This document shows positions 1-18,929 of a stretch of 18,929 nt of DNA, piece after piece. The translations under genes and the position numbers were made by a program. Below the pieces are notes generated by a model. That model was not told the origin of the DNA and searched no databases. It saw only the letters and a list, made by a program, of their open reading frames with translations. Where the stretch lies: UHGV virus genome UHGV-1353644. The stretch is one strand, 5' to 3'. This DNA comes from a virus. Positions within the stretch are counted from its first letter, which is position 1, and each line of letters begins with the position of its first letter.

Positions 1-1
1 G

Positions 2-799
<798 letters not shown>

Positions 800-803
800 T
801 TTG

Positions 804-811
804 AATAAATA
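804..811 (+). promoter_or_regulatory. Candidate late-promoter-like element (AATAAATA, 7 of 8 match to T4 late TATAAATA) upstream of t
   Basis: Sequence AATAAATA at 804-811, followed by SD AAGGAGG and the ATG of t at 830. Imperfect match; speculative. Confidence 0.2.
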
Positions 812-829
812 CCCTTAAAAGGAGGGTCT

Positions 830-1486
830 ATGGCAGCACCTAGAATATCACTTTCGCCCTCTGGTATTCTGTTGGGTGTTCTAGATCGCTTGTTCAAAGA
901 TAACGCTACCGGGAAAGTTCTTGCTTCCCGGGTAGCTGTCGTAATTCTTTTGTTTATAATGGCGATTGTTTGGTATAGGGGAGATAGTTTCTTTGAGTAC
1001 TATAAGCAATCAAAGTATGAAACATACAGTGAAATTATTGAAAAGGAAAGAAACGCACGCTTTGAATCTGTCGCCCTGGAACAACTCCAGATAGTTCATA
1101 TATCATCTGAGGCAGACTTTAGTGCGGTGTATTCTTTCCGCCCTAAAAACTTAAACTATTTTGTCGATATTATAGCATACGAAGGAAAATTACCTTCAAC
1201 AATAAACGAAAAATCACTTGGAGGATATCCTGTTGATAAAACTATGGATGAATATGCAGTTCATTTAAATGGACGTCATTATTATTCTGACTCAAAATTT
1301 GCTTTTTTACCAACTAAAAAGCCTACTCCCGAAATAAACTACATGTACAGTTGTCCATATTTTAATTTGGATAATATCTATGCTGGAACAATAACCATGT
1401 ACTGGTATAGAAATGCTCATATAAGTAATGACCGCCTTGAATCAATATGTTCACAGGCGGCCAGAATATTAGGAAGGGCTAAATAA
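830..1486 (+). CDS. t: Holin t (218 aa)
   Basis: Strong SD AAGGAGG 7 nt upstream. Translation MAAPRISLSPSGILLGVLDRLFKDNATGKVLASRVAVVILLFIMAIVWYRGD... is near-identical to recalled T4 holin T, same length, single N-terminal TM segment and large C-terminal domain. Confidence 0.95.
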   Translation: MAAPRISLSPSGILLGVLDRLFKDNATGKVLASRVAVVILLFIMAIVWYRGDSFFEYYKQSKYETYSEIIEKERNARFESVALEQLQIVHISSEADFSAVYSFRPKNLNYFVDIIAYEGKLPSTINEKSLGGYPVDKTMDEYAVHLNGRHYYSDSKFAFLPTKKPTPEINYMYSCPYFNLDNIYAGTITMYWYRNAHISNDRLESICSQAARILGRAK

Positions 1487-1759
1487 TTATTTGTTCGTAT
1501 ACATCTCTAGATATCGATATACACCCTCAAAACCCTCGTTGAATTCGTCGATGAGGGTTTTCTTATCTTCTTGAGTTAATTCAGAAACAATTTTACGGAA
1601 TGAATTCTGGTTTAACTTTCTACCTTCATGCGTTACTCCAATCTCATTTAGAAATGCAATAAAATTAGCACGATTCTCAACAATATCTTCTCTGGAAAAT
1701 TTAATCAAAATAGACGCAACAGTAATAATTTCACGAACTGTATCAATATTTTTATTCAT
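1487..1759 (-). CDS. asiA: Anti-sigma70 factor AsiA (90 aa)
   Basis: Translation MNKNIDTVREIITVASILIKFSREDIVENRANFIAFLNEIGVTHEGRKLNQNSFRKIVSELTQEDKKTLIDEFNEGFEGVYRYLEMYTNK matches recalled T4 AsiA over full length. Its stop abuts the stop of t (convergent). Confidence 0.95.
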   Translation of the reverse strand: MNKNIDTVREIITVASILIKFSREDIVENRANFIAFLNEIGVTHEGRKLNQNSFRKIVSELTQEDKKTLIDEFNEGFEGVYRYLEMYTNK

Positions 1760-1789
1760 TAACTATACCACTCAATTAGTTGACTTTGT

Positions 1790-1821
1790 TATAATATCAT
1801 CAGACGCTTGATTTGTAAACT
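1790..1821 (-). promoter_or_regulatory. T4 early-type promoter upstream of asiA
   Basis: On minus strand: A/T-rich upstream, GTTTAC (complement of 1815-1820), 18 nt, TATTAT (complement of 1791-1796); ATG of asiA about 30 nt downstream. Confidence 0.55.
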
Positions 1822-1920
1822 GGTCTGTGGTATTTTCTTCGAAAATTTTTTCTACGAATTCCTTGAACGACTTACGTTCCTGAGCTATATTATGCTCGAT
1901 TACTTTTTCAAGATTATGAC

Positions 1921-2199
1921 TCATTCGAAATAATCTTCAATTTCGTAATCATGGACATAAATCATTATAGTTTTTAATACATCATCAATACTTTTTCCTG
2001 GAGCTGGAATTACGTAGAAATATCCTACTTTTGAGTGGTCTTTATAAGTTCCAAACAAGAAATCATTATTCTCAAGATGTAATTCTTCAACTAATTCATT
2101 AACAATTGAATGGTATAGGTTTGGTAGAAACTTATATAGCTTTTCTAGAATATCAATTTTGATTGTATATTGAACCACAGATTGAGAATCAATAATCAT
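1921..2199 (-). CDS. arn: Arn-like anti-restriction protein (92 aa, acidic), inhibitor of McrBC-type restriction in T4
   Basis: 92-aa acidic protein directly upstream of asiA; length, position and recalled sequence agree with T4 Arn. SD GGGGAAGG precedes the ATG. Confidence 0.7.
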   Translation of the reverse strand: MIIDSQSVVQYTIKIDILEKLYKFLPNLYHSIVNELVEELHLENNDFLFGTYKDHSKVGYFYVIPAPGKSIDDVLKTIMIYVHDYEIEDYFE

Positions 2200-2282
2200 A
2201 GACCTTCCCCTTATGTTTCTGTTTGCGATTAGATTCTTTAAACGCTTTCTTCTTATCCTTATGAACAGAAGCTTTATTAAAA

Positions 2283-2501
2283 TTATGCTTTGCGACTAAG
2301 TTGTTCATAATGCTGAATTACCTCTCTTAAACATTTGCATGTGAATGAAAACTTTTTAGCTACACCACATTCAAATATATGTTCTCTTAAATCACGTGTA
2401 TCGGTATATCCCATCTCAACGATAAAGTGCCGTATTAGATTTTTATCTTTATCATTGAGAGAATTAAAATAGTCAGATTTTGAATTAATTTCCCTGGCCA
2501 A
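2283..2501 (-). CDS. Hypothetical protein (72 aa, arn.1 position); probable TTG start
   Basis: ORF track; no in-frame ATG near the 5' end; TTG at 2501 is preceded by SD AAGGTGA. Cys-containing (CGVAKKFSFTCKC). Confidence 0.45.
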   Translation of the reverse strand: MAREINSKSDYFNSLNDKDKNLIRHFIVEMGYTDTRDLREHIFECGVAKKFSFTCKCLREVIQHYEQLSRKA

Positions 2502-2781
2502 GTTGAATCACCTTCAGTTGACGTTTTAGTTCTTTTATAATTTCTTCGTTCATCGCAATATAAAGATCGCGTAAAGCAGGTTTTAGCATTCCATTTACTG
2601 GAGAACTAAATGGACATACATAATCTTTTCCTACGAGCTTTTTGGTGAATTCCATATTACAGAACTTAAATGCCGGTTCATTGGTATAAATTCCCCAATT
2701 AGTTGACATCATTTTATTGGCATATTCCAATGCCTGGATTTGATTCATAATTCCATCAATTTGAAACTTTTTAATATTCAT
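2485..2781 (-). CDS. Hypothetical protein (98 aa)
   Basis: ORF track; ATG at 2781 overlaps the stop of the upstream ORF (ATGA), consistent with translational coupling. Confidence 0.6.
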   Translation of the reverse strand: MNIKKFQIDGIMNQIQALEYANKMMSTNWGIYTNEPAFKFCNMEFTKKLVGKDYVCPFSSPVNGMLKPALRDLYIAMNEEIIKELKRQLKVIQLGQGN

Positions 2782-3239
2782 CAGTAAAGGTCCTCAGAGT
2801 AAAGTTCTTTTTCACTACCACCACGTTCAATACGTACTTGTCCAGCGTAAGTTGCAATAATCATTGCTTCTTCACGTGTCCAATAATTACTATATTGGTC
2901 AATAAACCCTTGGTCATCATCACAAACTTGTTGAGTAACTAATTGAGGTTTAACTATATCTAAAACTTCTGCCATATCTTTAGAATAATGACGAGCACCT
3001 GGAATAATAAGAGTTCGTCCATCTTTTAATTTAAAACGGTTGGCTGCACAGACAATTCGTCGTTGATACTTTTGGTTTTCATCCCAATATGCAGGCTGCC
3101 AACAGATTTCAGGAACTTCATCTAAAACATCCTGTTCTGTATATTCGCCATAAGAAGATAATTTAGCAGCTAAACTTTCAGGAGTCTCACGAGACAAAGC
3201 TTTATCTAACAGAGCTAAACGTTCTTTGAATGTTTTCAT
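2781..3239 (-). CDS. Hypothetical protein (152 aa)
   Basis: ORF track; ATGA overlap with the upstream ORF at 3236-3239; unbroken frame in a compact operon. Confidence 0.65.
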
Positions 3240-3565
3240 TTAAACCATCCTTTAATACGTTGCCATAAAGTTTTCTGTTGAGCTTTGTTGACACCAATTG
3301 AGCGAATAACTGGTTGAGATTCCTGGAATTCTTTATAATCAGCAAGGTAAATTTCGTAAGCTGTATCCGTAAAGGAACTTATCGCTGCCATAAAATTATT
3401 GCGAATACCTACTGGAGCATCTTTGCTTTCACGAATAATCATGTATTTACCAGTCTTAATCTTTACGATAGTTCCAAGATAAGCTCCATGGTACCAGATG
3501 TCCCACCCCTCTTGAGTGGGTTCTGCACAACGACGAAGTTCATTAACAATTTCTAACTTGTTCAT
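3236..3565 (-). CDS. Hypothetical protein (109 aa)
   Basis: ORF track; SD GAGGAA upstream of the ATG at 3565. Confidence 0.65.
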
Positions 3566-3575
3566 TATTTATTCC

Positions 3576-4211
3576 TCACAGTTCAGATGCTACAGTGATT
3601 ACTGCTTCAATGTTTTCTGCCGAGCGTTTAATGTCAAGATACACATTACCGTTTTTAGCGATTTTACACGACATTCCGATATCAGTAAATTTCTGAATAT
3701 GATGTTCCATCATTTTGTATCCAAAAATTCGCATATTTCCGTTATTATTAATTTCAAAATTACGAATTCCGTGAGTGCGTTTTTCTAAAATAGCAAGATA
3801 ATTACTACGATAAGTTTCAACCTTTTTAAGAACAAATCCGTTTTCATCCAAAAGTTTTAACATGAAGTCTTTATCTTCTTCCATATCAGAAGTAATCTCA
3901 CGAGCTTTACGAGTTGCTCGTTTTTTCAGCAGTTCCGGGGCATTTTCCTGTGCGTATAAAGTTGCTGCATTTGAAATAATATCCTGAGCTTCACCAGTAA
4001 TGATTAATCCATCACCAGATTTCTCTACCAAGCCTTTTTTAATCAATACCCCAATATTACTATTAACTACTGCATTACCTAAATCTGGATGCACCTCACG
4101 AACTTCTGCAGCTGTAATGAAATCTTTCTTAGCAATAGTAATTAAAATCGCAGCAGTTTTTTCATTCAGAACATCGTTAGAAGCTTTGATGATGTAAGTT
4201 ACTTTAGACAT
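3576..4211 (-). CDS. motA: MotA, activator of middle-mode transcription (211 aa)
   Basis: Translation MSKVTYIIKASNDVLNEKTAAILITIAKKDFITAAEVREVHPDLGNAVVNSNIGVLIKKGLVEKSGDG... matches recalled T4 MotA; same length; SD GGAG upstream. Confidence 0.95.
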   Translation of the reverse strand: MSKVTYIIKASNDVLNEKTAAILITIAKKDFITAAEVREVHPDLGNAVVNSNIGVLIKKGLVEKSGDGLIITGEAQDIISNAATLYAQENAPELLKKRATRKAREITSDMEEDKDFMLKLLDENGFVLKKVETYRSNYLAILEKRTHGIRNFEINNNGNMRIFGYKMMEHHIQKFTDIGMSCKIAKNGNVYLDIKRSAENIEAVITVASEL

Positions 4212-4251
4212 TTTCTAATCTCCGTAATTCTGTATCAGTAGTTGATAGTTG

Positions 4252-4283
4252 TATAGTACCACAGTATGCTTTGGTTGTAAACC
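4252..4283 (-). promoter_or_regulatory. T4 early-type promoter upstream of motA
   Basis: Minus strand: AAAAATTTTTT upstream, GTTTAC (complement of 4277-4282), 18 nt ending CTGTGG, TACTAT (complement of 4253-4258), then the conserved leader ACAACTATCAACTACTGATAC. Confidence 0.6.
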
Positions 4284-4302
4284 GTTTTGTGAAAAAATTT
4301 TT

Positions 4303-4333
4303 GAAATAAAAAAGGGAGAGCCGAGGCTCTCCC
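4303..4333 (-). terminator. Rho-independent terminator after the 49-aa ORF
   Basis: Minus-strand RNA: 8-bp GC-rich stem GGGAGAGC / GCUCUCCC with a 4-nt loop, immediately followed by UUUUUUAUUU. Confidence 0.7.
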
Positions 4334-4338
4334 TAAAA

Positions 4339-4488
4339 TTATTGCATGACTGTGATAACTGTCATGATAACACGTTGAATTCCGAACGCAAGAAGACCTC
4401 CTGCTACGGCAGGAACAACACCTAAACCCGTCAGTAAAATGCCACCAGATACTAATGCAGCGCTTGTAATACCAATGAATGGACTCAT
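4339..4488 (-). CDS. Small hydrophobic membrane protein (49 aa), motA.1 position
   Basis: My own translation: MSPFIGITSAALVSGGILLTGLGVVPAVAGGLLAFGIQRVIMTVITVMQ. Its ATG overlaps the TGA of gp52 (ATGA); terminator follows. Below the ORF-track length cutoff. Confidence 0.55.
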   Translation of the reverse strand: MSPFIGITSAALVSGGILLTGLGVVPAVAGGLLAFGIQRVIMTVITVMQ

Positions 4489-5813
4489 TTGATTTCCTCT
4501 AAATCTTTGGTGTATTCGGTAACTACATCAGTAGTTTTCCAATATTCGTTCTCTTCTTTTTTAGCTTTAGCTTCTTCAGCAAGTTTCTTCGCTTCATCGG
4601 AAGTCATATGAAAAATATTCATTCCGACTAGTTTATCAGCATAAGAAGAATACATATCAATTTTAGAAAGTTCTTCGGTCAGTTCTTTACGAGTTTTACC
4701 CTGTACAACAATTTCACCTGAAATTACTTTCTTAATGAAATGTGCCTTGGCAAAGGCTAAACGAAATGCTGACTCAGTTTCTTTAATTTTGTTATCAATT
4801 CGTTTTTGGACATAAGTTTTACGAACTTCAACAAAGTCTTTAATTAAATCGACTACGTTATCGTAAACTTGAAGCTTTCCTTTCTCATTAATAACAGTAA
4901 TATTCTGAGAACGACGTTCAATCAATCCGAAGTCTTTCATAATTTTTGCGTGACGTTCTTCTTCATTATCGCTCAAAGAATATTCTTTACGGAATTTAAC
5001 TTTGAAGCCAAAGCCGTGCTCACCACAAGCATCATCCCATGTAATGAAGCCTTTATCTTCAAGCGGGTCTAAAATTTTACTCACATAAGTTTCACGATCA
5101 TACTTATACGGAATCTCAGTGATATGCATTTGAGTTCGTGAAGTAAACTTATATGTTCCGCGAATTTCATATTGCCCATCAATTTCAACGACTTCACCAC
5201 GAAATTCTGGGAATTCTACCTTCGGTTTAGTTACTTTCTTTCCTTGAAGAGCTTGCAATACAGCTTTCTTGACAGAAGAAACACTATGAGGAAGAATGTA
5301 AGTTGCATAACCAGTTGCAATACCGGAAACACCATTAAGAAGAACGGTAGGAATAATAGGCAAATAGAAAGCAGGCGGAATGTGTTCTTTATCTTGATGT
5401 ACCGGAGCATATTCAGTATCTTTATATACACTATAGAAATTTTTACTTACACGAGCAAAAATATAACGACTTGCCGCTGCTTTTTGAACGGTACGAGAAC
5501 CAAAGTTTCCTTGACCATCTAACAGAGGAAAGTTATTATTCCATGTGTTAGCCATCAAAGCACCCGCATCTTGTGCAGAGTTTTCGCCATGATGATATCC
5601 AAGGTCAGCTACACCACCTGCAATAGAAGCGAGTTTATGAAACTTATCTTTATTTCCTCGTGCCAAATCAAGAGCTCGAGCAATAACAAATCGTTGAACT
5701 GGCTTAAATCCATCAATCATATTTGGGATAGCACGATTTTCAACCGTGTACATAGCATAAGCCAATGCTTCATTATCAATGATACTTTTTAAATCGCGAT
5801 TATTCAGTTGCAT
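4485..5813 (-). CDS. 52: DNA topoisomerase II medium subunit gp52 (GyrA-like, 442 aa)
   Basis: Translation has the GyrA/ParC-type catalytic region (AASRYIFARVSKNFY, with the RYxxxR active-site Tyr context) and an N-terminus like recalled T4 gp52. Confidence 0.95.
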   Translation of the reverse strand: MQLNNRDLKSIIDNEALAYAMYTVENRAIPNMIDGFKPVQRFVIARALDLARGNKDKFHKLASIAGGVADLGYHHGENSAQDAGALMANTWNNNFPLLDGQGNFGSRTVQKAAASRYIFARVSKNFYSVYKDTEYAPVHQDKEHIPPAFYLPIIPTVLLNGVSGIATGYATYILPHSVSSVKKAVLQALQGKKVTKPKVEFPEFRGEVVEIDGQYEIRGTYKFTSRTQMHITEIPYKYDRETYVSKILDPLEDKGFITWDDACGEHGFGFKVKFRKEYSLSDNEEERHAKIMKDFGLIERRSQNITVINEKGKLQVYDNVVDLIKDFVEVRKTYVQKRIDNKIKETESAFRLAFAKAHFIKKVISGEIVVQGKTRKELTEELSKIDMYSSYADKLVGMNIFHMTSDEAKKLAEEAKAKKEENEYWKTTDVVTEYTKDLEEIK

Positions 5814-5817
5814 AAAT

Positions 5818-5958
5818 TTACCATACTAGTGAATGTAGTGCCATAATAACATCAGAAATGAAAAGCACGACTTGAATTAATCCGAACATTATTCCATAAT
5901 ATAACGCTATCAATAAAATAGCAAGGGCTAATGAATAGCCCAAGATTTTCTTAATCAT
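5818..5958 (-). CDS. Small membrane protein (46 aa), 52.1 position
   Basis: My own translation: MIKKILGYSLALAILLIALYYGIMFGLIQVVLFISDVIMALHSLVW. ATG sits 5 nt downstream of the stop of the preceding ORF. Confidence 0.5.
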   Translation of the reverse strand: MIKKILGYSLALAILLIALYYGIMFGLIQVVLFISDVIMALHSLVW

Positions 5959-6109
5959 TAGTAGATAACAACACAAATGTTAAATATGCACACATACCCT
6001 GAGCTAAAGCTTGTGAAAACACGCTACTGGCATCGGTACAGATAGTTAAAACGCATACTACTATCCAACAAATAAATGAAATAACTCCTAATAATTTTGC
6101 GATATTCAT
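5951..6109 (-). CDS. Small membrane protein (52 aa), paralogue of the adjacent 51-aa ORF; one of the two is probably the ac-type gene
   Basis: ATG at 6109 preceded by SD GAGGAG (the track extends to an upstream TTG). Protein MNIAKLLGVISFICWIVVCVLTICTDASSVFSQALAQGMCAYLTFVLLSTND shares a CW...SVF.QA.AQG pattern with the neighbour. Confidence 0.55.
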   Translation of the reverse strand: MNIAKLLGVISFICWIVVCVLTICTDASSVFSQALAQGMCAYLTFVLLSTND

Positions 6110-6119
6110 AATATTCTCC

Positions 6120-6275
6120 TCAACTGTTTTTAAAACCAATGCACGCGAATAATGATAAAACTGCTAATACACCCTGGGCTGATGCTTGTAAAAATACTGA
6201 AGTTTCTCCAGTTATTACTGTTCCAGCGAATAAAAAGCACCAACAGAAAAAAGTTATATCATAAATAAATTTCAT
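6120..6275 (-). CDS. Small membrane protein (51 aa), ac-like position
   Basis: My own translation: MKFIYDITFFCWCFLFAGTVITGETSVFLQASAQGVLAVLSLFACIGFKNS. SD GAGGAAAAT directly after the stp stop. Confidence 0.55.
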   Translation of the reverse strand: MKFIYDITFFCWCFLFAGTVITGETSVFLQASAQGVLAVLSLFACIGFKNS

Positions 6276-6282
6276 ATTTTCC

Positions 6283-6363
6283 TCACAGACGTCCGAAGAC
6301 GCCTTTGGTTTTAAGATTTTTACGATAGAACTGCATCACGTGTTCGTTGTGGAAATTACTCAT
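6283..6363 (-). CDS. stp: Stp peptide (26 aa), the T4 peptide that activates the host PrrC anticodon nuclease
   Basis: My own translation [26 protein letters not shown] matches recalled T4 Stp at nearly every position. Its ATG overlaps the TAA of ndd (TAATG). Absent from the ORF track because of length. Confidence 0.8.
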
Positions 6364-6818
6364 TAATATGCCTGCAAAACAAATTTAAAGTTATCAGCCA
6401 ACATACGATTCATTTCTTCAAGTGTTTGATACTCAGAATGATGATTACGAGTAAACGCCAAAGCTAACTGACCTTTTCCAAATCCTGTCGTCAGAGGTTT
6501 CATCTTAGAAGCAGGAAGATAAAATACTGCGTATGGAACATTGTTATTTGCAATAGTACGCGCAAGCTGAGACCGACGCTGACGAATATGACTTAGAACT
6601 GCACTAAATCCTTGCTTAGAACGCTGATTACCTACATAAAATCGTGCAGATACACACGGACTATCAAATGGACCACCAAATTTGCTCACTAAAAAGTAAA
6701 ATCCAGGGTTAGACAAAATGTCTTTATGCGGAGTTCCAAAAACCCATTCACCGCCCTTGATTGTACCAATAACAGTAGCGCCTGCATTATTCAAATCAGT
6801 AACAGTCATATATTTCAT
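6363..6818 (-). CDS. ndd: Nucleoid disruption protein Ndd (151 aa)
   Basis: Translation [25 protein letters not shown]...[25 protein letters not shown]... matches recalled T4 Ndd; same length and position relative to stp. Confidence 0.9.
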
Positions 6819-6877
6819 GTTAATTTCCTCTAATTATTTTCTACTCCAAGGCCGCATGAATACACACGGCCATTAAA

Positions 6878-7093
6878 TTAATCGTCGCAGTCGACGCTCA
6901 ATTCCCAAAACTCTTCTACAGTATAAGTTTCAGTATCATTTTCAATACAGAAACGTTCATTACTGTTATTTGCTAAAGTAGCATTAACTGTCGGTTTCTC
7001 GCTAGTGCTCTTAAGAGGTGAAATACGAATTAACTGATCACCATTATCTAAACAGAAAATTTCACCAACTTTTACATCTTTAAAGATTTTCAT
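6878..7093 (-). CDS. Hypothetical protein (71 aa)
   Basis: ORF track; SD GAGGTG upstream of the ATG at 7093. Confidence 0.6.
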   Translation of the reverse strand: MKIFKDVKVGEIFCLDNGDQLIRISPLKSTSEKPTVNATLANNSNERFCIENDTETYTVEEFWELSVDCDD

Positions 7094-7101
7094 AATTCAC
7101 C

Positions 7102-7212
7102 TCAAGGAGTATAAAATCCAAATGCAGTTGTTGACCATCCCATCCAATACGGGAAATTTGCGCCAATGTAAAACATAAGAATATAAAACCAACCGCTCAG
7201 CAAATTCATCAT
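7102..7212 (-). CDS. Tiny aromatic/hydrophobic ORF (36 aa)
   Basis: My own translation: MMNLLSGWFYILMFYIGANFPYWMGWSTTAFGFYTP. ATG overlaps the stop of the upstream ORF (ATGA). Confidence 0.4.
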   Translation of the reverse strand: MMNLLSGWFYILMFYIGANFPYWMGWSTTAFGFYTP

Positions 7213-7406
7213 TTTACACCATTCCAAATTGTTTCAATCACGGATTTTAAACCATTCTGATGAATATCCATTCCGACTACAGCCATCAAATAGATTCCAA
7301 CTACAACTGAACCTAATGCAAAAATCAGCATGAAAATGAATAAAGCCGGAAAAATATTATCGAAAAACCATTCCATAAATGTAAAAGCACTGCGTTTACG
7401 TTTCAT
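7209..7406 (-). CDS. Small membrane protein (65 aa)
   Basis: Internal ATG at 7406 preceded by SD TGAGGAAAAT (the track extends to 7427). Basic N-terminus MKRKRSAF followed by a hydrophobic stretch. Confidence 0.55.
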   Translation of the reverse strand: MKRKRSAFTFMEWFFDNIFPALFIFMLIFALGSVVVGIYLMAVVGMDIHQNGLKSVIETIWNGVK

Positions 7407-7413
7407 ATTTTCC

Positions 7414-7527
7414 TCACATAAATCCAAAGTAAACGTTTAATACATCAATCATTAAAACGATTGGGAATATACTCAAAACAACTAAAATTATAATTATATT
7501 CCATATAGCTTTAACAATCTTTTTCAT
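7414..7527 (-). CDS. Small membrane protein (37 aa)
   Basis: ATG at 7527 preceded by SD GGAGGA and lying just downstream of an early promoter; protein MKKIVKAIWNIIIILVVLSIFPIVLMIDVLNVYFGFM. The track's upstream extension would cover the promoter. Confidence 0.45.
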   Translation of the reverse strand: MKKIVKAIWNIIIILVVLSIFPIVLMIDVLNVYFGFM

Positions 7528-7554
7528 TTTCTGTTCCTCCGTAGTTGATAGGGT

Positions 7555-7586
7555 AATAGTACCACAGAGGAACAGTCTTGTAAACA
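7555..7586 (-). promoter_or_regulatory. T4 early-type promoter inside the small-ORF cluster
   Basis: Minus strand: GTTTAC (complement of 7580-7585), 18 nt ending CTGTGG, TACTAT (complement of 7556-7561), then leader TATCAACTACGGAGG. Confidence 0.55.
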
Positions 7587-7591
7587 ACTTT

Positions 7592-7690
7592 TTAAAAATA
7601 TTCGTAATAAATGTGAATACCAATCACTACTGCCGAAACTTGCGCAACCCACCATGCACAAGCAATAAGTACAGAATTCAAAATTTTCAT
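7592..7690 (-). CDS. Tiny hydrophobic ORF (32 aa)
   Basis: My own translation: MKILNSVLIACAWWVAQVSAVVIGIHIYYEYF. SD GAGGT upstream; ATG overlaps the stop of the upstream ORF (ATGA). Confidence 0.4.
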   Translation of the reverse strand: MKILNSVLIACAWWVAQVSAVVIGIHIYYEYF

Positions 7691-7773
7691 AATAACCTCA
7701 TCACAAAAGTAAATGTTAAACAAATTACTGGAATACTAATTAACCAAACAAAACACCACCATAACGAACTCAT
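7687..7773 (-). CDS. Tiny hydrophobic ORF (28 aa)
   Basis: My own translation: MSSLWWCFVWLISIPVICLTFTFVMRLL. ATG overlaps the TGA of the 87-aa ORF. Could be a chance frame in A/T-rich DNA. Confidence 0.35.
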   Translation of the reverse strand: MSSLWWCFVWLISIPVICLTFTFVMRLL

Positions 7774-8033
7774 AGTTCAATCTCAGCGATTTTCATTTCA
7801 TTACTATTAATAGCCGCTTTAAGACTATCCGAAAGAATTACATTCCAGTGGTCATTCATATGACCATTAACTAAGCGTGTAATTTCTTCAGGAGTTGAAA
7901 AATAAGGCTGATCAGACTCCCAGTGCGATAATCCTAAGCGGGTATAAATCATACCTTCATCATCGCTAGAATATTCAACTGACACAAACTCATCAGTTGT
8001 TTTATGTTTAGCGTAATAAAATTTAAATTTCAT
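7770..8033 (-). CDS. Hypothetical protein (87 aa from ATG at 8033; the track uses TTG at 8042)
   Basis: ORF track. The first ATG lies 5 nt downstream of the stop of the upstream ORF (8039-8041). Confidence 0.55.
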   Translation of the reverse strand: MKFKFYYAKHKTTDEFVSVEYSSDDEGMIYTRLGLSHWESDQPYFSTPEEITRLVNGHMNDHWNVILSDSLKAAINSNEMKIAEIEL

Positions 8034-8038
8034 TTTAT

Positions 8039-8245
8039 TCAATAATCCGCTAAAAGATCGACGATTGCATCACGAAGACATTTATTCGCAATACGTTTAA
8101 GAGCAATTTCAGTTTCAGGCGCATTTCGAATAATCATTGAATTCAATTCAGCTTCGGCAAACTGAAGTTCTTTGACTAATTCAGCTTTATATTTTCCTTG
8201 ACCTTTCTTAGCTTTTGCTCGTTTTAATTCAGCTGTAGTAAACAT
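8039..8245 (-). CDS. Hypothetical protein (68 aa), Lys/Ala/Glu-rich
   Basis: Internal ATG at 8245 preceded by SD GGAGAA, about 35 nt downstream of an early promoter. The track's longer form (to 8344) would run through the promoter. Confidence 0.55.
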   Translation of the reverse strand: MFTTAELKRAKAKKGQGKYKAELVKELQFAEAELNSMIIRNAPETEIALKRIANKCLRDAIVDLLADY

Positions 8246-8278
8246 TTTGTTCTCCAAATCCGTATCAGTTGATAGTTG

Positions 8279-8310
8279 TATAGTACCACAGTCCTTGTGG
8301 TATGTAAACC
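8279..8310 (-). promoter_or_regulatory. T4 early-type promoter downstream of denB
   Basis: Minus strand: TTTAAAAAATTT upstream, GTTTAC (complement of 8304-8309), 18 nt ending CTGTGG, TACTAT (complement of 8280-8285), leader ACAACTATCAACTGATAC. Near-identical to the motA promoter. Confidence 0.6.
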
Positions 8311-8325
8311 ATTTTGTGAAATTTT

Positions 8326-8883
8326 TTAAATGGAAAGATACCATCCGTTGTAGTTACTTTTTCTTACAACCTTACGAAGGTCTTCTCTATCACCAATGAA
8401 CTTCGGAGTGTACTGGATGACACCTGGATGAATTTCTTTAGTGTTGAATATAATTATACAGTCAGCGACCTGATGATTCAGAATGGGCCCTAGATTTATT
8501 CCAGAACCGTATGGATACTCTCCGCTGCATCCTGTTGTTACCGAAATCCAACGAGAGTCAGTTTGATGTGTTTTGACTTCTACTCGAAGCCCACAGTATT
8601 TTGGATGTGCCAAAACATCCCATGCATATGTATACGGGTCATCTACATCTTCTTGACCTTTGTTAACATATCCACTTAACCAATCTGCTACAACATACTC
8701 GGCATACACTGCGATACGGCATCTTTCGATAACTTCTGCCTTATCCTGATTTGGATTTTGCTTTAAAGAATATCTCGCAGTATCAGCAATTTTGACCTTC
8801 ATTTCACTAGTCAAGTCACCGTTCGATAGGGTAAATGTCGGAATCTGAAATAGTCTCTGTAACCCCGGATTCGTTTTCTGCAT
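8326..8883 (-). CDS. denB: Endonuclease IV DenB-like (185 aa)
   Basis: Length and position between rIIB and ndd agree with recalled T4 denB. SD AAGGAAA upstream of the ATG at 8883. No diagnostic motif checked. Confidence 0.65.
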   Translation of the reverse strand: MQKTNPGLQRLFQIPTFTLSNGDLTSEMKVKIADTARYSLKQNPNQDKAEVIERCRIAVYAEYVVADWLSGYVNKGQEDVDDPYTYAWDVLAHPKYCGLRVEVKTHQTDSRWISVTTGCSGEYPYGSGINLGPILNHQVADCIIIFNTKEIHPGVIQYTPKFIGDREDLRKVVRKSNYNGWYLSI

Positions 8884-9145
8884 TTAGACTTTCCTTTTTA
8901 CCGCTGAGATAAGCGTTATACACTTTAAGAGTACCGTAGTAAATTCGATCGTTTTCATCTAAAGACTCGCGGTCAAGTTCATCGAGTTCCTTTTTATCCA
9001 TGACTATAACATCATTGCAGTAAAGAAACCCAAGTTTTTCGTGACCAAACTCTAATTTATTACAATACACAATGTTAGCGTGATGATTACCATGTAAAGA
9101 AATTTCTTTCATGTCGGAATCACCGATATTCATACAATAAATCAT
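8816..9145 (-). CDS. Hypothetical protein (109 aa); 3' end overlaps the denB start by 68 nt
   Basis: ORF track; SD AAGGTGA upstream of the ATG at 9145. Acidic C-terminal half; contains GDSD...HGNHH. Confidence 0.5.
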   Translation of the reverse strand: MIYCMNIGDSDMKEISLHGNHHANIVYCNKLEFGHEKLGFLYCNDVIVMDKKELDELDRESLDENDRIYYGTLKVYNAYLSGKKESLNAENESGVTETISDSDIYPIER

Positions 9146-9155
9146 AATTCACCTT

Positions 9156-9178
9156 AAAACAAAAGGGCCGAAGCCCTT
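9156..9178 (-). terminator. Rho-independent terminator (UUCG-loop hairpin plus U-tract) after the 64-aa ORF
   Basis: Minus-strand RNA: AAGGGC-UUCG-GCCCUU followed by UUGUUUU. The stem includes the ORF's stop codon. Confidence 0.6.
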
Positions 9179-9188
9179 ATTTAAATTG
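9163..9188. repeat. 26-bp direct repeat, copy 1 (aagggccgaagcccttatttaaattg)
   Basis: Identical to 9386-9411. Covers the last codons (QFK-stop) of the 64-aa ORF plus the UUCG hairpin. Confidence 0.85.
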
Positions 9189-9371
9189 CGCAATTCTTTT
9201 CTCTAGACATTCAGCATAAGATTTCATTGAGATAAACTGTGAAAGCAGTAATTCTTGTTCAACTTCATTAACTGTTAGAAACTTCGTGCTTTCTAAAAAT
9301 TTGCCCAGTGCATTAATTTTGAGCATTAATTGTTCGTATTCTTCTTTTACTCGTGCTTGATAACCTAACAT
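9177..9371 (-). CDS. Hypothetical protein (64 aa), predicted helical
   Basis: ORF track; SD AAGGAAA upstream of the ATG at 9371. Flanked by the two copies of the 26-bp repeat. Confidence 0.6.
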   Translation of the reverse strand: MLGYQARVKEEYEQLMLKINALGKFLESTKFLTVNEVEQELLLSQFISMKSYAECLEKRIAQFK

Positions 9372-9385
9372 AATTTTCCTTAGTT

Positions 9386-9411
9386 AAGGGCCGAAGCCCT
9401 TATTTAAATTG
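9386..9411. repeat. 26-bp direct repeat, copy 2 (aagggccgaagcccttatttaaattg)
   Basis: Identical to 9163-9188. Covers the last codons (QFK-stop) of rIIB plus the UUCG hairpin; here no U-tract follows. Confidence 0.85.
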
Positions 9412-10338
9412 TTCAGTAACGTCTTCAACTACTTCGTATTGACAGGTGCGCATTTTAGCATCGTTGTAATCAATCGGAATTGATACTACATCACGAGGAT
9501 GTACTTTAACTTTTACAACTCGGCTGGTTGAACTACCGAAGTGACGAATATAAGATTTAGAACACACATGCAAACCACGAGAACAAGTTTGTGTATCATC
9601 GTCATTCACACGAGTACGCGGCATTTTAACTACTTTACCCGGACTGTTATCAAAGGTATTTGAGTGGCAATCAAAGTAATTGCTGCGAACTACTTTCCAA
9701 GCATAGAAGTAACCATCTTCTGTGATTTCAATATCGTTTGCTACCAAAAAATCAAAGAGTCGAGATACCGCTTTTTGGCTCGGGTTTTCCAACAGATTTT
9801 CCAAGAACGGAAAATAAAATTCAAAGTTTTCGCCTTTTTCCATCGAGTCAAGAATACGATCAACTAGACCAGACCGCAATTCGATATTTTGATAAAACAA
9901 GCTTCCACCTTCAATTCGAACATCACCGGAAATATATTTTTCAACAGCGCGACGAACATTAATTTTTTGTGCTGCTTCTTCCAACTTATCCGCTACGAGC
10001 AGATTAAGAATTTCCTGGAAGTTTGAATGAGTGTTAGGAGTTGCGTTATAAGTTACACCGTCAACAGTAATTGAAATGAATTTTTTAGAAGCATTCCAAA
10101 TAATGTCAGATTTAGCAACTGGAGCAATAGCTACATCGCTATTAACTTTAACTGTAATGTCACCACTAATAGTAACTTTAGAGCGTTCAGCTTCTTCAGC
10201 ATTTTTCAAAACACGACGGATTGTGTCAACCGATACACCCTTCCAATCAGCCAGTTCCTGCTGAGTATAATTACCGCTTGAATATAGTTCAACGATTTCA
10301 GCTTGTTCGTTTTTGGTCAGGCATTTAATATTGTACAT
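9400..10338 (-). CDS. rIIB: rIIB protein (312 aa)
   Basis: Length 312 aa as in T4; lies immediately downstream of rIIA with an 11-nt gap; translation begins MYNIKCLTKNEQAEIVELYSSGNYTQQELADWKGVS as recalled for T4 rIIB. Confidence 0.95.
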   Translation of the reverse strand: MYNIKCLTKNEQAEIVELYSSGNYTQQELADWKGVSVDTIRRVLKNAEEAERSKVTISGDITVKVNSDVAIAPVAKSDIIWNASKKFISITVDGVTYNATPNTHSNFQEILNLLVADKLEEAAQKINVRRAVEKYISGDVRIEGGSLFYQNIELRSGLVDRILDSMEKGENFEFYFPFLENLLENPSQKAVSRLFDFLVANDIEITEDGYFYAWKVVRSNYFDCHSNTFDNSPGKVVKMPRTRVNDDDTQTCSRGLHVCSKSYIRHFGSSTSRVVKVKVHPRDVVSIPIDYNDAKMRTCQYEVVEDVTEQFK

Positions 10339-10349
10339 AATTTTCCTTA

Positions 10350-12527
10350 TTAGGCCGCAAGGGCCTTCATAGTTTTAGCGATTTGGGAAACTTCATCATC
10401 ACTTAAAGAGTTGCGATATCCGATGAAGTCGGAAACAATACGGAATTTCTTGGTAAACTCAGCAACCATTTTATCACTGTTTTTTGAAGCATTATATGAT
10501 AATTTATCAAAAAGATTAGTTACTGTCCAGATGTCATGACCGATGGTATCTTTTCCACCGTTAAAATATACACCCTGTAATGAACTAACCATATTAGCGA
10601 GTCGTGTATATTTTTCAGAAACTTCATCTGTACTGAAGTACTTCATCATAAAATCTAACTCAGGATACTTGATGATTTTATCAATATATCGTTTAGCTGA
10701 ACTTGAATAACCTACGTACTCATCATAATCTACATCATCAAAAGCATCTACATATAAATCACGCACAGTTTCAAAAATACATTGGCACTGACCAAGTTCT
10801 TTTACCTTTTTCTGTAAAAGAGGACGAATAACATAAAATTCATTAATGCCAATAAGATTAGCCATACGAATCAAAATATTCATAGATGGATTACAAAGAG
10901 ATGTAGTACCATCCATAGAGAAAATATCAGAACGATGCATATACGCTACATAACCAGTAATTTCATCTGCTTCTGACGTAAGCGTAAATAGTTCTTCTTT
11001 TTCCCAACGCCCATCTTTAATTTCAAACTTAAATGCTGTAGCAGCTTTAGGACGAGGAGCTTTACTTTTAACTGCCTTCGGAATATAGCTTTTAACTAAA
11101 GCTTCAATTTCTGACAAATAATGAATGTTAACTTCATCACTTTCAAACATCGCCATAATATCAGGAAGTAAATCAATTTGTGATTCTACTTCTGGATTAA
11201 TAAACAGAAGACGCTCATTATGATGAATATTTAAAGTGTTATTAAATTCACTATCATCTAACGCATGTGCTAATCCACGGACAATATTAACACGATTTTT
11301 AATATCATCAATAACGATATTAATTTTTGTTGTATTAATACCGAACAGACGATAGCTTGATGCAACGGCTGAAGTTTCATGGCTTTGCTTAATGCGTTTC
11401 AGTCGAGGGTCAAGATTTACTTCATACACAACCCCTGCATTACATAACTTACTATCAGGTTCAAACATGCTCTGCATCTTCTTATATGACAGATTTTTAG
11501 TCGTGAATTTGACTGAATTACTAATCATATAATCTCGAGCAGAATATCCCATCTTCATCAATTCACGATATGTGTGACGAGGAGATGTAGATTCTTTAAA
11601 TCGTTTTACATCTTCATTAAATGCTTGCTCACTGAGTTCTTTAACTCGTTCAATAATATTTTTACGAGTACGATCATCCAGTGAAAGAGCCTCGCGAGAT
11701 GGAGCAATATCAAGTGAACCCATTGGAAACTTAATGTAATTCACTTCATTACGAATGCTTAGCCAGTTACGCTCTCTAATAACACCATCAATAGGATAAA
11801 CAATACCGCCATAGATAGCATACAATCCACCACGATCAGGCCAATATCTTTCTGGATTTACGCCATAGTAGTCATCAAAATCCGGAAAATAATCAATTTC
11901 ACGGTCAAGACCATTAATGATAGCCAAATCTTTGAACGGCCGCATGATATAAGAAACTTCATAAGCAAAGTTTCTAAAGTCTTTTTCTTCAACTGGAACT
12001 ACGATTTCAATACCAGTTTTATCATCTGGACCCATTTCTTTTACGAATGTAGGTTTAATTTGTGGACCATCGCCATCCATATAAGCTACATAACCACGAA
12101 TTTCGCCTTTATGATACGAAGTAATACTAAACGTATCAGTATAACTAAATGGAGATTTAGAACCTAAACCAAATCCGCCAATGAAATCGTTGGATTCGGC
12201 TTTAGATGAACTGAAGTATGAATTATACAGACCAGGAGAATTATCATCACCCTGAATATCAAAATCACTCATACCTGGACCAAAATCTCGGCAAACAAAT
12301 CGCGGATCTAATCGTCCAGGAACTTGTATGATAAATTTTTCAGGATTTCCATTGAGTGCATGAGCATCAATCATGTTAGTAATTAATTCACGGACTACTG
12401 CGCGAATCTTGTTTGTATACAAATCAGACGACAAAATTTTAAATACTTTAGGAGATGCTGTGATGCTAAATGCTTTTGATTTAGAACCATTACCAAGAAT
12501 TGTTTCTTTTTCAGTGGTGATAATCAT
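10350..12527 (-). CDS. rIIA: rIIA protein (725 aa) with N-terminal GHKL-type ATPase fold
   Basis: Length 725 aa as in T4; translation carries GHKL motifs ([11 protein letters not shown]-box, RDFGPGM G1, [10 protein letters not shown]2) and matches recalled T4 rIIA. Confidence 0.95.
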
Positions 12528-12537
12528 AATTTCCTCA

Positions 12538-12741
12538 TTAATTCATATTGCGCTTAATAACTTCAGCAACTTCTAGTAATTCATCTTTAGTTGCGGTGTC
12601 GGATTGAATTTTATCTCTAATATCTTTAAAGCGGTTTTTAAACTCTTCGGCTTCTCCCATATCGAAAAAGCGTTGAATGATTCTGTATTCTCGATGAACT
12701 GCTTTATCAAAAAGTTCTAAATTTACTCTGTATGATTTCAT
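12538..12741 (-). CDS. Hypothetical protein (67 aa), rIIA.1 position
   Basis: ORF track; SD GAGGA upstream of the ATG at 12741; 10 nt upstream of the rIIA start. Confidence 0.65.
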
Positions 12742-12765
12742 TCCAATATCCTCATTTGCCCAATT

Positions 12766-12797
12766 AATTATACCACATCCTTGTGGTAAAGTAAACT
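12766..12797 (-). promoter_or_regulatory. T4 early-type promoter for rIIA.1-rIIA-rIIB, abutting the gp39 stop codon
   Basis: Minus strand: GTTTAC (complement of 12791-12796, overlapping the gp39 TAG by 1 nt), 18 nt ending ATGTGG, TATAAT (complement of 12767-12772). Confidence 0.6.
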
Positions 12798-14613
12798 ACT
12801 GGCTCATCCATTCTTTGCGAAGGTCAGCATTATCTCCCATGAGCATTTCAAAAAGCTCTTTCCAATTCTCAGGAAGTTTAACAACATCATATACTGGATT
12901 TTGAATCATCTCACGATATTCAGATTTTTCCAAAGAGCCAAGTCCTTTAATATAACGGATGCTATGTTTAGGTAGAGCATCTTTGGCACTCTCATATTCA
13001 GCGACTGTATAAAACCATTCTTGTTTTTTACCGACCTGAGCGATGATTACAGGAGTTTTGACAAAGCGAATTCGCCCCTGTTCAAACAGTTCTGGCCAAT
13101 TACTAAAAAATCCAAGCAGAGAAGGATAAATGCTTCCTAGACCATCATGGTCAGCATCAGTCATAATAGCAATATTACGATAATTCAAGTTTTCAGCTTT
13201 TTCACCAAGAACTAGACCAGTGATTGCGCAAATATCAAATAGTTCTTTGTTTTTAAGCATATCGGCATATGACATACCCCAGCTATTAAGAACTTTACCA
13301 CGCAATGGATAACCACCATGAAGTTCTTTATCGCGAACATCAATAAGATATCCGATAGCAGAATCACCCTCAGTTAAGAACAATGTAGTGTCAGCATCTT
13401 TACCACAAAGATTCGCTTTAATATGTTTATGAACCTTAGCTTTAGAAGCCTTTTTAGCTGCTTTAGTTTCTGCTGCTTTTTCTGCCGCCAATTTACGAGC
13501 TAATGCTGCTTCAATAATTGGCATCAAAATTGCTTCATTATTTAGAATAGCGCGTGAAATCTTTTTAGCATCAAGTTGAATATGACTACGAATTTCACCA
13601 AATGGAGAAGTCAAACGCTCTTTAGTTTGAGAATCAAATCGCATGTTTTTCATATCACGAACAAACATAACGATAGTCAAACATTCTTTAACACGTGCTT
13701 TAGTTACATCAATTTTGAACTTACGTTTGATTTGTGGAATAAGGTCTTCACAAATATCATCCATAACACAATCAATGTGATGGCCACCATTCTTAGTGTG
13801 AATGTTATTCACGTAAGTTAATTGACGAAAACCATCCGGTGAACGACCAACCGCAATAGAACAATTTTCTTGCTCTTGAACAATAGCATGCTCATCATAT
13901 TGGCGTGCATATTTCTTAAAATTACCCTGAACCTTTTTACCATTAAAGGTAAATTGAATATCAGGATAAACTACAGCAAGTGTCTGGAGACGATCTAGTG
14001 TAATGTCAAGATAAACTTGGGACAGCTCATTAGTTTCAAATGACATAAAATCAGGAATGAAAGTAACACGAGTTCCTTTCCATTTTCCAGGAATATCTTC
14101 CCATGATTTATTTTCCATGCCATTTGAACAACGAACTACAATATTATTTTGACCATCACCAGTTTCACCGACAAACATCACAGAAAAAATGTTTGTCAAA
14201 CTAGAACCAACACCGTTCATACCACCAGTGACGCGTTCTTTATCATCACCGAAGTTACCACCAGCTTTTGGAATAGTCCAAGCAGCTACCGGACCAGGAA
14301 TTTCTTCGCCGGTAGGTGTTTTAACCATCGCTTGTGGAATACCACGACCGTTATCTTCAACTGTTACTTGATTGTTTTTAATAGTAACATTAATTTTATT
14401 CGCGAATTTAAACTTAGTACGAATACCTTCATCTACTGAGTTATCGATAATTTCATCAATAAGCTTAACAAGACCAGGTACATACTGAACACTTTCCCAT
14501 TTACCAAACAGAAAGCGCTCATGCATTTCATTAGCGGAAGAGCCAATGTACATGCCGCTACGCTTTTTGATATGTTCAATATCGCTCAGAATTTTAATTT
14601 CATTCTTAATCAT
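12796..14613 (-). CDS. 39: DNA topoisomerase II large subunit gp39, unsplit GyrB-like form (605 aa from ATG)
   Basis: GHKL ATPase motif VEDNGRGIP, Toprim motifs LTEGDSA and DADHDG, and PLRGK. One continuous 605/606-aa frame, as in T2-type phages where genes 39 and 60 are fused. ATG at 14613 has SD GAGGA at good spacing (the track starts at GTG 14616). Confidence 0.95.
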   Translation of the reverse strand: MIKNEIKILSDIEHIKKRSGMYIGSSANEMHERFLFGKWESVQYVPGLVKLIDEIIDNSVDEGIRTKFKFANKINVTIKNNQVTVEDNGRGIPQAMVKTPTGEEIPGPVAAWTIPKAGGNFGDDKERVTGGMNGVGSSLTNIFSVMFVGETGDGQNNIVVRCSNGMENKSWEDIPGKWKGTRVTFIPDFMSFETNELSQVYLDITLDRLQTLAVVYPDIQFTFNGKKVQGNFKKYARQYDEHAIVQEQENCSIAVGRSPDGFRQLTYVNNIHTKNGGHHIDCVMDDICEDLIPQIKRKFKIDVTKARVKECLTIVMFVRDMKNMRFDSQTKERLTSPFGEIRSHIQLDAKKISRAILNNEAILMPIIEAALARKLAAEKAAETKAAKKASKAKVHKHIKANLCGKDADTTLFLTEGDSAIGYLIDVRDKELHGGYPLRGKVLNSWGMSYADMLKNKELFDICAITGLVLGEKAENLNYRNIAIMTDADHDGLGSIYPSLLGFFSNWPELFEQGRIRFVKTPVIIAQVGKKQEWFYTVAEYESAKDALPKHSIRYIKGLGSLEKSEYREMIQNPVYDVVKLPENWKELFEMLMGDNADLRKEWMSQ

Positions 14614-14640
14614 CACTTATCCTCGTTTGGTTTCGGGAAT

Positions 14641-14666
14641 ATTATACTCCGGTAATCATAAAGCTA
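14641..14666 (-). promoter_or_regulatory. Candidate MotA-dependent middle promoter upstream of gp39
   Basis: Minus strand: TTTAGCTTTA (MotA-box-like, consensus TGCTTtA), 12 nt, TATAAT (complement of 14641-14646), about 25 nt upstream of the gp39 ATG. Confidence 0.5.
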
Positions 14667-14682
14667 AAGGCCCGAAGGCCTT
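14667..14682 (-). other. UUCG-tetraloop RNA hairpin immediately after the lipoprotein stop codon
   Basis: Minus-strand RNA: AAGGCC-UUCG-GGCCUU. The following sequence is only partly U-rich, so a stabiliser or weak terminator. Confidence 0.5.
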
Positions 14683-14943
14683 TTATTTAAAACGAATAGT
14701 CGAATCCTTAAAGAACAGCCCAGAACATACTGTTCCTTCTACTTTCTGCCCGGTAGGTCCAATAGCACGAAATCCAGTATGTTGGAAATCATTTTCAGAG
14801 CAACCAAACCAATTGTATCCAGTGATTTCAATATTAGTAAACCCACTTGAAGATAAAACTTTGGTTGCATTATCAGCATCAGTACATCCTACTAAAGATA
14901 CTGCTAATACTAATGCCGCGATAGAACGATTAACATATTTCAT
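14683..14943 (-). CDS. Predicted small lipoprotein (86 aa from ATG)
   Basis: Translation MKYVNRSIAALVLAVSLVGCTDADN... has a signal peptide with lipobox LVGC and two further Cys in the mature part. ATG at 14943 (the track extends to TTG 14955). Confidence 0.6.
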   Translation of the reverse strand: MKYVNRSIAALVLAVSLVGCTDADNATKVLSSSGFTNIEITGYNWFGCSENDFQHTGFRAIGPTGQKVEGTVCSGLFFKDSTIRFK

Positions 14944-14947
14944 AATT

Positions 14948-15322
14948 TCACTCAAATTTAATGGCTTGAAGGAGACTAATAATTCTTAAACGGCTTCTTT
15001 CATCTTTAACTGTAAAAGAAAGAGGGTCGCCAGATTTCATAGTGATAGTGCATTCAAAATCAAAATTTTCGGGAACTTCTTCGAAGAAGTCAAATTCTTC
15101 ATCATAAATTAGAACTTCACTCCGCAGACTGTGAAGAATTTTTCCAGCATTTCTGCTAGTTGCTGTACTAATCATCGTAACATTGCGACCTTTCATATCT
15201 TCAACGATAAATTCGCTTGTAGATATTACAGCATTAATAGAACCATTCCTGTGAATAGCAGACATTAGATATTTCTTTTCTTCGCCTTCGCGAATGCGAT
15301 ATTTCTTACCGATTTTAAACAT
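14948..15322 (-). CDS. Hypothetical protein (124 aa)
   Basis: ORF track; its ATG sits 2 nt after the stop of the zinc-ribbon ORF. Confidence 0.6.
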   Translation of the reverse strand: MFKIGKKYRIREGEEKKYLMSAIHRNGSINAVISTSEFIVEDMKGRNVTMISTATSRNAGKILHSLRSEVLIYDEEFDFFEEVPENFDFECTITMKSGDPLSFTVKDERSRLRIISLLQAIKFE

Positions 15323-15324
15323 AA

Positions 15325-15501
15325 TTATCCTTTAAGTAAGTCGTAAAATCCACCATTCACATGCTTAGGAGCAGAAGCCCGACGAGTAGACAAACGATGA
15401 CATTTAGGGCAAACATCATTTTCTCGTTCAGAAATCTTTTTAATTTTTTCATATTCATGCCCACAATCTTTAGATTGGCATTTATAATCATACATCGGCA
15501 T
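15325..15501 (-). CDS. FmdB-like zinc-ribbon protein (58 aa)
   Basis: My own translation: MPMYDYKCQSKDCGHEYEKIKKISERENDVCPKCHRLSTRRASAPKHVNGGFYDLLKG. Two CxxC pairs and an MP.Y.Y.C start typical of the FmdB zinc-ribbon family. SD AAGGAA upstream. Below the track cutoff. Confidence 0.6.
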   Translation of the reverse strand: MPMYDYKCQSKDCGHEYEKIKKISERENDVCPKCHRLSTRRASAPKHVNGGFYDLLKG

Positions 15502-15503
15502 AA

Positions 15504-15920
15504 TTATTCCTTAAAATGAGCTTTCAACATCTGATACAAAGACCATGCCTGTTCATTATTTTCAATAGTGACTTTCATTAAAGGAAAATCAGAAGATGTA
15601 TCAGTTACTGGTACAGGTTCTTCCTGCTCTTCGGCAGCCTGATATGGATTTCCCACTTCATCGAAGAACCCAGCTTCATTCGTGGAGAGCCAGATAAAGT
15701 TTTCATCAAGGATATCACCGCCTGTTGCGTATCCAACTGTGCCAGTAGATGTCACAATTTTAGTAGGACGCCCAAGATGGTCAACATCTAAAATTTTAAA
15801 AGGATGCATACCTAAACGCCGCGCATAGATTCCGTTATCAGTATGGTCTTTAATAAAATTTTCTTGAGCTTGTTTATTTTTAAATTGATACCATTTATTA
15901 ACTTCAAATTTAATAGCCAT
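15504..15920 (-). CDS. Hypothetical protein (138 aa from ATG), possibly goF-like by position
   Basis: ATG at 15920 preceded by SD GGAAGGA (the track uses an upstream TTG). Acidic central region. Size and position are close to recalled T4 goF; identity not verified. Confidence 0.55.
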
Positions 15921-16135
15921 TAATAAATTTCCTTCCAATAAGTTGTGCCATCTTCAGTAATTTCACGAAATACGCCATAAATTGGTTGTTTATCACCGAC
16001 TTTTTCATACACATAAACCGAAGTCAAGTGAGTAAACTTAACAGTGTGTTCCTTTTGAACTACTACCAAATCTGGGTCAAATAATACATCTTCAAATTCA
16101 TCATTAGTGCAATTCTGAACAATTTTACGTTTCAT
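15920..16135 (-). CDS. cef: Cef-like small protein (71 aa)
   Basis: Length 71 aa and position (between the goF-position gene and the motB side) agree with recalled T4 cef. SD GAGGAAA upstream. Sequence identity not verified. Confidence 0.45.
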
Positions 16136-16148
16136 TACAATTTCCTCA

Positions 16149-16418
16149 TTAATTGAACAGTGGAGTGATGCGTTTCAGAAGAGTAGCAGCACCTTTGGCG
16201 AATTTTACATCATGAAAAACAGTTTCTTCTTCCATTACAACACGAGCTTTAATGTTTTCGCAATCCCAATTTTTACGAACAATCTTCAAAAGCTGTAGTA
16301 AATCTTTACATTCAGCAATATCGATAACACATCCGCGAGAATCTTCCATTATCGCACGATAACCATAAGCCATACCATAATCGTTGAAAGATTGTTCGAT
16401 GATGATTAAGTTTTCCAT
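16149..16418 (-). CDS. Hypothetical protein (89 aa from ATG)
   Basis: ATG at 16418 preceded by SD GGAGAA, about 45 nt downstream of a promoter (the track uses an upstream TTG). Confidence 0.6.
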   Translation of the reverse strand: MENLIIIEQSFNDYGMAYGYRAIMEDSRGCVIDIAECKDLLQLLKIVRKNWDCENIKARVVMEEETVFHDVKFAKGAATLLKRITPLFN

Positions 16419-16460
16419 TTTATTCTCCAAGTTGTTTTCTGTATCAGTAGTTGATATTGA

Positions 16461-16492
16461 TATAGTACCATAATCAACTACTGATGTATATA
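16461..16492 (-). promoter_or_regulatory. T4 early-type promoter with atypical -35 and a flanking 13-bp inverted repeat
   Basis: Minus strand: TGGTACTAT -10 (complement of 16462-16467) and the conserved leader ATCAATATCAACTACTGATAC, but no GTTTAC at the expected spacing. An alternative GTTTAA-16nt-TATATA lies just upstream. 13-bp inverted repeat at 16443-16455 and 16473-16485 brackets the -10. Confidence 0.45.
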
Positions 16493-16515
16493 GTTTTATG
16501 AAAAAATTTTAAACT

Positions 16516-17004
16516 TTATGCATAGAGAGCATTTCTATAGTGTTTAATCCAACTTTCAGGAATGACTTTGTATGTTCCTAAAAATACCACGTTGTACAAC
16601 TTAACACCATCTTCTACCCATTGATCGGTAATGTATCCACACATGGCACGAGTATAAACAGCCTTTCCATCATCTGGGATGAATTTAAATTCACAAGGAG
16701 CAATGAACTTGATAGATTGACCGAGTTTCCACTTAAAGTCTACACCTACATGCGAAGTATCAATCGTCTCAATTCCTTTAGCGGGAACAGCTTTCAAAAA
16801 CGCAGATTCAAGAAATTTTGCGCGAACATAACCAAACTGAGGTTTAGACTTTCCATCTTTAGGAATGATACGAACTTTTACTTCAGAATCTTCATCTTTA
16901 ACACCATGCTTAAGCTGAATGCTTACAATTTCGACCAATTTTCCTGCTGCTTTAGAACGGGATTTATCAGATACACGAGCAATTTCACCAATATTAATAA
17001 TCAT
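16516..17004 (-). CDS. motB: MotB-like protein (162 aa)
   Basis: Length 162 aa and position (between the cef-like gene and dexA) agree with recalled T4 motB. Shares a C-terminal domain with the next ORF. Confidence 0.55.
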   Translation of the reverse strand: MIINIGEIARVSDKSRSKAAGKLVEIVSIQLKHGVKDEDSEVKVRIIPKDGKSKPQFGYVRAKFLESAFLKAVPAKGIETIDTSHVGVDFKWKLGQSIKFIAPCEFKFIPDDGKAVYTRAMCGYITDQWVEDGVKLYNVVFLGTYKVIPESWIKHYRNALYA

Positions 17005-17042
17005 AGTTATCTCTCACTTGTTAAAAAGATTTTATACTCCGC

Positions 17043-17079
17043 GGGACCATTATACTCTGGTCCCAAGAGTTTGTAAACT
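17043..17079 (-). promoter_or_regulatory. T4 early-type promoter upstream of the motB-like gene, with a 7-bp-stem hairpin overlapping the -10
   Basis: Minus strand: GTTTAC (complement of 17073-17078), 18 nt, TATAAT (complement of 17049-17054). Inverted repeat GGGACCA / TGGTCCC (17043-17049 and 17058-17064) places the -10 in the loop. Confidence 0.55.
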
Positions 17080-17080
17080 A

Positions 17081-17623
17081 TTAATTCAAAATAGCTACTA
17101 CTGCACTACGAGGTACTACGCTAAAATCACCTGCATGAACAACGTTCAGAAGTTCAACACCATCTTCAATCCACTGGTCTGTTACCCAACCACAGACCGA
17201 AATAAATGGGGTCTTAATAGCTACTGCACGAGTTAGAAGGTCGGTAGGGCCTTGTTCTTCAACTTCTTGGAACAGGATGAACTCATCTTCATAAACCAGG
17301 TTTTTCTTTATTTTGTTATTATCTAACCGGCGACCGTGGATGACGTAAGATTTGTCAAACCACTGACTTTTGGTAAATTCTTCAACAATAAATTCGCCTT
17401 CGCCAAAAACATCAGTCAAAATTTTATGGCCGGAAATCAAGGCATTAGTTTTAATTTTAGGTTCAACCAGTTTGTAGGTTTTGCCGATTTCAATAACGGT
17501 AGTCATAGTAGGTTCCTTAATTTCCAGTGGTTTAACAGGGCATACATAAATGCTTACAACATCAAAATCAGTCAATTTAGCTGCTGGATTCGATGTGTAT
17601 TCAGGATTATAATTAAATTTCAT
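17081..17623 (-). CDS. Hypothetical protein (180 aa), paralogous to the motB-like ORF in its C-terminal domain
   Basis: C-terminus VCGWVTDQWIEDGVELLNVVHAGDFSVVPRS aligns with MCGYITDQWVEDGVKLYNVVFLGTYKVIPES of the 162-aa ORF. Confidence 0.65.
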   Translation of the reverse strand: MKFNYNPEYTSNPAAKLTDFDVVSIYVCPVKPLEIKEPTMTTVIEIGKTYKLVEPKIKTNALISGHKILTDVFGEGEFIVEEFTKSQWFDKSYVIHGRRLDNNKIKKNLVYEDEFILFQEVEEQGPTDLLTRAVAIKTPFISVCGWVTDQWIEDGVELLNVVHAGDFSVVPRSAVVAILN

Positions 17624-17625
17624 AA

Positions 17626-18126
17626 TTATCTCATTTCAATAAAATCTACAAGTTCAGCATGGGATTTACGGAACATTACTTGATGCCCACCAATGATAAC
17701 TTCATCTTCAGGAACTTCATATATAGCAAGATAAAATCCTTTAGAAGCTAATTCTTCACGCTCTTCTCGTGTGAACCATCTCATCATATCATATTCACTA
17801 GCGAAAGCAAAATGATAAAGAGCTATAAACCATCCTGGAATATGATATTCTACTCCAACATAATCTTTCTTGAACTTAGTATTAATTACTATATTAGCGT
17901 TTTTAACTAATAGTTTATCTTCATGTGGTAAAGGAATTCTTTTATTATTATCGCTATGATGCATAAAATTAGGTCTGTCATAACCTACGTGTAATAGCCA
18001 CTCTTCGCTCCATGAATCTATTATACTCCTGTACGGCGTTATTTGAACACAAAGATTTCGACGTATTGTTATAGCATCTTCATAATCAAGAATACTAAAC
18101 GATGATTCAACACGATAAATTTTCAT
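17626..18126 (-). CDS. Hypothetical protein (166 aa from ATG)
   Basis: ATG at 18126 preceded by SD GAGGATAA, downstream of an early promoter (the track extends to 18165, which would cover the promoter). Confidence 0.65.
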   Translation of the reverse strand: MKIYRVESSFSILDYEDAITIRRNLCVQITPYRSIIDSWSEEWLLHVGYDRPNFMHHSDNNKRIPLPHEDKLLVKNANIVINTKFKKDYVGVEYHIPGWFIALYHFAFASEYDMMRWFTREEREELASKGFYLAIYEVPEDEVIIGGHQVMFRKSHAELVDFIEMR

Positions 18127-18152
18127 TTTATTATCCTCAGTAGCTATGGTGT

Positions 18153-18184
18153 TATAATACCACAACTAACCGAGGAAGTAAACA
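18153..18184 (-). promoter_or_regulatory. T4 early-type promoter directly after the dexA stop
   Basis: Minus strand: AAAAAGTT, GTTTAC (complement of 18178-18183), 18 nt ending TTGTGG, TATTAT (complement of 18154-18159). Confidence 0.6.
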
Positions 18185-18189
18185 ACTTT

Positions 18190-18873
18190 TTATCGTTTTG
18201 TTGGAAGAGATAGAGGATCGCAATCTTCCTCTGACGGAGCATCTTCAAGACCCATAGCGTATCGTAAAGCATACTTCATCATCAGAATGTCTTTCGCGCA
18301 GTCATGAATAGAATCATGCGCAACGAATCCATCTAAAGTTCCTTTTGGAAGAGGACACGTGGTCATATCACGAACAAGTAGAAGTGCTTCAATTCTGGTA
18401 CGAATATCACGCTGATTCCAGAACTTACATGGTTCTAACTTAAATGTGTCAAGCTCATTTTCGGAAACGCCATTAAGACGTTGAATATCACGAATGAGAT
18501 CGACTAAAATTGGAAAATCAAACGACATTCCACGGCACCAGCCTTGAGATTTCCAAGGATCGATATTATGTGCATTGATGTAATCATTAAATTTCGCAAT
18601 ACCATCGATAGTGCTTACATCTTCATCGGATGGTGCAATATTTTTTCGAGCTTCAGGGGATTGATTCTTCCACCATTCAATAGTGCTTTTAGTAAAAAGA
18701 CGGTGTCCTTTTTGGCTTTTCAAATCAAATTTGATTTTAATGCCACGTGAAACTAATTCATCAAATGTTTCAACGACTTCTGGATTAGGGTCAAAAGCAA
18801 TTACAGCCAAATCAATAACAGCTGCTTTTTCACCACTTCCCATTGTTTCAAAATCTATAATAAAATCAAACAT
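18190..18873 (-). CDS. dexA: Exonuclease A DexA (DEDDh 3'-5' exonuclease, 227 aa)
   Basis: Exo I motif FIIDFETMG near the N-terminus and Exo III motif FVAHDSIHDCAKD near the C-terminus (DnaQ-like DEDDh). Length 227 aa as recalled for T4 dexA; SD GCGAGGAAAA upstream. Confidence 0.85.
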   Translation of the reverse strand: MFDFIIDFETMGSGEKAAVIDLAVIAFDPNPEVVETFDELVSRGIKIKFDLKSQKGHRLFTKSTIEWWKNQSPEARKNIAPSDEDVSTIDGIAKFNDYINAHNIDPWKSQGWCRGMSFDFPILVDLIRDIQRLNGVSENELDTFKLEPCKFWNQRDIRTRIEALLLVRDMTTCPLPKGTLDGFVAHDSIHDCAKDILMMKYALRYAMGLEDAPSEEDCDPLSLPTKR

Positions 18874-18929
18874 TAAATTTTCCTCGCTAAATCGCGAATT
18901 TGGCCTACAGTATAATCTTGGATATAAAC

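What the first reader, a model, noticed from the sequence alone, without database searches (positions are those of the whole stretch)
1487..8883. The window concentrates host-takeover and anti-defence functions, making the unknown neighbours candidate new effectors
Recognisable genes in this stretch include asiA (sigma70 takeover), arn (anti-McrBC), motA, stp (PrrC trigger), ndd (nucleoid disruption) and denB. The rII genes and dexA lie just beyond. Interleaved are about fifteen uncharacterised small ORFs, all early-expressed. Guilt by association makes the four ORFs between arn and motA (2283-3565) and the ndd-to-denB cluster worth screening for anti-restriction or anti-abortive-infection activity.
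Basis: inference. Interest (0 to 1): 0.45.

Follow-up and report, generated by a model that had tools for sequence, protein, structure and literature searches.

The report
T4 early genes; antitoxin-like Arn.3

Summary
The window is a Tequatrovirus (T4-like) genome segment. This is confirmed by 90-100% identity to T4 proteins and by Pfam. About 20 small ORFs lie between them. All show purifying selection, so they are real genes, but no sequence or fold search gives any of them a function. The block itself is textbook T4, and the guilt-by-association idea is already voiced in the literature.

One concrete lead emerged. Residues 1-31 of Arn.3 (window 2781-3239) are 64-68% identical to the N-terminal helix pair of CmdA, the antitoxin of CmdTAC (PD-T4-9), a prophage-borne system that aborts T-even infection. 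The hairpin is a sharply bounded hypervariable cassette. It occurs in tandem in some phages and is fused to unrelated partners in two other phage lineages. It lacks CmdA's chaperone-dependent tail and degron. This fits a stable antitoxin surrogate.

However, published plating data show that Bas36, with a near-identical hairpin, is restricted 10^5-fold by CmdTAC. The function is therefore unproven and may be allele-specific. Overall: an ordinary region with one modest, testable new lead.

The parts
1487..1759 (-). asiA, anti-sigma70 factor (90 aa)
   Evidence: 100% identical to T4 AsiA; Pfam AsiA E 1e-42
1772..1924 (-). asiA.1, acidic 50-aa ORF of unknown function
   Evidence: 94% identical to T4 AsiA.1; phrog_3762, unknown function; pN/pS 0.48
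1921..2199 (-). arn, DNA-mimic inhibitor of McrBC (92 aa)
   Evidence: 94.6% identical to T4 Arn; Pfam DM_Arn E 2e-51
2189..2308 (-). orf39, lysine-rich 39-aa protein (DUF7230). Not annotated in the T4 RefSeq, BASEL or P8 records.
   Evidence: Conserved in all 16 phages compared, with many synonymous changes; pN/pS 0.14. Pfam DUF7230 E 1e-11. Already called in RB68 and T2 records.
2283..2501 (-). arn.1, probably 72 aa (TTG start at 2501) rather than the 43 aa annotated in T4 (ATG at 2414)
   Evidence: The 5' extension has 22 synonymous and 0 non-synonymous differences. The Bas38/46/47 lineage starts it with ATG-ATG. phrog_4452 is a 72-aa profile.
2485..2781 (-). arn.2 (98 aa), unknown function. 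Its 3' end, CCAGGGAAAT (2497-2488), is the site where the T2 study places pairing with host sRNA ArcZ.
   Evidence: 94.9% identical to T4 Arn.2; sequence; T2 ArcZ preprint; no PDB relative
2781..3239 (-). arn.3 (152 aa): N-terminal CmdA-like hairpin plus C-terminal T4_Y16D domain (PF26092)
3147..3239 (-). Arn.3 residues 1-31: a helix-turn-helix hairpin homologous to the N-terminus of antitoxin CmdA. It lies inside a hypervariable cassette of about 130 nt (roughly 3107-3245).
   Evidence: PADLOC PD-T4-9_B E 4.9e-9. BLASTP 21/31 identical to CmdA, E 2e-11. AF2 helices 4-16 and 20-29. 40-77% nucleotide identity to T4 between flanks of 90-100%.
2781..3104 (-). Arn.3 C-terminal T4_Y16D domain, with invariant R83, H84, Q110-G-F-I-D-Q and a C-terminal SEDLY
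3236..3565 (-). arn.4, 109 aa (T4's 68-aa annotation is too short), unknown function
3576..4211 (-). motA, middle-transcription activator
   Evidence: 97.6% identical to T4 MotA; Pfam MotA_activ and MotCF
4339..4488 (-). motA.1, 49-aa hydrophobic peptide
   Evidence: 95.9% identical to T4; maximum 19-residue hydropathy 2.13
4485..5813 (-). gene 52, topoisomerase II medium subunit
   Evidence: 99.3% identical to T4 gp52
5818..5958 (-). 52.1, 46-aa membrane peptide
   Evidence: 93.5% identical to T4; hydropathy 2.50
5951..6109 (-). ac, acridine-sensitivity membrane peptide (52 aa)
   Evidence: 92% identical to T4 Ac; hydropathy 2.83
6120..6275 (-). ac-like paralogue (51 aa), absent from T4
   Evidence: 40% identical to Ac, E 5e-6. 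Best database copy is 86% identical, and only 60 phage records fall in the 80-90% band.
6283..6363 (-). stp, 26-aa peptide that inhibits EcoprrI and triggers PrrC
   Evidence: Matches T4 Stp with substitutions N15K and Q26L; Pfam Nuclease_act E 1e-19
6363..6818 (-). ndd, nucleoid disruption protein
   Evidence: 94.7% identical to T4 Ndd; Pfam Phage_T4_Ndd E 2e-88
6878..7093 (-). ndd.1, acidic 71-aa ORF (pI 4.3)
   Evidence: 95.8% identical to T4; pN/pS 0.10; phrog_2183, unknown function
7102..7773 (-). ndd.2, ndd.2a (probably the 65-aa form, 7209-7406), ndd.4 (7414-7527), ndd.5 and ndd.6: a run of small, mostly single-pass hydrophobic peptides. T4's ndd.3 frame lies at 7328-7402.
   Evidence: 90-100% identical to T4; hydropathy 1.2-3.1; pN/pS 0.06-0.25
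7770..8033 (-). orf87, acidic accessory ORF absent from T4; exists as two alleles
   Evidence: 93-98% or 54-55% identical across BASEL phages, and absent from T4; phrog_2390, unknown function; pN/pS 0.23
8039..8344 (-). orf101, more likely a 68-aa protein starting at Met34 (8039-8245). Accessory ORF absent from T4.
   Evidence: phrog_4535 covers residues 34-99. Found in 129 phage records, including RB14, PP01 and Bas45. An early-promoter look-alike lies at 8308-8280.
8326..8883 (-). denB, endonuclease IV (185-aa reading; the true start may be Met28 at 8802)
   Evidence: 97.8% identical to T4 DenB. BASEL records annotate a 158-aa form.
8816..9145 (-). orf109, acidic DUF7418 protein, variably present; overlaps the long reading of denB by 68 nt
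   Evidence: Pfam DUF7418 E 2e-36, full length; present or absent across phages; pN/pS 0.09
9177..9371 (-). denB.1 (64 aa), crAss001_48-like
   Evidence: 90.6% identical to T4; Pfam PF21825 E 4e-19

Best explanation
The stretch is the canonical T-even pre-replicative block (asiA, arn operon, motA, gene 52, ac, stp, ndd, denB). It is inherited by synteny from the T4 lineage. The named takeover and anti-defence genes work as in T4, which I take from established knowledge. The interleaved small ORFs are real, mostly highly conserved T-even genes whose functions stay unassigned.

The one ORF with specific evidence is Arn.3, a two-part protein.

(1) Shown: a hypervariable, recombinationally exchanged N-terminal helix-turn-helix hairpin of TPR type. 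It is homologous to the N-terminal helix pair of CmdA, the antitoxin of the prophage-borne anti-T-even CmdTAC system.

(2) Shown: a widely distributed phage domain (T4_Y16D) with no known fold relative.

(3) Inferred mechanism: the hairpin is an exchangeable protein-binding adaptor at a phage-host conflict interface. Most plausibly it grips CmdT-family mRNA ADP-ribosyltransferase toxins as CmdA does. Because Arn.3 lacks CmdA's chaperone-dependent tail and its ClpXP degron, it would act as a degradation-proof surrogate antitoxin with allele-specific range.

My step-wise confidence:
- Identity of the region: 0.98
- Hairpin-CmdA homology is real: 0.9
- The hairpin is a conflict-interface adaptor: 0.5
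- It neutralises some CmdT variant: 0.2-0.25
For: Region identity.

ORFs are real genes: pN/pS 0.00-0.48 for all.

Hairpin homology:
- PADLOC PD-T4-9_B, E 4.9e-9, positions 1-31 of 77.
- A reciprocal profile search recovered 77-81-aa proteins. They sit in three-gene operons of P2-like prophages. These score as full-length PD-T4-9 A, B and C, with E 1e-90, 1e-33 and 1e-57.
- BLASTP 21/31 identical, E 2e-11.
- Third-codon positions are near random (10-15 of 34) despite 61-68% protein identity, which indicates shared protein-level constraint.

Structure: the AF2 model has helices 4-16 and 20-29. [quoted passage not shown]

Feasibility: stabilised CmdA alone neutralises CmdT.

Conflict-interface signatures:
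- A cassette of about 130 nt that is 40-77% identical to T4, between flanks of 90-100%.
- Four or more allele classes across 797 phage records.
- Two different hairpins in tandem in P0005.
- The same hairpin fused to unrelated partners in a lambdoid-type phage and in a third phage type, never next to CmdT or CmdC.
- The T4_Y16D fold occurs inside large polyvalent proteins.

Both natural CmdTAC escapers (Bas35, Bas38) carry private hairpin alleles. The known T4 escape route, Alt.-3 extension, does not explain them.
Against: Plating data: Bas36's hairpin differs from the window's at about three positions, yet Bas36 is restricted to EOP 5e-6 by CmdTAC(ECOR22). Bas46 is also CmdA-like and is restricted to 3e-5. 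Similarity to CmdA does not predict escape (Spearman rho -0.40, p 0.18, n = 13). T2, T4 and T6 are all restricted.

Generic module: the hairpin also resembles generic TPR_10/12 repeats at 41-45% identity. It could simply be a common interaction or folding unit.

Unproven contact: no text states that CmdA's helices are what contact CmdT. This is inferred from TAC architecture.

C-domain: it has no fold or family match that points to any activity, and it is unrelated to CmdT.

Other ORFs: nothing beyond their position supports an anti-defence role.
Confidence: 0.5

Rival explanations
1. The Arn.3 hairpin is a generic TPR-type helical hairpin. It might be a folding cap, a dimerisation element or an adaptor for the T4_Y16D domain. 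Its resemblance to CmdA would then reflect module sharing within the phage and prophage gene pool (CmdTAC lives on P2-like prophages), with no functional connection to CmdTAC.
For: - phmmer of the hairpin against 1.8 billion representatives hits TPR_10/12 repeat proteins, with 6-8 matched repeats each.
- Phages carrying CmdA-like alleles are fully restricted by CmdTAC.
- Most T4_Y16D homologues lack the hairpin altogether, so the hairpin is an optional accessory.
Against: - Identity to CmdA (64-68%, anchored at Met1 in both proteins) is far above identity to TPR repeats (41-45%).
- The cassette is hypervariable between near-identical genomes and is stacked in tandem. That is unusual for a purely structural cap.
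- The only cellular homologues recovered belong to a system that specifically targets the same phage group.
Confidence: 0.35
2. Most of the unknown neighbours are not anti-defence effectors. The hydrophobic mini-proteins (motA.1, 52.1, ac, ac-like, ndd.2-ndd.6) would act on the host envelope, affecting permeability, exclusion or lysis timing. The soluble ones (arn.1, arn.2, arn.4, ndd.1) would be conserved host-takeover or regulatory factors. Their position next to arn and stp would reflect shared early timing rather than shared purpose.
For: - Eight ORFs have a single strongly hydrophobic segment, with hydropathy 1.8-3.1.
- These ORFs are 90-100% conserved among Tequatroviruses and show low pN/pS. 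This is unlike the presence/absence and allelic turnover typical of counter-defence genes.
- Ac is known for acridine uptake (T4 annotation).
- No PADLOC, PHROG, Pfam or NCBIfam link to defence was found.
Against: - Conserved counter-defence genes do exist; arn itself is 95-97% conserved.
- Absence of annotation is not evidence of absence.
- A whole alternative asiA.1-arn-arn.2 cassette exists in Bas38, Bas42, Bas46 and Bas47, so there is some turnover in the arn operon.
Confidence: 0.4
3. The small ORFs are annotation noise: chance open frames in AT-rich DNA between real genes.
For: Many are very short (26-50 aa), and mechanical ORF lists in this window are crowded.
Against: - Every tested ORF has pN/pS well below 1, and 22 synonymous against 0 non-synonymous changes in the arn.1 extension.
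- Reading frames are preserved across divergent lineages.
- Dedicated PHROG or Pfam families exist for them.
Confidence: 0.03

Closest known systems
Phage T4 asiA-denB region (NC_000866, 160.9-167.7 kb)
   Same: Same gene order and strand, with 90-100% protein identity for all 24 T4 genes in the stretch.
   Different: - The window adds an ac-like ORF, orf87, orf68/101 and a DUF7418 ORF.
- It carries a different Arn.3 hairpin allele, 57% identical to T4's over the 48-aa N-terminal segment.
- Stp has two substitutions.
- Outside the stretch it has T2-type gp38 and an unsplit gene 39.
CmdA, antitoxin of CmdTAC / PD-T4-9 (Vassallo 2022, PMC9519451; Vassallo 2024, PMC11618068)
   Same: The N-terminal 31 residues are 64-68% identical (19/31 against the E. 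coli CmdA), begin at Met1 in both proteins, and are predicted as a pair of helices in both.
   Different: - Arn.3 has no unstructured chaperone-addiction tail and no C-terminal AA degron (it ends in SEDLY).
- It has no neighbouring CmdT or CmdC.
- It carries a 105-aa T4_Y16D domain instead.
- It is encoded by the lytic phage that CmdTAC targets.
Phage-encoded antitoxin surrogates: T4-like AdfN/gp30.3 against DarTG1 (PMC11257639), the ICP1 antitoxin mimic against DarTG (10.1101/2023.12.14.571748), phiTE pseudo-ToxI (PMC3594212), and T4 Dmd (from my own knowledge)
   Same: The concept is the same: a lytic phage carries an orphan copy or mimic of an antitoxin, without the toxin, to disarm a toxin-antitoxin abortive-infection system.
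   Different: Those cases have demonstrated activity, while Arn.3 has none. AdfN is a whole enzymatic antitoxin homologue, whereas Arn.3 shares only a 31-residue hairpin. The available plating data argue against protection from CmdTAC(ECOR22).
TPR_10/TPR_12 tetratricopeptide repeats
   Same: The hairpin matches single repeats (pattern ...ALxxxEKALGKEHPDTL...) at 41-45% identity in multi-repeat proteins.
   Different: It is a single hairpin rather than an array. Pfam TPR models do not score it. It is much closer to CmdA than to any TPR.

Membership tests
AsiA anti-sigma factor | Sequence membership in Pfam PF09010 and orthology to T4 AsiA | tested here: met
   E 1e-42; 100% identity over 90 aa
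Arn DNA-mimic anti-McrBC protein | Pfam DM_Arn (PF22134), small and acidic, orthologous position | tested here: met
   E 2e-51; 94.6% identity; pI 4.7, net charge -9
MotA middle-transcription activator | Both the MotA_activ and MotCF domains | tested here: met
   E 5e-61 and 9e-67
Stp (anticodon-nuclease activator / EcoprrI inhibitor) | 26-aa peptide of Pfam PF08133, located immediately upstream of ndd | tested here: met
   E 1e-19; its stop overlaps the ndd start at 6363; two substitutions relative to T4
Ndd nucleoid disruption protein | Full-length match to Pfam PF06591 | tested here: met
   E 2e-88
DenB endonuclease IV | Orthology to T4 DenB (no Pfam model exists) | tested here: met
   97.8% identity over 185 aa; no Pfam hit
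CmdA antitoxin (PD-T4-9_B), considered for Arn.3 | N-terminal helix pair homologous to CmdA | tested here: met
   PADLOC E 4.9e-9 over profile positions 1-31; 68% identity; helices 4-16 and 20-29
CmdA antitoxin (PD-T4-9_B), considered for Arn.3 | Unstructured C-terminal chaperone-addiction region, covering the rest of the 77-position profile | tested here: not met
   The match stops at profile position 31 of 77. The rest of Arn.3 is a folded T4_Y16D domain.
CmdA antitoxin (PD-T4-9_B), considered for Arn.3 | C-terminal Ala-Ala ClpXP degron | tested here: not met
   Arn.3 ends ...YSEDLY. CmdA proteins end in LAA or QAA.
CmdA antitoxin (PD-T4-9_B), considered for Arn.3 | Operon with the CmdT ADP-ribosyltransferase and the SecB-like CmdC | tested here: not met
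   The neighbours are arn.2 and arn.4. Genuine CmdA proteins sit between PD-T4-9_A and PD-T4-9_C.
Phage-encoded antitoxin surrogate (works-like claim for Arn.3) | Neutralises the cognate toxin, or restores plating on defence-carrying cells | tested here: inconclusive
   Only indirect evidence is available. Bas36 and Bas46, with CmdA-like hairpins, are restricted. Bas35 and Bas38, with private alleles, escape. Spearman rho -0.40, p 0.18. A direct assay is not possible with these tools.
Type II restriction enzyme fold (considered for Arn.4) | PD-(D/E)xK nuclease fold | tested here: not met
TPR repeat proteins (considered for the Arn.3 hairpin) | Significant match to a Pfam TPR model, or an array of repeats | tested here: inconclusive
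   No Pfam hit for the 34-aa hairpin, but phmmer finds TPR_10/12 proteins at 41-45% identity per repeat.

The most novel reading that the evidence does not exclude
T-even phages use the Arn.3 N-terminal hairpin as an orphan, degradation-proof surrogate of the CmdA antitoxin. It would re-capture CmdT-family mRNA ADP-ribosyltransferases after the host's own CmdA is destroyed. The hairpin cassette would be swapped and stacked among phages to track CmdT variants. The conserved T4_Y16D domain might add a second activity, possibly RNA-directed, given its neighbours in other genomes. Bas35 and Bas38 would owe their natural resistance to CmdTAC(ECOR22) to their private hairpin alleles.
Probability: 0.2. 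Interest if true: 0.65.

Novelty: already known. Interest (0 to 1): 0.3.

Why it matters
The block itself adds nothing new, because it is the T4 map. What matters is that a 20-year-old T4 ORFan (Arn.3, also known as Y16D) now has a specific, cheap test: does its hairpin bind or neutralise CmdT? A positive result would give three things. It would be the first natural phage counter-measure to a toxin-antitoxin-chaperone system. It would explain why Bas35 and Bas38 escape CmdTAC. And it would be an example of a counter-defence specificity module that phages exchange as a cassette. A negative result would show that antitoxin-like sequence in a phage is not enough to infer counter-defence, which is a useful caution for guilt-by-homology screens. 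The annotation corrections also affect how the recent ArcZ/RNase E model for the arn operon should be read. These are arn.1 at 72 aa, arn.4 at 109 aa, and the DUF7230 gene between arn.1 and arn.

Tried and rejected
1. Simple decoy model, in which the more CmdA-like the hairpin, the better the escape. Rejected using published EOPs for 12 BASEL phages plus T4.
2. Natural Alt.-3 extension as the cause of the Bas35 and Bas38 escapes. Rejected: Alt.-3 is 96 aa in all, identical between Bas35 and T4 and between Bas38 and Bas36.
3. Arn.3 as a fused antitoxin-toxin relic. Rejected: hhalign of T4_Y16D against CmdT gives probability 0.1%.
4. Recent horizontal transfer of cmdA into arn.3. Rejected: 50-57% nucleotide identity, with third-codon positions near random.
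5. PADLOC model contamination as the source of the hit. Rejected by the reciprocal search and by operon context.
6. Arn.4 as a restriction-enzyme-like protein. Rejected by fold search.
8. Sequence searches of arn.2, arn.4, orf87, orf109 and denB.1 against the PDB found nothing below E 0.27. NCBIfam returned nothing. PHROGs labels every one of these families 'unknown function', apart from names copied from 'arn'.
9. tblastn of the hairpin against plasmids gave only chance hits.
10. A MotA-box pattern scan was not enriched and found no site in the stretch.
11. A literature search for the other small ORF names was swamped by 'Asia.1' and was useless.
12. Comparing the asiA-denB gene content of the two escapers with that of the restricted phages found no shared unique gene.

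Full report
**What the window is.** Megablast against 50,697 phage records finds 985 matching records. Of these, 199 cover at least 80% of the window. The best matches are Tequatroviruses (T4-like Escherichia and Shigella phages) at about 94-95% identity. The annotation of a close relative and of T4 itself gives a gene-by-gene map. From 1487 onward, all genes in the stretch lie on the minus strand.

**Checking the observation.** I ran tblastn with all 24 T4 proteins from asiA to rIIB. Each has one strong match in the window, in T4 order:

- asiA: 100%
- arn: 94.6%
- motA: 97.6%
- gene 52: 99.3%
- stp: substitutions N15K and Q26L relative to T4
- ndd: 94.7%
- denB: 97.8%
- rIIB: 98.1%

Pfam independently confirms AsiA, DM_Arn, both MotA domains, Ndd and the Stp family. 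The rII genes follow directly, and dexA lies at 18190-18873. It is also textbook: this is the T4 map, conserved by descent, and not a statistical concentration.

**Are the small ORFs real?** I computed Nei-Gojobori pN/pS against orthologues in 14 related phages: T4, vB_EcoM_P8 and twelve BASEL phages. Every ORF lies between 0.00 and 0.48, and most lie between 0.05 and 0.25. So they are protein-coding. The same analysis corrects three annotations.

- arn.4 is 109 aa. Its first 41 codons, missing from the T4 record, have pN/pS 0.07, and all database homologues are 107-119 aa.
- arn.1 is very probably 72 aa. The 29 codons upstream of the annotated ATG show 22 synonymous and 0 non-synonymous differences. 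They start with TTG in T4-type phages and with ATG-ATG in the Bas38/46/47 lineage.
- A 39-aa lysine-rich ORF (2189-2308, Pfam DUF7230) fills the supposed gap between arn.1 and arn. It is conserved in all 16 phages compared. It has been called in some genomes, but not in the T4 RefSeq, BASEL or P8 records.

**What do the unknown ORFs look like?**

- PHROGs places each in a family of unknown function.
- Pfam gives only DUF7418 for orf109 and a crAss001_48-like domain for denB.1.
- NCBIfam gives nothing.
- PDB sequence searches give nothing.
- Physicochemically, eight ORFs are single-segment hydrophobic peptides: motA.1, 52.1, ac, ac-like, ndd.2a, ndd.4, ndd.5 and ndd.6.
- asiA.1, ndd.1, orf87 and orf109 are acidic.

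The variable elements are different ones:

- the Arn.3 N-terminus;
- orf87, which has two alleles at about 55% identity and is absent from T4;
- orf68/101, which is present in 129 phage records;
- the DUF7418 ORF, which is present in some phages and absent in others;
- an ac-like paralogue that no database phage carries at more than 86% identity.

**The one specific lead: Arn.3.** In a scan against PADLOC's defence-system models, residues 1-31 of Arn.3 matched PD-T4-9_B at E 4.9e-9. T4's own Arn.3 scores only 16 bits.

PD-T4-9 is CmdTAC, a toxin-antitoxin-chaperone system carried in the hypervariable region of P2-like prophages. It aborts T-even infection. The capsid protein titrates the SecB-like CmdC, ClpXP then degrades the antitoxin CmdA, and the freed CmdT ADP-ribosylates mRNA.

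To exclude a model artefact, I ran a reciprocal profile search with Arn.3 N-termini. It recovered 77-81-aa bacterial proteins. Their genomic context is a three-gene operon of 190, 77-81 and 129 aa, between the P2 replication gene and the portal gene. Those three genes score as full-length PD-T4-9 A, B and C. Pairwise, Arn.3 residues 1-31 are 68% identical to CmdA (E 2e-11).

The AlphaFold model of Arn.3 (pLDDT 88.9) has helices at 4-16 and 20-29. This matches the published description of CmdA as a pair of N-terminal helices followed by an unstructured tail. Arn.3 lacks that tail and the terminal Ala-Ala degron. In their place it has a compact domain, Pfam T4_Y16D, that is often found alone in other phages.

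**Signatures around the hairpin.**

- At the DNA level the hairpin is a cassette of about 130 nt. It is 40-77% identical to T4, and it sits between flanks that are 90-100% identical.
- Across 797 phage records the hairpin falls into several allele classes.
- One Arn.3 homologue, P0005, carries two different hairpins in tandem.
- The same hairpin, 68-77% identical, heads a 75-aa protein in lambdoid-type phages. It also sits inside a 298-aa protein in a third phage type. In neither case is CmdT or CmdC nearby.
- Nucleotide identity to cmdA is only 50-57%, with third-codon positions near random. The similarity is therefore old and maintained at the protein level.
- Stabilised CmdA alone neutralises CmdT, so a stable surrogate is mechanistically feasible.
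- Phage-encoded antitoxin surrogates are an established category.

**Testing the idea against published data.** Vassallo et al. 2024 plated 12 BASEL Tevenvirinae on cmdTAC(ECOR22) cells. All were restricted between 10^2.8-fold and 10^6.3-fold, except Bas35 (EOP 0.85) and Bas38 (EOP 0.32). I fetched arn.3 from every one of them. I also fetched E. coli CmdA from operons of the same length as ECOR22's.

- T4-type hairpins occur in nine phages, all restricted.
- Both escapers have non-T4 hairpins.
- However, Bas36's hairpin is almost the window's, and it is the most CmdA-like among the tested phages. Bas36 is restricted to EOP 5e-6. Bas46 is restricted to 3e-5.
- Similarity to CmdA does not predict escape (Spearman rho -0.40, p 0.18).

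The window-type allele therefore does not protect against that CmdTAC. What remains open is an allele-specific version of the idea. Each escaper has a private allele, and the chance of that is 6/78 = 0.077. The one known T4 escape route, C-terminal extension of Alt.-3, does not explain the escapers. Alt.-3 is 96 aa in all of them, identical between Bas35 and T4 and between Bas38 and Bas36.

**Caveats on the homology.** An exhaustive HMMER search with the 34-aa hairpin also hits TPR_10/12 repeat proteins, at 41-45% identity per repeat. The module is therefore a TPR-type hairpin, which is a generic protein-binding unit. This raises the weight of the rival reading, in which the likeness to CmdA reflects a shared building block rather than a shared target.

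The C-domain gave no functional handle.

- It shows no similarity to CmdT.
- In the viral structure library its only relatives are uncharacterised phage proteins, plus three 'large polyvalent protein' entries.
- In two unrelated genomes it sits beside RNA ligase and polynucleotide kinase genes. This is suggestive but anecdotal.

**Verdict.** Its interpretation is partly supported. One of the flagged ORFs does have an independent sequence link to a defence system that targets this phage group, but functional data do not back it so far, and nothing comparable was found for the rest.

The region is already known, so overall interest is modest. The most novel reading still allowed is that Arn.3 is an allele-specific orphan CmdA surrogate. 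I put that at about 0.2 probability. It is directly testable with a toxicity-rescue assay and with hairpin swaps in Bas35, Bas38 and Bas36.

Noticed in passing
window 2415-2501 (minus strand): The '70-nt intergenic region' between arn.2 and arn.1 appears to be coding. The T2/ArcZ preprint places an RNase E site there. It extends Arn.1 to 72 aa (22 synonymous against 0 non-synonymous changes; ATG-ATG start in the Bas38/46/47 lineage). The stretch where the preprint places ArcZ pairing, CCAGGGAAAT at 2497-2488, then also covers codons 2-4 of Arn.1. ArcZ could therefore affect arn.1 translation as well as RNA stability.
   Followed up: partly
window 2189-2308 (minus strand): A 39-aa lysine-rich ORF (pI 10.2, Pfam DUF7230) fills the arn.1-arn gap. 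It is conserved in all 16 phages compared, including Bas42, which lacks arn.1. It is missing from the T4 RefSeq, BASEL and P8 annotations, but is called in RB68 and T2 records.
   Followed up: yes
window 3443-3565 (minus strand): Arn.4 is 109 aa. The T4 RefSeq entry (68 aa) starts 41 codons too late (pN/pS 0.07 for the missing part; all homologues are 107-119 aa).
   Followed up: yes
window 8816-8883: The DUF7418 ORF overlaps the 185-aa reading of denB by 68 nt. BASEL annotators start DenB at the internal Met28 (158 aa), which removes the overlap. T4, which lacks the DUF7418 gene, keeps a remnant of its 3' end here. T4's long DenB N-terminus may therefore be an annotation artefact.
   Followed up: partly
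window 6120-6275 (minus strand): An extra ac-like membrane peptide lies between ac and stp. It is 40% identical to Ac and about 61% identical to the Mosigvirus Ac. No database phage has it at more than 86% identity.
   Followed up: partly
L014 (Bas38), L019 (Bas42), L023 and L024 (Bas46/47), compared with window 1772-2781: These phages carry an alternative asiA.1-arn-arn.2 cassette. Their arn is not detectable by tblastn and their arn.2 is only about 40% identical, although motA and gene 52 are 99-100% identical in Bas38 and Bas42. This points to a second recombination hot spot in the arn operon.
   Followed up: no
P0005 (203-aa Arn.3 homologue, from a 170.6-kb phage contig): It carries two different CmdA-like hairpins in tandem, one window-like and one T4-like, ahead of a single T4_Y16D domain.
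   Followed up: partly
L025 6001-6297; L029 and L030 6001-6291: Stand-alone T4_Y16D homologues lie next to, or within a few kb of, RNA ligase and polynucleotide kinase-phosphatase genes. This is seen in a 2.2-Mb bacterial contig and in an 80-kb phage contig. It hints at an RNA-repair connection.
   Followed up: partly
Bas35 (MZ501113) and Bas38 (MZ501052): Their natural escape from CmdTAC(ECOR22) is unexplained. Alt.-3 is wild-type in both, and no gene in the asiA-denB block is shared uniquely by the two. Each has a private Arn.3 hairpin allele.
   Followed up: partly
window 8308-8280, 7584-7556 and 4281-4253 (minus strand); 4334-4313 and 9178-9163 (minus strand): Three near-identical promoter look-alikes (TTTACA, 17 nt, TACTAT, with an upstream TG) resemble T4 early promoters. 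They sit ahead of orf68, ndd.4 and motA. Strong terminator-like hairpins follow motA.1 and denB.1.
   Followed up: no
window 8-799 and 12796-14616: Outside the finding: gp38 is the 263-aa T2-type adhesin, not T4's 183-aa assembly chaperone. Gene 39 is a single 606-aa ORF, so this phage lacks T4's split 39/60 arrangement.
   Followed up: no
window 6283-6363: Stp differs from T4 at N15K and Q26L. I did not assess whether this alters EcoprrI inhibition or PrrC triggering.
   Followed up: no

Follow-up and report, generated by a model that had tools for sequence, protein, structure and literature searches.

Promoter-like cassettes recur along one strand of the 18,929-nt stretch of viral DNA analysed here (the window), and they resemble each other over more sequence than recognition by sigma-70 would need. 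Which elements these cassettes share, and why, is the question that this locus raises. The initial annotation had described a family of eight near-identical early promoters on the minus strand, with a leader common to several of them, that might also serve as recombination substrates. We found that the window is the early region of a Tequatrovirus (T4-like) phage, with about 95% identity to the genomes of known phages and with the gene order of T4 (t-asiA-motA-52-ndd-denB-rIIB-rIIA-39-goF-cef-motB-dexA).

Eight sites match the early promoters of T4

The regular expression GTTTAC-N17-19-TAYWAT matched the window eight times, always on the minus strand, against 0.09 matches expected. A PWM for which the training set was limited to two elements of T4 sites, the -35 and the extended -10, recovered exactly the eight annotated sites, with scores of 19.4-32.0 in the window scan. 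In shuffled sequence the same PWM gave a mean of 0.8 matches above 12 and a best score of 20.5. An extra regex match at 14812-14842 was dropped by the PWM. When a generic TTGACA/TATAAT pattern was scanned, 68 matches were found versus 74.5 expected, no excess over chance, indicating that the signal is the T4-specific consensus. The top direct-repeat family that a repeat finder returned for the window (D1) consisted of four of these sites, at 4228-4301, 7531-7604, 8255-8328 and 16437-16510.

Two of the sites, P6 (19.4) and P7 (19.9), scored inside the range of the single best shuffle, as they might if the matches were chance occurrences in A/T-rich DNA. We give this reading next to no credence. 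It is refuted by the motif counts, all on one strand, by the PWM scan and by conservation in T4, and every site lies directly upstream of a start codon.

Each window site aligned one-to-one with a T4 site that the same pattern had picked out. These orthologs are early-promoter-like and belong to asiA, motA, ndd.4, the region downstream of denB, rIIA.1, the region downstream of motB, motB and motB.2. The pattern occurs in T4 at 31 minus-strand sites and one plus-strand site, and the promoter Pe133295 of the T4 record is the match at 133331, with its +1 set 7 nt past the -10 hexamer. In the window all eight sites are co-oriented, with an ATG 25-44 nt downstream, and an SD and start codon stand at the cassette 3' end in 8/8. 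Consensus, strand, position before early genes and T4 orthology thus agree with the earlier assignment to T4-type early promoters, and we conclude that the sites are the usual early promoters (Pe) of a T4-like phage, which earlier work has described well (Liebig & Rueger 1989; Wilkens & Rueger 1994; Miller et al. 2003; reviewed in PMC2988021). Compared with the T4 promoters of motA, asiA, motB and P8.1, they have the same consensus UP, GTTTAC, TGn and TAnnAT elements, strand, downstream genes and positions. They differ in that the P4 leader is 3 nt shorter and other ORFs lie downstream of P4, and in that the 89-aa ORF after P6 is intact in the window; nothing is different in kind. The analysis thus largely reproduces, in a new T-even genome, what is textbook knowledge for T4.

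Host RNA polymerase fires T4-type early promoters immediately upon infection. The activity of the T4 orthologs right after infection is described in the literature (PMC2988021, PMC6024815), and T4 orthology and consensus suggest that the eight window sites would be active as well.

Organization of the individual cassettes

We numbered the sites P1 to P8 along the window; all features below are on the minus strand. P1, the asiA early promoter (1791-1820; PWM 25.1; T4 ortholog 161211; ATG at 1759), reads GTTTAC-N18-TATTAT with a TGn and lies inside an asiA.1-like ORF; its fold gave no stem-loop (z +0.7). P2, the motA early promoter (4253-4282; PWM 32.0; T4 ortholog 163673), has the full 41-nt leader (4212-4252) and a GGAG SD, and its transcripts are predicted to start at 4246, on the A of CTATCAA. 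An intrinsic terminator at 4313-4334, AGGGAGAGCC-TCGG-CTCTCCCT followed by a T-run, lies directly upstream of its A/T-rich UP region. P3 (7556-7585; PWM 30.3; T4 ortholog 166807) is the early promoter of an ndd.4-like ORF with its ATG at 7527. In the hairpin predicted here (7531-7575; -23.2 kcal/mol, z -5.6, 0/200 shuffles), CUGUUCCUCUGUGGU in the spacer forms a stem with ACUACGGAGGAACAG and the -10 hexamer occupies the loop; in the T4 and T2 variants the pairing is kept through G.U.

P4, the early promoter downstream of denB (8280-8309; PWM 32.0), has the shortened leader at 8246-8279 and a small ACCACA/UGUGGU hairpin between -35 and -10. P5, the rIIA.1 early promoter (12767-12796; PWM 28.0; T4 ortholog 2458), begins at the stop codon of an uninterrupted gene 39, carries the same small ACCACA/UGUGGU hairpin in its spacer and has a leader unrelated to the other sites. 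P6, the cassette downstream of motB (16462-16491), combines a degenerate -35 (ATATAC) with TATGG, TACTAT and the full shared leader; the same sequence is present in T4 at ~6.6 kb, and the promoter would drive the 89-aa ORF at 16149-16418. Its predicted hairpin (16443-16485; -20.1 kcal/mol, z -5.3) is a perfect 13 bp between AUCAGUAGUUGAU in the spacer and AUCAACUACUGAU in the leader, with the -10 inside.

P7, the motB early promoter (T4 ortholog 7215), lacks a TGn; its span is 17049-17078, which corrects the annotated 17043-17079. Around its -10 the predicted hairpin CUCUUGGGACC / GGUCCCGCGGAG (17036-17070) reaches -23.7 kcal/mol in a 64-nt fold (z -6.0). P8 (18154-18183; PWM 30.0; T4 ortholog 8218) is located downstream of dexA and is the early promoter of motB.2 (ATG at 18126). 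We infer that it probably corresponds to P8.1, a promoter that has been studied in T4 and is mentioned in PMC2988021. Its hairpin (18134-18176; -23.7 kcal/mol, z -6.3) is predicted to join UCCUCGGUU.AGUUGUGGU in the spacer to ACCAUAGCUACUGAGGA. For annotation, this map places eight promoters and four hairpins precisely, and it allows two corrections, one to the start of ndd.4 and one to the gene assigned to the 'dexA' promoter.

Conservation is block-wise and extends into the leader

The motif that had been described as common to all sites was complete in its -10 part (TAYWAT, 8/8); GTTTAC was found in 7/8, the exception being P6, and TGTGG in 5/8, with TATGG at P6, TGA at P1 and none at P7. 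An A/T-rich UP region upstream of the -35 was visible in P2, P3, P4, P6 and P8 and weaker in P5 and P7, and UP-region identity among sites was 0.41 versus a background of 0.27. Identity reached 0.92 in the -35 hexamer and 0.75 in the extended -10, and the spacers stood at 0.29 versus 0.27. Similarity is thus block-wise, and "near-identical" overstates it. The same holds for the motA and denB-downstream copies, which had been called nearly identical over about 60 nt. They match at 49/68 positions (72%) without gaps, at 80% over 105 nt with 14 gaps, and at 5/13 positions of their 13-nt spacers; their sole long identical block is the 25-nt CTGTGGTACTATACAACTATCAACT.

A shared leader is present in P2, P3, P4 and P6 and weakly in P1, and P5, P7 and P8 do not have it. 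Leader identity among the first four sites was 0.50-0.86, compared with a background that averaged 0.27 and had its 99.9th percentile at 0.59. In T4, 13/31 sites carry YTATC at offset 4-8 past the -10, whereas 1/434 of the other TAYWAT sites do (Fisher p = 4e-16); RB69 has it at 7/11 sites. At the motA promoters of three further genera, Mosigvirus, Dhakavirus and Gelderlandvirus, (C/T)TATCAA is retained and CTACTGATAC is not. Leader identity and YTATC enrichment agree that the leader is conserved beyond the needs of sigma-70, as the initial annotation had remarked, and a review speaks of 'additional regions of consensus' in T4 Pe (PMC2988021). The leader is therefore a genome-wide, partly cross-genus feature of the promoter class and is not peculiar to the window.

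The best overall account, to which we assign a probability of about 0.9, is that the cassettes are sigma-70-dependent T-even early promoters with a shared start-site box, spacer-leader pairing and exchange among paralogs. Such a cassette would consist of an A/T-rich UP region, a -35 GTTTAC(A/T), a 17-nt sigma-70 spacer usually ending in the extended -10 TGTGG, a -10 TAYWAT and a short 5' UTR, at the end of which a GGAG-type SD doubles as a RegB/S1 cleavage site. The leader would have three sources: a class-wide start-site box YTATCAA, with the +1 at the A, that is kept in other Tevenvirinae genera; spacer-leader RNA pairing, in which a hairpin, the stem-loop of published promoter-early stem-loop cassettes (PeSLs), could form only in read-through transcripts from upstream; and, within Tequatrovirus, a patchy exchange of sequence between paralogous cassettes. 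The box may tune start-site choice and promoter escape. Strong early promoters would on this account be modular units of UP element, start-site box, stem-loop and SD/RegB site.

Other uses of the leader were also considered. The cassette 3' ends of P4 (its SD, GGAGAACAAAA) and P6 (GGAGAATAAAA) fit the RegB/S1 consensus GG*AGRAYARAA (PMC1702504, PMC3014915). RegB reportedly needs no sequence 5' of GGAG (PMC1702504, PMC3014915), and it is therefore no explanation for the CTATCAACTAC leader. Alternatively, the tandem heptad CAACTAT-CAACTAC could act as an operator and bind a protein of phage or host, such as a factor that shuts off early promoters. This direct repeat lies at -4 to +10 of the predicted +1 (leader offsets 2-15) in a subset of promoters, and reviews state that the mechanism of early-promoter shut-off is not understood (PMC2988021, PMC3014915). 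However, conservation outside Tequatrovirus is limited to the first half (YTATCAA), the motif is missing from many early promoters and no candidate binding protein was identified, making an operator very improbable.

Predicted pairing between spacer and leader

Spacer-leader pairing, the second proposed source of the leader, was assessed by folding. P3, P6, P7 and P8 are each predicted to form a strong hairpin whose loop holds the -10 hexamer (z -5.3 to -6.3), and 7/8 sites have a stem-loop in or beside the promoter, P2 through its upstream terminator and P1 being the one without. The hairpins of P4 and P5 (7 bp each) were not significant alone. T4 spacers paired with their own leaders at -9.96 kcal/mol versus -6.8 kcal/mol with the leaders of other sites (p < 5e-5), and the control pairings in T4 (UP x leader, spacer x far-downstream and UP x spacer) showed no effect. 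The spacer-leader effect was replicated in RB69 (p = 0.0025). The sense strand folded better than the antisense strand (p = 0.005), indicating that G.U pairs are used. In the fold test P2 and P4, which have the best leader identity, gave no significant spacer-leader hairpin; pairing thus cannot account for the leader everywhere. An alignment-based covariation test on motB.2 orthologs was weak, with double changes in 2/16 pairs and an unfavourable covariation term, because the stems are out of register. The statistically supported pairing of spacer with leader or SD, seen genome-wide in two genera and at one locus in three, is the part of the analysis that could have wider reach.

Cassettes of this kind are known. 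PeSLs have been reported as recombination substrates (Arbiol 2010, PMC2839356; Comeau 2014, PMC4122927) in comparisons of RB49/phi1 (PMC2839356) and of PST/T4 and nt-1/KVP40 (PMC4122927), and their stem-loops are placed either in the interval from -35 to -10 or so that they overlap the -10 (PMC2839356). The window cassettes match them, so that this finding is already known: both are composites of A/T-rich region, early promoter, stem-loop, SD and ATG, with stem-loops in the same two positions, in plastic regions beside small ORFs. The PST/T4 consensus TTTACW-N17-TAYWAT (PMC4122927) equals the pattern of the initial annotation. In contrast to the published cases, the Tequatrovirus stems have no U-runs and several lie over the SD, and the published terminator/attenuator reading is silent on both points. 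That some predicted stems bury the downstream Shine-Dalgarno is possibly new.

We consider it a possible reading, though somewhat against the odds, that the stem-loops act as a promoter-choice switch and not as terminators. In RNA initiated upstream, the spacer would pair with the leader or SD and hide the RBS and RegB site of the next gene, and RNA from the cassette's own promoter would lack the 5' arm and hence be translated. The logic would be that of the hairpins of T4 e, soc, 49 and I-TevI (PMC3014915), where the promoter also lies inside the hairpin, its own transcript is without the 5' arm and the 3' arm contains the SD. Those hairpins enclose late promoters and are experimentally shown, whereas the present ones are predicted, enclose an early promoter and use that promoter's own spacer as the 5' arm. 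In favour of a switch, the 3' arm covers the SD in the predicted folds of P3, P8 and seven T4 sites, none of the stems was called an intrinsic terminator, and the preference for sense-strand folding points the same way. RNA structure shields GGAG from RegB (PMC3014915). At the motB.2 promoters of Dhakavirus and Mosigvirus the anti-SD:SD stem is kept with different inner pairs. A strong hairpin was found at 0/5 T4 sites with an upstream terminator versus 12/26 without, which is a trend only (p = 0.15). On the other hand, the SD stays free in about half of the hairpins, which involve +1..+10 instead, the predicted stems of P6 and P7 lying 5' of the SD, and an RB49 PeSL stem-loop had terminator-like activity (Arbiol 2010, PMC2839356).

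We regard as unlikely the proposal that T-even early-promoter spacers often double as anti-Shine-Dalgarno sequences, hiding the next gene from ribosomes and RegB in read-through RNA and leaving own-promoter RNA open. If it were true, expression of immediate-early genes such as motB.2 and ndd.4 would depend on which promoter made the RNA, and early shut-off would have a post-transcriptional contribution beyond the terminator/attenuator reading of PeSLs. Pairing that controlled translation or RegB access in read-through RNA would bear on the unexplained rapid shut-off of early genes.

Exchange among cassettes and neighbouring ORFs

The motA cassette has eight further BLAST-detectable copies in T4, and it matches 7-9 places per Tequatrovirus record and one place in other genera. 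Such a dispersed family (76-85% identity over 72-121 nt) could mean that the shared leader is the mere footprint of recent duplication or gene conversion, with no function of its own beyond homology. Traces of exchange are present. In T4, sites 55384 and 146875 share one sequence from at least the -35 to +9, beyond which they diverge. The P4 leader differs between T4, T2/T6/window and Lutter with the promoter upstream unchanged, and in the window it has the 3-nt deletion of T4 55384, not the form of its T4 ortholog. Lutter P3 carries ACAACTATC where other phages have TACCCTATC. However, the spacers within the same cassettes are at background identity, a pattern that simple duplication would not yield. 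The YTATCAA core, moreover, is ~300-fold enriched at T4 Pe and is kept at the motA promoters of other genera, where the flanks have diverged to ~75%. A pure footprint is therefore doubtful, and we prefer the combination of start-site box, pairing and patchy exchange.

The idea that the cassettes are recombination substrates had already been published for PeSLs, where it is proposed and partly demonstrated with crossovers between -10 and ATG (PMC2839356); the published ndd.4/.5 exchange falls in the very region of the window. The window itself contributes one indel junction at a cassette 3' edge. Among the seven T4-vs-window events, a small sample, one (at P4) adjoins a cassette, and the others lie at promoter-less SD-ATG repeats or inside ORFs. 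Comparison with T4, T2 and T6 likewise placed indel junctions at SD-ATG microhomologies, several of them at gene starts without a promoter. At P4 the ORF modules differ among T4, T2, T6 and Lutter. These observations are consistent with modular early promoters that accompany small accessory ORFs in plastic regions; the cassettes would travel with small early ORFs, with the junctions here at the SD-ATG end. The two small modules that P4 would drive (7770-8245), ORF-A (8039-8245, phrog_4535) and ORF-B (7770-8033, phrog_2390), are joined at AAAATGAAA microhomologies; both are absent from T4 and are singly present in T2 and T6.

Genomic setting of the window

Roughly 500 Tequatrovirus (T4-like) genomes match the 18.9-kb window, many of them at about 95% identity. 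Its alignment with T4 spans the conventional genome origin, with window 805-10338 corresponding to T4 160.2-168.9 kb (t, asiA, arn, motA, 52, ac, stp, ndd, denB and rIIB) and window 10339-18929 to T4 0-9 kb (rIIA, rIIA.1, 39, goF, cef, motB and dexA); these early genes all lie on the minus strand. The left end, window 1-805 (the gp37/gp38 region), had no nucleotide-level alignment to T4, and the tail-fibre tip or adhesin appears to be of a type unlike that of T4. Gene 39 (12796-14616) is a single unbroken ORF of 606 aa; the T4 gene 60 split, the 50-nt bypass region, 60.1 and the mobA remnant (the T4 2793-3911 insertion) are missing from the window. An Rfam search of the window matched no family.

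Eight predicted early-promoter sites with T4 orthologs

The pattern GTTTAC-N17-19-TAYWAT matched the window eight times, always on the minus strand, against 0.09 matches expected. We then scored the window with a position matrix trained only on T4 sites, using their −35 and extended −10 elements and leaving out the leader (the sequence 3′ of the −10). The matrix picked exactly the eight sites of the initial annotation with scores of 19.4-32.0, whereas shuffled windows gave a mean of 0.8 matches above 12 and a best score of 20.5. An extra match to the pattern at 14812-14842, with a 19-nt gap and within an ORF, was dropped by the matrix. A generic sigma-70 scan (TTGACA/TATAAT) of the window found 68 sites against 74.5 expected and thus no excess, indicating that the signal is the T4-specific consensus. 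Independently, the largest direct-repeat family listed by a repeat finder for the window consisted of four of these sites.

The sites are P1 (asiA, 1791-1820), P2 (motA, 4253-4282), P3 (ndd.4, 7556-7585), P4 (downstream of denB, 8280-8309), P5 (rIIA.1, 12767-12796), P6 (downstream of motB, 16462-16491), P7 (motB) and P8 (motB.2, 18154-18183). The coordinates of P7 were corrected to 17049-17078, and P8 was placed downstream of dexA, with motB.2 as the gene it drives. GTTTAC had been described as common to all eight and TGTGG as usual; P6 has ATATAC in place of GTTTAC, and TGTGG was present in five of the eight.

P1-P8 are positional orthologs of T4 161211, 163673, 166807, 167086, 2458, ~6620, 7215 and 8218, respectively. 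The same pattern occurs 32 times in T4, with 31 occurrences on the minus strand. The proposed T4 early-promoter identity was largely right, each site aligning with a T4 site of the same pattern, and is already published; reviews describe T4 early promoters as UP/-35/TGn/-10 elements with additional consensus regions (PMC2988021). Judged by orthology, the eight sites are probably early promoters used by host sigma-70 RNA polymerase right after infection. The T4 GenBank copy holds no promoter features besides one note naming Pe133295 (Pe, T4-type early promoter), a coordinate precisely 7 nt beyond the −10 hexamer in the pattern match at 133331. This spacing puts the +1 predicted for cassettes with the shared leader at the A of CTATCAA (window 4246 for P2).

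Two further observations concern neighbouring signals. A MotA-box middle-promoter-like site, TGCTT-N13-TAAAAT, lies on the minus strand at 10468-10491, a single match not above chance alone, where T4 has PrIIB2 (start 122, Table 1, PMC2988021). In ndd.4 (window 7525-7545; T4 166749-166764), the T4-annotated start ATG is replaced by ACG in T2, T6 and the window, whereas the start found 15 nt further downstream is conserved and has a GGAGG Shine-Dalgarno sequence (SD); the T4 annotation is therefore probably five codons too long.

Similarity is block-wise and part of the leader is shared

The 18-nt gap is identical in all eight sites, allowing an ungapped alignment. Mean pairwise identity was 0.92 in the −35 hexamer, 0.75 in the extended −10, 0.41 in the UP region and 0.40 overall in the 22-nt leader, and in the 13-nt spacer it was 0.29, the background level (0.27). 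Among P2, P3, P4 and P6 the leader reached 0.50-0.86, compared with a background 99.9th percentile of 0.59; the leaders of P5, P7 and P8 are unrelated. The motA and denB-downstream copies agreed at 49 of 68 positions ungapped and at 80% over 105 nt with gaps, the longest identical block being 25 nt. With spacers at background, a leader confined to a subgroup and this limited match between the motA and denB-downstream copies, the sites are best described as a block-wise family. The initial annotation was correct that the sites are real, but overstated their similarity in calling them near-identical.

The leader is not local to the window. Its full form, aCAACTATCAACTACTGATAC, is found at T4 sites 27080, 70696, 163673 and 167086, and shortened or truncated forms at 53943, 55384, 65413, 73572, 146875 and 166807. 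In BLAST searches the motA cassette hit eight other places in T4 at 76-85% identity; each Tequatrovirus record had 7-9 places, compared with only one in other genera. An IMG/VR pattern scan for the leader gave eight loci. The leader core YTATC, at an offset of 4-8 after the −10, occurs at 13 of 31 T4 sites versus 1 of 434 other TAYWAT sites (p = 4e-16), and at 7 of 11 RB69 sites. In Mosigvirus, Dhakavirus and Gelderlandvirus, the motA promoter retains (C/T)TATCAA and lacks the CTACTGATAC extension. By this enrichment and conservation, the leader begins with a class-wide start-site box, which may serve the start-site choice or promoter escape needed by very strong promoters. The second part is specific to Tequatrovirus. 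The leader's 3′ end (GGAGAACAAAA, GGAGAATAAAA) fits the RegB/S1 consensus GG*AGRAYARAA (PMC3014915). As an explanation of the 5′ leader, RegB was ruled out, because sequence 5′ of GGAG is reported to be dispensable for it (PMC1702504).

Predicted stem-loops pair the spacer with the leader

Four of the eight cassettes formed a strong predicted hairpin, with spacer and leader base-paired around a loop that contains the −10 hexamer: P3 (−23.2 kcal/mol, z −5.6), P6 (−20.1 kcal/mol, z −5.3), P7 (−23.7 kcal/mol, z −6.0) and P8 (−23.7 kcal/mol, z −6.3), with 0 of 200 shuffles as good in each case. In P4 and P5, a 7-bp ACCACA/UGUGGU hairpin falls in the interval from −35 to −10. The corresponding spacer motif, (A/G)CCACAAGGA(C)TGTGGT, is seen in P4 (8284-8303), P5 (12771-12790) and the T4 Pe at 50973, and the 3′ arm of the hairpin is the TGTGG extended −10. 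A classical terminator immediately precedes P2, and folding of P1 gave no stem-loop.

Across T4, spacers paired with their own leaders at −9.96 kcal/mol versus −6.8 kcal/mol with the leaders of other sites (p < 5e-5); the control pairings UP with leader, spacer with far-downstream sequence and UP with spacer had no effect. The own-leader effect was replicated in RB69 (11 sites, p = 0.0025). Twelve of 31 T4 sites had z below −2. The sense strand folded better than the antisense (p = 0.005), which points to an RNA structure using G.U pairs. An upstream terminator and a hairpin tended to exclude each other in T4 (hairpins in 0/5 versus 12/26), a trend only (p = 0.15).

At the motB.2 promoter of Dhakavirus and Mosigvirus, individual folds kept the anti-SD:SD stem with different inner pairs. 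Applied to the orthologs of this promoter in three genera, RNAalifold yielded only a weak consensus (2 of 16 pairs doubly changed, covariation term +1.21). The stems do not align in register, which makes the covariation test itself weak, and the cross-genus support therefore comes from the individual folds. The P8 orthologs in Tequatrovirus are 96-100% identical and therefore carry no covariation signal.

Promoter stem-loops of this kind are already known from the PeSLs that Arbiol et al. 2010 defined in RB49/phi1, where the stem-loop lies between −35 and −10 or overlaps the −10 and was read as a terminator or attenuator (PMC2839356). PeSLs were later extended by Comeau et al. 2014 to PST/T4, for which the consensus is TTTACW-N17-TAYWAT (PMC4122927). 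Here, the predicted 3′ arm covers the SD in P3, P8 and seven T4 sites, and no U-run follows the stems; neither point was found addressed in the accessible literature. Together, these two features suggest for the P3/P8-type stems the same logic as at the T4 late promoters of e, soc, 49 and I-TevI (PMC3014915). The spacer of the promoter would then act as an anti-SD in read-through RNA, making promoter choice a switch. Support for this reading is statistical rather than functional, and we give it roughly one chance in four.

Indels and recombination junctions

The window differs from T4 by seven indels or replacements. A 441-bp insertion (7802-8243) begins at the ATG behind P4 and contains two ORF modules, ORF-A and ORF-B (window 7770-8245; phrog_4535 and phrog_2390), joined at ATAAAATGAAA. 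The modules occur together in 65 phage records, ORF-A alone in T2, RB7 and PP01, ORF-B alone in T6, RB51 and wV7, and some phages are without both. Behind one and the same P4 promoter the ORF varies: T4 has a small ORF, T2 and the window have ORF-A, and T6 and Lutter have ORF-B; in Lutter the P4 leader differs too. The junctions of the P4 region are all AAAATGAAA-type SD-ATG microhomologies. Two indels (6122-6271 and 14945-15320) have an SD-ATG repeat of the same kind without a promoter, one (8897-9100) is intragenic, and one is the T4 gene 60/mobA insertion. Another (16210-16411) is a T4 deletion within the ORF behind P6. It was rejected as leader-mediated, since it lies inside the ORF, 8 nt past the ATG, at an AAAA microhomology. 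The ORF is intact in the window (89 aa, phrog_3720, 16149-16418) and persists in T4 as an unannotated remnant at ~6.50-6.56 kb.

T4 55384 and 146875, the P4 leader variants and Lutter P3 suggest crossovers within leaders. The initial annotation had proposed the cassettes as recombination substrates. The data are compatible with this already published idea of modular shuffling, but the junctions are mostly SD-ATG and some have no promoter. The recombining sequence of the window would be mainly the translation-initiation end, with the promoter apparently not required. SD-ATG regions (for example TGAGGAAAATATGAAA) also make up separate families of short direct repeats (D4, D6 and D8) at 6258-6298, 7401-7429, 12523-12543, 16134-16154 and 17606-17633, which coincide with T4 indel junctions. 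In addition, a perfect 26-nt direct repeat (AAGGGCCGAAGCCCTTATTTAAATTG) at 9163-9188 and 9386-9411 flanks a denB.1-like ORF (9177-9371), an arrangement that could permit excision or duplication of this ORF. On the minus strand, the repeat gives the terminator-like hairpin GGGCTTCGGCCC.

Follow-up and report, generated by a model that had tools for sequence, protein, structure and literature searches.

The 18,929-nucleotide stretch of the virus genome UHGV-1353644 analysed here (the window, given as one strand, 5′ to 3′) carries two small genes of the Ac family in tandem between the genes for Stp and gp52.1. In the T4 annotation (NC_000866) only one ac gene occupies this place, between stp and 52.1, as the initial annotation of the window had stated, and T4 has no counterpart of the stp-proximal copy. 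The question is whether the second gene is a duplication particular to this phage, which is how the initial annotation regarded it, or whether the pair belongs to an arrangement shared with other phages. Its gene identities and its single ac in T4 were borne out by our analysis, but a notable tandem duplication of this phage's own was not. We hold, with a probability of about 0.85, that the locus represents, in a two-ac configuration, the usual ndd–stp–ac–52.1–52 block of early genes found in T-even phages, here in a Tequatrovirus.

The entire 18.9-kb window showed about 95% identity with Tequatrovirus genomes across 96–98% of its length, and no genome was closer. When 801 nt around the stp–ac region were compared, 515 phage records matched, and the top full-length identity was 95.5%.

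Every gene in the region 4485–6818 is located on the minus strand, in the order ndd, stp, acA, acB, 52.1 and gene 52; the names acA and acB are labels used here for the 51-aa and the 52-aa Ac-family genes, respectively. The upstream flank is ndd (6363..6818), encoding a nucleoid disruption protein with 143 of 151 residues identical to T4 Ndd, and the downstream flank is gene 52 (4485..5813), a 442-aa ORF annotated in matching records as the DNA topoisomerase II medium subunit. The four small ORFs between these flanks had been given by the initial annotation at the right positions, with the right lengths, and all lie on the minus strand.

The start of stp (6283..6363, 26 aa) overlaps the ndd stop by 1 nt. 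A 7-nt spacer, GGAAAAT (6276..6282), forms together with the stp stop codon a Shine-Dalgarno-like GAGGA and leads to acA (6120..6275), which encodes a 51-aa A-type membrane protein of the Ac family and has an ATG start with GAGGAAAAT just before it. Between acA and acB lies a 10-nt spacer, GGAGAATATT (6110..6119), which with the TGA stop makes up a GAGGAG ribosome-binding site. The following gene, acB (5951..6109), encodes the 52-aa ortholog of T4 Ac and also has an ATG start, with GAGGAGAATATT just before it. The last small gene, 52.1 (5818..5958), encodes a 46-aa predicted membrane protein, and its ATG overlaps the acB stop by 8 nt, the same overlap as that of 52.1 and ac in T4. The ORF listing extended both acB and 52.1 to an upstream TTG (at 6139 for acB). 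The ATG starts are probably to be preferred, since T4 is annotated with the same starts and a GAGGA(G) ribosome-binding site precedes each of them. The 8-nt overlap suggests translational coupling of acB and 52.1.

The 26-aa ORF, named as Stp in the initial annotation, indeed matched the Pfam model PF08133 “anticodon nuclease activator” (E = 1.1e-19, 69.9 bits with a cut-off of 25) and phrog_6763 (E = 3.5e-20). T4 Stp is likewise 26 aa long and overlaps the ndd stop, and 24 of the 26 residues are identical; the two changes are N15K and Q26L. For the function and critical residues of Stp we used a review of the work of Kaufmann and Snyder (PMC3014915). According to it, the N-proximal 18 residues hold both activities of the peptide, the inhibition of EcoprrI and the activation of PrrC, and are almost invariant across T4 relatives. 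Loss-of-function suppressors map to residues 4–14, and removal of the eight C-terminal codons has only a moderate effect (PMC3014915).

In the window, residues 1–14 and 16–18 of Stp are those of T4, including the whole 4–14 suppressor cluster, and residue 15 is K instead of N; the change Q26L falls in the dispensable C-terminus. Position 15 is H in Gaprivervirus-type Stp, which indicates that this position tolerates change. K15 itself occurred in none of 613 Stp-bearing records, where the best matches reached 96% over residues 1–25. We conclude from these comparisons that the window Stp is probably functional, and its full activity is assumed by homology despite N15K lying inside the conserved 18 residues. 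By homology with T4, it would be a cytoplasmic peptide that binds and inhibits the host type IC restriction enzymes EcoprrI and EcoR124I, and in prr+ hosts this inhibition would, as a side effect, unmask the tRNA-Lys anticodon nuclease PrrC.

AcA and AcB are paralogous, as proposed from the first inspection of the sequence. BLASTP with compositional adjustment aligned them with 17 identities in 40 positions (E = 2e-8), and the two copies are about 40% identical. Their local BLOSUM62 score was 78, compared with 24.5 ± 4.9 in shuffled sequences, and 78 was reached in 0 of 5,000 shuffles; because of both results, the likeness is taken to be well above chance or a common membrane composition. Both proteins matched phrog_2501 (E = 7.8e-20 for AcA and 8.5e-25 for AcB), and no model of the Pfam copy searched scored above its cut-off for either of them.

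The pattern CW...(T/S)SVF.QA.AQG, which the initial annotation had given for the two proteins, was found in their alignment, where the loop and the second-helix motif can be written as T-x-x-[TC]-[GTI]-[ED]-[TA]-S-[SV]-V-F-x-Q-A-x-A-Q-G. When AcA, AcB and seven database homologs were aligned, the invariant columns included C-W of helix 1 and, where helix 2 begins, S-V-F-x-Q-x-x-A-Q-G. The last Gly of the motif corresponds to Gly38 of T4 Ac and is invariant in AcA and AcB. The GRAVY values are 1.17 for AcA and 1.36 for AcB, with charges confined to the termini and the turn, and both genes sit in the usual slot of the family, between stp (or ndd) and 52.1.

AcB differs little from T4 Ac, the 51-aa product annotated as “acridine resistance protein”, with 49 of its 52 residues identical, the same 8-nt overlap with 52.1, the same motif and the same Gly38, and it is considered the ortholog. 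Unlike T4 Ac, it contains a common one-codon +Thr insertion near the C-terminus. The 52-aa Ac with this additional Thr is common, and phage PP01, which carries it, is reported to be acriflavine-sensitive still (bioRxiv 10.1101/2025.06.30.662393). AcB was found 96% identical in hundreds of records.

The 46-aa membrane ORF of the initial annotation is a homolog of gp52.1, with 43 of 46 residues identical to the T4 protein. It matched Pfam DUF7396 (PF24129; E = 4.8e-22, 78.3 bits with a cut-off of 27) and phrog_3595 (E = 8e-25). Its position and its overlap with ac are the same as in T4, and nothing notable is different. A third Ac paralog in 52.1 was ruled out, as the alignment scores were at or below the shuffle mean. 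The product would thus be a small membrane protein unrelated to the Ac pair and translationally coupled to AcB synthesis.

AcA is the more variable of the two copies. Its best database allele is that of T4_ev151 (86% identical), and it differs from the alleles of tandem phages at 7–11 amino acids, chiefly in helix 1 and the C-terminus, while the central motif GT[VIL][IV]TGETSVFLQ..AQG is invariant. A word-indexed homolog search with AcA returned seven close A-type proteins and no others. The AlphaFold2 model of AcA contains two helices (residues 2–22 and 26–49; mean pLDDT 75), and this predicted hairpin is the fold of the published ESMFold model for T4 Ac. AcA and T4 Ac thus share the PHROG, the two-helix hairpin and the glycine, but they are only about 40% identical, and the loop reads TGETS in AcA and C(T/I)DASS in T4 Ac.

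The A type is not restricted to phages with two copies. RB51, RB32 and RB68 (Tequatrovirus) as well as RB69 (Mosigvirus) each have a single ac gene, and in all of them it is A-type; that of RB51 is 78% identical to the window AcA, and that of RB69 shares with it the core CWSFLF...TGETTVF..QG. None of these phages has a second copy, and their A-type gene overlaps or abuts 52.1, with the end KND* in RB51 and RB32, whereas acA in the window is followed by acB and ends in KNS*.

Such variability could mean that acA is a decaying or redundant relic in tandem phages and that only acB, the ortholog of T4 ac, matters. AcA is indeed less conserved than AcB (best match 86% versus 96%), and the pN/pS ratios, pooled over five related tandem phages whose pairs are not independent, were 0.36 for acA and 0.09 for acB, with 0.07 for stp and 0.31 for 52.1. 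In addition, acA is deleted in phages of the T6 type described below, and the T4 type is consistent with a second loss. We nevertheless regard a relic as quite unlikely. The start, stop and ribosome-binding site of acA are intact in every tandem phage examined, its pN/pS is well below 1, its central motif is invariant, and RB51, RB32, UFV-AREG1 and G157lw have no ac homolog other than the A type, the single ac of RB69 being of the same type. Because of the intact ORF and signals, the pN/pS below 1, the invariant motif and the occurrence as sole ac in several phages, the evidence argues for AcA being a functional protein, probably under purifying selection looser than that on AcB. The faster evolution of AcA could be due to a relaxation of constraint and need not point to a distinct function.

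Nucleotide alignment of ten phages, together with the ORF architectures, revealed four states of the ac locus. In the first, the tandem stp–acA–acB–52.1, we found the window, Aplg8, T4_ev151, KNP5 and Sfk20. The second is the B-only state of the T4 type (T4, RB7 and SYGD1), in which acA is gone exactly and the 7-nt stp-proximal spacer is retained; T2 is also B only. The third is the B-only state of the T6 type (T6, fFiEco06 and UGKSEcP1), where a remnant of acA is fused in frame to stp. What is left of acA are its five 3′-terminal codons (GFKNS) and the stop, with the 10-nt acA–acB spacer after them, and Stp becomes 28 aa. The fourth is the A-only state of RB51, RB32, G157lw and UFV-AREG1, in which the gene ends in KND* and has the overlap with 52.1 that acB has in the other states. 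RB69 (Mosigvirus) lacks stp and has one A-like ac.

An identical copy of GGAAAAT lies ahead of the only ac in T4, RB7, RB51 and RB32, and the acA–acB spacer is conserved in tandem phages. The other tandem Tequatroviruses, which include KNP5 (NC_055713), Aplg8, Sfk20, T4_ev151, pSs-1, ECML-134 and more, have the same stp–acA–acB–52.1–52 order and the same spacers as the window, with about 95% nucleotide identity over the 801 nt; K15 and L26 of the window Stp are absent from those named. The closest overall relatives of the window differ in state, SYGD1 being B only, G157lw A only, and KNP5 and Sfk20 tandem, and for this reason the locus is considered to assort independently of the genome backbone.

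The tandem junction, searched with a 151-nt acA–acB query, was covered to at least 80% in 51 of 465 matching records, a count which, like the others of this census, refers to records including GenBank/RefSeq duplicates and not to independent lineages, and so gives a rough frequency only. Most of the other matches to this query begin at the acA stop codon, and a smaller number also take in the 15 nt of the T6-type scar. The acA–52.1 junction of RB51 was covered to at least 80% in 93 records, which comprise the tandem ones (as two joined pieces) and the A-only ones; subtracting the tandem records leaves roughly 40 that are A only. In about one in ten Tequatrovirus records the A type adjoins the T4-type gene.

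Many records already carry the annotation “acridine resistance (x2)”, and both copies are annotated in KNP5, Aplg8 and T4_ev151. The RefSeq order in KNP5 is PrrC activator, “acridine resistance protein”, “Ac acridine resistance protein”, hypothetical protein and topoisomerase II, and the GenBank note on the ac of RB32 states that it is “more similar to RB69”. A literature search found no paper discussing the two-ac arrangement. The arrangement is known at annotation level, and the window is a new allele of known genes in a polymorphic accessory locus. Its significance is modest, as all its genes belong to known T-even families and stand in a known annotated order.

A recent tandem duplication specific to this phage lineage, the reading of the initial annotation, would explain why acA and acB lie side by side on one strand, are much alike in length and are plainly homologous, and why T4 has one gene. 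It is extremely improbable, since the copies are only about 40% identical, the layout occurs in 51 records, and A and B are each found alone in other phages. Moreover, the A type is nearer to the ac of Mosigvirus and Gaprivervirus than to AcB: the Mosigvirus ac scored 118 in alignment with AcA and 76 with AcB, and the Gaprivervirus ac 176 and 89, respectively. Because of the low identity of the copies, a duplication, if there was any, must be old.

Ac members at IMG/VR loci with a more distant ndd also have a TGE or TKE loop. On the simplest reading of these sequence relationships, the A type would be older and the B type a Tequatrovirus-specific derivative.

The T6-type remnant is the scar of a deletion: these phages descend from a tandem genome and have lost acA. 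The T4 type, with its other end-points, is consistent with a second loss.

The reverse order of events, in which the tandem is not ancestral, was also weighed. Here an A-only and a B-only phage would have undergone unequal (illegitimate) recombination in a mixed infection, and the single-copy states would be older. Whether A or B, the gene of a single-copy phage stands at exactly the same site, preceded by an identical spacer and sharing 8 nt with 52.1. In addition, the tandem acA ends in KNS* and not KND*, and is followed by ...CAGTTGAGGAGAATATTATG, which resembles the stp 3′ end and spacer ...CAGTGAGGAAAATATG; this likeness is expected if the acA 3′ end had been joined to a copy of the stp–acB junction. 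However, the likeness is short (about 20 nt) and includes the ribosome-binding site, which is constrained anyway, and the T6-type remnant shows that B-only genomes have, in some cases at least, a tandem ancestor. We consider this origin possible but doubtful. Stacking of two alleles and loss from a tandem ancestor are not mutually exclusive, and either may have come first.

Under the preferred reading of a standard Tequatrovirus block, the two-ac form would be one allele of a polymorphism with four states (A+B, B, B with scar, and A), maintained by recombination and short-homology deletions. The T6-type Stp, which takes its C-terminus from the acA remnant, independently fits the published data that only the N-terminal 18 residues matter.

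Concerning function, expression of T4 Ac sensitises E. coli to acriflavine, deletion of ac makes T4 resistant, and the substitution G38R inactivates Ac and likewise gives acriflavine-resistant T4 (bioRxiv 10.1101/2025.06.30.662393). A block of AcrAB-TolC by T4 Ac is a hypothesis of the same preprint, drawn from phenotypes and a predicted fold (bioRxiv 10.1101/2025.06.30.662393; cited in PMC13250531). By analogy with T4 Ac, AcA and AcB would be helical hairpins of about 50 aa that enter the inner membrane of the host at an early stage of infection, and they would increase the amount of acridines and other efflux substrates inside the cell, as proposed through a block of AcrAB-TolC efflux. The analogy can be extended to AcB with confidence. 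To AcA it is extended provisionally, because the fold, the motif and the critical glycine are shared.

The homologs surveyed in that preprint were only BLASTN matches 93–100% identical, that is, the B type only (bioRxiv 10.1101/2025.06.30.662393). The survey missed the A-type clade, to which the one ac gene of RB51, of RB32 and of the Mosigvirus and Gaprivervirus phages sampled belongs. Phages that naturally carry A, B or both constitute a ready panel for studying the action of Ac and the differences between A and B.

We also considered whether AcA and AcB are non-redundant, as diverged membrane effectors acting on different host targets, for example RND efflux pumps or host alleles, so that the A, B and A+B states would form a host-range or counter-defence switch under balancing selection. 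This is speculative, and we judge it improbable. If it were true, tandem phages would cover both targets, and helix 1 of AcA, which evolves fast, would determine the specificity.

Other features of the region were examined as well. The promoter scan gave 15 sigma-70-like sites compared with 14.7 in shuffles, with no excess. Plus-strand ORFs of the region (22–41 aa) had no homology support and overlap conserved minus-strand genes, and they were rejected. No Rfam match was found at E ≤ 1 in 5000–7500. The 25 nt around the TGETSV codons, which contain a terminator-like hairpin (6196–6212), are identical among the A-type genes of Tequatrovirus and Gaprivervirus; as synonymous sites vary in RB69 and more distant members, this stretch gives no evidence for a structured RNA.

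A profile search of all PDB chain sequences gave no relatives of the Ac family, such as pump-associated small proteins, at E ≤ 10. An exhaustive HMM search of 1.84 billion representatives retrieved only six Ac clusters, of about 50 aa; three long repetitive proteins from the same search were rejected as spurious. The Ac family appears, from these searches, to be confined to T4-like phages. P0009, a rare protein from metagenomes, has an A-like loop and a second helix that is B-like.

Across T4-like genera, the short stretch that separates ndd from gene 52 is a hotspot where small genes are variously present or absent, as seen in the IMG/VR loci around ndd (L007-L042) and in RB69 (L006). The stp gene is missing from RB69 and from many of the other loci, ac is missing from several loci that retain stp and 52.1, and 52.1 was detected in the majority of the loci.

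In the T6-type phages, where acB is the only intact ac gene, T6 (L043:832-918) and fFiEco06 (L044:832-918) encode a 28-aa Stp. Residues 1-18 of this peptide are canonical at both loci, and the tail (NFGILG+FKNS) terminates in the final codons of the deleted acA, after which comes the acA-acB spacer. The tail is a deletion scar and a natural C-terminal swap of Stp. The combination of canonical residues 1-18 with a swapped tail agrees with the published finding that the N-terminal 18 residues of Stp alone matter (PMC3014915). The scarred stp of UGKSEcP1, a third phage of this type, has lost its stop codon, with AATCGAGG in place of AGTTGAGG; it extends to a 59-aa ORF (L045:832-1011) that enters acB in a different frame. 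Several unusual substitutions (MNITKIIGIISM...) were also found in the AcB protein of this phage.

Truncated copies of 52.1 adjoin the Ac gene in three loci, where the full 52.1 is also present: a 37-aa ORF in EAWsc9 (L052), located between stp (548-628) and ac (901-1053), and the 24-aa fragment MGYSVALSSLLVTLYYGVIPITNM in two further loci (L013:2189-2263 and L016:2357-2431). These copies are more signs of local duplication and deletion at the ndd-52 locus. Among the Ac-family proteins, a rare metagenomic member of 50 aa from a Logan assembly (P0009, MKIIGVLAFCLWVFACIMTITTGESRVFLQALSQGTCAYLTFMILIHDND) has a loop of the A type (TGES.VFLQA) but a second helix of the B type (QGTCAYLTF); it is an intermediate in the evolution of the family or else a recombinant between A and B.

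Codon 15 of stp in the window (AAA, 6319-6321) encodes Lys, where T4 has Asn; Lys15 was found in none of the 613 phage records with a Stp match. An unannotated 25-aa Stp-like ORF was found at L055:1501-1578 in the small Escherichia phage K1ind3 (43 kb; Kagunavirus, subfamily Guernseyvirinae), which does not belong to the T4 family, so the range of Stp is wider than the T4-like phages. The ORF has its own ribosome-binding site and is located downstream of the lysis genes; its peptide shares 88% identity with Stp of the window, and the two genes differ at many synonymous sites. A second match was found in Veterinaerplatzvirus T145P1 (H324). Such spread would suit a mobile anti-type-IC-restriction peptide.

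The ndd.1-ndd intergenic spacer contains, directly upstream of ndd, an inverted repeat GGCCG...CGGCC (window 6850-6871), which lacks a T-run and was not called as a terminator. The ribosome-binding site of acB is GAGGAG (window 6110-6122) and includes GGAG, the motif at which the T4 endoribonuclease RegB cleaves the Shine-Dalgarno sequences of early genes, whereas the site upstream of the window acA and of the single ac of T4 is GAGGAA, without GGAG.

Follow-up and report, generated by a model that had tools for sequence, protein, structure and literature searches.

INTRODUCTION

Bacteriophage T4 carries, between denB and ndd, a series of very small genes, ndd.1–ndd.6 (NC_000866, T4p269–T4p275), that received their names decades ago, when the T4 genome was annotated. 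Transcripts of T4 ndd.2–ndd.6 are classed as early, and Ndd.1 has been found as an early protein, with none of the hydrophobic peptides ndd.2–ndd.6 detected in the same T4 proteomics data set (Class_P NA; PMC9697503 Table S2). In a T4 transposon screen on K-12, every ndd.x gene tolerates insertions and is classed as non-essential; in the same screen, no ndd.x gene was reported as a hit under RexAB, RnlAB, CBASS, DarTG1, or DarTG2. For many small T4 immediate-early genes, the mechanism of action is largely undetermined (PMC6071114). A full-text literature search by gene names returned only PMC6071114 and PMC4122927, and a literature search for T4 ribosome profiling returned no relevant paper.

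PeSL (promoter-early stem-loop) modules have been described from hyperplastic regions of T4-like phages (Arbiol 2010; Comeau, Arbiol & Krisch 2014, PMC4122927), and gene exchange at ndd.4/.5 between T4 and PST has been discussed in that context (PMC4122927). Small regulators of the bacterial inner membrane, such as AcrZ, MgrB, MgtS, and CydX, and the early T4 membrane proteins Ac, Imm, and RI are comparable in build to the peptides described here: 28–65 aa long, with one hydrophobic helix and with polar residues that are conserved. None of them was found to be related by sequence or family, and the comparison, including the proposed mode of action by binding to a larger membrane partner, is an analogy only. 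T4 gene e, soc, and I-TevI have hairpins that sequester the ribosome-binding site, together with an internal promoter.

RESULTS

The eight ORFs are annotated genes of T-even phages

We analysed an 18,929-nt window of virus genome UHGV-1353644, in which a sequence-only reading had described a chain of tiny, translationally coupled, mostly hydrophobic ORFs between ndd and denB. All eight ORFs, of 71, 36, 65, 37, 32, 28, 87, and 68 aa, were recovered on the minus strand (Table 1); the ORF list from which the 36-, 32-, and 28-aa ORFs had been missing has a cut-off of 60 aa. The 71-aa ORF lies outside the interval 7102–8245, yet is part of the chain.

Table 1. Genes, predicted promoters, and predicted hairpins of the denB–ndd region (window positions)
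Feature	Position	Strand	Description
ndd	6818-6363		flanks one end of chain
Hairpin, 9 bp, GC-rich	6850..6871	-	between ndd.1 and ndd; dG -16.6 kcal/mol, z -2.7
71-aa ORF (T4 ndd.1)	7093-6878	-	soluble acidic protein; PHROG 2183
36-aa ORF (T4 ndd.2)	7212-7102	-	aromatic-rich peptide; PHROG 4135
65-aa ORF (T4 ndd.2a + ndd.3 as single gene)	7406-7209	-	predicted membrane protein; DUF7248; PHROG 2401
37-aa ORF (T4 ndd.4)	7527-7414	-	predicted single-pass membrane peptide; PHROG 3098
Hairpin, 15 bp	7531..7575	-	5′ arm in P2 spacer; 3′ arm holds ndd.4 Shine-Dalgarno
Early promoter P2	7556..7584	-	TTTACA-17-TACTAT; ndd.5|ndd.4 gap
32-aa ORF (T4 ndd.5)	7690-7592	-	hydrophobic peptide; PHROG 5011
28-aa ORF (T4 ndd.6)	7773-7687	-	hydrophobic peptide; PHROG 8851
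87-aa ORF (RB14ORF269 type)	8033-7770	-	soluble alpha/beta protein; PHROG 2390
68-aa ORF (RB32ORF266c type)	8245-8039	-	soluble helical protein; PHROG 4535
Early promoter P1	8280..8308	-	TTTACA-17-TACTAT, TG before -10; denB|68-aa gap
denB	8883-8326		flanks other end of chain

The ORFs are real, conserved, long-annotated phage genes; the novelty implied by the sequence-only reading is not borne out, since they correspond to T4 ndd.1–ndd.6 and to known RB-phage ORFs present in GenBank records and PHROGs. Comparison with T4 by tblastn gave identities of 96% (71-aa ORF), 97% (36-aa), 95% (65-aa), 89% (37-aa), 97% (32-aa), and 100% (28-aa), and the T4 genes also share order, strand, predicted membrane character, and early promoters with those described here. 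From denB to ndd, the genes follow each other as in the annotated regions of T4, RB14, and PaulHMueller and are encoded on the same strand, and in the last of these phages (97.4% identical) all eight ORFs are annotated as CDSs. All eight match PHROG families over their full length (E 1.6e-17 to 9.8e-46), and residues 5–63 of the 65-aa ORF match Pfam DUF7248 (PF23906; 71.8 bits, cutoff 27). The interval is best explained as a set of catalogued accessory genes of a T-even (Tequatrovirus) phage, non-essential and immediate-early.

The locus differs from that of T4 in three respects. First, the T4 reference carries a 1-nt deletion after ATGAA that frameshifts ndd.2a and splits it from ndd.3, whereas the 65-aa gene is intact here. 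Second, ndd.4 is annotated as 42 aa in T4, whereas the conserved start gives 37 aa here. Third, two extra genes are present between ndd.6 and denB: the 87-aa ORF, whose counterpart is RB14ORF269 (gene RB14ncORF269c, noted as similar to RB69ORF270c), and the 68-aa ORF, whose counterpart is RB14ORF270 (gene RB32ORF266c, noted as similar to Aeh1ORF134c). Each shares 99% identity with the corresponding RB14 product; the RB14 genes occupy the same position and encode hypothetical proteins of RB-series T-even phages. T4 has neither gene, and T2 also lacks the 87-aa gene.

Predicted promoters in two gaps

ATGA stop/start overlaps are present at three junctions, 7773-7770 (87-aa ORF/ndd.6), 7690-7687 (ndd.6/ndd.5), and 7212-7209 (65-aa ORF/ndd.2), in agreement with the earlier description of several such overlaps. 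The remaining within-unit junctions are 5–8 nt spacers, at two of which the stop codon forms part of the next Shine-Dalgarno (SD) sequence (TGAGGAAAATATG, TGAGGTGAATTATG). Two junctions are gaps of 64–80 nt, each with a predicted promoter, and therefore there is no single uninterrupted coupled chain. Between ndd.1 and ndd, the stem of the 9-bp hairpin is not followed by a T-run.

The promoters, P1 and P2, were identified by a promoter scan and fit the T4/PST early consensus TTTACW-N17-TAYWAT (PMC4122927). They have a common core, CTGTGGTACTAT...CTATCAACT, a repeat that was missed by a direct-repeat search and was revealed by pairwise alignment. In nearly all T4-like loci examined, the ndd.4 homologue has an early-type promoter in front of it. 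The arrangement shows two predicted early units, each behind its own predicted T4-type σ70 promoter. P1 would drive the 68-aa ORF, the 87-aa ORF, ndd.6, and ndd.5, and P2 would drive ndd.4, ndd.2a, ndd.2, ndd.1, and then ndd, with ribosomes probably passing from frame to frame inside each unit. The earlier assignment to an early operon is supported both by these promoters and by the early transcription of the T4 orthologues.

Both gaps resemble PeSL modules in having an AT-rich stretch, TTTACA-N17-TACTAT, an SD, an ATG, and a repeated core, and the presence or absence of the 68-aa and 87-aa genes as indels fits the PeSL model. The published stem-loop (AGNA-loop-TCNT in the PST/T4 pair) lies just upstream of the promoter, whereas the strong hairpin here spans the -10 element, with spacer and SD base-paired to each other. 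Folding of both gaps revealed no clear stem upstream of the -35 element; the stems found are within or across the promoter.

A predicted hairpin over the ndd.4 Shine-Dalgarno

The 15-bp hairpin has a folding dG of -23.2 kcal/mol and z values of -4.7 to -6.3, and equivalent stems, different in sequence and with compensatory pairs, are present in other lineages. RNAalifold on a MAFFT alignment of the ndd.4 upstream regions returned no consensus structure, since the arms do not line up from one lineage to the next; in place of consensus folding, each sequence was folded separately and its pairs were tabulated from the SD as anchor. A covariance model of the hairpin also matched generic early promoter/SD sites, and the resulting mixed alignment was kept out of the pair counts.

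RNA initiated at P2 does not contain the 5′ arm of the hairpin. In read-through RNA, the hairpin would mask the ndd.4 ribosome-binding site; if so, ndd.4 translation would occur on transcripts that start at P2 and would fail on read-through transcripts. The arrangement is like that of gene e, soc, and I-TevI, where the SD is sequestered in a hairpin of the long transcript from upstream and is free in the shorter RNA made from the internal promoter. It differs in that those genes use late or middle promoters, whereas the internal promoter here is early and the regulation here is predicted. The same hairpin/promoter design also appears at motB.2.

Coding selection and conservation

ATG-initiated ORFs cover 98.5% of the coding strand, as compared to 29% ± 12% in 500 dinucleotide shuffles, none of which exceeded 64%, and cover only 8% of the opposite strand; the SD sites of the ORFs are conserved. 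Reading-frame conservation, set beforehand as the refutation test, gave conserved frames with a synonymous excess. In particular, the five hydrophobic ORFs pooled have 57 synonymous and 36 non-synonymous events (expected synonymous fraction 0.285, p=5e-11), and the excess is confined to the annotated frame. Taken singly, ndd.1 (22/9, p=3e-6), ndd.2 (14/11, p=0.0025), the 65-aa gene (24/11, p=2e-6), ndd.5 (9/3, p=0.0012), and the 68-aa gene (9/1, p=9e-5) show the excess, and ndd.4 (5/7) and ndd.6 (5/4) show no significant excess within Tequatrovirus. This substitution pattern indicates that the ORF frames are under purifying selection. The starts that the earlier reading had refined are ATGs conserved in relatives. 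In 7/22 relatives, the first ATG of the 36-aa ORF reads ATA, so that ndd.2 probably starts at the second ATG (7209; TGATG overlap) and has 35 aa.

Four peptide families, ndd.4, ndd.2a/DUF7248, ndd.2, and ndd.6, persist in distant T4-like genera, with amino-acid motifs kept at 35–65% identity across genera in which the DNA has diverged. Homologues of ndd.4, present in 48/53 loci, have a K-rich N-terminus, an IFP motif, and an invariant Asp; among 1.84 billion proteins, only 6 ndd.4 representatives were found at E<=1e-3, and the 4 of these that were examined are all 37–38-aa ndd.4-like peptides. (Word-indexed single-sequence protein searches gave few matches.) The C-terminal GLKSVVExIWNG of ndd.2a is kept in 35 loci, the G.N.PYW.G motif of ndd.2 in 31 loci, and the W-C..W...IP..C motif of ndd.6 in the 30/53 loci that have a homologue. 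Across close relatives, ndd.6 is 96–100% identical in 22/22, with an intact frame in 21/22 and a C-terminal frameshift in L005. The order and tight coupling of ndd.4, ndd.2a/DUF7248, and ndd.2 are retained across T4-like genera.

Other members are distributed unevenly. ndd.5 was seen in Tequatrovirus loci only; the 68-aa gene is present in 5/22 close relatives, about a quarter, and is 93% identical in one locus (L033) that is otherwise ~63% identical; and the 87-aa family has three divergent allele types at one site. Sporadic frameshift or nonsense mutations are found in individual isolates (T4, a T2 ymfE mutant, ECO4, Pu-Krd-SF5, and L005), in line with the dispensability of the genes. Presence/absence mosaicism, together with the published account (PMC4122927), supports the earlier description of the position as hyperplastic.

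Predicted membrane peptides and soluble proteins

In 19-residue Kyte-Doolittle windows, the highest means are 3.08 (37-aa), 2.71 (65-aa), 2.33 (28-aa), and 2.18 (32-aa). These four products (ndd.4, ndd.2a, ndd.6, and ndd.5) have a hydrophobic segment of about 19 residues above the transmembrane threshold, and the 36-aa ndd.2, with a mean of only 1.17 and 33% aromatic residues, is borderline. The N-termini of ndd.4 and ndd.2a are K/R-rich. From hydropathy and charge, we infer that the four are single-pass inner-membrane micro-proteins with the N-terminus inside, ndd.2 being borderline. Phage Sf25 contains a natural in-frame ndd.4::ndd.2a fusion, which fits the same predicted membrane orientation of the two products. 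The characterization of most ORFs as hydrophobic or aromatic thus applies to 5/8; the 71-, 87-, and 68-aa products are hydrophilic and are not membrane peptides.

Searches of Pfam, NCBIfam, PADLOC, PDB, and BFVD revealed no similarity to characterised families. The 36-, 37-, 32-, and 28-aa peptides have no Pfam match at E <= 0.1, toxin and holin families included, and known defence and anti-defence families gave no profile or fold match, with PADLOC and NCBIfam empty. PDB sequence matches to a DARPin C-terminal helix and a ZBP1 fragment (E about 0.1) were rejected as short and spurious. An AF2 single-sequence model of the 68-aa product has three helices at moderate confidence (pLDDT 74).

DISCUSSION

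The reading that we favour, with confidence slightly better than even, is that the catalogued ndd.x early genes form two units and that their peptides are inner-membrane modulator micro-proteins that tune the host envelope. The family-specific polar and aromatic motifs (the Asp of ndd.4, the GLKSVVExIWNG tail of ndd.2a, GxNxPYWxG of ndd.2, and WCxxW..IPxxC of ndd.6) suggest binding to defined host inner-membrane partners early in infection. In the weakest step of the proposal, the peptides would tune envelope or lipid physiology in the manner of bacterial small membrane proteins. They are candidates for the phenotype of saDelta9, a deletion spanning the region that reduces burst to 50% and abolishes the stimulation of phosphatidylglycerol by T4 (PMC6071114). 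The lipid link is weak because saDelta9 deletes about 13 genes, because mutants lacking only dCTPase, EndoIV (denB), and Alc also fail to stimulate phosphatidylglycerol (PMC6071114), and because the T4 reference, of the strain type that shows stimulation, has a frameshifted ndd.2a. The allele-diverse 87-aa protein, by contrast with the peptides, would more likely bind a variable host or defence factor. A narrower version, which we regard as improbable, holds that ndd.4, ndd.2a/DUF7248, and ndd.2 are a conserved immediate-early inner-membrane module with a specific host envelope target and with translation gated to promoter-proximal RNA by the covarying hairpin; the target may be, for instance, the synthesis of phospholipids or an abortive-infection sensor located in the membrane.

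It is possible, at odds we would put well short of even, that the peptides, together with the two soluble proteins, serve as effectors of counter-defence or superinfection exclusion, blocking abortive-infection or exclusion systems that are embedded in the membrane or keeping competing phages from entering. The neighbourhood (stp, ac, rIIA/rIIB, and denB), the mosaicism of the hyperplastic region, the near-identity of the 68-aa gene in an otherwise diverged phage, the divergent 87-aa alleles at one site, and the dispensability of all the T4 genes on K-12, as expected of conditional genes, all point in this direction. This role is weakened in that the transposon screen reported no ndd.x hit under the five defence systems and that three of the eight products are not membrane peptides.

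We consider it rather unlikely that the hydrophobic peptides act as 'monkey wrenches' toxic to the host, similar to viroporins or type I toxins, that permeabilise or depolarise the inner membrane for host shut-off. Early in infection, T4 needs the membrane to stay energised, and the biology of rII and Rex indicates that depolarisation harms the phage. The size and hydrophobicity of the peptides do resemble those of type I toxins, and many small T4 immediate-early genes are host-lethal on cloning (PMC6071114), but the absence of Pfam toxin or holin matches and the cost of depolarisation to the phage argue against toxicity, and the conserved polar motifs favour specific binding. Finally, that the ORFs are non-functional chance frames, or spacers relaying ribosomes to ndd, could draw on the undetected T4 peptides and the mutations in individual isolates, but is already contradicted by the frame-specific synonymous excess, the motifs kept across genera, the conserved SD sites, and the ORF coverage, and we give it almost no weight.

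The function of the genes is a question of modest scope, posed by their position within a deletion to which an unexplained phenotype in lipid synthesis has been linked. With the ORFs catalogued in PHROGs and Pfam, the region contains no new element; the practical point is that T4 ndd.2a and ndd.3 are one gene, and ndd.4 and DUF7248 form the conserved core of the region. The SD-masking hairpin would divide what had been taken for one chain into two units translated independently of each other, and the spacer-to-SD hairpin design may insulate early genes of T-even phages more generally.

ORF identity and layout

The window carries a T-even (Tequatrovirus) early region with the minus-strand order rIIA, rIIB, denB, small ORFs, ndd, stp, ac, gene 52 and motA. 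The sequence-only reading had listed ORFs of 71, 36, 65, 37, 32, 28, 87 and 68 aa between ndd and denB; all are found on the minus strand, and in phage Bas45 PaulHMueller (97.4% identical) all eight are annotated with exactly these lengths. Three of them are indeed missing from the ORF track, owing to its length threshold alone. Megablast of the 1.6-kb stretch matched 511 phage records and blastn 745; almost without exception these are T-even phages of Escherichia, Shigella, Yersinia and Salmonella. T4 has the interval annotated as ndd.1, ndd.2, ndd.2a, ndd.3, ndd.4, ndd.5 and ndd.6, and RB14 lists the two extra genes adjoining denB as RB14ORF269 (gene RB14ncORF269c) and RB14ORF270 (gene RB32ORF266c). 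All eight ORFs match PHROG families over their full length; in Pfam, the 65-aa ORF belongs to DUF7248. The observation is right, and the genes are already catalogued.

Features of the region, with substitution counts among close relatives
Feature	Position	Strand	Synonymous/non-synonymous events	Remarks
71-aa ORF (ndd.1)	7093-6878	-	22/9	significant
36-aa ORF (ndd.2)	7212-7102	-	14/11	significant
65-aa ORF (ndd.2a + ndd.3)	7406-7209	-	24/11	significant
37-aa ORF (ndd.4)	7527-7414	-	5/7	too few events
32-aa ORF (ndd.5)	7690-7592	-	9/3	significant
28-aa ORF (ndd.6)	7773-7687	-	5/4	too few events
87-aa ORF (RB14ORF269 type)	8033-7770	-	18/12	significant
68-aa ORF (RB32ORF266c type)	8245-8039	-	9/1	significant
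Early promoter P1	8308-8280	-		T4-type, TTTACA-17-TACTAT, TG upstream
Early promoter P2	7584-7556	-		T4-type, TTTACA-17-TACTAT, TG upstream
15-bp hairpin	7575-7531	-		P2 spacer paired with ndd.4 Shine-Dalgarno (SD)
motB.2 hairpin	18126-18182	-		early-promoter spacer paired with motB.2 SD
GC-rich 9-bp hairpin	6850-6871	-		ndd.1-ndd gap; dG -16.6 kcal/mol, z -2.7

In several matched GenBank records, homologues of ndd.1 or ndd.4 carry the name 'naphthalene 1,2-dioxygenase' and the tiny peptides are called 'outer membrane protein' or 'periplasmic protein'; such names seem to have been propagated between records and find no support in the sequences. Upstream, the denB frame (8326-8883, minus strand) has 185 codons, and many records annotate a 158-codon denB from an internal ATG because a 109-aa ORF (8816-9145, minus strand; RB32ORF268c type, not in T4) overlaps the first 68 nt of the 185-codon frame. 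A single 606-aa ORF (12796-14616, minus strand) follows rIIA.1. We take its T4 counterpart to be the split topoisomerase genes 60 and 39, which suggests that it is presumably an unsplit topoisomerase large subunit, as in other T-even phages.

Coding evidence and conservation

ATG-initiated ORFs cover 98.5% of the coding strand and 8% of the opposite strand, compared with 29% +/- 12% (maximum 64%) in 500 dinucleotide shuffles. Our comparison with 22 close relatives and 31 more distant T4-like loci reveals, among the close relatives, a synonymous excess in the annotated frame that is absent in the two alternative frames (expected synonymous fraction ~0.28). The ndd.4 and ndd.6 counts, each alone, are not significant; pooling the five hydrophobic ORFs gives 57/36 (p=5e-11).

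Four families, ndd.4, DUF7248/ndd.2a, ndd.2 and ndd.6, are retained in unchanged order in distant genera. In particular, ndd.4-like peptides of 37-42 aa, with a K-rich N-terminus, an IFP motif and an invariant Asp, occur in 48/53 loci, while DUF7248/ndd.2a-like proteins (65-71 aa) conserve a GLKSVVExIWNG tail, ndd.2-like peptides a GxNxPYWxG motif and ndd.6-like peptides a WCxxW..IPxxC motif; among the loci compared, ndd.5 occurs only in Tequatrovirus. When 1.84 billion representative proteins were scanned in full, only six ndd.4 relatives emerged at E <= 1e-3, so the family appears rare outside T4-like phages; the four inspected, from library entries without source names, are all 37-38-aa ndd.4-like peptides. 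Given the synonymous excess and the families kept in distant genera, the frames are conserved across relatives, the opposite of the frame loss that would have refuted the sequence-only reading, and a non-coding reading of the tiny ORFs can be set aside as highly improbable. Sporadic disruptions (ndd.2a in T4; a nonsense change at codon 45 in the T2 ymfE mutant; ndd.2 in ECO4; ndd.1 in fFiEco06; ndd.5 in Pu-Krd-SF5; ndd.6 in the T4-like locus L005) fit accessory genes.

The comparison also bears on T4 gene models. Specifically, the T4 reference (NC_000866 2933-3129, aligned to 7209-7406) has a 1-nt deletion directly after the ATGAA of the 65-aa gene, which is intact in 20 of the 22 relatives; by alignment, T4 ndd.2a and ndd.3 are a single DUF7248 gene, which the deletion artificially splits into a 26-aa ndd.3 and a 40-aa ndd.2a. 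The 42-aa T4 ndd.4 starts at an ATG made within the SD by a C-to-T change; read from the conserved start, the peptide has 37 aa. In 7/22 relatives ndd.2 has ATA in place of its first ATG, so the second ATG is probably the start. A 62-aa protein of Shigella phage Sf25 (P0038) is a natural fusion that joins ndd.4 (residues 1-31) in frame to the C-terminal half of ndd.2a; it carries the precomputed Pfam labels PF26889 and PF23906, so ndd.4 may have a Pfam family.

Transcription units and a predicted SD-masking hairpin

The ATGA overlaps claimed earlier are present at the 87/28, 28/32 and 65/36 junctions; spacing is 5-8 nt at the 68/87, 37/65 and 36/71 junctions, and at the latter two the TGA stop sits within the following SD. 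Coupling is probable at these junctions but not across the two promoter-bearing gaps, and we infer two independently translated early units instead of one coupled chain. P1 and P2 share the core CTGTGGTACTAT...CTATCAACT and are consistent with the PeSL consensus (Comeau et al. 2014, a paper that also discusses cassette exchange at ndd.4/.5 between T4 and PST). Nearly all loci examined have an early promoter ahead of the ndd.4 homologue; from its sequence context, ndd.4 is the putative head of its own transcription unit.

Beside P1, four configurations exist among relatives: T4 has neither extra gene, T2 has just the 68-aa gene, and others have just the 87-aa gene or both. The 87-aa gene has three allele types (~50-55% identity) at one site in phages ~95% identical elsewhere (loci L033, L040 and L044 noted for the two genes), and a Mosigvirus-like locus of an otherwise ~63% identical phage (ndd only 63%) carries the 68-aa gene at 93% identity. 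Both patterns point to cassette exchange.

The ndd.4 SD is predicted to be masked by the 15-bp hairpin (dG -23.2 kcal/mol; z -4.7 and -6.3 in two computations), whose 5' arm is missing from P2-started RNA. At least four other lineages have equivalent stems of different sequence, with compensatory pairs flanking the SD. The motB.2 hairpin (dG -23.7 kcal/mol, z -6.3) matches this design; spacer-to-SD hairpins occur in 2/5 early promoter/gene-start pairs of the window, and the stems covary between T4-like lineages. The published PeSL stem-loop, in contrast, lies upstream of the promoter. The hairpin in the ndd.1-ndd gap has no T-run downstream and may act in RNA processing or stability, not as a terminator.

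Possible functions

The description of most products as strongly hydrophobic or aromatic holds for five of eight, four with best 19-residue Kyte-Doolittle means of 3.08, 2.71, 2.33 and 2.18 and the 36-aa peptide, which has a mean of 1.17 yet is 33% aromatic; the three remaining products (71, 87 and 68 aa) are hydrophilic. No function-giving match for the ORFs was found in family, fold or defence databases, and the ndd.1-ndd.6 products are given as unknown in PMC6071114. In T4, ndd.2-ndd.6 transcripts are of the early class with none of their proteins detected, and Ndd.1 is a detected early protein (PMC9697503, Table S2). T4 with the saDelta9 deletion (from 52.1 to denB) retains a 50% burst and no longer stimulates phospholipid and phosphatidylglycerol synthesis (PMC6071114).

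In the best-supported reading, the hydrophobic products, predicted to be N-in micro-proteins that cross the inner membrane once and keep specific conserved motifs, would bind host membrane partners early during infection and be candidates to explain the saDelta9 envelope or lipid phenotype, and the soluble, allele-diverse 87-aa protein would target a variable host or defence factor. The lipid link is weakened because saDelta9 removes many genes, because a mutant lacking dCTPase, EndoIV and Alc likewise fails to stimulate phosphatidylglycerol (PMC6071114), and because ndd.2a is frameshifted in the T4 reference. The effector interpretation of the sequence-only reading is plausible; we regard counter-defence or exclusion as a rather unlikely role, and in the HIDEN-SEQ preprint all T4 ndd.x genes scored non-essential, hits under RexAB, RnlAB, CBASS, DarTG1, DarTG2 and minimal medium were other genes with no ndd.x, and q = 1 for ndd.x among rows listed. 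Membrane toxin peptides, an option that would concern the hydrophobic products, are more doubtful still. Only two points might deserve follow-up: the conserved ndd.4/DUF7248 core and the hairpin predicted to mask the SD.

Follow-up and report, generated by a model that had tools for sequence, protein, structure and literature searches.

In the window, the whole 18,929-nt stretch of viral DNA that was analysed, a perfect 26-bp direct repeat brackets an open reading frame (ORF) of 64 aa next to rIIB. The question raised by this locus is whether the repeat marks an insertion, as proposed in the initial annotation, which regarded it as a possible cassette scar and the 64-aa gene as a candidate horizontally acquired accessory gene, or whether two unrelated genes came to share one ending in some other way.

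A search of the whole window returned exact copies of the 26-mer AAGGGCCGAAGCCCTTATTTAAATTG at 9163–9188 and 9386–9411, two in all and placed as first annotated, with no third match in the window at up to three mismatches. No match arose in 200 dinucleotide shuffles, and the 26-bp identity is far above the chance expectation for random sequence; it is confined to these 26 bp, with bases differing beyond both ends. A 2.1-kb region of the locus matches about 500 Tequatrovirus (T4-like) records at more than 90% identity, the best being PaulHMueller (97%), whose rIIB is 99.7% identical to that of the window. The locus is the Tequatrovirus (T4-like) rIIA–rIIB–denB.1–DUF7418–denB region, in which all genes lie on the minus strand (rIIA at 10350–12527) and the following features are found.

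9400..10338, minus strand: rIIB, 312 aa, ending in ...VTEQFK-stop, with its stop codon TAA at 9400–9402 (phrog_609 RIIB, 4.4e-111)
9386..9411, no strand assigned: repeat copy B, 26 bp, the last three rIIB codons, stop codon and hairpin; exact match
9385..9402, minus strand: site-B hairpin UAAGGGC-UUCG-GCCCUUA, a 7 bp stem with a C(UUCG)G tetraloop, −10.1 kcal/mol, without a U-tract
9177..9371, minus strand: denB.1, 64 aa, a small helical protein (Pfam PF21825, crAss001_48-related; phrog_774, 8.8e-22)
9163..9188, no strand assigned: repeat copy A, 26 bp, the last three denB.1 codons, stop codon (9177–9179) and hairpin; exact match
9156..9178, minus strand: site-A intrinsic-terminator-like element, a hairpin (9163–9178) running into UUUUGUUUU (9156–9164) and then the SD AAGGUG (9150–9155)
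8816..9145, minus strand: DUF7418 gene, 109 aa, phrog_2237, the next gene downstream of the distal hairpin
8326..8883, minus strand: denB (endonuclease IV), 185-aa reading, phrog_1360 (4e-97), overlapping the 3' end of the DUF7418 gene by 68 nt

The 64-aa ORF is T4 denB.1: the T4 protein (NP_049888) is encoded at the same position, between rIIB and denB, and the Pfam match to PF21825 scores 68.8 bits against a gathering threshold of 24.8. Both PF21825 and phrog_774 are families without an assigned function, searches of PDB sequences and NCBIfam gave no match for denB.1 or the DUF7418 protein, and a literature search on denB.1 gave a single incidental mention. Members of the PF21825 family also occur in very distant phages (crAss-like, Sinorhizobium and Achromobacter). 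The DUF7418 gene is missing or deleted in T4, T2, AR1 and PhiZZ30. A stem_loop after denB.1 is already annotated in the T4D record X75802 (358–377), as is a predicted terminator in G2133 and several newer records.

Focusing on the mRNA sense of the two copies, copy B follows rIIB as GAA CAA UUU AAA UAA-GGGCUUCGGCCCUU-AACUAAGGAAAAUUAUG and copy A follows the 64-aa ORF as GCG CAA UUU AAA UAA-GGGCUUCGGCCCUU-UUGUUUUAAGGUGAAUUAUG, and QFK is the C-terminus of both products. As had been described, each copy comprises, on the minus strand, Q-F-K-stop and an AAGGGC-UUCG-GCCCUU hairpin; a C–G pair closes the UUCG loop, and two bases are shared between the stop codon and the stem. The two hairpins are spaced 223 bp apart, and in isolation they fold with −8.8 to −10.1 kcal/mol. 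The z-scores of 61–68-nt contexts are unremarkable (−2.2 and −0.66), so that the signal is a short local hairpin rather than a bigger structure, and a search against Rfam gave no match at E ≤ 1. Site A has the make-up of an intrinsic terminator, a GC-rich stem-loop and a U-tract on the transcribed strand, by virtue of UUUUGUUUU, and is the sole minus-strand terminator-like match in 8300–10500. The tail of site B in the window is AACUAAGG, without a U-tract, which bears out the earlier observation that only the distal copy, copy A, looks like a terminator. A U-rich tail does follow site B in Mosig-, Winkler-, Marfa- and Kanagawa-type loci. The SD of denB.1, AAGGA (9377–9381), begins 4 nt past the site-B core hairpin, with its ATG at 9369–9371.

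As regards the insertion, the distribution of the bracketed gene does not bear it out. At the level of Tequatrovirus, denB.1 was found in 497 records (tblastn), compared with 498 for rIIB and 497 for the site-A junction, with 90–98% denB.1 identity across the genus, and a search of IMG/VR viral contigs gave five loci, all of them Tequatrovirus. Essentially no presence/absence variation of denB.1 was seen in these ~497 records, which is not the behaviour of a recent, moron-like cassette. The initial annotation had pointed to T4, T2, T6 and the RB series for comparison; the T4, T2, T6 and RB phages of Tequatrovirus all have denB.1, always with both hairpins, which, among close relatives, is the arrangement that it had named as speaking against its own proposal. 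The wider survey, which used an annotated phage collection and rIIB-anchored loci, gave the order rIIB–denB.1–DUF7418 gene (~100 aa)–denB in five other genera.

Dhakavirus: QL01; dhabil without an annotated DUF7418 CDS
Gaprivervirus: VR20
Marfavirus
Winklervirus: CHI14
Kanagawavirus: Kosakonia phage 305

The full order of these genes is also kept in most of the 33 rIIB loci from viral contigs, and absence of denB.1 is confined to the genus level (Mosigvirus and lineages L056, L057 and L059). No hairpin separates denB.1 from the next gene in Dhaka-, Gapriver-, Marfa- and Kanagawavirus, where its stop codon abuts or overlaps the following start codon, and these four genera thus show that the presence of denB.1 is independent of the repeat pair. 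The identity of denB.1 to that of Dhaka-, Gapriver-, Marfa-, Winkler- and Kanagawavirus (57, 51, 48, 45 and 48%) broadly follows that of rIIB (66, 65, 62, 55 and 66%), and is equal to or higher than that of the adjacent DUF7418 gene (41–46%). Judging from synteny and divergence, denB.1 appears to be vertically inherited, not inserted, and neither the insertion scar nor the horizontally acquired accessory gene of the initial annotation finds a place in these data.

The hairpins likewise prove to be old. A hairpin lies approximately 0–12 nt from the rIIB stop codon in most of the T4-like lineages surveyed, with a UUCG loop in nearly every case (Tequatro-, Mosig-, Dhaka-, Gapriver-, Kanagawa-, Marfa- and Winklervirus and lineages L050, L057, L058 and L059), and its stem varies by lineage (AAGGGC, GGAGGC, GGGGC, GGGGAC, GGAGAC and GGGCC). 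A hairpin after denB.1 is found in Tequatrovirus, CHI14, L050, L058 and L053–55; in L053–55 the rIIB stop codon overlaps the denB.1 ATG and the distal hairpin is the only one. Among 18 hairpins, compensatory double changes were observed at six of six stem pairs and 97.2% of cells were paired, a percentage inflated by the centring of the covariation segments on detected stems; it was reached by none of 500 shuffles, and no slid register came close. The stop-proximal UUCG hairpins after rIIB and/or denB.1 are thus old, position-conserved and covarying. The window contains four UUCG hairpins, all intercistronic and on the minus (transcribed) strand, the other two being at 14666–14683 and 6287–6304. 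We considered and rejected the distal hairpin as a fresh duplicate of the rIIB hairpin peculiar to Tequatrovirus, given the post-denB.1 hairpins of CHI14, L050, L053–55 and L058. The 1-nt stem defects in T4 records NC_000866 and X75802 were likewise rejected as true divergence between the copies, since the stems of T4 strain 147, a resequenced T4, are perfect at both sites; they are probably old sequencing compressions.

How, then, did two such modules become identical over 26 bp? Sixteen of the 26 bases belong to a generic phage hairpin, and the exact 16-mer occurs in at least 120 unrelated viral-contig stretches, with A-rich sequence upstream and T-rich sequence downstream. Hairpin identity alone consequently says little, and it was dropped as evidence for copying; the specificity is carried by the remaining, locus-specific 10 nt, CAATTTAAAT. 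The TTTAAAT lead-in was found directly upstream of the 16-nt hairpin in none of 111 other contexts. In 23 Tequatrovirus genomes, site B is near-invariant (ACT GAA CAA TTT AAA TAA GGGC...), whereas site A is polymorphic at three linked positions and a 5–6-nt indel, with the following alleles.

Long (majority), GCA CAA TTC AA(A/G) TAA, AATAA(A) spacer and GGGC: T4, T2, ESh30, slur04, AR1, EC121 and others
Long with spacer variants: T6 and two IMG/VR contigs
Short GCG-TTT, GCG CAA TTT AAA TAA GGGC: the window
Short GCA-TTT, GCA CAA TTT AAA TAA GGGC: ECML-363, ZCEC15 and UGKSEcP2
Short GAA-TTT, GAA CAA TTT AAA TAA GGGC: PaulHMueller, JoYop, G2133, Sf23 and Sa45lw
Short GCA-TTC, GCA CAA TTC AAA TAA GGGC: PhiZZ30 and EC.W14-2
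Short GAA-TTC, GAA CAA TTC AAA TAA GGGC: SHFML-11

The short, rIIB-like allele is present in approximately 27 of 497 records (~5%, by matched span length), and none of the records is equal to the window over the 93 nt; in the GAA-TTT allele the repeat is 30 bp long and the denB.1 tail reads EQFK. At site A of the outgroups (L058, CHI14, L050 and L053–55), an (A/T)TAAAGG spacer lies between the stop codon and the stem, much as in the long form, and this resemblance indicates that the long form is ancestral. Grouped by 759 flanking columns, the short alleles are spread over at least five clusters, among which long-type genomes are interspersed. One tight cluster, with at most 14 flank differences, combines the long-type ESh30 with three short genomes, ECML-363 having TTT and Sf23 and Sa45lw both TTT and GAA; these three differ from ESh30 at 11–14 of the 759 flanking columns and yet carry two or three clustered site-A changes, all toward the site-B spelling. 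Similarly, G2133 and slur04, its closest neighbour, are separated by GCA>GAA, TTC>TTT, AAG>AAA and a 6-nt indel, all toward B, with 20 differences elsewhere in the alignment. From the hairpin outward, the B-like states form a nested series: TTT is confined to short alleles (9/9), as is GAA (6/6), five of these six also having TTT, counts that come from genomes picked partly by similarity to the window and phylogenetically clustered, such that the association statistics are not independent. SHFML-11 (GAA, TTC, short) breaks the strict nesting unless its donor site B had TTC, as in IMGVR_a. The site-A substitutions affect one base each, and the 5-nt indel, a tandem AATAA unit, could be gained or lost through slippage alone; homogenization is also incomplete, with loop and stem variants of site B in L027/L031, T6 and slur04 unmirrored at site A.

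We favour, with a probability of about 0.6, the reading that the repeat consists of two stop-codon-proximal C(UUCG)G hairpin modules, carried by the early-transcribed strand, around a conserved denB.1, homogenized by short-tract copying from site B to site A. The short site-A alleles are read as the outcome of recurrent short-tract conversion of the denB.1 copy by the rIIB copy. The 16 nt shared by the two sites (AAGGGC-UUCG-GCCCUU), 223 bp apart, would anchor ectopic gene conversion or template switching, by which the rIIB 3' end (GAA CAA TTT AAA TAA) would be copied leftward into the denB.1 3' end. In the window, the tract may have replaced an ancestral 'TTC AA(A/G) TAA + AATAA spacer' with the rIIB spelling, giving the 26-bp identity. 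Tracts of about 6 to 17 or more nt would account for the alleles, the window representing an intermediate one; other lineages would have received shorter or longer tracts, up to 30 bp of identity, the longer ones turning the denB.1 tail from AQFK into EQFK. Allelic recombination is high in T4-like phages, and one short allele could have spread across backgrounds.

An unlikely alternative is that nothing was ever copied between the sites, and that generic terminator design together with convergence, point mutation and AATAA slippage produced the likeness. The wide occurrence of the exact 16-mer in unrelated phages, with its A-rich upstream and T-rich downstream flanks, is what it would predict, and L058 carries the identical AAAGGGCTTCGGCCCTT after denB.1 though its rIIB hairpin differs. 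Moreover, a third gene of the window ends in RFK-stop (TTT AAA TAA) directly before a UUCG hairpin, a C-terminal F is native to both proteins in other genera, and the long and short forms differ by a slippage-prone 5-nt tandem unit. Against this stand the absence of TTTAAAT directly before the hairpin in all 111 other contexts and the concentration of the site-A changes within ~20 nt, every one toward the B spelling and nested from the hairpin; simple slippage, in particular, cannot yield the difference between G2133 and slur04. We regard as distinctly unlikely the proposal that Tequatrovirus started out with the short form, a fresh duplicate of the rIIB 3' module placed after denB.1, and that the long form arose once by AATAA duplication and synonymous drift, with allelic recombination scattering the short state. 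Adding one tandem 5-nt unit to the short form does give the long form, denB.1 has the QFK tail in Tequatrovirus only while EQF is native to the rIIB of Gaprivervirus, and the flank haplotypes show T4-like phages to be highly mosaic. The outgroup site A nevertheless resembles the long form, the short form is a matter of single tips or small groups beside long-type nearest neighbours, and its heterogeneity (GCG/GCA/GAA and TTT/TTC) would require several events in any case.

Entry of denB.1 as a horizontally acquired cassette through a shared hairpin, leaving the two copies as a scar, has in its favour the Mosigvirus loci described below, the PF21825 members of very distant phages and the documented insertion and deletion of PeSL type in T4-like phages. 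It is very improbable, given the common position of the gene in Tequatro-, Dhaka-, Gapriver-, Marfa-, Winkler- and Kanagawavirus, four of them with no repeat pair beside it, its occurrence throughout the ~497 Tequatrovirus genomes and an identity that broadly tracks rIIB and is at or above the level of the DUF7418 gene. In addition, the perfect 26-bp form is a derived minority allele and not the general state. For the lineage of the window, the insertion model is largely refuted.

The initial annotation had suggested looking in relatives for an empty site with one repeat copy, and such a site does exist in RB69. In RB69 and other Mosigvirus phages, which are devoid of denB.1, rIIB (...TELFAE-stop) is followed by one GGGGAC-UUCG-GUCCCC hairpin, UUUUUUCUUU, an SD and ATGAUU, the start of the DUF7418 homologue. 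The left flank of this hairpin is the rIIB end, and its right flank (U-tract, SD and ATGATT) matches the right flank of Tequatrovirus site A. This arrangement is consistent with, though not proof of, the product expected from deletion between two hairpins. As denB.1 is widespread in other genera, loss in Mosigvirus is more parsimonious than gain, and deletion of the gene could plausibly have used the repeat pair as its substrate. Recombination between flanking regulatory repeats (PeSLs) deletes single ORFs in T4-type phages (PMC2839356, PMC4122927), and less than 50 bp of homology is enough for recombination there (PMC2839356). Of the recombination at a shared hairpin envisaged in the initial annotation, the part that survives is recombination itself, to which the nested site-A alleles and the RB69 empty site point; cassette insertion and horizontal transfer do not.

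The functions of the two hairpins can be proposed from their anatomy and from what is established for intrinsic terminators and C(UUCG)G hairpins. Early and middle transcripts over rIIB would pass the proximal hairpin, allowing denB.1 to be translated, and this hairpin, which has no U-tract in Tequatrovirus, is most likely an RNA 3'-end or stability element or a weak attenuator. The distal hairpin and its U-tract may form an intrinsic terminator or attenuator of the rIIB–denB.1 unit, at which a fraction of the transcripts would end, the remainder running into the DUF7418 gene, whose SD follows the U-tract immediately, and denB. Both hairpins would shield the upstream mRNA from 3' exonucleases. 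A literature search found no transcript-end data for the rIIB region.

In conclusion, the element is of a known kind, a T4 intercistronic UUCG hairpin/terminator beside the annotated denB.1, and the findings leave the known T4 gene organization unchanged. The locus adds, modestly, evidence that two adjacent stop-hairpin modules evolve in concert, a process that in some lineages would have rewritten a protein tail; the locus may thus serve as a natural example of regulatory hairpins anchoring short-patch copying, by which unrelated proteins gain the same tail. Recombination between the hairpins is also a simple suggested route for the loss of denB.1 in Mosigvirus, and the case cautions that a perfect direct repeat around a small phage ORF can mimic an insertion scar. 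An unlikely and speculative extension would be that promoter-less stop-and-hairpin modules are a second class of PeSL-like linkers, copied between gene ends, rewriting C-termini (AQFK to EQFK) and letting denB.1-like genes excise and re-insert as ~220-bp circles; if true, the Mosigvirus empty site and the scattering of PF21825 members over unrelated phages would both be accounted for.

Comparison with known systems places the element close to several of them. Tuerk and co-workers reportedly described, in PNAS in 1988, C(UUCG)G hairpins between the cistrons of T4 mRNAs, and both copies in the window are similar in having a C–G-closed UUCG loop on the transcribed strand, between cistrons and right after a stop codon; our literature search for T4 intercistronic UUCG hairpins gave no match. 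The sole particularity here is a 26-bp identity between neighbouring copies that takes in the three final codons of each of two unrelated genes. The positions of intrinsic terminators are conserved among T4-like genomes (PMC1524935), and the distal copy resembles such terminators in its U-tract and in a position kept across genera with compensatory stem changes.

The PeSL cassettes of T4-type phages (Arbiol et al. 2010, PMC2839356; Comeau et al. 2014, PMC4122927) have a sigma-70-like early promoter (-35 ... N17 ... -10; TTTACW/TAYWAT, T4/PST pair) between the stem-loop and the SD (PMC4122927). The window is similar in its short repeated terminator stem-loop, SD and start codon flanking a small non-essential ORF: the stem-loop AAGGGC-UUCG-GCCCUU is present at both sites, followed on the 3' side by AAGGA...ATG (9381–9369) and AAGGUG...AUG (9155–9143). 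Flanking PeSL copies recombine to delete or insert an ORF or to yield mini-circles, and the Mosigvirus empty site resembles a product of such recombination. No minus-strand promoter-like match was found in 9130–9420, however, and the hairpin lies 14 nt (site B) or 17 nt (site A) from the next ATG. Membership of the PeSL class was rejected, since the interval is too short for a promoter and the prediction gave none; instead of holding a promoter, the repeat of the window runs into coding sequence.

The closest counterpart is the T4 denB.1 locus (NC_000866 T4p277; X75802; also G2133), with the same gene, position and hairpin. T4 differs from the window in having the long site A (CAA TTC AAG TAA AATAAA-GGGC...), such that its modules are not a perfect repeat, and in being without the downstream DUF7418 gene. 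As for the way in which the modules became alike, templated mutation or ectopic short-patch conversion between nearby repeats or quasi-repeats in the T4 rII region is said to have been described by Ripley and co-workers. The window differs in that the events are read from natural genome polymorphism, not from selected mutants, with direction and mechanism putative; like the rII events, they are clusters of small indels and base changes, all in agreement with a similar sequence close by and anchored on a repeat or palindrome.

The presence/absence variation at this locus is that of the DUF7418 gene and not of denB.1 (the 64-aa ORF at 9177–9371, which the initial annotation had taken as a candidate acquired gene), since a DUF7418 segment is deleted in T4, T2, PhiZZ30 and AR1. 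The segment missing from T4 and T2 is approximately 213 bp in length (window 8898–9110) and lies inside the 109-aa DUF7418 ORF (8816–9145) downstream of denB.1; the deletion in PhiZZ30 overlaps it with slightly different endpoints (about 8887–9115). In these three phages only the first ~12 DUF7418 codons are retained, joined to the sequence that immediately precedes the denB start. Short imperfect direct repeats, ATGAAAGAAA ... AAAAAGGAAAG, border the deletion in T4, and a further deletion, in AR1, lies between TGATT repeats. The 3' end of DUF7418 shares 68 nt (8816–8883), in another frame, with denB when the latter is read as a 185-aa protein starting at 8883, as in T4; many records, for example those of PaulHMueller and ECML-363, instead annotate a 158-aa denB that starts after the DUF7418 stop. 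A long denB ORF overlapping the upstream ORF is also found in other genera.

An Achromobacter jumbo phage, a Sinorhizobium phage and crAss-like Bacteroides phages encode weak but significant homologues of denB.1 (35–37% identity), and in PHROG profiles the 64-aa unit forms the C-terminal part of longer proteins. A sequence search for a solved structure of denB.1 found none.

Homogenisation between the repeat copy after denB.1 (site A, 9163–9188) and the copy after rIIB (site B, 9386–9411) appears to be mostly one-directional. In PaulHMueller, JoYop, G2133, Sf23, Sa45lw and SHFML-11 (EQFK-tail loci at site A: L002, L020, L016, L180, L181 and L019), denB.1 has E in place of A as its last-but-three residue, which gives it the same EQFK tail as rIIB; the amino-acid change was apparently imported along with the rIIB-like tract. 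The homogenisation of the two copies is incomplete, because the following site-B variants are not mirrored at site A.

Site B, T6: UCCG loop
Site B, two IMG/VR Tequatrovirus contigs (L027/L031): UUUG loop
Site B, slur04: stem-breaking G>T

The hairpins at 2725–2745 and 2955–2975 of locus L001 (T4 reference NC_000866), GGCUUCGGCCC after rIIB and GGGCUUCGGCC after denB.1, are each one G or C short, as are those in X75802, whereas the resequenced T4 strain 147 (KJ477685) carries a perfect GGGCUUCGGCCC at both sites. The missing G/C is probably a gel-compression error of 1980s–90s sequencing.

When the plus strand of 9163–9188 and 9385–9411 is read, both copies score as terminator-like, with a CGAA-loop hairpin and UUAUUUAAAUUG after it, since the sequence complementary to the QFK codons forms a U-rich tail. 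Judged from this sequence arrangement, both modules could be bidirectional and act against antisense (late-mode) transcription.

Other hairpins in the window are as follows.

14666–14683, minus strand: AAAGGCC-UUCG-GGCCUUU hairpin (flanks examined over 14620–14700)
6287–6304, minus strand: AGGCGUC-UUCG-GACGUCU, intercistronic on the transcribed strand, followed by a Shine–Dalgarno (SD) sequence and ATG
4313–4334, minus strand: strong AGGGAGAGC-CUCG-GCUCUCCCU with UUUUUAUUU, a terminator, intercistronic on the transcribed strand

Directly before the 14666–14683 hairpin, a third gene, the 90-aa ORF at 14683–14955, ends in RFK-stop (CGT TTT AAA TAA), and after the hairpin come a -10-like TATAAT and an SD sequence, where the 606-aa ORF of the topoisomerase large subunit then begins. 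The stem-loop-plus-promoter layout of the promoter-early stem-loop (PeSL) shuffling cassette is present in this module, but is absent from the rIIB and denB.1 modules. In three T4-like contigs of roughly 170 kb (L053–L055), the stop codon of rIIB and the start codon of denB.1 overlap (GCTAATG), and no hairpin separates the two genes; the sole hairpin, AAAGCCC-UUCG-GGGCUUU with a U-tract, lies 3' of denB.1, a mirror-image version of the arrangement in Dhakavirus/Gaprivervirus.

What the first reader, a model, noticed from the sequence alone, without database searches (positions are those of the whole stretch)
14683..14943. Small predicted lipoprotein next to the topoisomerase gene
The 86-aa ORF has a textbook signal peptide and lipobox (AALVLAVSLVGC) followed by a Cys-containing mature domain (WFGCSEN...GTVCSG). 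An early-expressed phage lipoprotein is a classic superinfection-exclusion or receptor-masking candidate (by analogy to T5 Llp or Cor-type proteins). It is followed by a UUCG hairpin.
Basis: inference. Interest (0 to 1): 0.5.

Follow-up and report, generated by a model that had tools for sequence, protein, structure and literature searches.

The report
T4 gp39.1-type phage envelope lipoprotein

Summary
Window 14683-14943 (minus strand) encodes an 86-aa protein with a standard lipoprotein signal peptide, the only such ORF in the window. It sits 66 nt upstream of the topoisomerase gene and ends in a C(UUCG)G hairpin. The window is a T-even phage early region, and the gene is the orthologue of T4 gp39.1 (84/86 identical, phrog_902, function unknown). 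The family occurs in 1,071 phage records and 2,226 metagenomic 50%-identity clusters, from T4-like and jumbo phages of Proteobacteria. The lipobox Cys is kept in 93% of members. Two mature-domain cysteines are kept or lost together, which suggests a disulfide. The predicted fold is one helix on a four-stranded sheet, a generic cystatin/PepSY/VirB8-like shape. Published T4 data show early RNA and a detected protein. Superinfection exclusion is possible but untested. The Llp/Cor analogy fails on three counts: only the signal peptide aligns with Llp, the gene is not next to a receptor-binding gene, and the mature domain is nearly unchanged in T2, T4 and T6, which use different receptors. I favour a periplasmic binding module with a conserved target. 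Side result: the T4 reference sequence has errors that truncate gp39.1 and hide its signal peptide.

The parts
14683..14943 (-). CDS of the gp39.1-type prolipoprotein, 86 aa plus stop codon
   Evidence: ORF list and sequence. phrog_902 at E 9.5e-37. 84/86 identical to re-sequenced T4 gp39.1. 1,071 phage records by tblastn. Synonymous changes far outnumber non-synonymous ones.
14887..14943 (-). Signal peptide, residues 1-19: n-region MKYVNR, then h-region SIAALVLAVSLV, whose last two residues (L17, V18) with G19 and Cys20 form the lipobox
   Evidence: Read from the sequence. Meets the PS51257-type rule. Unique in the window.
14884..14895 (-). Lipobox L-V-G-C, residues 17-20. Cys20 (14884-14886) is the predicted lipidated first residue of the mature protein, followed by Thr at +2.
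   Evidence: Cys20 is conserved in 271 of 292 family members. The +2 residue is Thr in 247 and Ser in 28, with no Asp among the four commonest residues. Pfam LPAM_1 is recognised in 7 of 100 relatives.
14686..14883 (-). Mature periplasmic domain, residues 21-86: helix 23-32 and four antiparallel strands (36-43, 54-61, 67-74, 82-85)
14800..14802 (-). Cys48 codon, one half of the predicted disulfide
   Evidence: Cys48 and Cys73 are both present in 279 members, both absent in 9, and singly present in 4. Fisher p = 6e-14, not corrected for phylogeny.
14725..14727 (-). Cys73 codon, the other half of the predicted disulfide
   Evidence: Same covariation table.
14948..14953 (-). Weak ribosome-binding site (GAG at 14951-14953) next to the TGA stop codon (14948-14950) of the upstream 124-aa ORF. 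Four nt separate that stop from the ATG.
   Evidence: Read from the sequence. Translational coupling is my inference.
14666..14683 (-). C(UUCG)G tetraloop hairpin, 7-bp stem, starting in the stop codon
   Evidence: Folds at -10.7 kcal/mol, z = -2.9. Identical in T4. One related record annotates a terminator at the gene (H32). The simple terminator scan did not call it because there is no clean T run after it.

Best explanation
The gene is the orthologue of T4 gp39.1.

Shown, or strongly predicted from the sequence:
- It is transcribed early as part of the leftward early-gene cluster.
- The 86-aa precursor carries a lipoprotein signal peptide. It would be exported by Sec, lipidated on Cys20 and cleaved by signal peptidase II.
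- The 66-residue mature domain is one helix packed on a four-stranded antiparallel sheet, with a long beta1-beta2 loop pinned by a Cys48-Cys73 disulfide.

Inferred:
- The nearly invariant polar residues (Tyr43, Asp52, Thr56, Lys79, Thr82, Arg84) form a binding surface.
- The protein works alone as a membrane-tethered periplasmic binding or inhibitor module.
- Its target is conserved across Proteobacteria or across large lytic phages. It is not the phage's own receptor.
- The role I think most likely is protecting the infected cell envelope after adsorption. That could mean blocking the periplasmic passage, or the wall-degrading tail tip, of later-arriving phages. It would be a receptor-independent superinfection exclusion, closer in logic to T4 Spackle than to T5 Llp.
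For: Identity and conservation.

Lipoprotein features and their conservation.

Membrane tethering is kept even where the lipobox is replaced by an N-terminal transmembrane anchor (for example P0088, P0119, P0124).

Disulfide covariation. Fold.

Expression: T4 39.1 has early RNA and a detected protein (PMC9697503 supplementary files 4 and 6).

Stand-alone module: no conserved neighbour in 26 loci outside the T-even synteny (contexts).

Conserved, receptor-independent target: the mature domain is identical in T2 and T4 and differs at one residue in T6, and the family extends to jumbo phages of Agrobacterium, Burkholderia, Edwardsiella and Klebsiella.

Not borrowed from the host: no match in 5,426 complete E. 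coli genomes, and one hit in 185,579 species genomes.

A homologue sits beside an integrase and a CI-like repressor, and others are on phage-like plasmids. This fits a function that protects the carrier cell.
Against: There is no functional evidence of any kind, and I found no paper on gp39.1.

From my own knowledge, Imm and Spackle are credited with most T4 superinfection exclusion, which leaves little phenotype for a third factor to explain.

The protein is classed as late-accumulating, which is odd for a factor needed in the first minutes of infection.

A genome-wide knockdown screen scored T4 39.1 as having no fitness effect (PMC11879866). However, its guides were placed on a wrong start codon and on erroneous reference sequence.

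Lipidation, outer-membrane location and the disulfide are predictions, not measurements.
Confidence: 0.3

Rival explanations
1. The protein inhibits or modulates a host periplasmic enzyme, such as a protease like DegP or Prc, or a peptidoglycan hydrolase. This would serve the phage's own cycle by keeping the envelope intact through a long latent period, or by tuning lysis timing.
For: The fold class is shared with PepSY domains (YpmB, YpeB), cystatins and latexin, many of which are enzyme inhibitors or regulators. The invariant polar patch and the disulfide-pinned loop fit an inhibitor. The wide host range of the family fits a conserved host enzyme as target. Late accumulation of the protein fits a role in the later part of infection.
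Confidence: 0.22
2. The protein is a counter-defence factor. It neutralises an envelope-located host or prophage barrier, or an envelope stress signal that would abort infection.
For: It lies among non-essential early accessory genes, where from my own knowledge T-even phages keep many anti-host functions. It is dispensable-looking in the laboratory (with the caveat). It is restricted to phages and phage-like elements.
Against: No PADLOC-related or other anti-defence signal was found. The domain is extremely conserved across very different hosts, whereas counter-defence genes usually vary with the defence they target.
Confidence: 0.13
3. One reading: an Llp/Cor-type receptor mask that binds the phage's own outer-membrane receptor from the periplasmic side and blocks adsorption of sister phages.
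For: [quoted passage not shown]
Against: Only the signal peptide aligns with Llp; the one BLASTP match is 16 residues. The gene is not adjacent to a receptor-binding protein gene, a hallmark of llp/cor. The mature domain is the same in T2, T4 and T6 despite different receptors. The family is present in phages of many genera.
Confidence: 0.06
4. The protein is a lysis component: an outer-membrane spanin subunit or another lysis regulator.
For: It is an outer-membrane lipoprotein of spanin-like size.
Against: No neighbouring gene encodes a transmembrane partner. The upstream 124-aa ORF has no hydrophobic segment. The mature domain has one proline in 66 residues and is predicted to be folded. The RNA is early, not late. 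From my own knowledge, T4 already has the spanin pair PseT.2/PseT.3.
Confidence: 0.04

Closest known systems
T4 gp39.1 (PHROG phrog_902; called 'Lipoprotein' in UniRef and some GenBank records)
   Same: It is an orthologue: 84/86 identical to gp39.1 of re-sequenced T4. It occupies the same slot between gene 39 and gene 39.2. The profile match is E 9.5e-37.
   Different: Nothing of substance differs. This window, like T2 and T6, has an extra 124-aa ORF between 39.1 and 39.2 that T4 lacks. The function of the family is unknown.
T5 Llp and the Cor family (superinfection-exclusion lipoproteins that jam FhuA)
   Same: It is a small phage lipoprotein made early, with a periplasmic mature domain of about 60-66 residues and an internal disulfide.
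   Different: The mature part shows no homology. The Cys spacing differs: mature residues 29 and 54 here, against 11 and 58 in Llp. The gene is not next to a receptor-binding gene. The sequence does not vary with receptor use.
T4 Spackle (gp61.3), a periplasmic inhibitor of the incoming phage's tail lysozyme
   Same: This is the functional model I lean towards: an early T-even periplasmic protein that acts after adsorption on a conserved target rather than on the receptor. This comparison rests on my own knowledge plus the mention of Spackle in PMC9586334.
   Different: From my own knowledge, Spackle is a soluble helical protein, not a lipoprotein. No sequence relation was tested or is claimed. 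The functional analogy is inference only.
PepSY, cystatin and VirB8 (NTF2-like) folds
   Different: The scores are low, identity is 5-18%, and no sequence profile matches. The domain is about half the size of VirB8. This is a resemblance of fold class, not membership.
Ltp of Streptococcus phage TP-J34 (a lipoprotein that blocks DNA injection)
   Same: From my own knowledge, it is a phage lipoprotein that excludes other phages after adsorption and independently of the receptor. That makes it a precedent for the mechanism proposed here.
   Different: It comes from a Gram-positive temperate phage and has an unrelated helical repeat fold. It was not compared here.

Membership tests
Bacterial lipoproteins (Lgt/LspA substrates, PROSITE PS51257-type rule) | A positively charged n-region and a hydrophobic h-region, then a lipobox ending in Cys at residue 15-35 | tested here: met
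   MKYVNR, then SIAALVLAVS, then L-V-G-C with Cys20. It is the only such ORF in the window. 247 of 292 relatives meet the strict rule.
Bacterial lipoproteins (Lgt/LspA substrates, PROSITE PS51257-type rule) | Experimental lipidation and globomycin-sensitive processing | not testable with these tools
   This needs palmitate labelling or globomycin treatment. SignalP and LipoP were not available either.
Bacterial lipoproteins (Lgt/LspA substrates, PROSITE PS51257-type rule) | Outer-membrane sorting: no Asp at position +2 (E. coli Lol-avoidance rule) | tested here: met
   The +2 residue is Thr here. In the family it is Thr in 247 and Ser in 28 of 292 members, and Asp is not among the four commonest residues at that position. 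The rule itself is established knowledge for E. coli and may differ in other hosts.
T4 gp39.1 / phrog_902 | Full-length match to the family profile and to T4 gp39.1 | tested here: met
   phrog_902 at E 9.5e-37 over residues 1-86. 98% identity to gp39.1 of MT984581.
T4 gp39.1 / phrog_902 | Position between gene 39 and gene 39.2 in T-even genomes | tested here: met
Llp/Cor superinfection-exclusion lipoproteins | Sequence homology of the mature domain to Llp or Cor | tested here: not met
   hhalign aligns only the signal peptide. BLASTP gives one 16-residue match at E 0.008 for that single comparison. Only Llp was compared; no Cor sequence was tested directly.
Llp/Cor superinfection-exclusion lipoproteins | Gene adjacent to the receptor-binding protein gene | tested here: not met
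   llp lies next to oad (pb5) in T5 (PMC9586334). Here the neighbours are the topoisomerase gene and a 124-aa ORF.
Llp/Cor superinfection-exclusion lipoproteins | Specificity for the phage's own receptor | tested here: not met
   This is an indirect test. The mature domain is identical in T2 and T4 and has one change in T6. That these phages use different receptors is my own knowledge.
Llp/Cor superinfection-exclusion lipoproteins | Exclusion phenotype on expression | not testable with these tools
   This needs plating and adsorption assays.
Outer-membrane spanin subunits (Rz1-like) | Gene embedded in or next to an inner-membrane spanin gene, with late expression | tested here: not met
   The neighbours have no transmembrane segment. 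T4 39.1 RNA is early.
Outer-membrane spanin subunits (Rz1-like) | Proline-rich, largely unstructured periplasmic segment | tested here: not met
   There is one Pro in 66 mature residues, and the domain is predicted to be folded.
PepSY / cystatin-like inhibitor domains | Match to the family sequence profile | tested here: not met
   No Pfam hit for the window protein or for 100 relatives, apart from LPAM_1.
PepSY / cystatin-like inhibitor domains | Fold similarity | tested here: inconclusive

The most novel reading that the evidence does not exclude
The gp39.1 family may be a periplasmic effector shared by T4-like and jumbo phages. It would bind one envelope component conserved across Proteobacteria, or a conserved part of incoming phage tails. 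That would define a receptor-independent class of phage envelope-takeover or superinfection-exclusion factor. It would have gone unnoticed in the best-studied phage because the T4 reference sequence truncates the gene.
Probability: 0.25. Interest if true: 0.65.

Novelty: new member of a known kind. Interest (0 to 1): 0.35.

Why it matters
T-even phages are the reference system for how a virus takes over the bacterial envelope, including exclusion, lysis inhibition and lysis. This family is one of the few predicted envelope proteins shared by T4-like and jumbo phages of many hosts, and it has no assigned function. A conserved target would point to a weak spot in the Gram-negative envelope that many large phages exploit or protect.

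There is also an immediate practical point. The T4 reference record (NC_000866/AF158101) carries sequence errors that truncate gp39.1 and gp39.2. This has already carried over into a PHROG 'singleton' label and into misplaced knockdown guides in a genome-wide screen.

Tried and rejected
- **T4 pseudogene idea.** I first concluded that T4 carries a broken 39.1, with the lipobox lost and a frameshift. This was wrong. Only the four Sanger-era records show it, and every re-sequenced T4 has the intact gene.
- **Profile libraries.** Pfam, NCBIfam and PADLOC gave nothing beyond weak lipoprotein-signal matches. A profile search of PDB sequences gave nothing below E = 1.
- **Literature.** Five searches found no study of gp39.1. 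Two phage transposon-mutagenesis papers do not cover it. The T4 genome review (PMC150520) is not held.
- **Partner gene.** Clustering the neighbours of 26 loci found only T-even synteny: topoisomerase, 39.2 and cef.
- **Bacterial genomes.** The first scan failed because the alignment was too diverse. The second used only two peptide patterns, so it may miss distant bacterial homologues.
- **CRISPRi-ART.** I set aside the 'Not Fit' score for T4 39.1 because the guides target the wrong start and erroneous sequence.
- **Link to topoisomerase.** Rejected, because the adjacency is lost outside the T-even lineage.

Full report
**1. What is in the window**

The window is an early-gene region of a T-even phage (genus Tequatrovirus), with all genes on the minus strand. 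A 1.1-kb query around the finding matches 521 phage records. The best is Shigella phage Shfl2 at 96.6% identity. Gene order:
- rIIA (10350-12527) and rIIA.1
- an unsplit 606-aa topoisomerase II large subunit (12796-14616)
- the target ORF (14683-14943)
- a 124-aa ORF (14948-15322)
- the 39.2 zinc-ribbon gene
- goF, cef, motB and dexA

**2. Check of the observation**

The ORF runs from ATG 14943 to TAA 14683 on the minus strand and encodes 86 aa.

The N-terminus has two basic residues, a 12-residue hydrophobic core and L-V-G-C with Cys at position 20. This meets the PROSITE PS51257-type rule. Among 316 start/ORF combinations of at least 40 aa in the window, only this ORF meets it.

The hairpin AAAGGCC-UUCG-GGCCUUU lies at 14666-14683 and starts in the stop codon. 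It folds at -10.7 kcal/mol with z = -2.9. From my own knowledge, C(UUCG)G hairpins are a classic feature of T4 intercistronic regions.

The simple terminator scan did not call the hairpin because no clean T run follows it. It is followed by a MotA-box-like TTTAGCTTTA and a TATAAT 12 nt later. I read that as a likely middle promoter for gene 39, based on the sequence and my knowledge of T4 promoters.

SignalP and LipoP could not be run.

**3. Identity**

The protein matches PHROG phrog_902 (unknown function) at E 9.5e-37 over its full length. It has no Pfam, NCBIfam or PADLOC family. The Shfl2 record calls its counterpart similar to RB51/RB14 gp39.1.

I first thought T4 carried a broken copy. 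In NC_000866 the lipobox reads LINS, and a one-base insertion puts a stop after the signal peptide, so the annotated gp39.1 is a 65-aa protein starting at an internal ATG.

That is an artefact. Only four Sanger-era records share that sequence: M89919, X06220, AF158101 and NC_000866. Every re-sequenced T4 differs at 12 of 181 positions and annotates an intact 261-nt 39.1 and a 177-nt 39.2. Two independent re-sequenced genomes agree with each other base for base.

Re-sequenced T4 gp39.1 is 84/86 identical to the window protein and has the lipobox LIGC. The mature domain is identical in T2, Shfl2 and T4, and has one substitution in T6.

**4. The gene is real and expressed**

- tblastn finds it in 1,071 of 50,697 phage records.
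- Codon differences from T2, T6 and T4 are 9-12 synonymous against 1-2 non-synonymous. Against a 78%-identical relative they are 39 against 19.
- In a published time-resolved T4 study, gene 39.1 is classed as early RNA and late protein, so the protein was seen by mass spectrometry (PMC9697503, supplementary files 4 and 6).

**5. The family**

A profile search of 1.84 billion cluster representatives gives 2,226 hits at E <= 0.001 and 1,122 at E <= 1e-10.

Named members come from phages of Escherichia, Klebsiella, Enterobacter, Yersinia, Serratia, Aeromonas, Vibrio, Edwardsiella and Erwinia. They also come from jumbo phages: BcepSaruman, Eowyn, Atu_ph07, pEt-SU and N1M2. Metagenomic contigs that carry it have T4-type genes (gp32, UvsX, UvsW, terminase) or jumbo-phage content.

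It is essentially absent from bacterial chromosomes:
- No match in 5,426 complete E. coli genomes, using a DNA search of limited reach.
- One locus in 185,579 species genomes, using a pattern-limited scan.
- That one locus lies between an HNH endonuclease and an integrase, near a CI-like repressor. This is a temperate-phage context, on a contig binned to a Firmicute MAG.
- Three plasmid records carry distant copies. Two of them look like phage-plasmids, with RNR, dUTPase and RNA ligase genes.

**6. Conservation pattern**

Across 292 aligned members:
- The lipobox Cys is present in 271.
- The next residue is Thr in 247 and Ser in 28, and Asp is not among the four commonest residues there. By the E. 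coli rule this predicts outer-membrane sorting.
- Cys48 and Cys73 are both present in 279, both absent in 9 and singly present in 4. Fisher p = 6e-14, not corrected for phylogeny. This argues for a disulfide.
- 21 members have Cys at position 74 and 21 have Cys at position 81, which looks like a second pair.
- Nearly invariant polar residues are Tyr43, Asp52, Thr56, Lys79, Thr82 and Arg84.

About 15% of members fail the strict lipobox rule. Several of these have an uncleaved N-terminal transmembrane anchor instead, and one has a prepilin-like motif. What is conserved, then, is tethering of the domain to a membrane on the periplasmic side.

**7. Structure**

Two AlphaFold2 models give the same topology: helix 23-32 followed by four antiparallel strands. 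One is full length with 35 sequences (pLDDT 75.7). The other is the mature domain with 144 sequences (pLDDT 78.2).

**8. Context**

The position next to topoisomerase holds only within the T-even lineage. In RB43, a Vibrio phage, BcepSaruman and metagenomic phages the gene sits among unrelated small genes. Clustering the neighbours of 26 loci shows no recurring partner apart from the T-even synteny genes. The gene therefore looks like a stand-alone module.

**9.

According to PMC9586334, Llp has these features:
- It is a 61-residue periplasmic outer-membrane lipoprotein.
- It has a Cys11-Cys58 bond.
- It is encoded next to the receptor-binding protein gene.
- It binds the phage's own receptor, FhuA.
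- It is about 20% identical to Cor proteins.

Here the result is different. The profile aligns with Llp only over the signal peptide, and the mature sequences look unrelated. The gene is not next to a receptor-binding gene. The mature domain does not change between T2, T4 and T6; from my own knowledge these use FadL/OmpF, OmpC/LPS and Tsx respectively.

A spanin role is also unlikely. There is no transmembrane partner gene, the mature domain has one proline, it is predicted to be folded, and the RNA is early.

**10. Most likely mechanism**

Steps that are shown or strongly predicted: early transcription, Sec export, lipidation on Cys20, and a disulfide-stabilised alpha/beta domain on the periplasmic side of the outer membrane.

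Steps that are inferred: the domain binds a target that is conserved across hosts or across large phages. The most likely benefit is protecting the infected envelope after adsorption, a receptor-independent exclusion similar in logic to Spackle. I put this at about 0.3.

The rivals are:
- inhibition of a host periplasmic protease or wall hydrolase for the phage's own timing (0.22)
- counter-defence at the envelope (0.13)
- an Llp-type receptor mask (0.06)
- a lysis component (0.04)

The remainder is 'something else'.

The one genome-wide screen that scored T4 39.1 found no fitness effect. But its guides sit at 5565-5605 of the erroneous reference, about 60 nt downstream of the true start. Guide 1's target is absent from real T4. 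That result says little.

**11. Verdict**

The gene is a catalogued but uncharacterised family (T4 gp39.1). The specific Llp/Cor analogy is not supported, and exclusion in a broader sense remains an untested hypothesis. Interest is moderate-low. The family is widespread, has no assigned function and would be easy to test. However, an unassigned small accessory gene in a T-even phage is not in itself surprising.

Noticed in passing
L002 (NC_000866) 5540-5720, equivalent to window about 14860-15400: The T4 reference sequence differs from all re-sequenced T4 genomes by 10 substitutions and 2 one-base insertions. These truncate gp39.1 (65 aa instead of 86, no signal peptide) and gp39.2 (45 aa instead of 58). 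Knock-on effects are a PHROG 'singleton' label and misplaced CRISPRi-ART guides in PMC11879866.
   Followed up: yes
window 14948-15322 (-): A 124-aa ORF (phrog_622, unknown function) lies between 39.1 and 39.2. It is present in T2, T6 and Shfl2 but absent from T4. Its N-terminus is weakly similar to GoF (phrog_13003 at E 3.7e-7; BLASTP against the window's GoF at E 0.036). Its stop codon is 4 nt from the 39.1 start.
   Followed up: partly
window 14641-14668 (-): Directly after the hairpin there is a MotA-box-like TTTAGCTTTA (14659-14668) and a TATAAT (14641-14646) with a 12-nt spacer. This looks like a T4-type middle promoter for the topoisomerase gene. The sigma-70 scan did not list it.
   Followed up: no
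window 12796-14616 (-): The topoisomerase II large subunit is one 606-aa ORF, as in T2 and T6. It lacks the gene 60 / mobA / 60.1 insertion that splits it in T4.
   Followed up: partly
public records AP018813 (T2) 4334-4594; MZ502379 (Shinka) 4337-4594: Orthologues of this lipoprotein are annotated as 'XRE family transcriptional regulator' and 'heat shock protein'. Both are evidently transferred annotation errors.
   Followed up: no
L010 5956-6201 (MAG contig JAZONB010000028): A homologue with a full lipobox sits between an HNH endonuclease and an integrase, near a CI-like repressor. This is a temperate-phage context, on a contig binned to a Firmicute (Acutalibacteraceae). Either the contig is mis-binned or the family reaches temperate elements.
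   Followed up: partly
L049 5956-6225; L050 5950-6207; L051 5905-6189 (plasmid records): Distant homologues (37-40% identity) lie on two roughly 117-kb Rhizobiaceae 'plasmids' whose content looks like phage (RNR, dUTPase, RNA ligase), and on a Burkholderia megaplasmid. In the two Rhizobiaceae elements the gene overlaps an upstream ORF of about 320-340 aa by 4 nt.
   Followed up: partly
family members P0088, P0119, P0124, P0150, P0109 and others: The family includes several variants: an N-terminal transmembrane anchor instead of a lipobox, a prepilin-like GFTLVE motif, a tandem duplication of the domain, and 21 members with an extra Cys pair at positions 74/81.
   Followed up: partly
window 16149-16430 (-): A 93-aa ORF lies between cef and motB. 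It has a counterpart in Shfl2 and T2, but no gene is annotated there in T4.
   Followed up: no

Follow-up and report, generated by a model that had tools for sequence, protein, structure and literature searches.

The window, the whole 18,929-nt stretch of UHGV virus genome UHGV-1353644 that we analysed, is a T2/RB51-like Tequatrovirus segment, and a 58-codon reading frame on its minus strand (15325..15501) is, judged by its sequence and its locus, the orthologue of T4 gene 39.2 (product Gp39.2, alias NwgI). We put at roughly three in four the probability that the encoded protein is a GroEL modulator orthologous to T4 Gp39.2, made early in infection and built from a zinc ribbon and a flexible tail. 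The gene is known and named, and the function of its T4 orthologue is published; the finding in the window is therefore correct and not new. Below we set out the evidence that the frame is a gene, that its product is a zinc ribbon of the FmdB type and that GroEL is its probable target, and we weigh this reading against the other functions that have been attached to the family.

Gene 39.2 in the window

The reading frame runs from an ATG to a TAA stop at 15327..15325 on the minus strand, and its product is MPMYDYKCQSKDCGHEYEKIKKISERENDVCPKCHRLSTRRASAPKHVNGGFYDLLKG. It exactly fills the space between two genes, as the sequence-only reading had observed: 2 nt separate the goF stop codon (15506..15504) from the 39.2 ATG, and another 2 nt separate the 39.2 TAA from the ATG of the downstream gene (15322..15320; 3′ junction ...AAAGGATAATTATG). 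The good Shine–Dalgarno sequence claimed in that reading is also present, as an AAGGA (15512..15508, minus strand) that lies 6 nt 5′ of the ATG and within the final codons of goF. The sequence at the upstream junction is ...TTTTAAGGAATAATTATGCCG (in longer form, ...CATTTTAAGGAATAATTATGCCG), and a junction of the form AAGGAATAAT(T)ATG is common to RB51, T4, IME08 and the window.

The DNA is 97.7% identical to RB51 gene 39.2, and the protein is 98.3% identical to that of RB27 and 82.8% identical to T4 Gp39.2 over 58 of 58 residues. T4 Gp39.2 shares with the window protein a length of 58 aa, the four cysteines, the KIKKISER motif and the APKHVNGGFYDLLKG tail, and the two genes occupy the same slot after goF with the same start junction. 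Ten substitutions distinguish the proteins, most of them in the loop after C13 and in linker residues 37–43. The frame had been described as unannotated, which holds only for a size-limited ORF track; elsewhere the gene has long been named 39.2, and a coding sequence lies under the match in 29 of the 30 closest records (the best 30 of 335), the remaining one being wholly unannotated. The name 39.2 is used in the RB51, T2 and IME08 records, the resequenced T4 genome (MT984581.1) labels the 58-aa product 'gp39.2 hypothetical protein', and the RefSeq product name in many phage records is 'FmdB-like transcriptional regulator'.

The T4 reference record itself (NC_000866.4, 5398–5839) annotates 39.2 as a protein of 45 aa only. 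Compared with resequenced T4 (MT984581.1) and all relatives, this record has one additional base and several point differences, and as a result the conserved C-terminal tail of 39.2 is lost from the T4 reference annotation. In the same record the adjacent 39.1 is also truncated at its N terminus, with loss of a lipoprotein-type signal peptide. The differences in 39.2 and 39.1 are probably old sequencing errors, and they account for the label 'putative 5.1 kDa protein' in some records.

Evidence for a genuine gene

Gene 39.2 is a genuine protein-coding gene under purifying selection. Its length alone is weak evidence, because the window holds 45 ATG-initiated ORFs of at least 58 aa, compared with 9.2 ± 2.7 in shuffled sequences. 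The frame is short and the genome AT-rich (35.8% GC), with moderately long ORFs common there, which is what could be said for a chance ORF or a non-functional remnant. Against this, the 177-base sequence is matched in 335 phage records, all at 80% coverage or more (megablast), and the protein in 882 (tblastn), of which 853 keep it intact at 80% coverage or more; the hosts of the tblastn-matched phages include Escherichia, Shigella, Yersinia, Salmonella, Serratia, Citrobacter, Erwinia and Cronobacter. Selection on the protein is strong: pN/pS, computed as the proportion of nonsynonymous differences over the proportion of synonymous differences, is 0.08–0.22 in every pairwise comparison in a set that comprised RB51, T4, SHFML-26 and IME08, and third codon positions hold 20 of the 33 differences between the window and T4. 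The cut-offs of curated families are also passed, and the Shine–Dalgarno sequence and start context are conserved. Conservation and selection have thus effectively refuted the idea of a chance ORF or remnant, to which we assign a negligible probability.

The behaviour of the frame in relatives points the same way. Interruption in close relatives had been proposed beforehand as a sign against the ORF, and what we found is a frame that stays open in each relative examined while the other five frames contain 1–11 stops apiece; no relative examined has a stop-free alternative frame across 39.2, and among close relatives we saw frameshifts or stops in 39.2 only in the T4 reference record NC_000866.4. 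Two further ORFs overlap the gene, one of 44 aa on the minus strand (15357..15491) and one of 52 aa on the plus strand (15361..15519). Both were judged to be chance ORFs, since their frames gain stops in T4, IME08 and SHFML-26 and since the substitutions in the 39.2 frame are biased by codon position. Rfam gave no match across the whole window, so nothing suggests that an RNA element occupies the place of the ORF.

A zinc-ribbon core and a conserved tail

Profile searches place 39.2 in the FmdB/Zn_ribbon_8 zinc-ribbon family, in agreement with the sequence-only reading, which had called the protein FmdB-like and had proposed a Pfam search. That search returned PF09723 (Zn_ribbon_8) over residues 1–41 at 46.8 bits against a cut-off of 34.4, and NCBIfam model TIGR02605 (FmdB family zinc ribbon) matched residues 1–43 at 46.3 bits against a cut-off of 31.3. 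The protein also matched phrog_1076 (4.4e-12), which carries the PHROG label 'FmdB-like transcriptional regulator' and the category 'transcription regulation'. HMMER, run exhaustively against 1.84 billion representatives, found 175 matches at E ≤ 0.001, and a profile made from 34 homologues reached 2,767 proteins, with PF09723 on all of those listed.

The zinc-ribbon core comprises residues 1–40 (15382..15501, minus strand), as defined by PF09723, TIGR02605 and the strands of an AlphaFold2 model, and contains the conserved motifs MPxYDYKC and KIKKISER. Its predicted metal ligands, all encoded on the minus strand, are C8 (15480..15478), C13 (15465..15463), C31 (15411..15409) and C34 (15402..15400), from which we infer that the ribbon binds one Zn2+. 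Two CxxC pairs had been described; the second pair does have this spacing, but the first is Cx4C. Across the 34 homologues, C8, C31 and C34 are 90–100% conserved and the second ligand is either Cys or His, with His replacing Cys in the alignment in Krischvirus and Muldoonvirus. The spacing of the knuckles differs among lineages (CxC, CxxC, CxxH, Cx4C and Cx5C), and four ligands are kept; the check suggested earlier, on conservation of the four Cys across T4-like phages, is thus borne out at the level of the metal ligands across the T4-like genera.

Read from the N terminus, the alignment shows an MPxYxYxC start, the Cys or His second ligand, KI+KIsER, a CPxC knuckle, a linker and SAP-x5-GG[FY]YD. 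This last motif lies in the C-terminal tail (residues 41–58, RASAPKHVNGGFYDLLKG; 15328..15381, minus strand), which is conserved in sequence and predicted to be flexible; the motif is kept in Tequatrovirus, Dhakavirus, Krischvirus, Moonvirus and Muldoonvirus, and bacterial FmdB proteins have a related one, G-[GS]-G-[FW]-[YF]. Gene 39.2 thus has in common with the FmdB family the MPxYxYxC start, two metal knuckles and a G-G-F-Y motif after the ribbon. It differs in its first knuckle, which is Cx4C and not CxxC, and in lacking the serine/glycine-rich extension present in most bacterial members, which are 90–125 aa long.

An AlphaFold2 model computed from the 34-sequence alignment has a mean pLDDT of 77.8, with about 85 for residues 1–40 and strands at residues 3–8, 16–20, 28–30 and 37–40. 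Confidence falls in the tail, with block means of 63 (residues 41–50) and 57 (residues 51–58). A Foldseek search of the PDB with this model returned nothing significant (best E = 0.46), and the non-significant neighbours are generic zinc ribbons: RbpA, the MCM N-terminal zinc module, RpoP/Rpb12, eL43 and Nop10. By sequence, a single-sequence search of the PDB gave weak matches to bL31 only (E > 0.5). A profile search gave nominally significant matches to designed C2H2 poly-zinc-fingers (2i13 and 1mey), which we rejected as spurious because they come from the YKCPECGKSF motif repeated across two adjacent fingers. The single-sequence and profile searches of the PDB together detected no solved structure of the 39.2 family.

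Neighbouring genes and transcription

Gene 39.2 is part of a tightly packed string on the minus strand, in the order motB, a 93-aa ORF, cef, goF, 39.2, a 124-aa ORF, 39.1 and a fused 606-aa gene 39. Its slot between goF and 39.1/39, on the same strand, is kept in Tequatrovirus and Dhakavirus; in Krischvirus Phi1, Moonvirus CF1 and Winklervirus LC53, 39.2 lies just 5′ of the gene for the topoisomerase large subunit. The gene goF (15504..15920, minus strand; phrog_622, 1.9e-40) was given an ATG start that overlaps the cef stop by one base, as in RB51. On the other side of 39.2 is the 124-aa ORF (14948..15322, minus strand; RB32ORF005c type, RB51ORF005), which also matches phrog_622 (6.9e-29). 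The two flanking proteins are only 23% identical (BLASTP E = 0.036), and their shared match means that 39.2 is flanked by two distant paralogues of the goF family. T4 differs from the window phage here in having no such goF-like gene between 39.2 and 39.1, so that 39.1 directly follows 39.2.

Further downstream, the small product of 39.1 (14683–14943, minus strand) begins like a lipoprotein (MKYVNRSIAALVLAVSLVGC...). The gene's entry in the ORF list starts at a TTG farther 5′, whereas the RB51 start, an ATG, yields 86 aa. The gene for the large subunit of topoisomerase II (12796–14616, minus strand) is the fused 606-aa 39+60 of the T2/RB51 type, and not the split form of T4 with its gene 60.

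The best sigma-70-like match in the region, TTTACA-17-TATAAT (11 of 12 positions; 17049–17077, minus strand), lies just 5′ of motB and, as a match to the consensus only, is a candidate early promoter of the motB–cef–goF–39.2 string. Promoter and terminator sites showed no enrichment over shuffled sequences, and a search for a promoter-like site specific to 39.2 gave weak matches only. No terminator was found between motB and 39, which is consistent with co-transcription.

A probable modulator of GroEL

The function of 39.2 has been studied in T4. In the primary paper, Ang & Georgopoulos (Genetics 190:989, 2012) reportedly described the modulation of GroEL by T4 Gp39.2 (NwgI). The gene is said to have been isolated initially from RB69, the homologues from T4, RB43 and RB49 to behave alike, and the protein to suppress temperature-sensitive groEL/groES alleles and to be lethal when overproduced. 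In Georgopoulos's own account, T4 Gp39.2, of 58 residues, modulates GroES/GroEL in a subtle way by moving GroEL towards an open conformation able to bind host and phage co-chaperonins, and T4 deleted for 39.2 is completely blocked on specific groEL mutant hosts (PMC5153855). A further article repeats the account of T4 Gp39.2 as a GroES/GroEL modulator (PMC4396842), and the T4 gene is listed among the early transcripts (PMC9697503, supplementary file 4).

The GroEL role of 39.2 comes from one laboratory's work on T4-group proteins, and we found nothing in the sequence of 39.2 itself that points to GroEL. The window protein is expected to act as T4 Gp39.2 does on the grounds of 83% identity, the same ligands, the same tail and the same locus. 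The protein would shift host GroEL towards an 'open' form that binds a co-chaperonin, either host GroES or phage Gp31; open GroEL would then aid the GroEL-dependent folding of phage proteins, and 39.2 would broaden the range of host GroEL variants that permit phage growth. Folding of the T4 major capsid protein requires GroEL together with the phage protein Gp31; a protein that is made early and readies GroEL for the phage co-chaperonin is in keeping with this dependence. The generic guess of the sequence-only reading, that the protein binds nucleic acid or host proteins, agrees with the published GroEL modulation in its second part and not in its first.

The phage co-chaperonins (T4 Gp31, RB49 CocO and the Cpn10 proteins of jumbo phages) serve the host machine, GroEL, that 39.2 is reported to act on and that the phage retools to fold its own proteins. 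They nevertheless have no relationship to it in sequence or fold, and Gp39.2 is reported to be a modulator and not a lid-forming heptameric co-chaperonin.

Alternative functions

A common label implies a different protein, a DNA-binding transcriptional regulator: 'FmdB-like transcriptional regulator' is the name in many RefSeq phage records and in phrog_1076, and some of the non-significant structural neighbours (RbpA, RpoP and Rpb12) are zinc ribbons associated with RNA polymerase. The label, however, comes from the namesake of the family; no test on a phage protein lies behind it. The 'regulatory protein' in the name of FmdB derives from the fmdB gene in the formamidase locus of Methylophilus methylotrophus, and we know of no demonstration that FmdB binds DNA. 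The Pfam, NCBIfam and PHROG searches show a zinc-ribbon module only, with no DNA-binding domain, every structural match has E > 0.4, and both family members for which we found experimental accounts, T4 Gp39.2 and Ruc, act in protein folding. A role for 39.2 as a transcriptional regulator therefore strikes us as highly improbable.

The comparison with Ruc raises another option, to which we give somewhat more weight while still thinking it improbable: that 39.2 is a stand-alone, redox-switched holdase and not an allosteric modulator of GroEL. Oxidation of its cysteines would release zinc and convert the protein into a chaperone that prevents aggregation and hands its clients to DnaK or GroEL. 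Ruc of M. tuberculosis (Rv0991c, annotated as FmdB family) resembles 39.2 in carrying a zinc ribbon with four cysteines at the N terminus and, after it, a C-terminal region for which no structure is predicted, and both proteins are tied to proteostasis machinery. With a gene of 333 bp, Rv0991c has about double the length of 39.2, and the likeness is one of family annotation. Ruc coordinates one zinc with its cysteines, its C terminus is disordered, and oxidation switches on its holdase activity (PMC7448276); the tail of phage 39.2 is likewise of low confidence in the AlphaFold2 model.

Several differences nevertheless set 39.2 apart from such a holdase. Ruc is an oxidation-activated holdase that works with DnaKJE, whereas phage 39.2 reportedly acts on GroEL. 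The tail of 39.2 is just 18 residues long, conserved in sequence and furnished with aromatic residues, whereas Ruc tails are variable, hydrophilic and 7–61 residues long; the need for the C-terminal domain in Ruc activity was tested by Becker et al. (PMC7448276). The replacement of one Cys ligand by His in Krischvirus and Muldoonvirus fits a thiol switch poorly, and the T4 phenotypes, reportedly specific to particular groEL/groES alleles, point to a direct effect on the chaperonin (PMC5153855). A search of defence and anti-defence libraries (PADLOC) gave nothing meaningful for 39.2. Modulation of GroEL, as reported for T4 Gp39.2, is the most likely role.

Chaperone links elsewhere in the family

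In four related jumbo phages, a remote Zn_ribbon_8 homologue of 39.2, 67–69 aa long, lies directly 5′ of a Cpn10/GroES gene (61–67 bits). In Klebsiella phage fENko-Kae01 (OR228459.1, 201593–202086), the pair consists of a 67-aa zinc ribbon (PF09723, 39.3 bits) and a 96-aa Cpn10 (66.6 bits), and the stop of the first gene overlaps the start of the second; in Escherichia phage G17, Yersinia phage fHe-Yen9-03 and Erwinia phage pEa_SNUABM_12, the gap between the two is 1–24 nt. The zinc ribbons of these three phages are only 50–57% identical to that of fENko-Kae01, and the pairing is kept across this divergence. As the four phages are related to one another, the linkage may reflect a single evolutionary event, with the arrangement ancestral. 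The adjacency is consistent with the reported GroEL function of T4 Gp39.2. In several jumbo-phage records the zinc-ribbon protein goes under the name 'type I antifreeze protein'.

The linkage to Cpn10 is not general in the family, since none of six other sampled Zn_ribbon_8 genes (in a Serratia prophage, three phage-like contigs and two bacterial loci) has a chaperone neighbour. In the three phage-like contigs the zinc ribbon follows a primase, a Mu-F head gene or a DNA polymerase gene. The window likewise has no chaperone gene beside 39.2, its neighbours being genes of the goF family, cef, 39.1 and topoisomerase. In the Serratia prophage (CP074147.1), a 55-aa 39.2-like protein with a GGYYD tail is encoded between endonuclease VII and the large terminase (GpA), and the neighbouring portal and capsid genes assign this copy to a head-morphogenesis module rather than to an early region. 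Among bacteria, Ruc co-occurs with dnaK, clpB, hrcA and, in some phyla, groES/groEL (PMC7448276).

A bolder proposal, which we regard as speculative and on balance unlikely, would extend the chaperone link to the whole FmdB/Zn_ribbon_8 family. Its members would be chaperone accessory factors, 39.2 would retune GroEL through its G-G-F-Y tail, and the jumbo-phage pair would be a kit for the takeover of GroEL. In thousands of genomes, bacterial and phage, the label of the family is 'putative regulatory protein'. We also considered the tail as a mimic of the GroES mobile loop, and set this aside as an idea of low probability. The tail bears only a loose resemblance to the mobile-loop core G-G-I-[IV]-L, with nothing in common beyond a G-G-hydrophobic-hydrophobic stretch, and mimicry is held low because that stretch occurs family-wide in bacterial FmdB proteins.

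Implications

The zinc-ribbon/Cpn10 pairing of the jumbo phages provides independent genomic support for the link between 39.2 and GroEL and offers a second system in which to study the mechanism. For phage 39.2, the product name 'FmdB-like transcriptional regulator' is probably misleading, and 'GroEL modulator Gp39.2/NwgI, FmdB-type zinc ribbon' would be a better one. More broadly, the size cut-offs applied in ORF tracks conceal functional phage micro-proteins such as 39.2.

What the first reader, a model, noticed from the sequence alone, without database searches (positions are those of the whole stretch)
16516..17623. MotB-like gene and its neighbour share a conserved C-terminal domain (tandem paralogues)
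The 162-aa and 180-aa ORFs are adjacent and share a clearly homologous C-terminal segment of about 35 aa (CG(Y/W)(I/V)TDQW(V/I)EDGV.L.NVV..G...V(I/V)P.S) with divergent N-termini. This suggests a duplicated DNA- or protein-binding module with diversified partner domains.
Basis: seen in the sequence. Interest (0 to 1): 0.45.

Follow-up and report, generated by a model that had tools for sequence, protein, structure and literature searches.

The report
MotB and MotB.1 share a C-terminal barrel
Two neighbouring early genes of this T4-like phage (motB and its motB.1-type neighbour) do share a homologous C-terminal domain behind unrelated N-terminal domains, but this was already published for phage T4 and its relatives in 2021, so the finding is real but ordinary.

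Summary
The 162-aa ORF (16516-17004, minus strand) is MotB (Pfam PF17613, E 8e-109). The 180-aa ORF (17081-17623, minus strand) occupies the motB.1 slot between motB.2 and motB. They share 18/32 identical residues (BLASTP E 2e-12; z = 16.5 against shuffles; profile-profile probability 98-99%). DNA identity is 57%, with third codon positions near random, so the duplication is old.

AlphaFold2 models indicate that the conserved ~36 residues are strands 2-5 of a five-stranded small beta-barrel. Strand 1 also aligns, and MotB carries an 18-residue longer first hairpin. The N-terminal domains show no significant similarity. MotB has a basic KOW-like barrel. The 180-aa protein has a disordered leader and an acidic barrel weakly matching a GoF-family PHROG.

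A profile search of 1.84 billion proteins found about 28 real cluster representatives, all small; all traced sources are T4-like phages. They have many N-terminal architectures, including intermediates.

The relationship was published (Viruses 2021, PMC7827196). That paper's homologue table lists ECML134_009, which is 94% identical to this 180-aa protein.

My additions are small. The fold looks SH3-like rather than the published OB-fold. The shared module is acidic throughout the family. Verdict: already known, low interest.

The parts
16516..17004 (-). motB gene (162 aa), modifier of transcription / DNA-binding early protein
   Evidence: Pfam PF17613 over the full length, E 8.2e-109. phrog_1671, E 9e-77. 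Highly similar along its whole length to T4 MotB read from L001 (by inspection, no percentage was computed). Same position as in T4.
16801..17004 (-). MotB N-terminal domain (aa 1-68): basic KOW-like five-stranded barrel with the invariant V-S-x-x-S-R-S-K-x-x-G loop
16738..16800 (-). MotB inter-domain linker (aa 69-89), predicted disordered and variable in length across the family
   Evidence: pLDDT below 50 for residues 70-85. Large indels at this position in alignment A1.
16519..16737 (-). MotB C-terminal domain (aa 90-162): five-stranded small barrel with a long first hairpin
   Evidence: AF2 strands 97-108, 116-131, 134-141, 144-149, a 3-10 turn at 150-152, then 153-156; pLDDT 90-96.
16540..16647 (-). 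Conserved shared core in MotB (aa 120-155)
   Evidence: BLASTP and hhalign. The invariant residues D127, W129, G133, N138, V140 and G143 across all architectures lie here.
17081..17623 (-). 180-aa gene in the motB.1 position (MotB.1-type paralogue, phrog_2333)
   Evidence: phrog_2333 over the full length, E 6e-82. It lies between the motB.2 homologue and motB, as T4 motB.1 does. 63% identity to T4 MotB.1 over its last 80 residues only. P0002 (phage ECML-134, ECML134_009) is 94% identical.
17495..17623 (-). N-terminal leader of the 180-aa protein (aa 1-43), predicted disordered, carrying the conserved motif D-F-D-V-V-S-I-Y-V-x-P-V-K-P-L-E
   Evidence: pLDDT below 50 for residues 1-41. D19, D21, P32 and L33 are invariant and Y26 nearly invariant in the family. 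The same motif sits directly before the C-terminal domain in RB68 MotB.1 and in KOW-type relatives.
17249..17494 (-). Middle barrel domain of the 180-aa protein (aa 44-125): acidic beta-barrel with an inserted helix, GoF/LSm-like
   Evidence: AF2 gives strand 49-52, helix 60-73, strands 77-85, 92-99 and 104-111, helix 112-117, strand 118-120. Weak hit to phrog_622, E 2.7e-4, residues 44-125; the window's GoF matches this same PHROG at E 1.9e-40. Net charge -3.
17084..17248 (-). C-terminal domain of the 180-aa protein (aa 126-180): the same five-stranded barrel with a short first hairpin
   Evidence: AF2 strands 133-137, 142-153, 156-163, 166-171, a 3-10 turn, then 175-177. MAFFT and greedy hhalign also align strand 1, with an 18-residue gap relative to MotB.
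17093..17200 (-). Conserved shared core in the 180-aa protein (aa 142-177)
   Evidence: Net charge -4.
17049..17077 (-). Sigma-70-like promoter (TTTACA, 17 nt spacer, TATAAT; 11 of 12 matches) in the 76-nt gap between the two genes, directly upstream of motB
   Evidence: Best consensus match in the scanned region. This is a pattern match only, and the total number of matches in the region equals the shuffle expectation.

Best explanation
The two ORFs are the MotB / MotB.1-type paralogue pair of a T4-like phage (Tequatrovirus, early region dexA-motB.2-motB.1-motB-cef-goF). They descend from an old tandem duplication followed by exchange of N-terminal domains. What they share is a complete small five-stranded beta-barrel. 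It is about 50 aa in the 180-aa protein and about 70 aa in MotB, because MotB's first hairpin is 18 residues longer. Only strands 2-5 keep obvious sequence similarity. I read the barrel as SH3-like (a beta meander, then a 3-10 turn before the last strand). Proposed mechanism (inferred, not shown): the acidic, strongly conserved C-terminal barrel is a common docking module that takes both proteins to the same partner or nucleoprotein complex. The N-terminal domain supplies the specific activity. In MotB that is a basic KOW-like barrel, which is the more likely source of MotB's published non-specific DNA binding. In the 180-aa protein it is an acidic GoF/LSm-like barrel preceded by a conserved short linear motif. 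Confidence by step: identity and homology about 0.95; SH3-like fold about 0.7; docking-module mechanism about 0.4.
Confidence: 0.55

Rival explanations
1. The shared C-terminal domain is itself the nucleic-acid-binding domain (the published OB-fold / cold-shock-like assignment). On this view both proteins bind DNA or RNA through it, and the N-domains modulate specificity.
Confidence: 0.25
2. The shared barrel is a homo- or hetero-oligomerisation module that lets MotB and MotB.1-type proteins pair with themselves or with each other.
For: T4 MotB.1 migrates as both monomer and dimer in non-reducing SDS-PAGE (PMC12152347). The genes are adjacent and both are early. A Cys precedes the conserved G-W/Y in both window proteins.
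Against: That Cys is not conserved: T4 and RB68 MotB.1 have G or S, and many MotB proteins have S, A or G. The authors report AlphaFold3 homomultimer models with ipTM below 0.3. Many phages carry only one of the two genes (and Table S6 seen).
Confidence: 0.15
3. The similarity reflects recent gene conversion or recombination between neighbours, or chance or low-complexity sequence, rather than an old duplication under selection.
For: The genes are adjacent, and T4-like genomes recombine freely. Hybrid and deletion forms exist, for example P0249, a 43-aa fusion of the MotB.2 N-terminus to the MotB.1 C-terminus.
Against: DNA identity is only 57%, with third codon positions at 11/32, so conversion is not recent. 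Against shuffles z = 16.5. The residue composition is diverse. The two CTD types are each conserved and distinct across hundreds of phages.
Confidence: 0.03

Closest known systems
T4 MotB / MotB.1 shared C-terminal domain (Patterson-West et al., Viruses 2021, PMC7827196)
   Same: This is exactly the relationship in the finding. MotB and the gene immediately upstream share a conserved CTD with different NTDs, and duplication was proposed. Four categories of NTD were described. The paper's homologue table (Table S4) lists ECML134_009, which is 94% identical to the window's 180-aa protein.
   Different: The window's upstream gene is not the T4 MotB.1 type. Only its last 80 residues align with T4 MotB.1 (63% identity). 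Its N-terminal 100 residues are a different arrangement, with the motif first and then a barrel. The paper calls the CTD an OB-fold, whereas my models look SH3-like.
GoF / MotB.1 / Frd.2 LSm-like N-terminal barrels of Tevenvirinae (Kim et al., CSBJ 2025, PMC12152347)
   Same: The middle domain of the 180-aa protein (aa 44-125) is a predicted five-stranded barrel with a helix. It weakly hits phrog_622, the PHROG that the window's GoF matches best (E 2.7e-4).
   Different: BLASTP against the T4 MotB.1 NTD finds nothing. hhalign against the window's GoF is not significant. In this protein the barrel is preceded by a 43-residue disordered leader.
KOW / Tudor / chromo / PWWP SH3-like small beta-barrels (for example Spt5 KOW domains, 53BP1 tandem Tudor, EF-P domain I)
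   Different: Sequence identity is 5-24%, with no profile-level sequence link. No aromatic-cage or peptide-binding function has been tested. This is a resemblance of fold, not membership.

Membership tests
Pfam PF17613 (motB, modifier of transcription) | Full-length match to the 162-position model above the gathering score of 25 bits | tested here: met
   The 162-aa ORF scores 361 bits over positions 1-162 of 162. The 180-aa ORF scores 34.1 bits, above the cut-off, but covers only profile positions 120-153. It is therefore a member at the level of the C-terminal module only.
T4 MotB.1 (positional orthologue) | Gene located between motB.2 and motB on the same strand | tested here: met
   The window order is dexA, 179-aa motB.2 homologue, 180-aa ORF, motB, matching T4 and RB68.
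T4 MotB.1 (positional orthologue) | MotB.1-type C-terminal domain (PTDLL...GWVTDQWIEDGVELLNVVHAG..SVVPRSAV) | tested here: met
   63% identity to T4 MotB.1 over residues 103-180. 79% identity to RB68 MotB.1 over residues 126-180.
T4 MotB.1 (positional orthologue) | T4-type N-terminal domain (MotB.1 NTD residues 1-82) | tested here: not met
   There is no BLASTP similarity before residue 103. tblastn against T4 covers only residues 103-180. The protein belongs to a different N-terminal architecture class.
GoF/MotB.1/Frd.2 LSm-like fold family | N-terminal bent five-stranded antiparallel barrel related to GoF | tested here: inconclusive
   phrog_622 hit at E 2.7e-4 for aa 44-125, and an AF2 barrel with a helix at pLDDT about 75. 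However, hhalign against the window's GoF is not significant.
KOW domain (PF00467) for the MotB N-domain | Match to the KOW motif model above its gathering score | tested here: inconclusive
OB-fold, cold-shock DNA-binding-like (SCOPe b.40.4.5), as published for the MotB CTD | Beta1-beta2-beta3, then an alpha helix, then beta4-beta5 topology, with structural neighbours among OB-fold proteins | tested here: inconclusive

The most novel reading that the evidence does not exclude
The shared C-terminal barrel is not an OB-fold DNA binder. It is an acidic SH3-like docking module, common to a whole set of T4-like early proteins, that brings interchangeable N-terminal heads (KOW-like, LSm-like, single or double barrels) to one host or phage partner. 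The conserved short motif [FYH]-[IV]-x-D-x-D-[VI]-x-S-M-Y-x-T-P usually lies just before the barrel, but in this window's protein it has been moved ahead of an inserted barrel. It may be a second, peptide-type interaction element, possibly binding the barrel itself.
Probability: 0.25. Interest if true: 0.35.

Novelty: already known. Interest (0 to 1): 0.12.

Why it matters
It matters little as a discovery. The MotB/MotB.1 shared C-terminal domain and its duplication origin were published in 2021, and a 94%-identical orthologue of this window's 180-aa protein appears in that paper's homologue table.

It has modest value for people working on T4 early-gene function, in four respects:
- The predicted fold of the shared domain looks SH3-like rather than OB.
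- The module is acidic throughout the family while MotB's N-domain is basic. This points experiments on DNA binding to the N-domain and experiments on partner binding to the C-domain.
- A search of 1.84 billion proteins shows that the module is confined to about 28 clusters of small proteins; every member I traced to a source is from a T4-like phage.
- Intermediates and permuted architectures document active domain shuffling at this locus.

Tried and rejected
- **Third copy in the window.** A six-frame Smith-Waterman search found none.
- **Recent gene conversion.** Rejected: DNA identity is 57% and third codon positions match at 11/32.
- **Hidden homology between the N-domains, or internal duplication (N-domain vs C-domain).** hhalign gave probabilities of 1% or less for all pairs.
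- **Sequence link of the CTD profile to any solved structure.** No hits even at E 10.
- **Module in non-phage proteins.** Eight long proteins (361-862 aa) hit the CTD profile at E 6e-6 to 1e-3 in 4-7 short stretches each. They include an Ig-repeat protein, a MucBP/LPXTG surface protein and proteins with phage tail domains. I rejected them as spurious matches to repetitive proteins, from the match pattern and Pfam content, without inspecting their sequences.
- **afdb50 fold search.** The library was not available.
- **Exposure of the conserved D-x-W-x-E stripe.** I considered arguing that it is solvent-exposed, like a Tudor aromatic cage. I dropped this because I had no coordinates, and the i/i+2 pattern puts W129 on the same face as hydrophobic I125.
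- **hhalign of the 180-aa family against the window's GoF.** Not significant, so the GoF-like assignment rests on one weak PHROG hit plus the model.

Full report
**What the window is.** The window comes from a T4-like phage of the genus Tequatrovirus. The 3.4 kb around the finding matches 833 phage records, 424 of them over at least 80% of the query, and the best matches are 94-95.5% identical. All genes in this stretch lie on the minus strand. In transcription order they are:
- dexA, 18190-18873, 227 aa
- a motB.2 homologue, 17626-18165
- the 180-aa ORF, 17081-17623
- motB, 16516-17004, 162 aa
- a 93-aa ORF, 16149-16430
- cef, 15920-16135
- goF, 15504-15938

In T4 the order is dexA, motB.2, motB.1, motB, cef, goF. 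The 180-aa ORF therefore occupies the motB.1 slot.

**Check of the observation.**
- BLASTP aligns MotB 120-151 with residues 142-173 of the 180-aa protein: 18/32 identical, 26/32 positive, no gaps, E 2e-12.
- The Smith-Waterman score is 115. Two thousand shuffles give a mean of 30.3, sd 5.1 and maximum 60, so z = 16.5.
- I built family alignments from database homologues: 66 MotB sequences at 41-96% identity (A1), and 54 relatives of the 180-aa protein at 75-95% identity (A2).
- Profile-profile comparison of A1 and A2 gives probability 98.2% and E 5.8e-14 over 36 columns, MotB 120-155 = 180-aa 142-177. With domain-only profiles the figures are 99.0% and E 9e-18.
- Pfam's motB model hits the 180-aa protein above its gathering score (34.1 bits against 25), but only over profile positions 120-153.
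- At the DNA level the two segments are 55/96 identical. Matches by codon position are 20, 24 and 11 of 32. The third positions are close to random, so this is an old divergence held by selection on the protein, not recent gene conversion.
- No further copy exists in the window in any frame.

**What the shared segment is structurally.**
- *MotB model.* AlphaFold2 gives mean pLDDT 82, and 90-96 in the C-terminal domain. It shows two five-stranded barrels joined by a disordered linker (residues 70-85). The N-domain has strands 8-11, 23-30, 41-46, 56-61 and 65-67. The C-domain has strands 97-108, 116-131, 134-141 and 144-149, a 3-10 turn at 150-152, then strand 153-156.
- *Model of the 180-aa protein.* Mean pLDDT is 65, and 74-81 over most of the domains. 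It shows a disordered leader (1-41), a barrel with an inserted helix (49-120), and a C-domain with strands 133-137, 142-153, 156-163 and 166-171, a 3-10 turn, then strand 175-177.
- *Interpretation.* The conserved ~36 residues are therefore the second half of strand 2 through strand 5 of a five-stranded barrel. They are not a fold of their own.
- *Strand 1.* MAFFT on the isolated C-domains also aligns strand 1: MotB K-L-G-Q-S-I-K-F-I-A-P against L-L-T-R-A-V-A-I-K-T-P, with an 18-residue gap where MotB's first hairpin is longer. Greedy hhalign gives the same 52-column alignment.
- *Intermediates.* P0230, P0237 and P0241 have the MotB.1-type 'DPTDLL' strand 1 followed by a long MotB-like hairpin. 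This supports homology of the whole domain.

- Spt5 and NusG KOW domains
- 53BP1, ERCC6L2 and PHF19 Tudor domains
- PWWP and chromo domains
- PsaE and NdhS

**The N-terminal domains.** They are not detectably related to each other or to the C-domain. hhalign probabilities are 1% or less for all pairs.
- *MotB.* The N-domain carries the invariant V-S-x-x-S-R-S-K-x-x-G loop. It is KOW-like: distant family members P0245 and P0257 pass Pfam KOW's gathering score at that position.
- *The 180-aa protein.* It matches phrog_2333 over its full length. Residues 44-125 weakly hit phrog_622 (E 2.7e-4), the PHROG that the window's own GoF matches best (E 1.9e-40). This fits the 2025 report that MotB.1, GoF and Frd.2 have LSm-like N-terminal barrels.
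- *Difference from T4 MotB.1.* Only residues 103-180 align with T4 MotB.1, at 63% identity. The first ~100 residues are a different arrangement.

**How widely the module occurs.** I searched a profile of the C-domain (A4, 28 sequences from both families) against 1.84 billion cluster representatives. It found only 36 proteins at E up to 1e-3. Eight are long multi-domain or repeat-containing proteins that match in 4-7 short stretches each (for example an Ig-repeat protein, a MucBP/LPXTG surface protein and phage-tail-domain proteins); I judge these spurious. The other 28 are small proteins of 43-251 aa. Every family member whose source I traced, through source names, tblastn of the phage collection and BFVD structural neighbours, comes from a T4-like phage or an assembly likely to contain one. 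Most of the new representatives carry no source annotation. Their architectures are:
- KOW + long-hairpin C-domain: MotB itself.
- KOW + the motif [FYH]-[IV]-x-D-x-D-[VI]-x-S-M-Y-x-T-P + MotB.1-type C-domain with a short or long hairpin: P0236, P0237, P0241, P0244, P0246, P0247. P0235 is the same but lacks the motif.
- LSm-like barrel + C-domain: T4 MotB.1, P0234.
- Barrel + motif + C-domain: RB68 MotB.1, P0242.
- Motif + barrel + C-domain: this window's protein, P0231, P0240.
- Two-barrel forms of 246-251 aa: P0233, P0239, P0078, P0096. The one whose context I looked up (P0096, 249 aa) lies in the same slot between motB.2 and motB.
- Fragments such as P0249, a 43-aa fusion of the MotB.2 N-terminus to the last 28 residues of the MotB.1-type C-domain.

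Phage RB68 carries three module genes in tandem, of 169, 157 and 139 aa. Across all architectures D127, W129, G133, N138, V140 and G143 (MotB numbering) are invariant.

**Charge.** The shared core has a net charge of 0 to -6 across the 23 aligned family members. It is negative in 21 of them and never positive. The mean is -2.0 in the MotB family and -4.1 in the family of the 180-aa protein. MotB's N-domain is +5 (family mean +4.2). The whole 180-aa protein is -7.

**What is already known.**
- Patterson-West et al. [quoted passage not shown] They say one gene may have arisen by duplication of the other. They sort 102 homologues into four categories by NTD.
- Their Table S4 lists ECML134_009. 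That protein is P0002, which is 94% identical to this window's 180-aa protein.
- MotB binds DNA non-specifically, copurifies with H-NS and StpA, alters H-NS footprints, is toxic when overproduced, and doubles burst size.
- Deleting motB.1 gives no phenotype. MotB.1 runs as both monomer and dimer in non-reducing SDS-PAGE.
- The 2018 MotB paper (PMC6070864) contains no domain-truncation experiments, and I found none in the passages I read from the other two papers.

**Most likely mechanism.** This is inferred, not shown. The basic charge that would explain non-specific DNA binding lies in MotB's N-domain. The shared barrel is acidic and far more conserved than anything else in these proteins. 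It is attached to at least five unrelated N-terminal arrangements. I therefore think the C-terminal barrel is a common docking module for one partner or complex, and that the N-domains supply the variable activity. I put this at about 0.4. The main rival is the published view that the C-domain is the nucleic-acid-binding domain, at about 0.25. Oligomerisation is at about 0.15. Truncation gel-shifts and barrel-only pull-downs would decide between them.

**Verdict.** The finding is already in the literature for this very protein family, including a near-identical orthologue of the 180-aa protein. My refinements are incremental: the true extent of the domain, an SH3-like rather than OB fold, acidity of the module, intermediates, and a permuted linear motif. 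Interest is low.

Noticed in passing
window 17518-17575 (aa 17-35 of the 180-aa protein); L002 2162-2671 (RB68 MotB.1, aa 96-113): A conserved short motif, roughly [FYH]-[IV]-x-D-x-D-[VI]-x-S-M-Y-x-T-P-x-x-P-[LI], lies in predicted disordered sequence. In RB68 MotB.1 and in KOW-type relatives (P0236, P0237, P0241, P0244, P0246, P0247) it sits directly before the C-terminal barrel. In this window's protein, and in P0231, P0233 and P0240, it sits at the N-terminus, ahead of an intervening barrel. MotB proper lacks it: 0 of 103 sequences matched a strict regular expression.
   Followed up: partly
L003 2501-3250; proteins P0078, P0081, P0095, P0096, P0239: Variants of the 180-aa protein with 246-250 aa carry about 70 extra residues (another barrel-like domain) inserted after the shared MK/MN...P N-terminus. 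The one whose context I checked (P0096) occupies the same slot between motB.2 and motB. The 180-aa form therefore looks like an in-frame deletion derivative of these, or they look like insertion derivatives of it.
   Followed up: partly
protein P0249 (43 aa): Its sequence, MKIYRVESSFSILDYEDGVELLNVVHAGDFSVVPRSAVVAILN, joins the N-terminus of MotB.2 to the last 28 residues of the MotB.1-type barrel. It is a deletion fusion across the two genes, comparable to the 29-aa RB69 peptide noted in PMC7827196.
   Followed up: no
window 16149-16430 (-): A 93-aa ORF (phrog_3720, unknown function) lies between motB and cef. T4 has only a 170-nt gap at this position. RB68 has a near-identical ORF (L002 3742-4023).
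   Followed up: partly
L002 2162-3646 (phage RB68): RB68 carries three module-bearing genes in tandem: motB.1 (169 aa), motB (157 aa) and a 139-aa MotB-like gene. The array size therefore varies between phages.
   Followed up: partly
window 17049-17077 (-): A near-consensus sigma-70 promoter (TTTACA, 17 nt spacer, TATAAT; 11 of 12 matches) lies in the 76-nt gap between the two paralogues, so motB may have its own early promoter. The 180-aa gene starts 3 nt after the stop codon of the upstream gene.
   Followed up: no
window 12796-14616 (-): The topoisomerase II large subunit (gene 39) is a single 606-aa ORF with GyrB, ATPase and TOPRIM_C domains. As I recall, T4 splits this protein into genes 39 and 60; I did not check that here. 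The ORF lister starts this ORF at a GTG codon.
   Followed up: no
window 8-799 (+) and 830-1486 (+): The first 1 kb of the window has 47% G+C, against about 35% elsewhere. It encodes a 263-aa Gp38 tail-fibre adhesin (Pfam GP38, E 5e-72), followed by the T holin, both on the plus strand.
   Followed up: partly
window 17626-18165 (-): The ORF lister gives the motB.2 homologue as 179 aa from a TTG codon. T4's annotation (166 aa) and the fusion peptide P0249 both begin at the internal ATG (MKIYRVESS...). The real start is probably 17626-18126.
   Followed up: no
proteins P0250 and P0253: Pfam's motB model (PF17613) scores 29-34 bits, above its 25-bit gathering score, on two long non-MotB proteins: a MucBP/LPXTG surface protein (P0253) and a protein with a phage tail tip domain (P0250). 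Both matched the CTD profile in several short stretches. These are probably false positives of the model.
   Followed up: no
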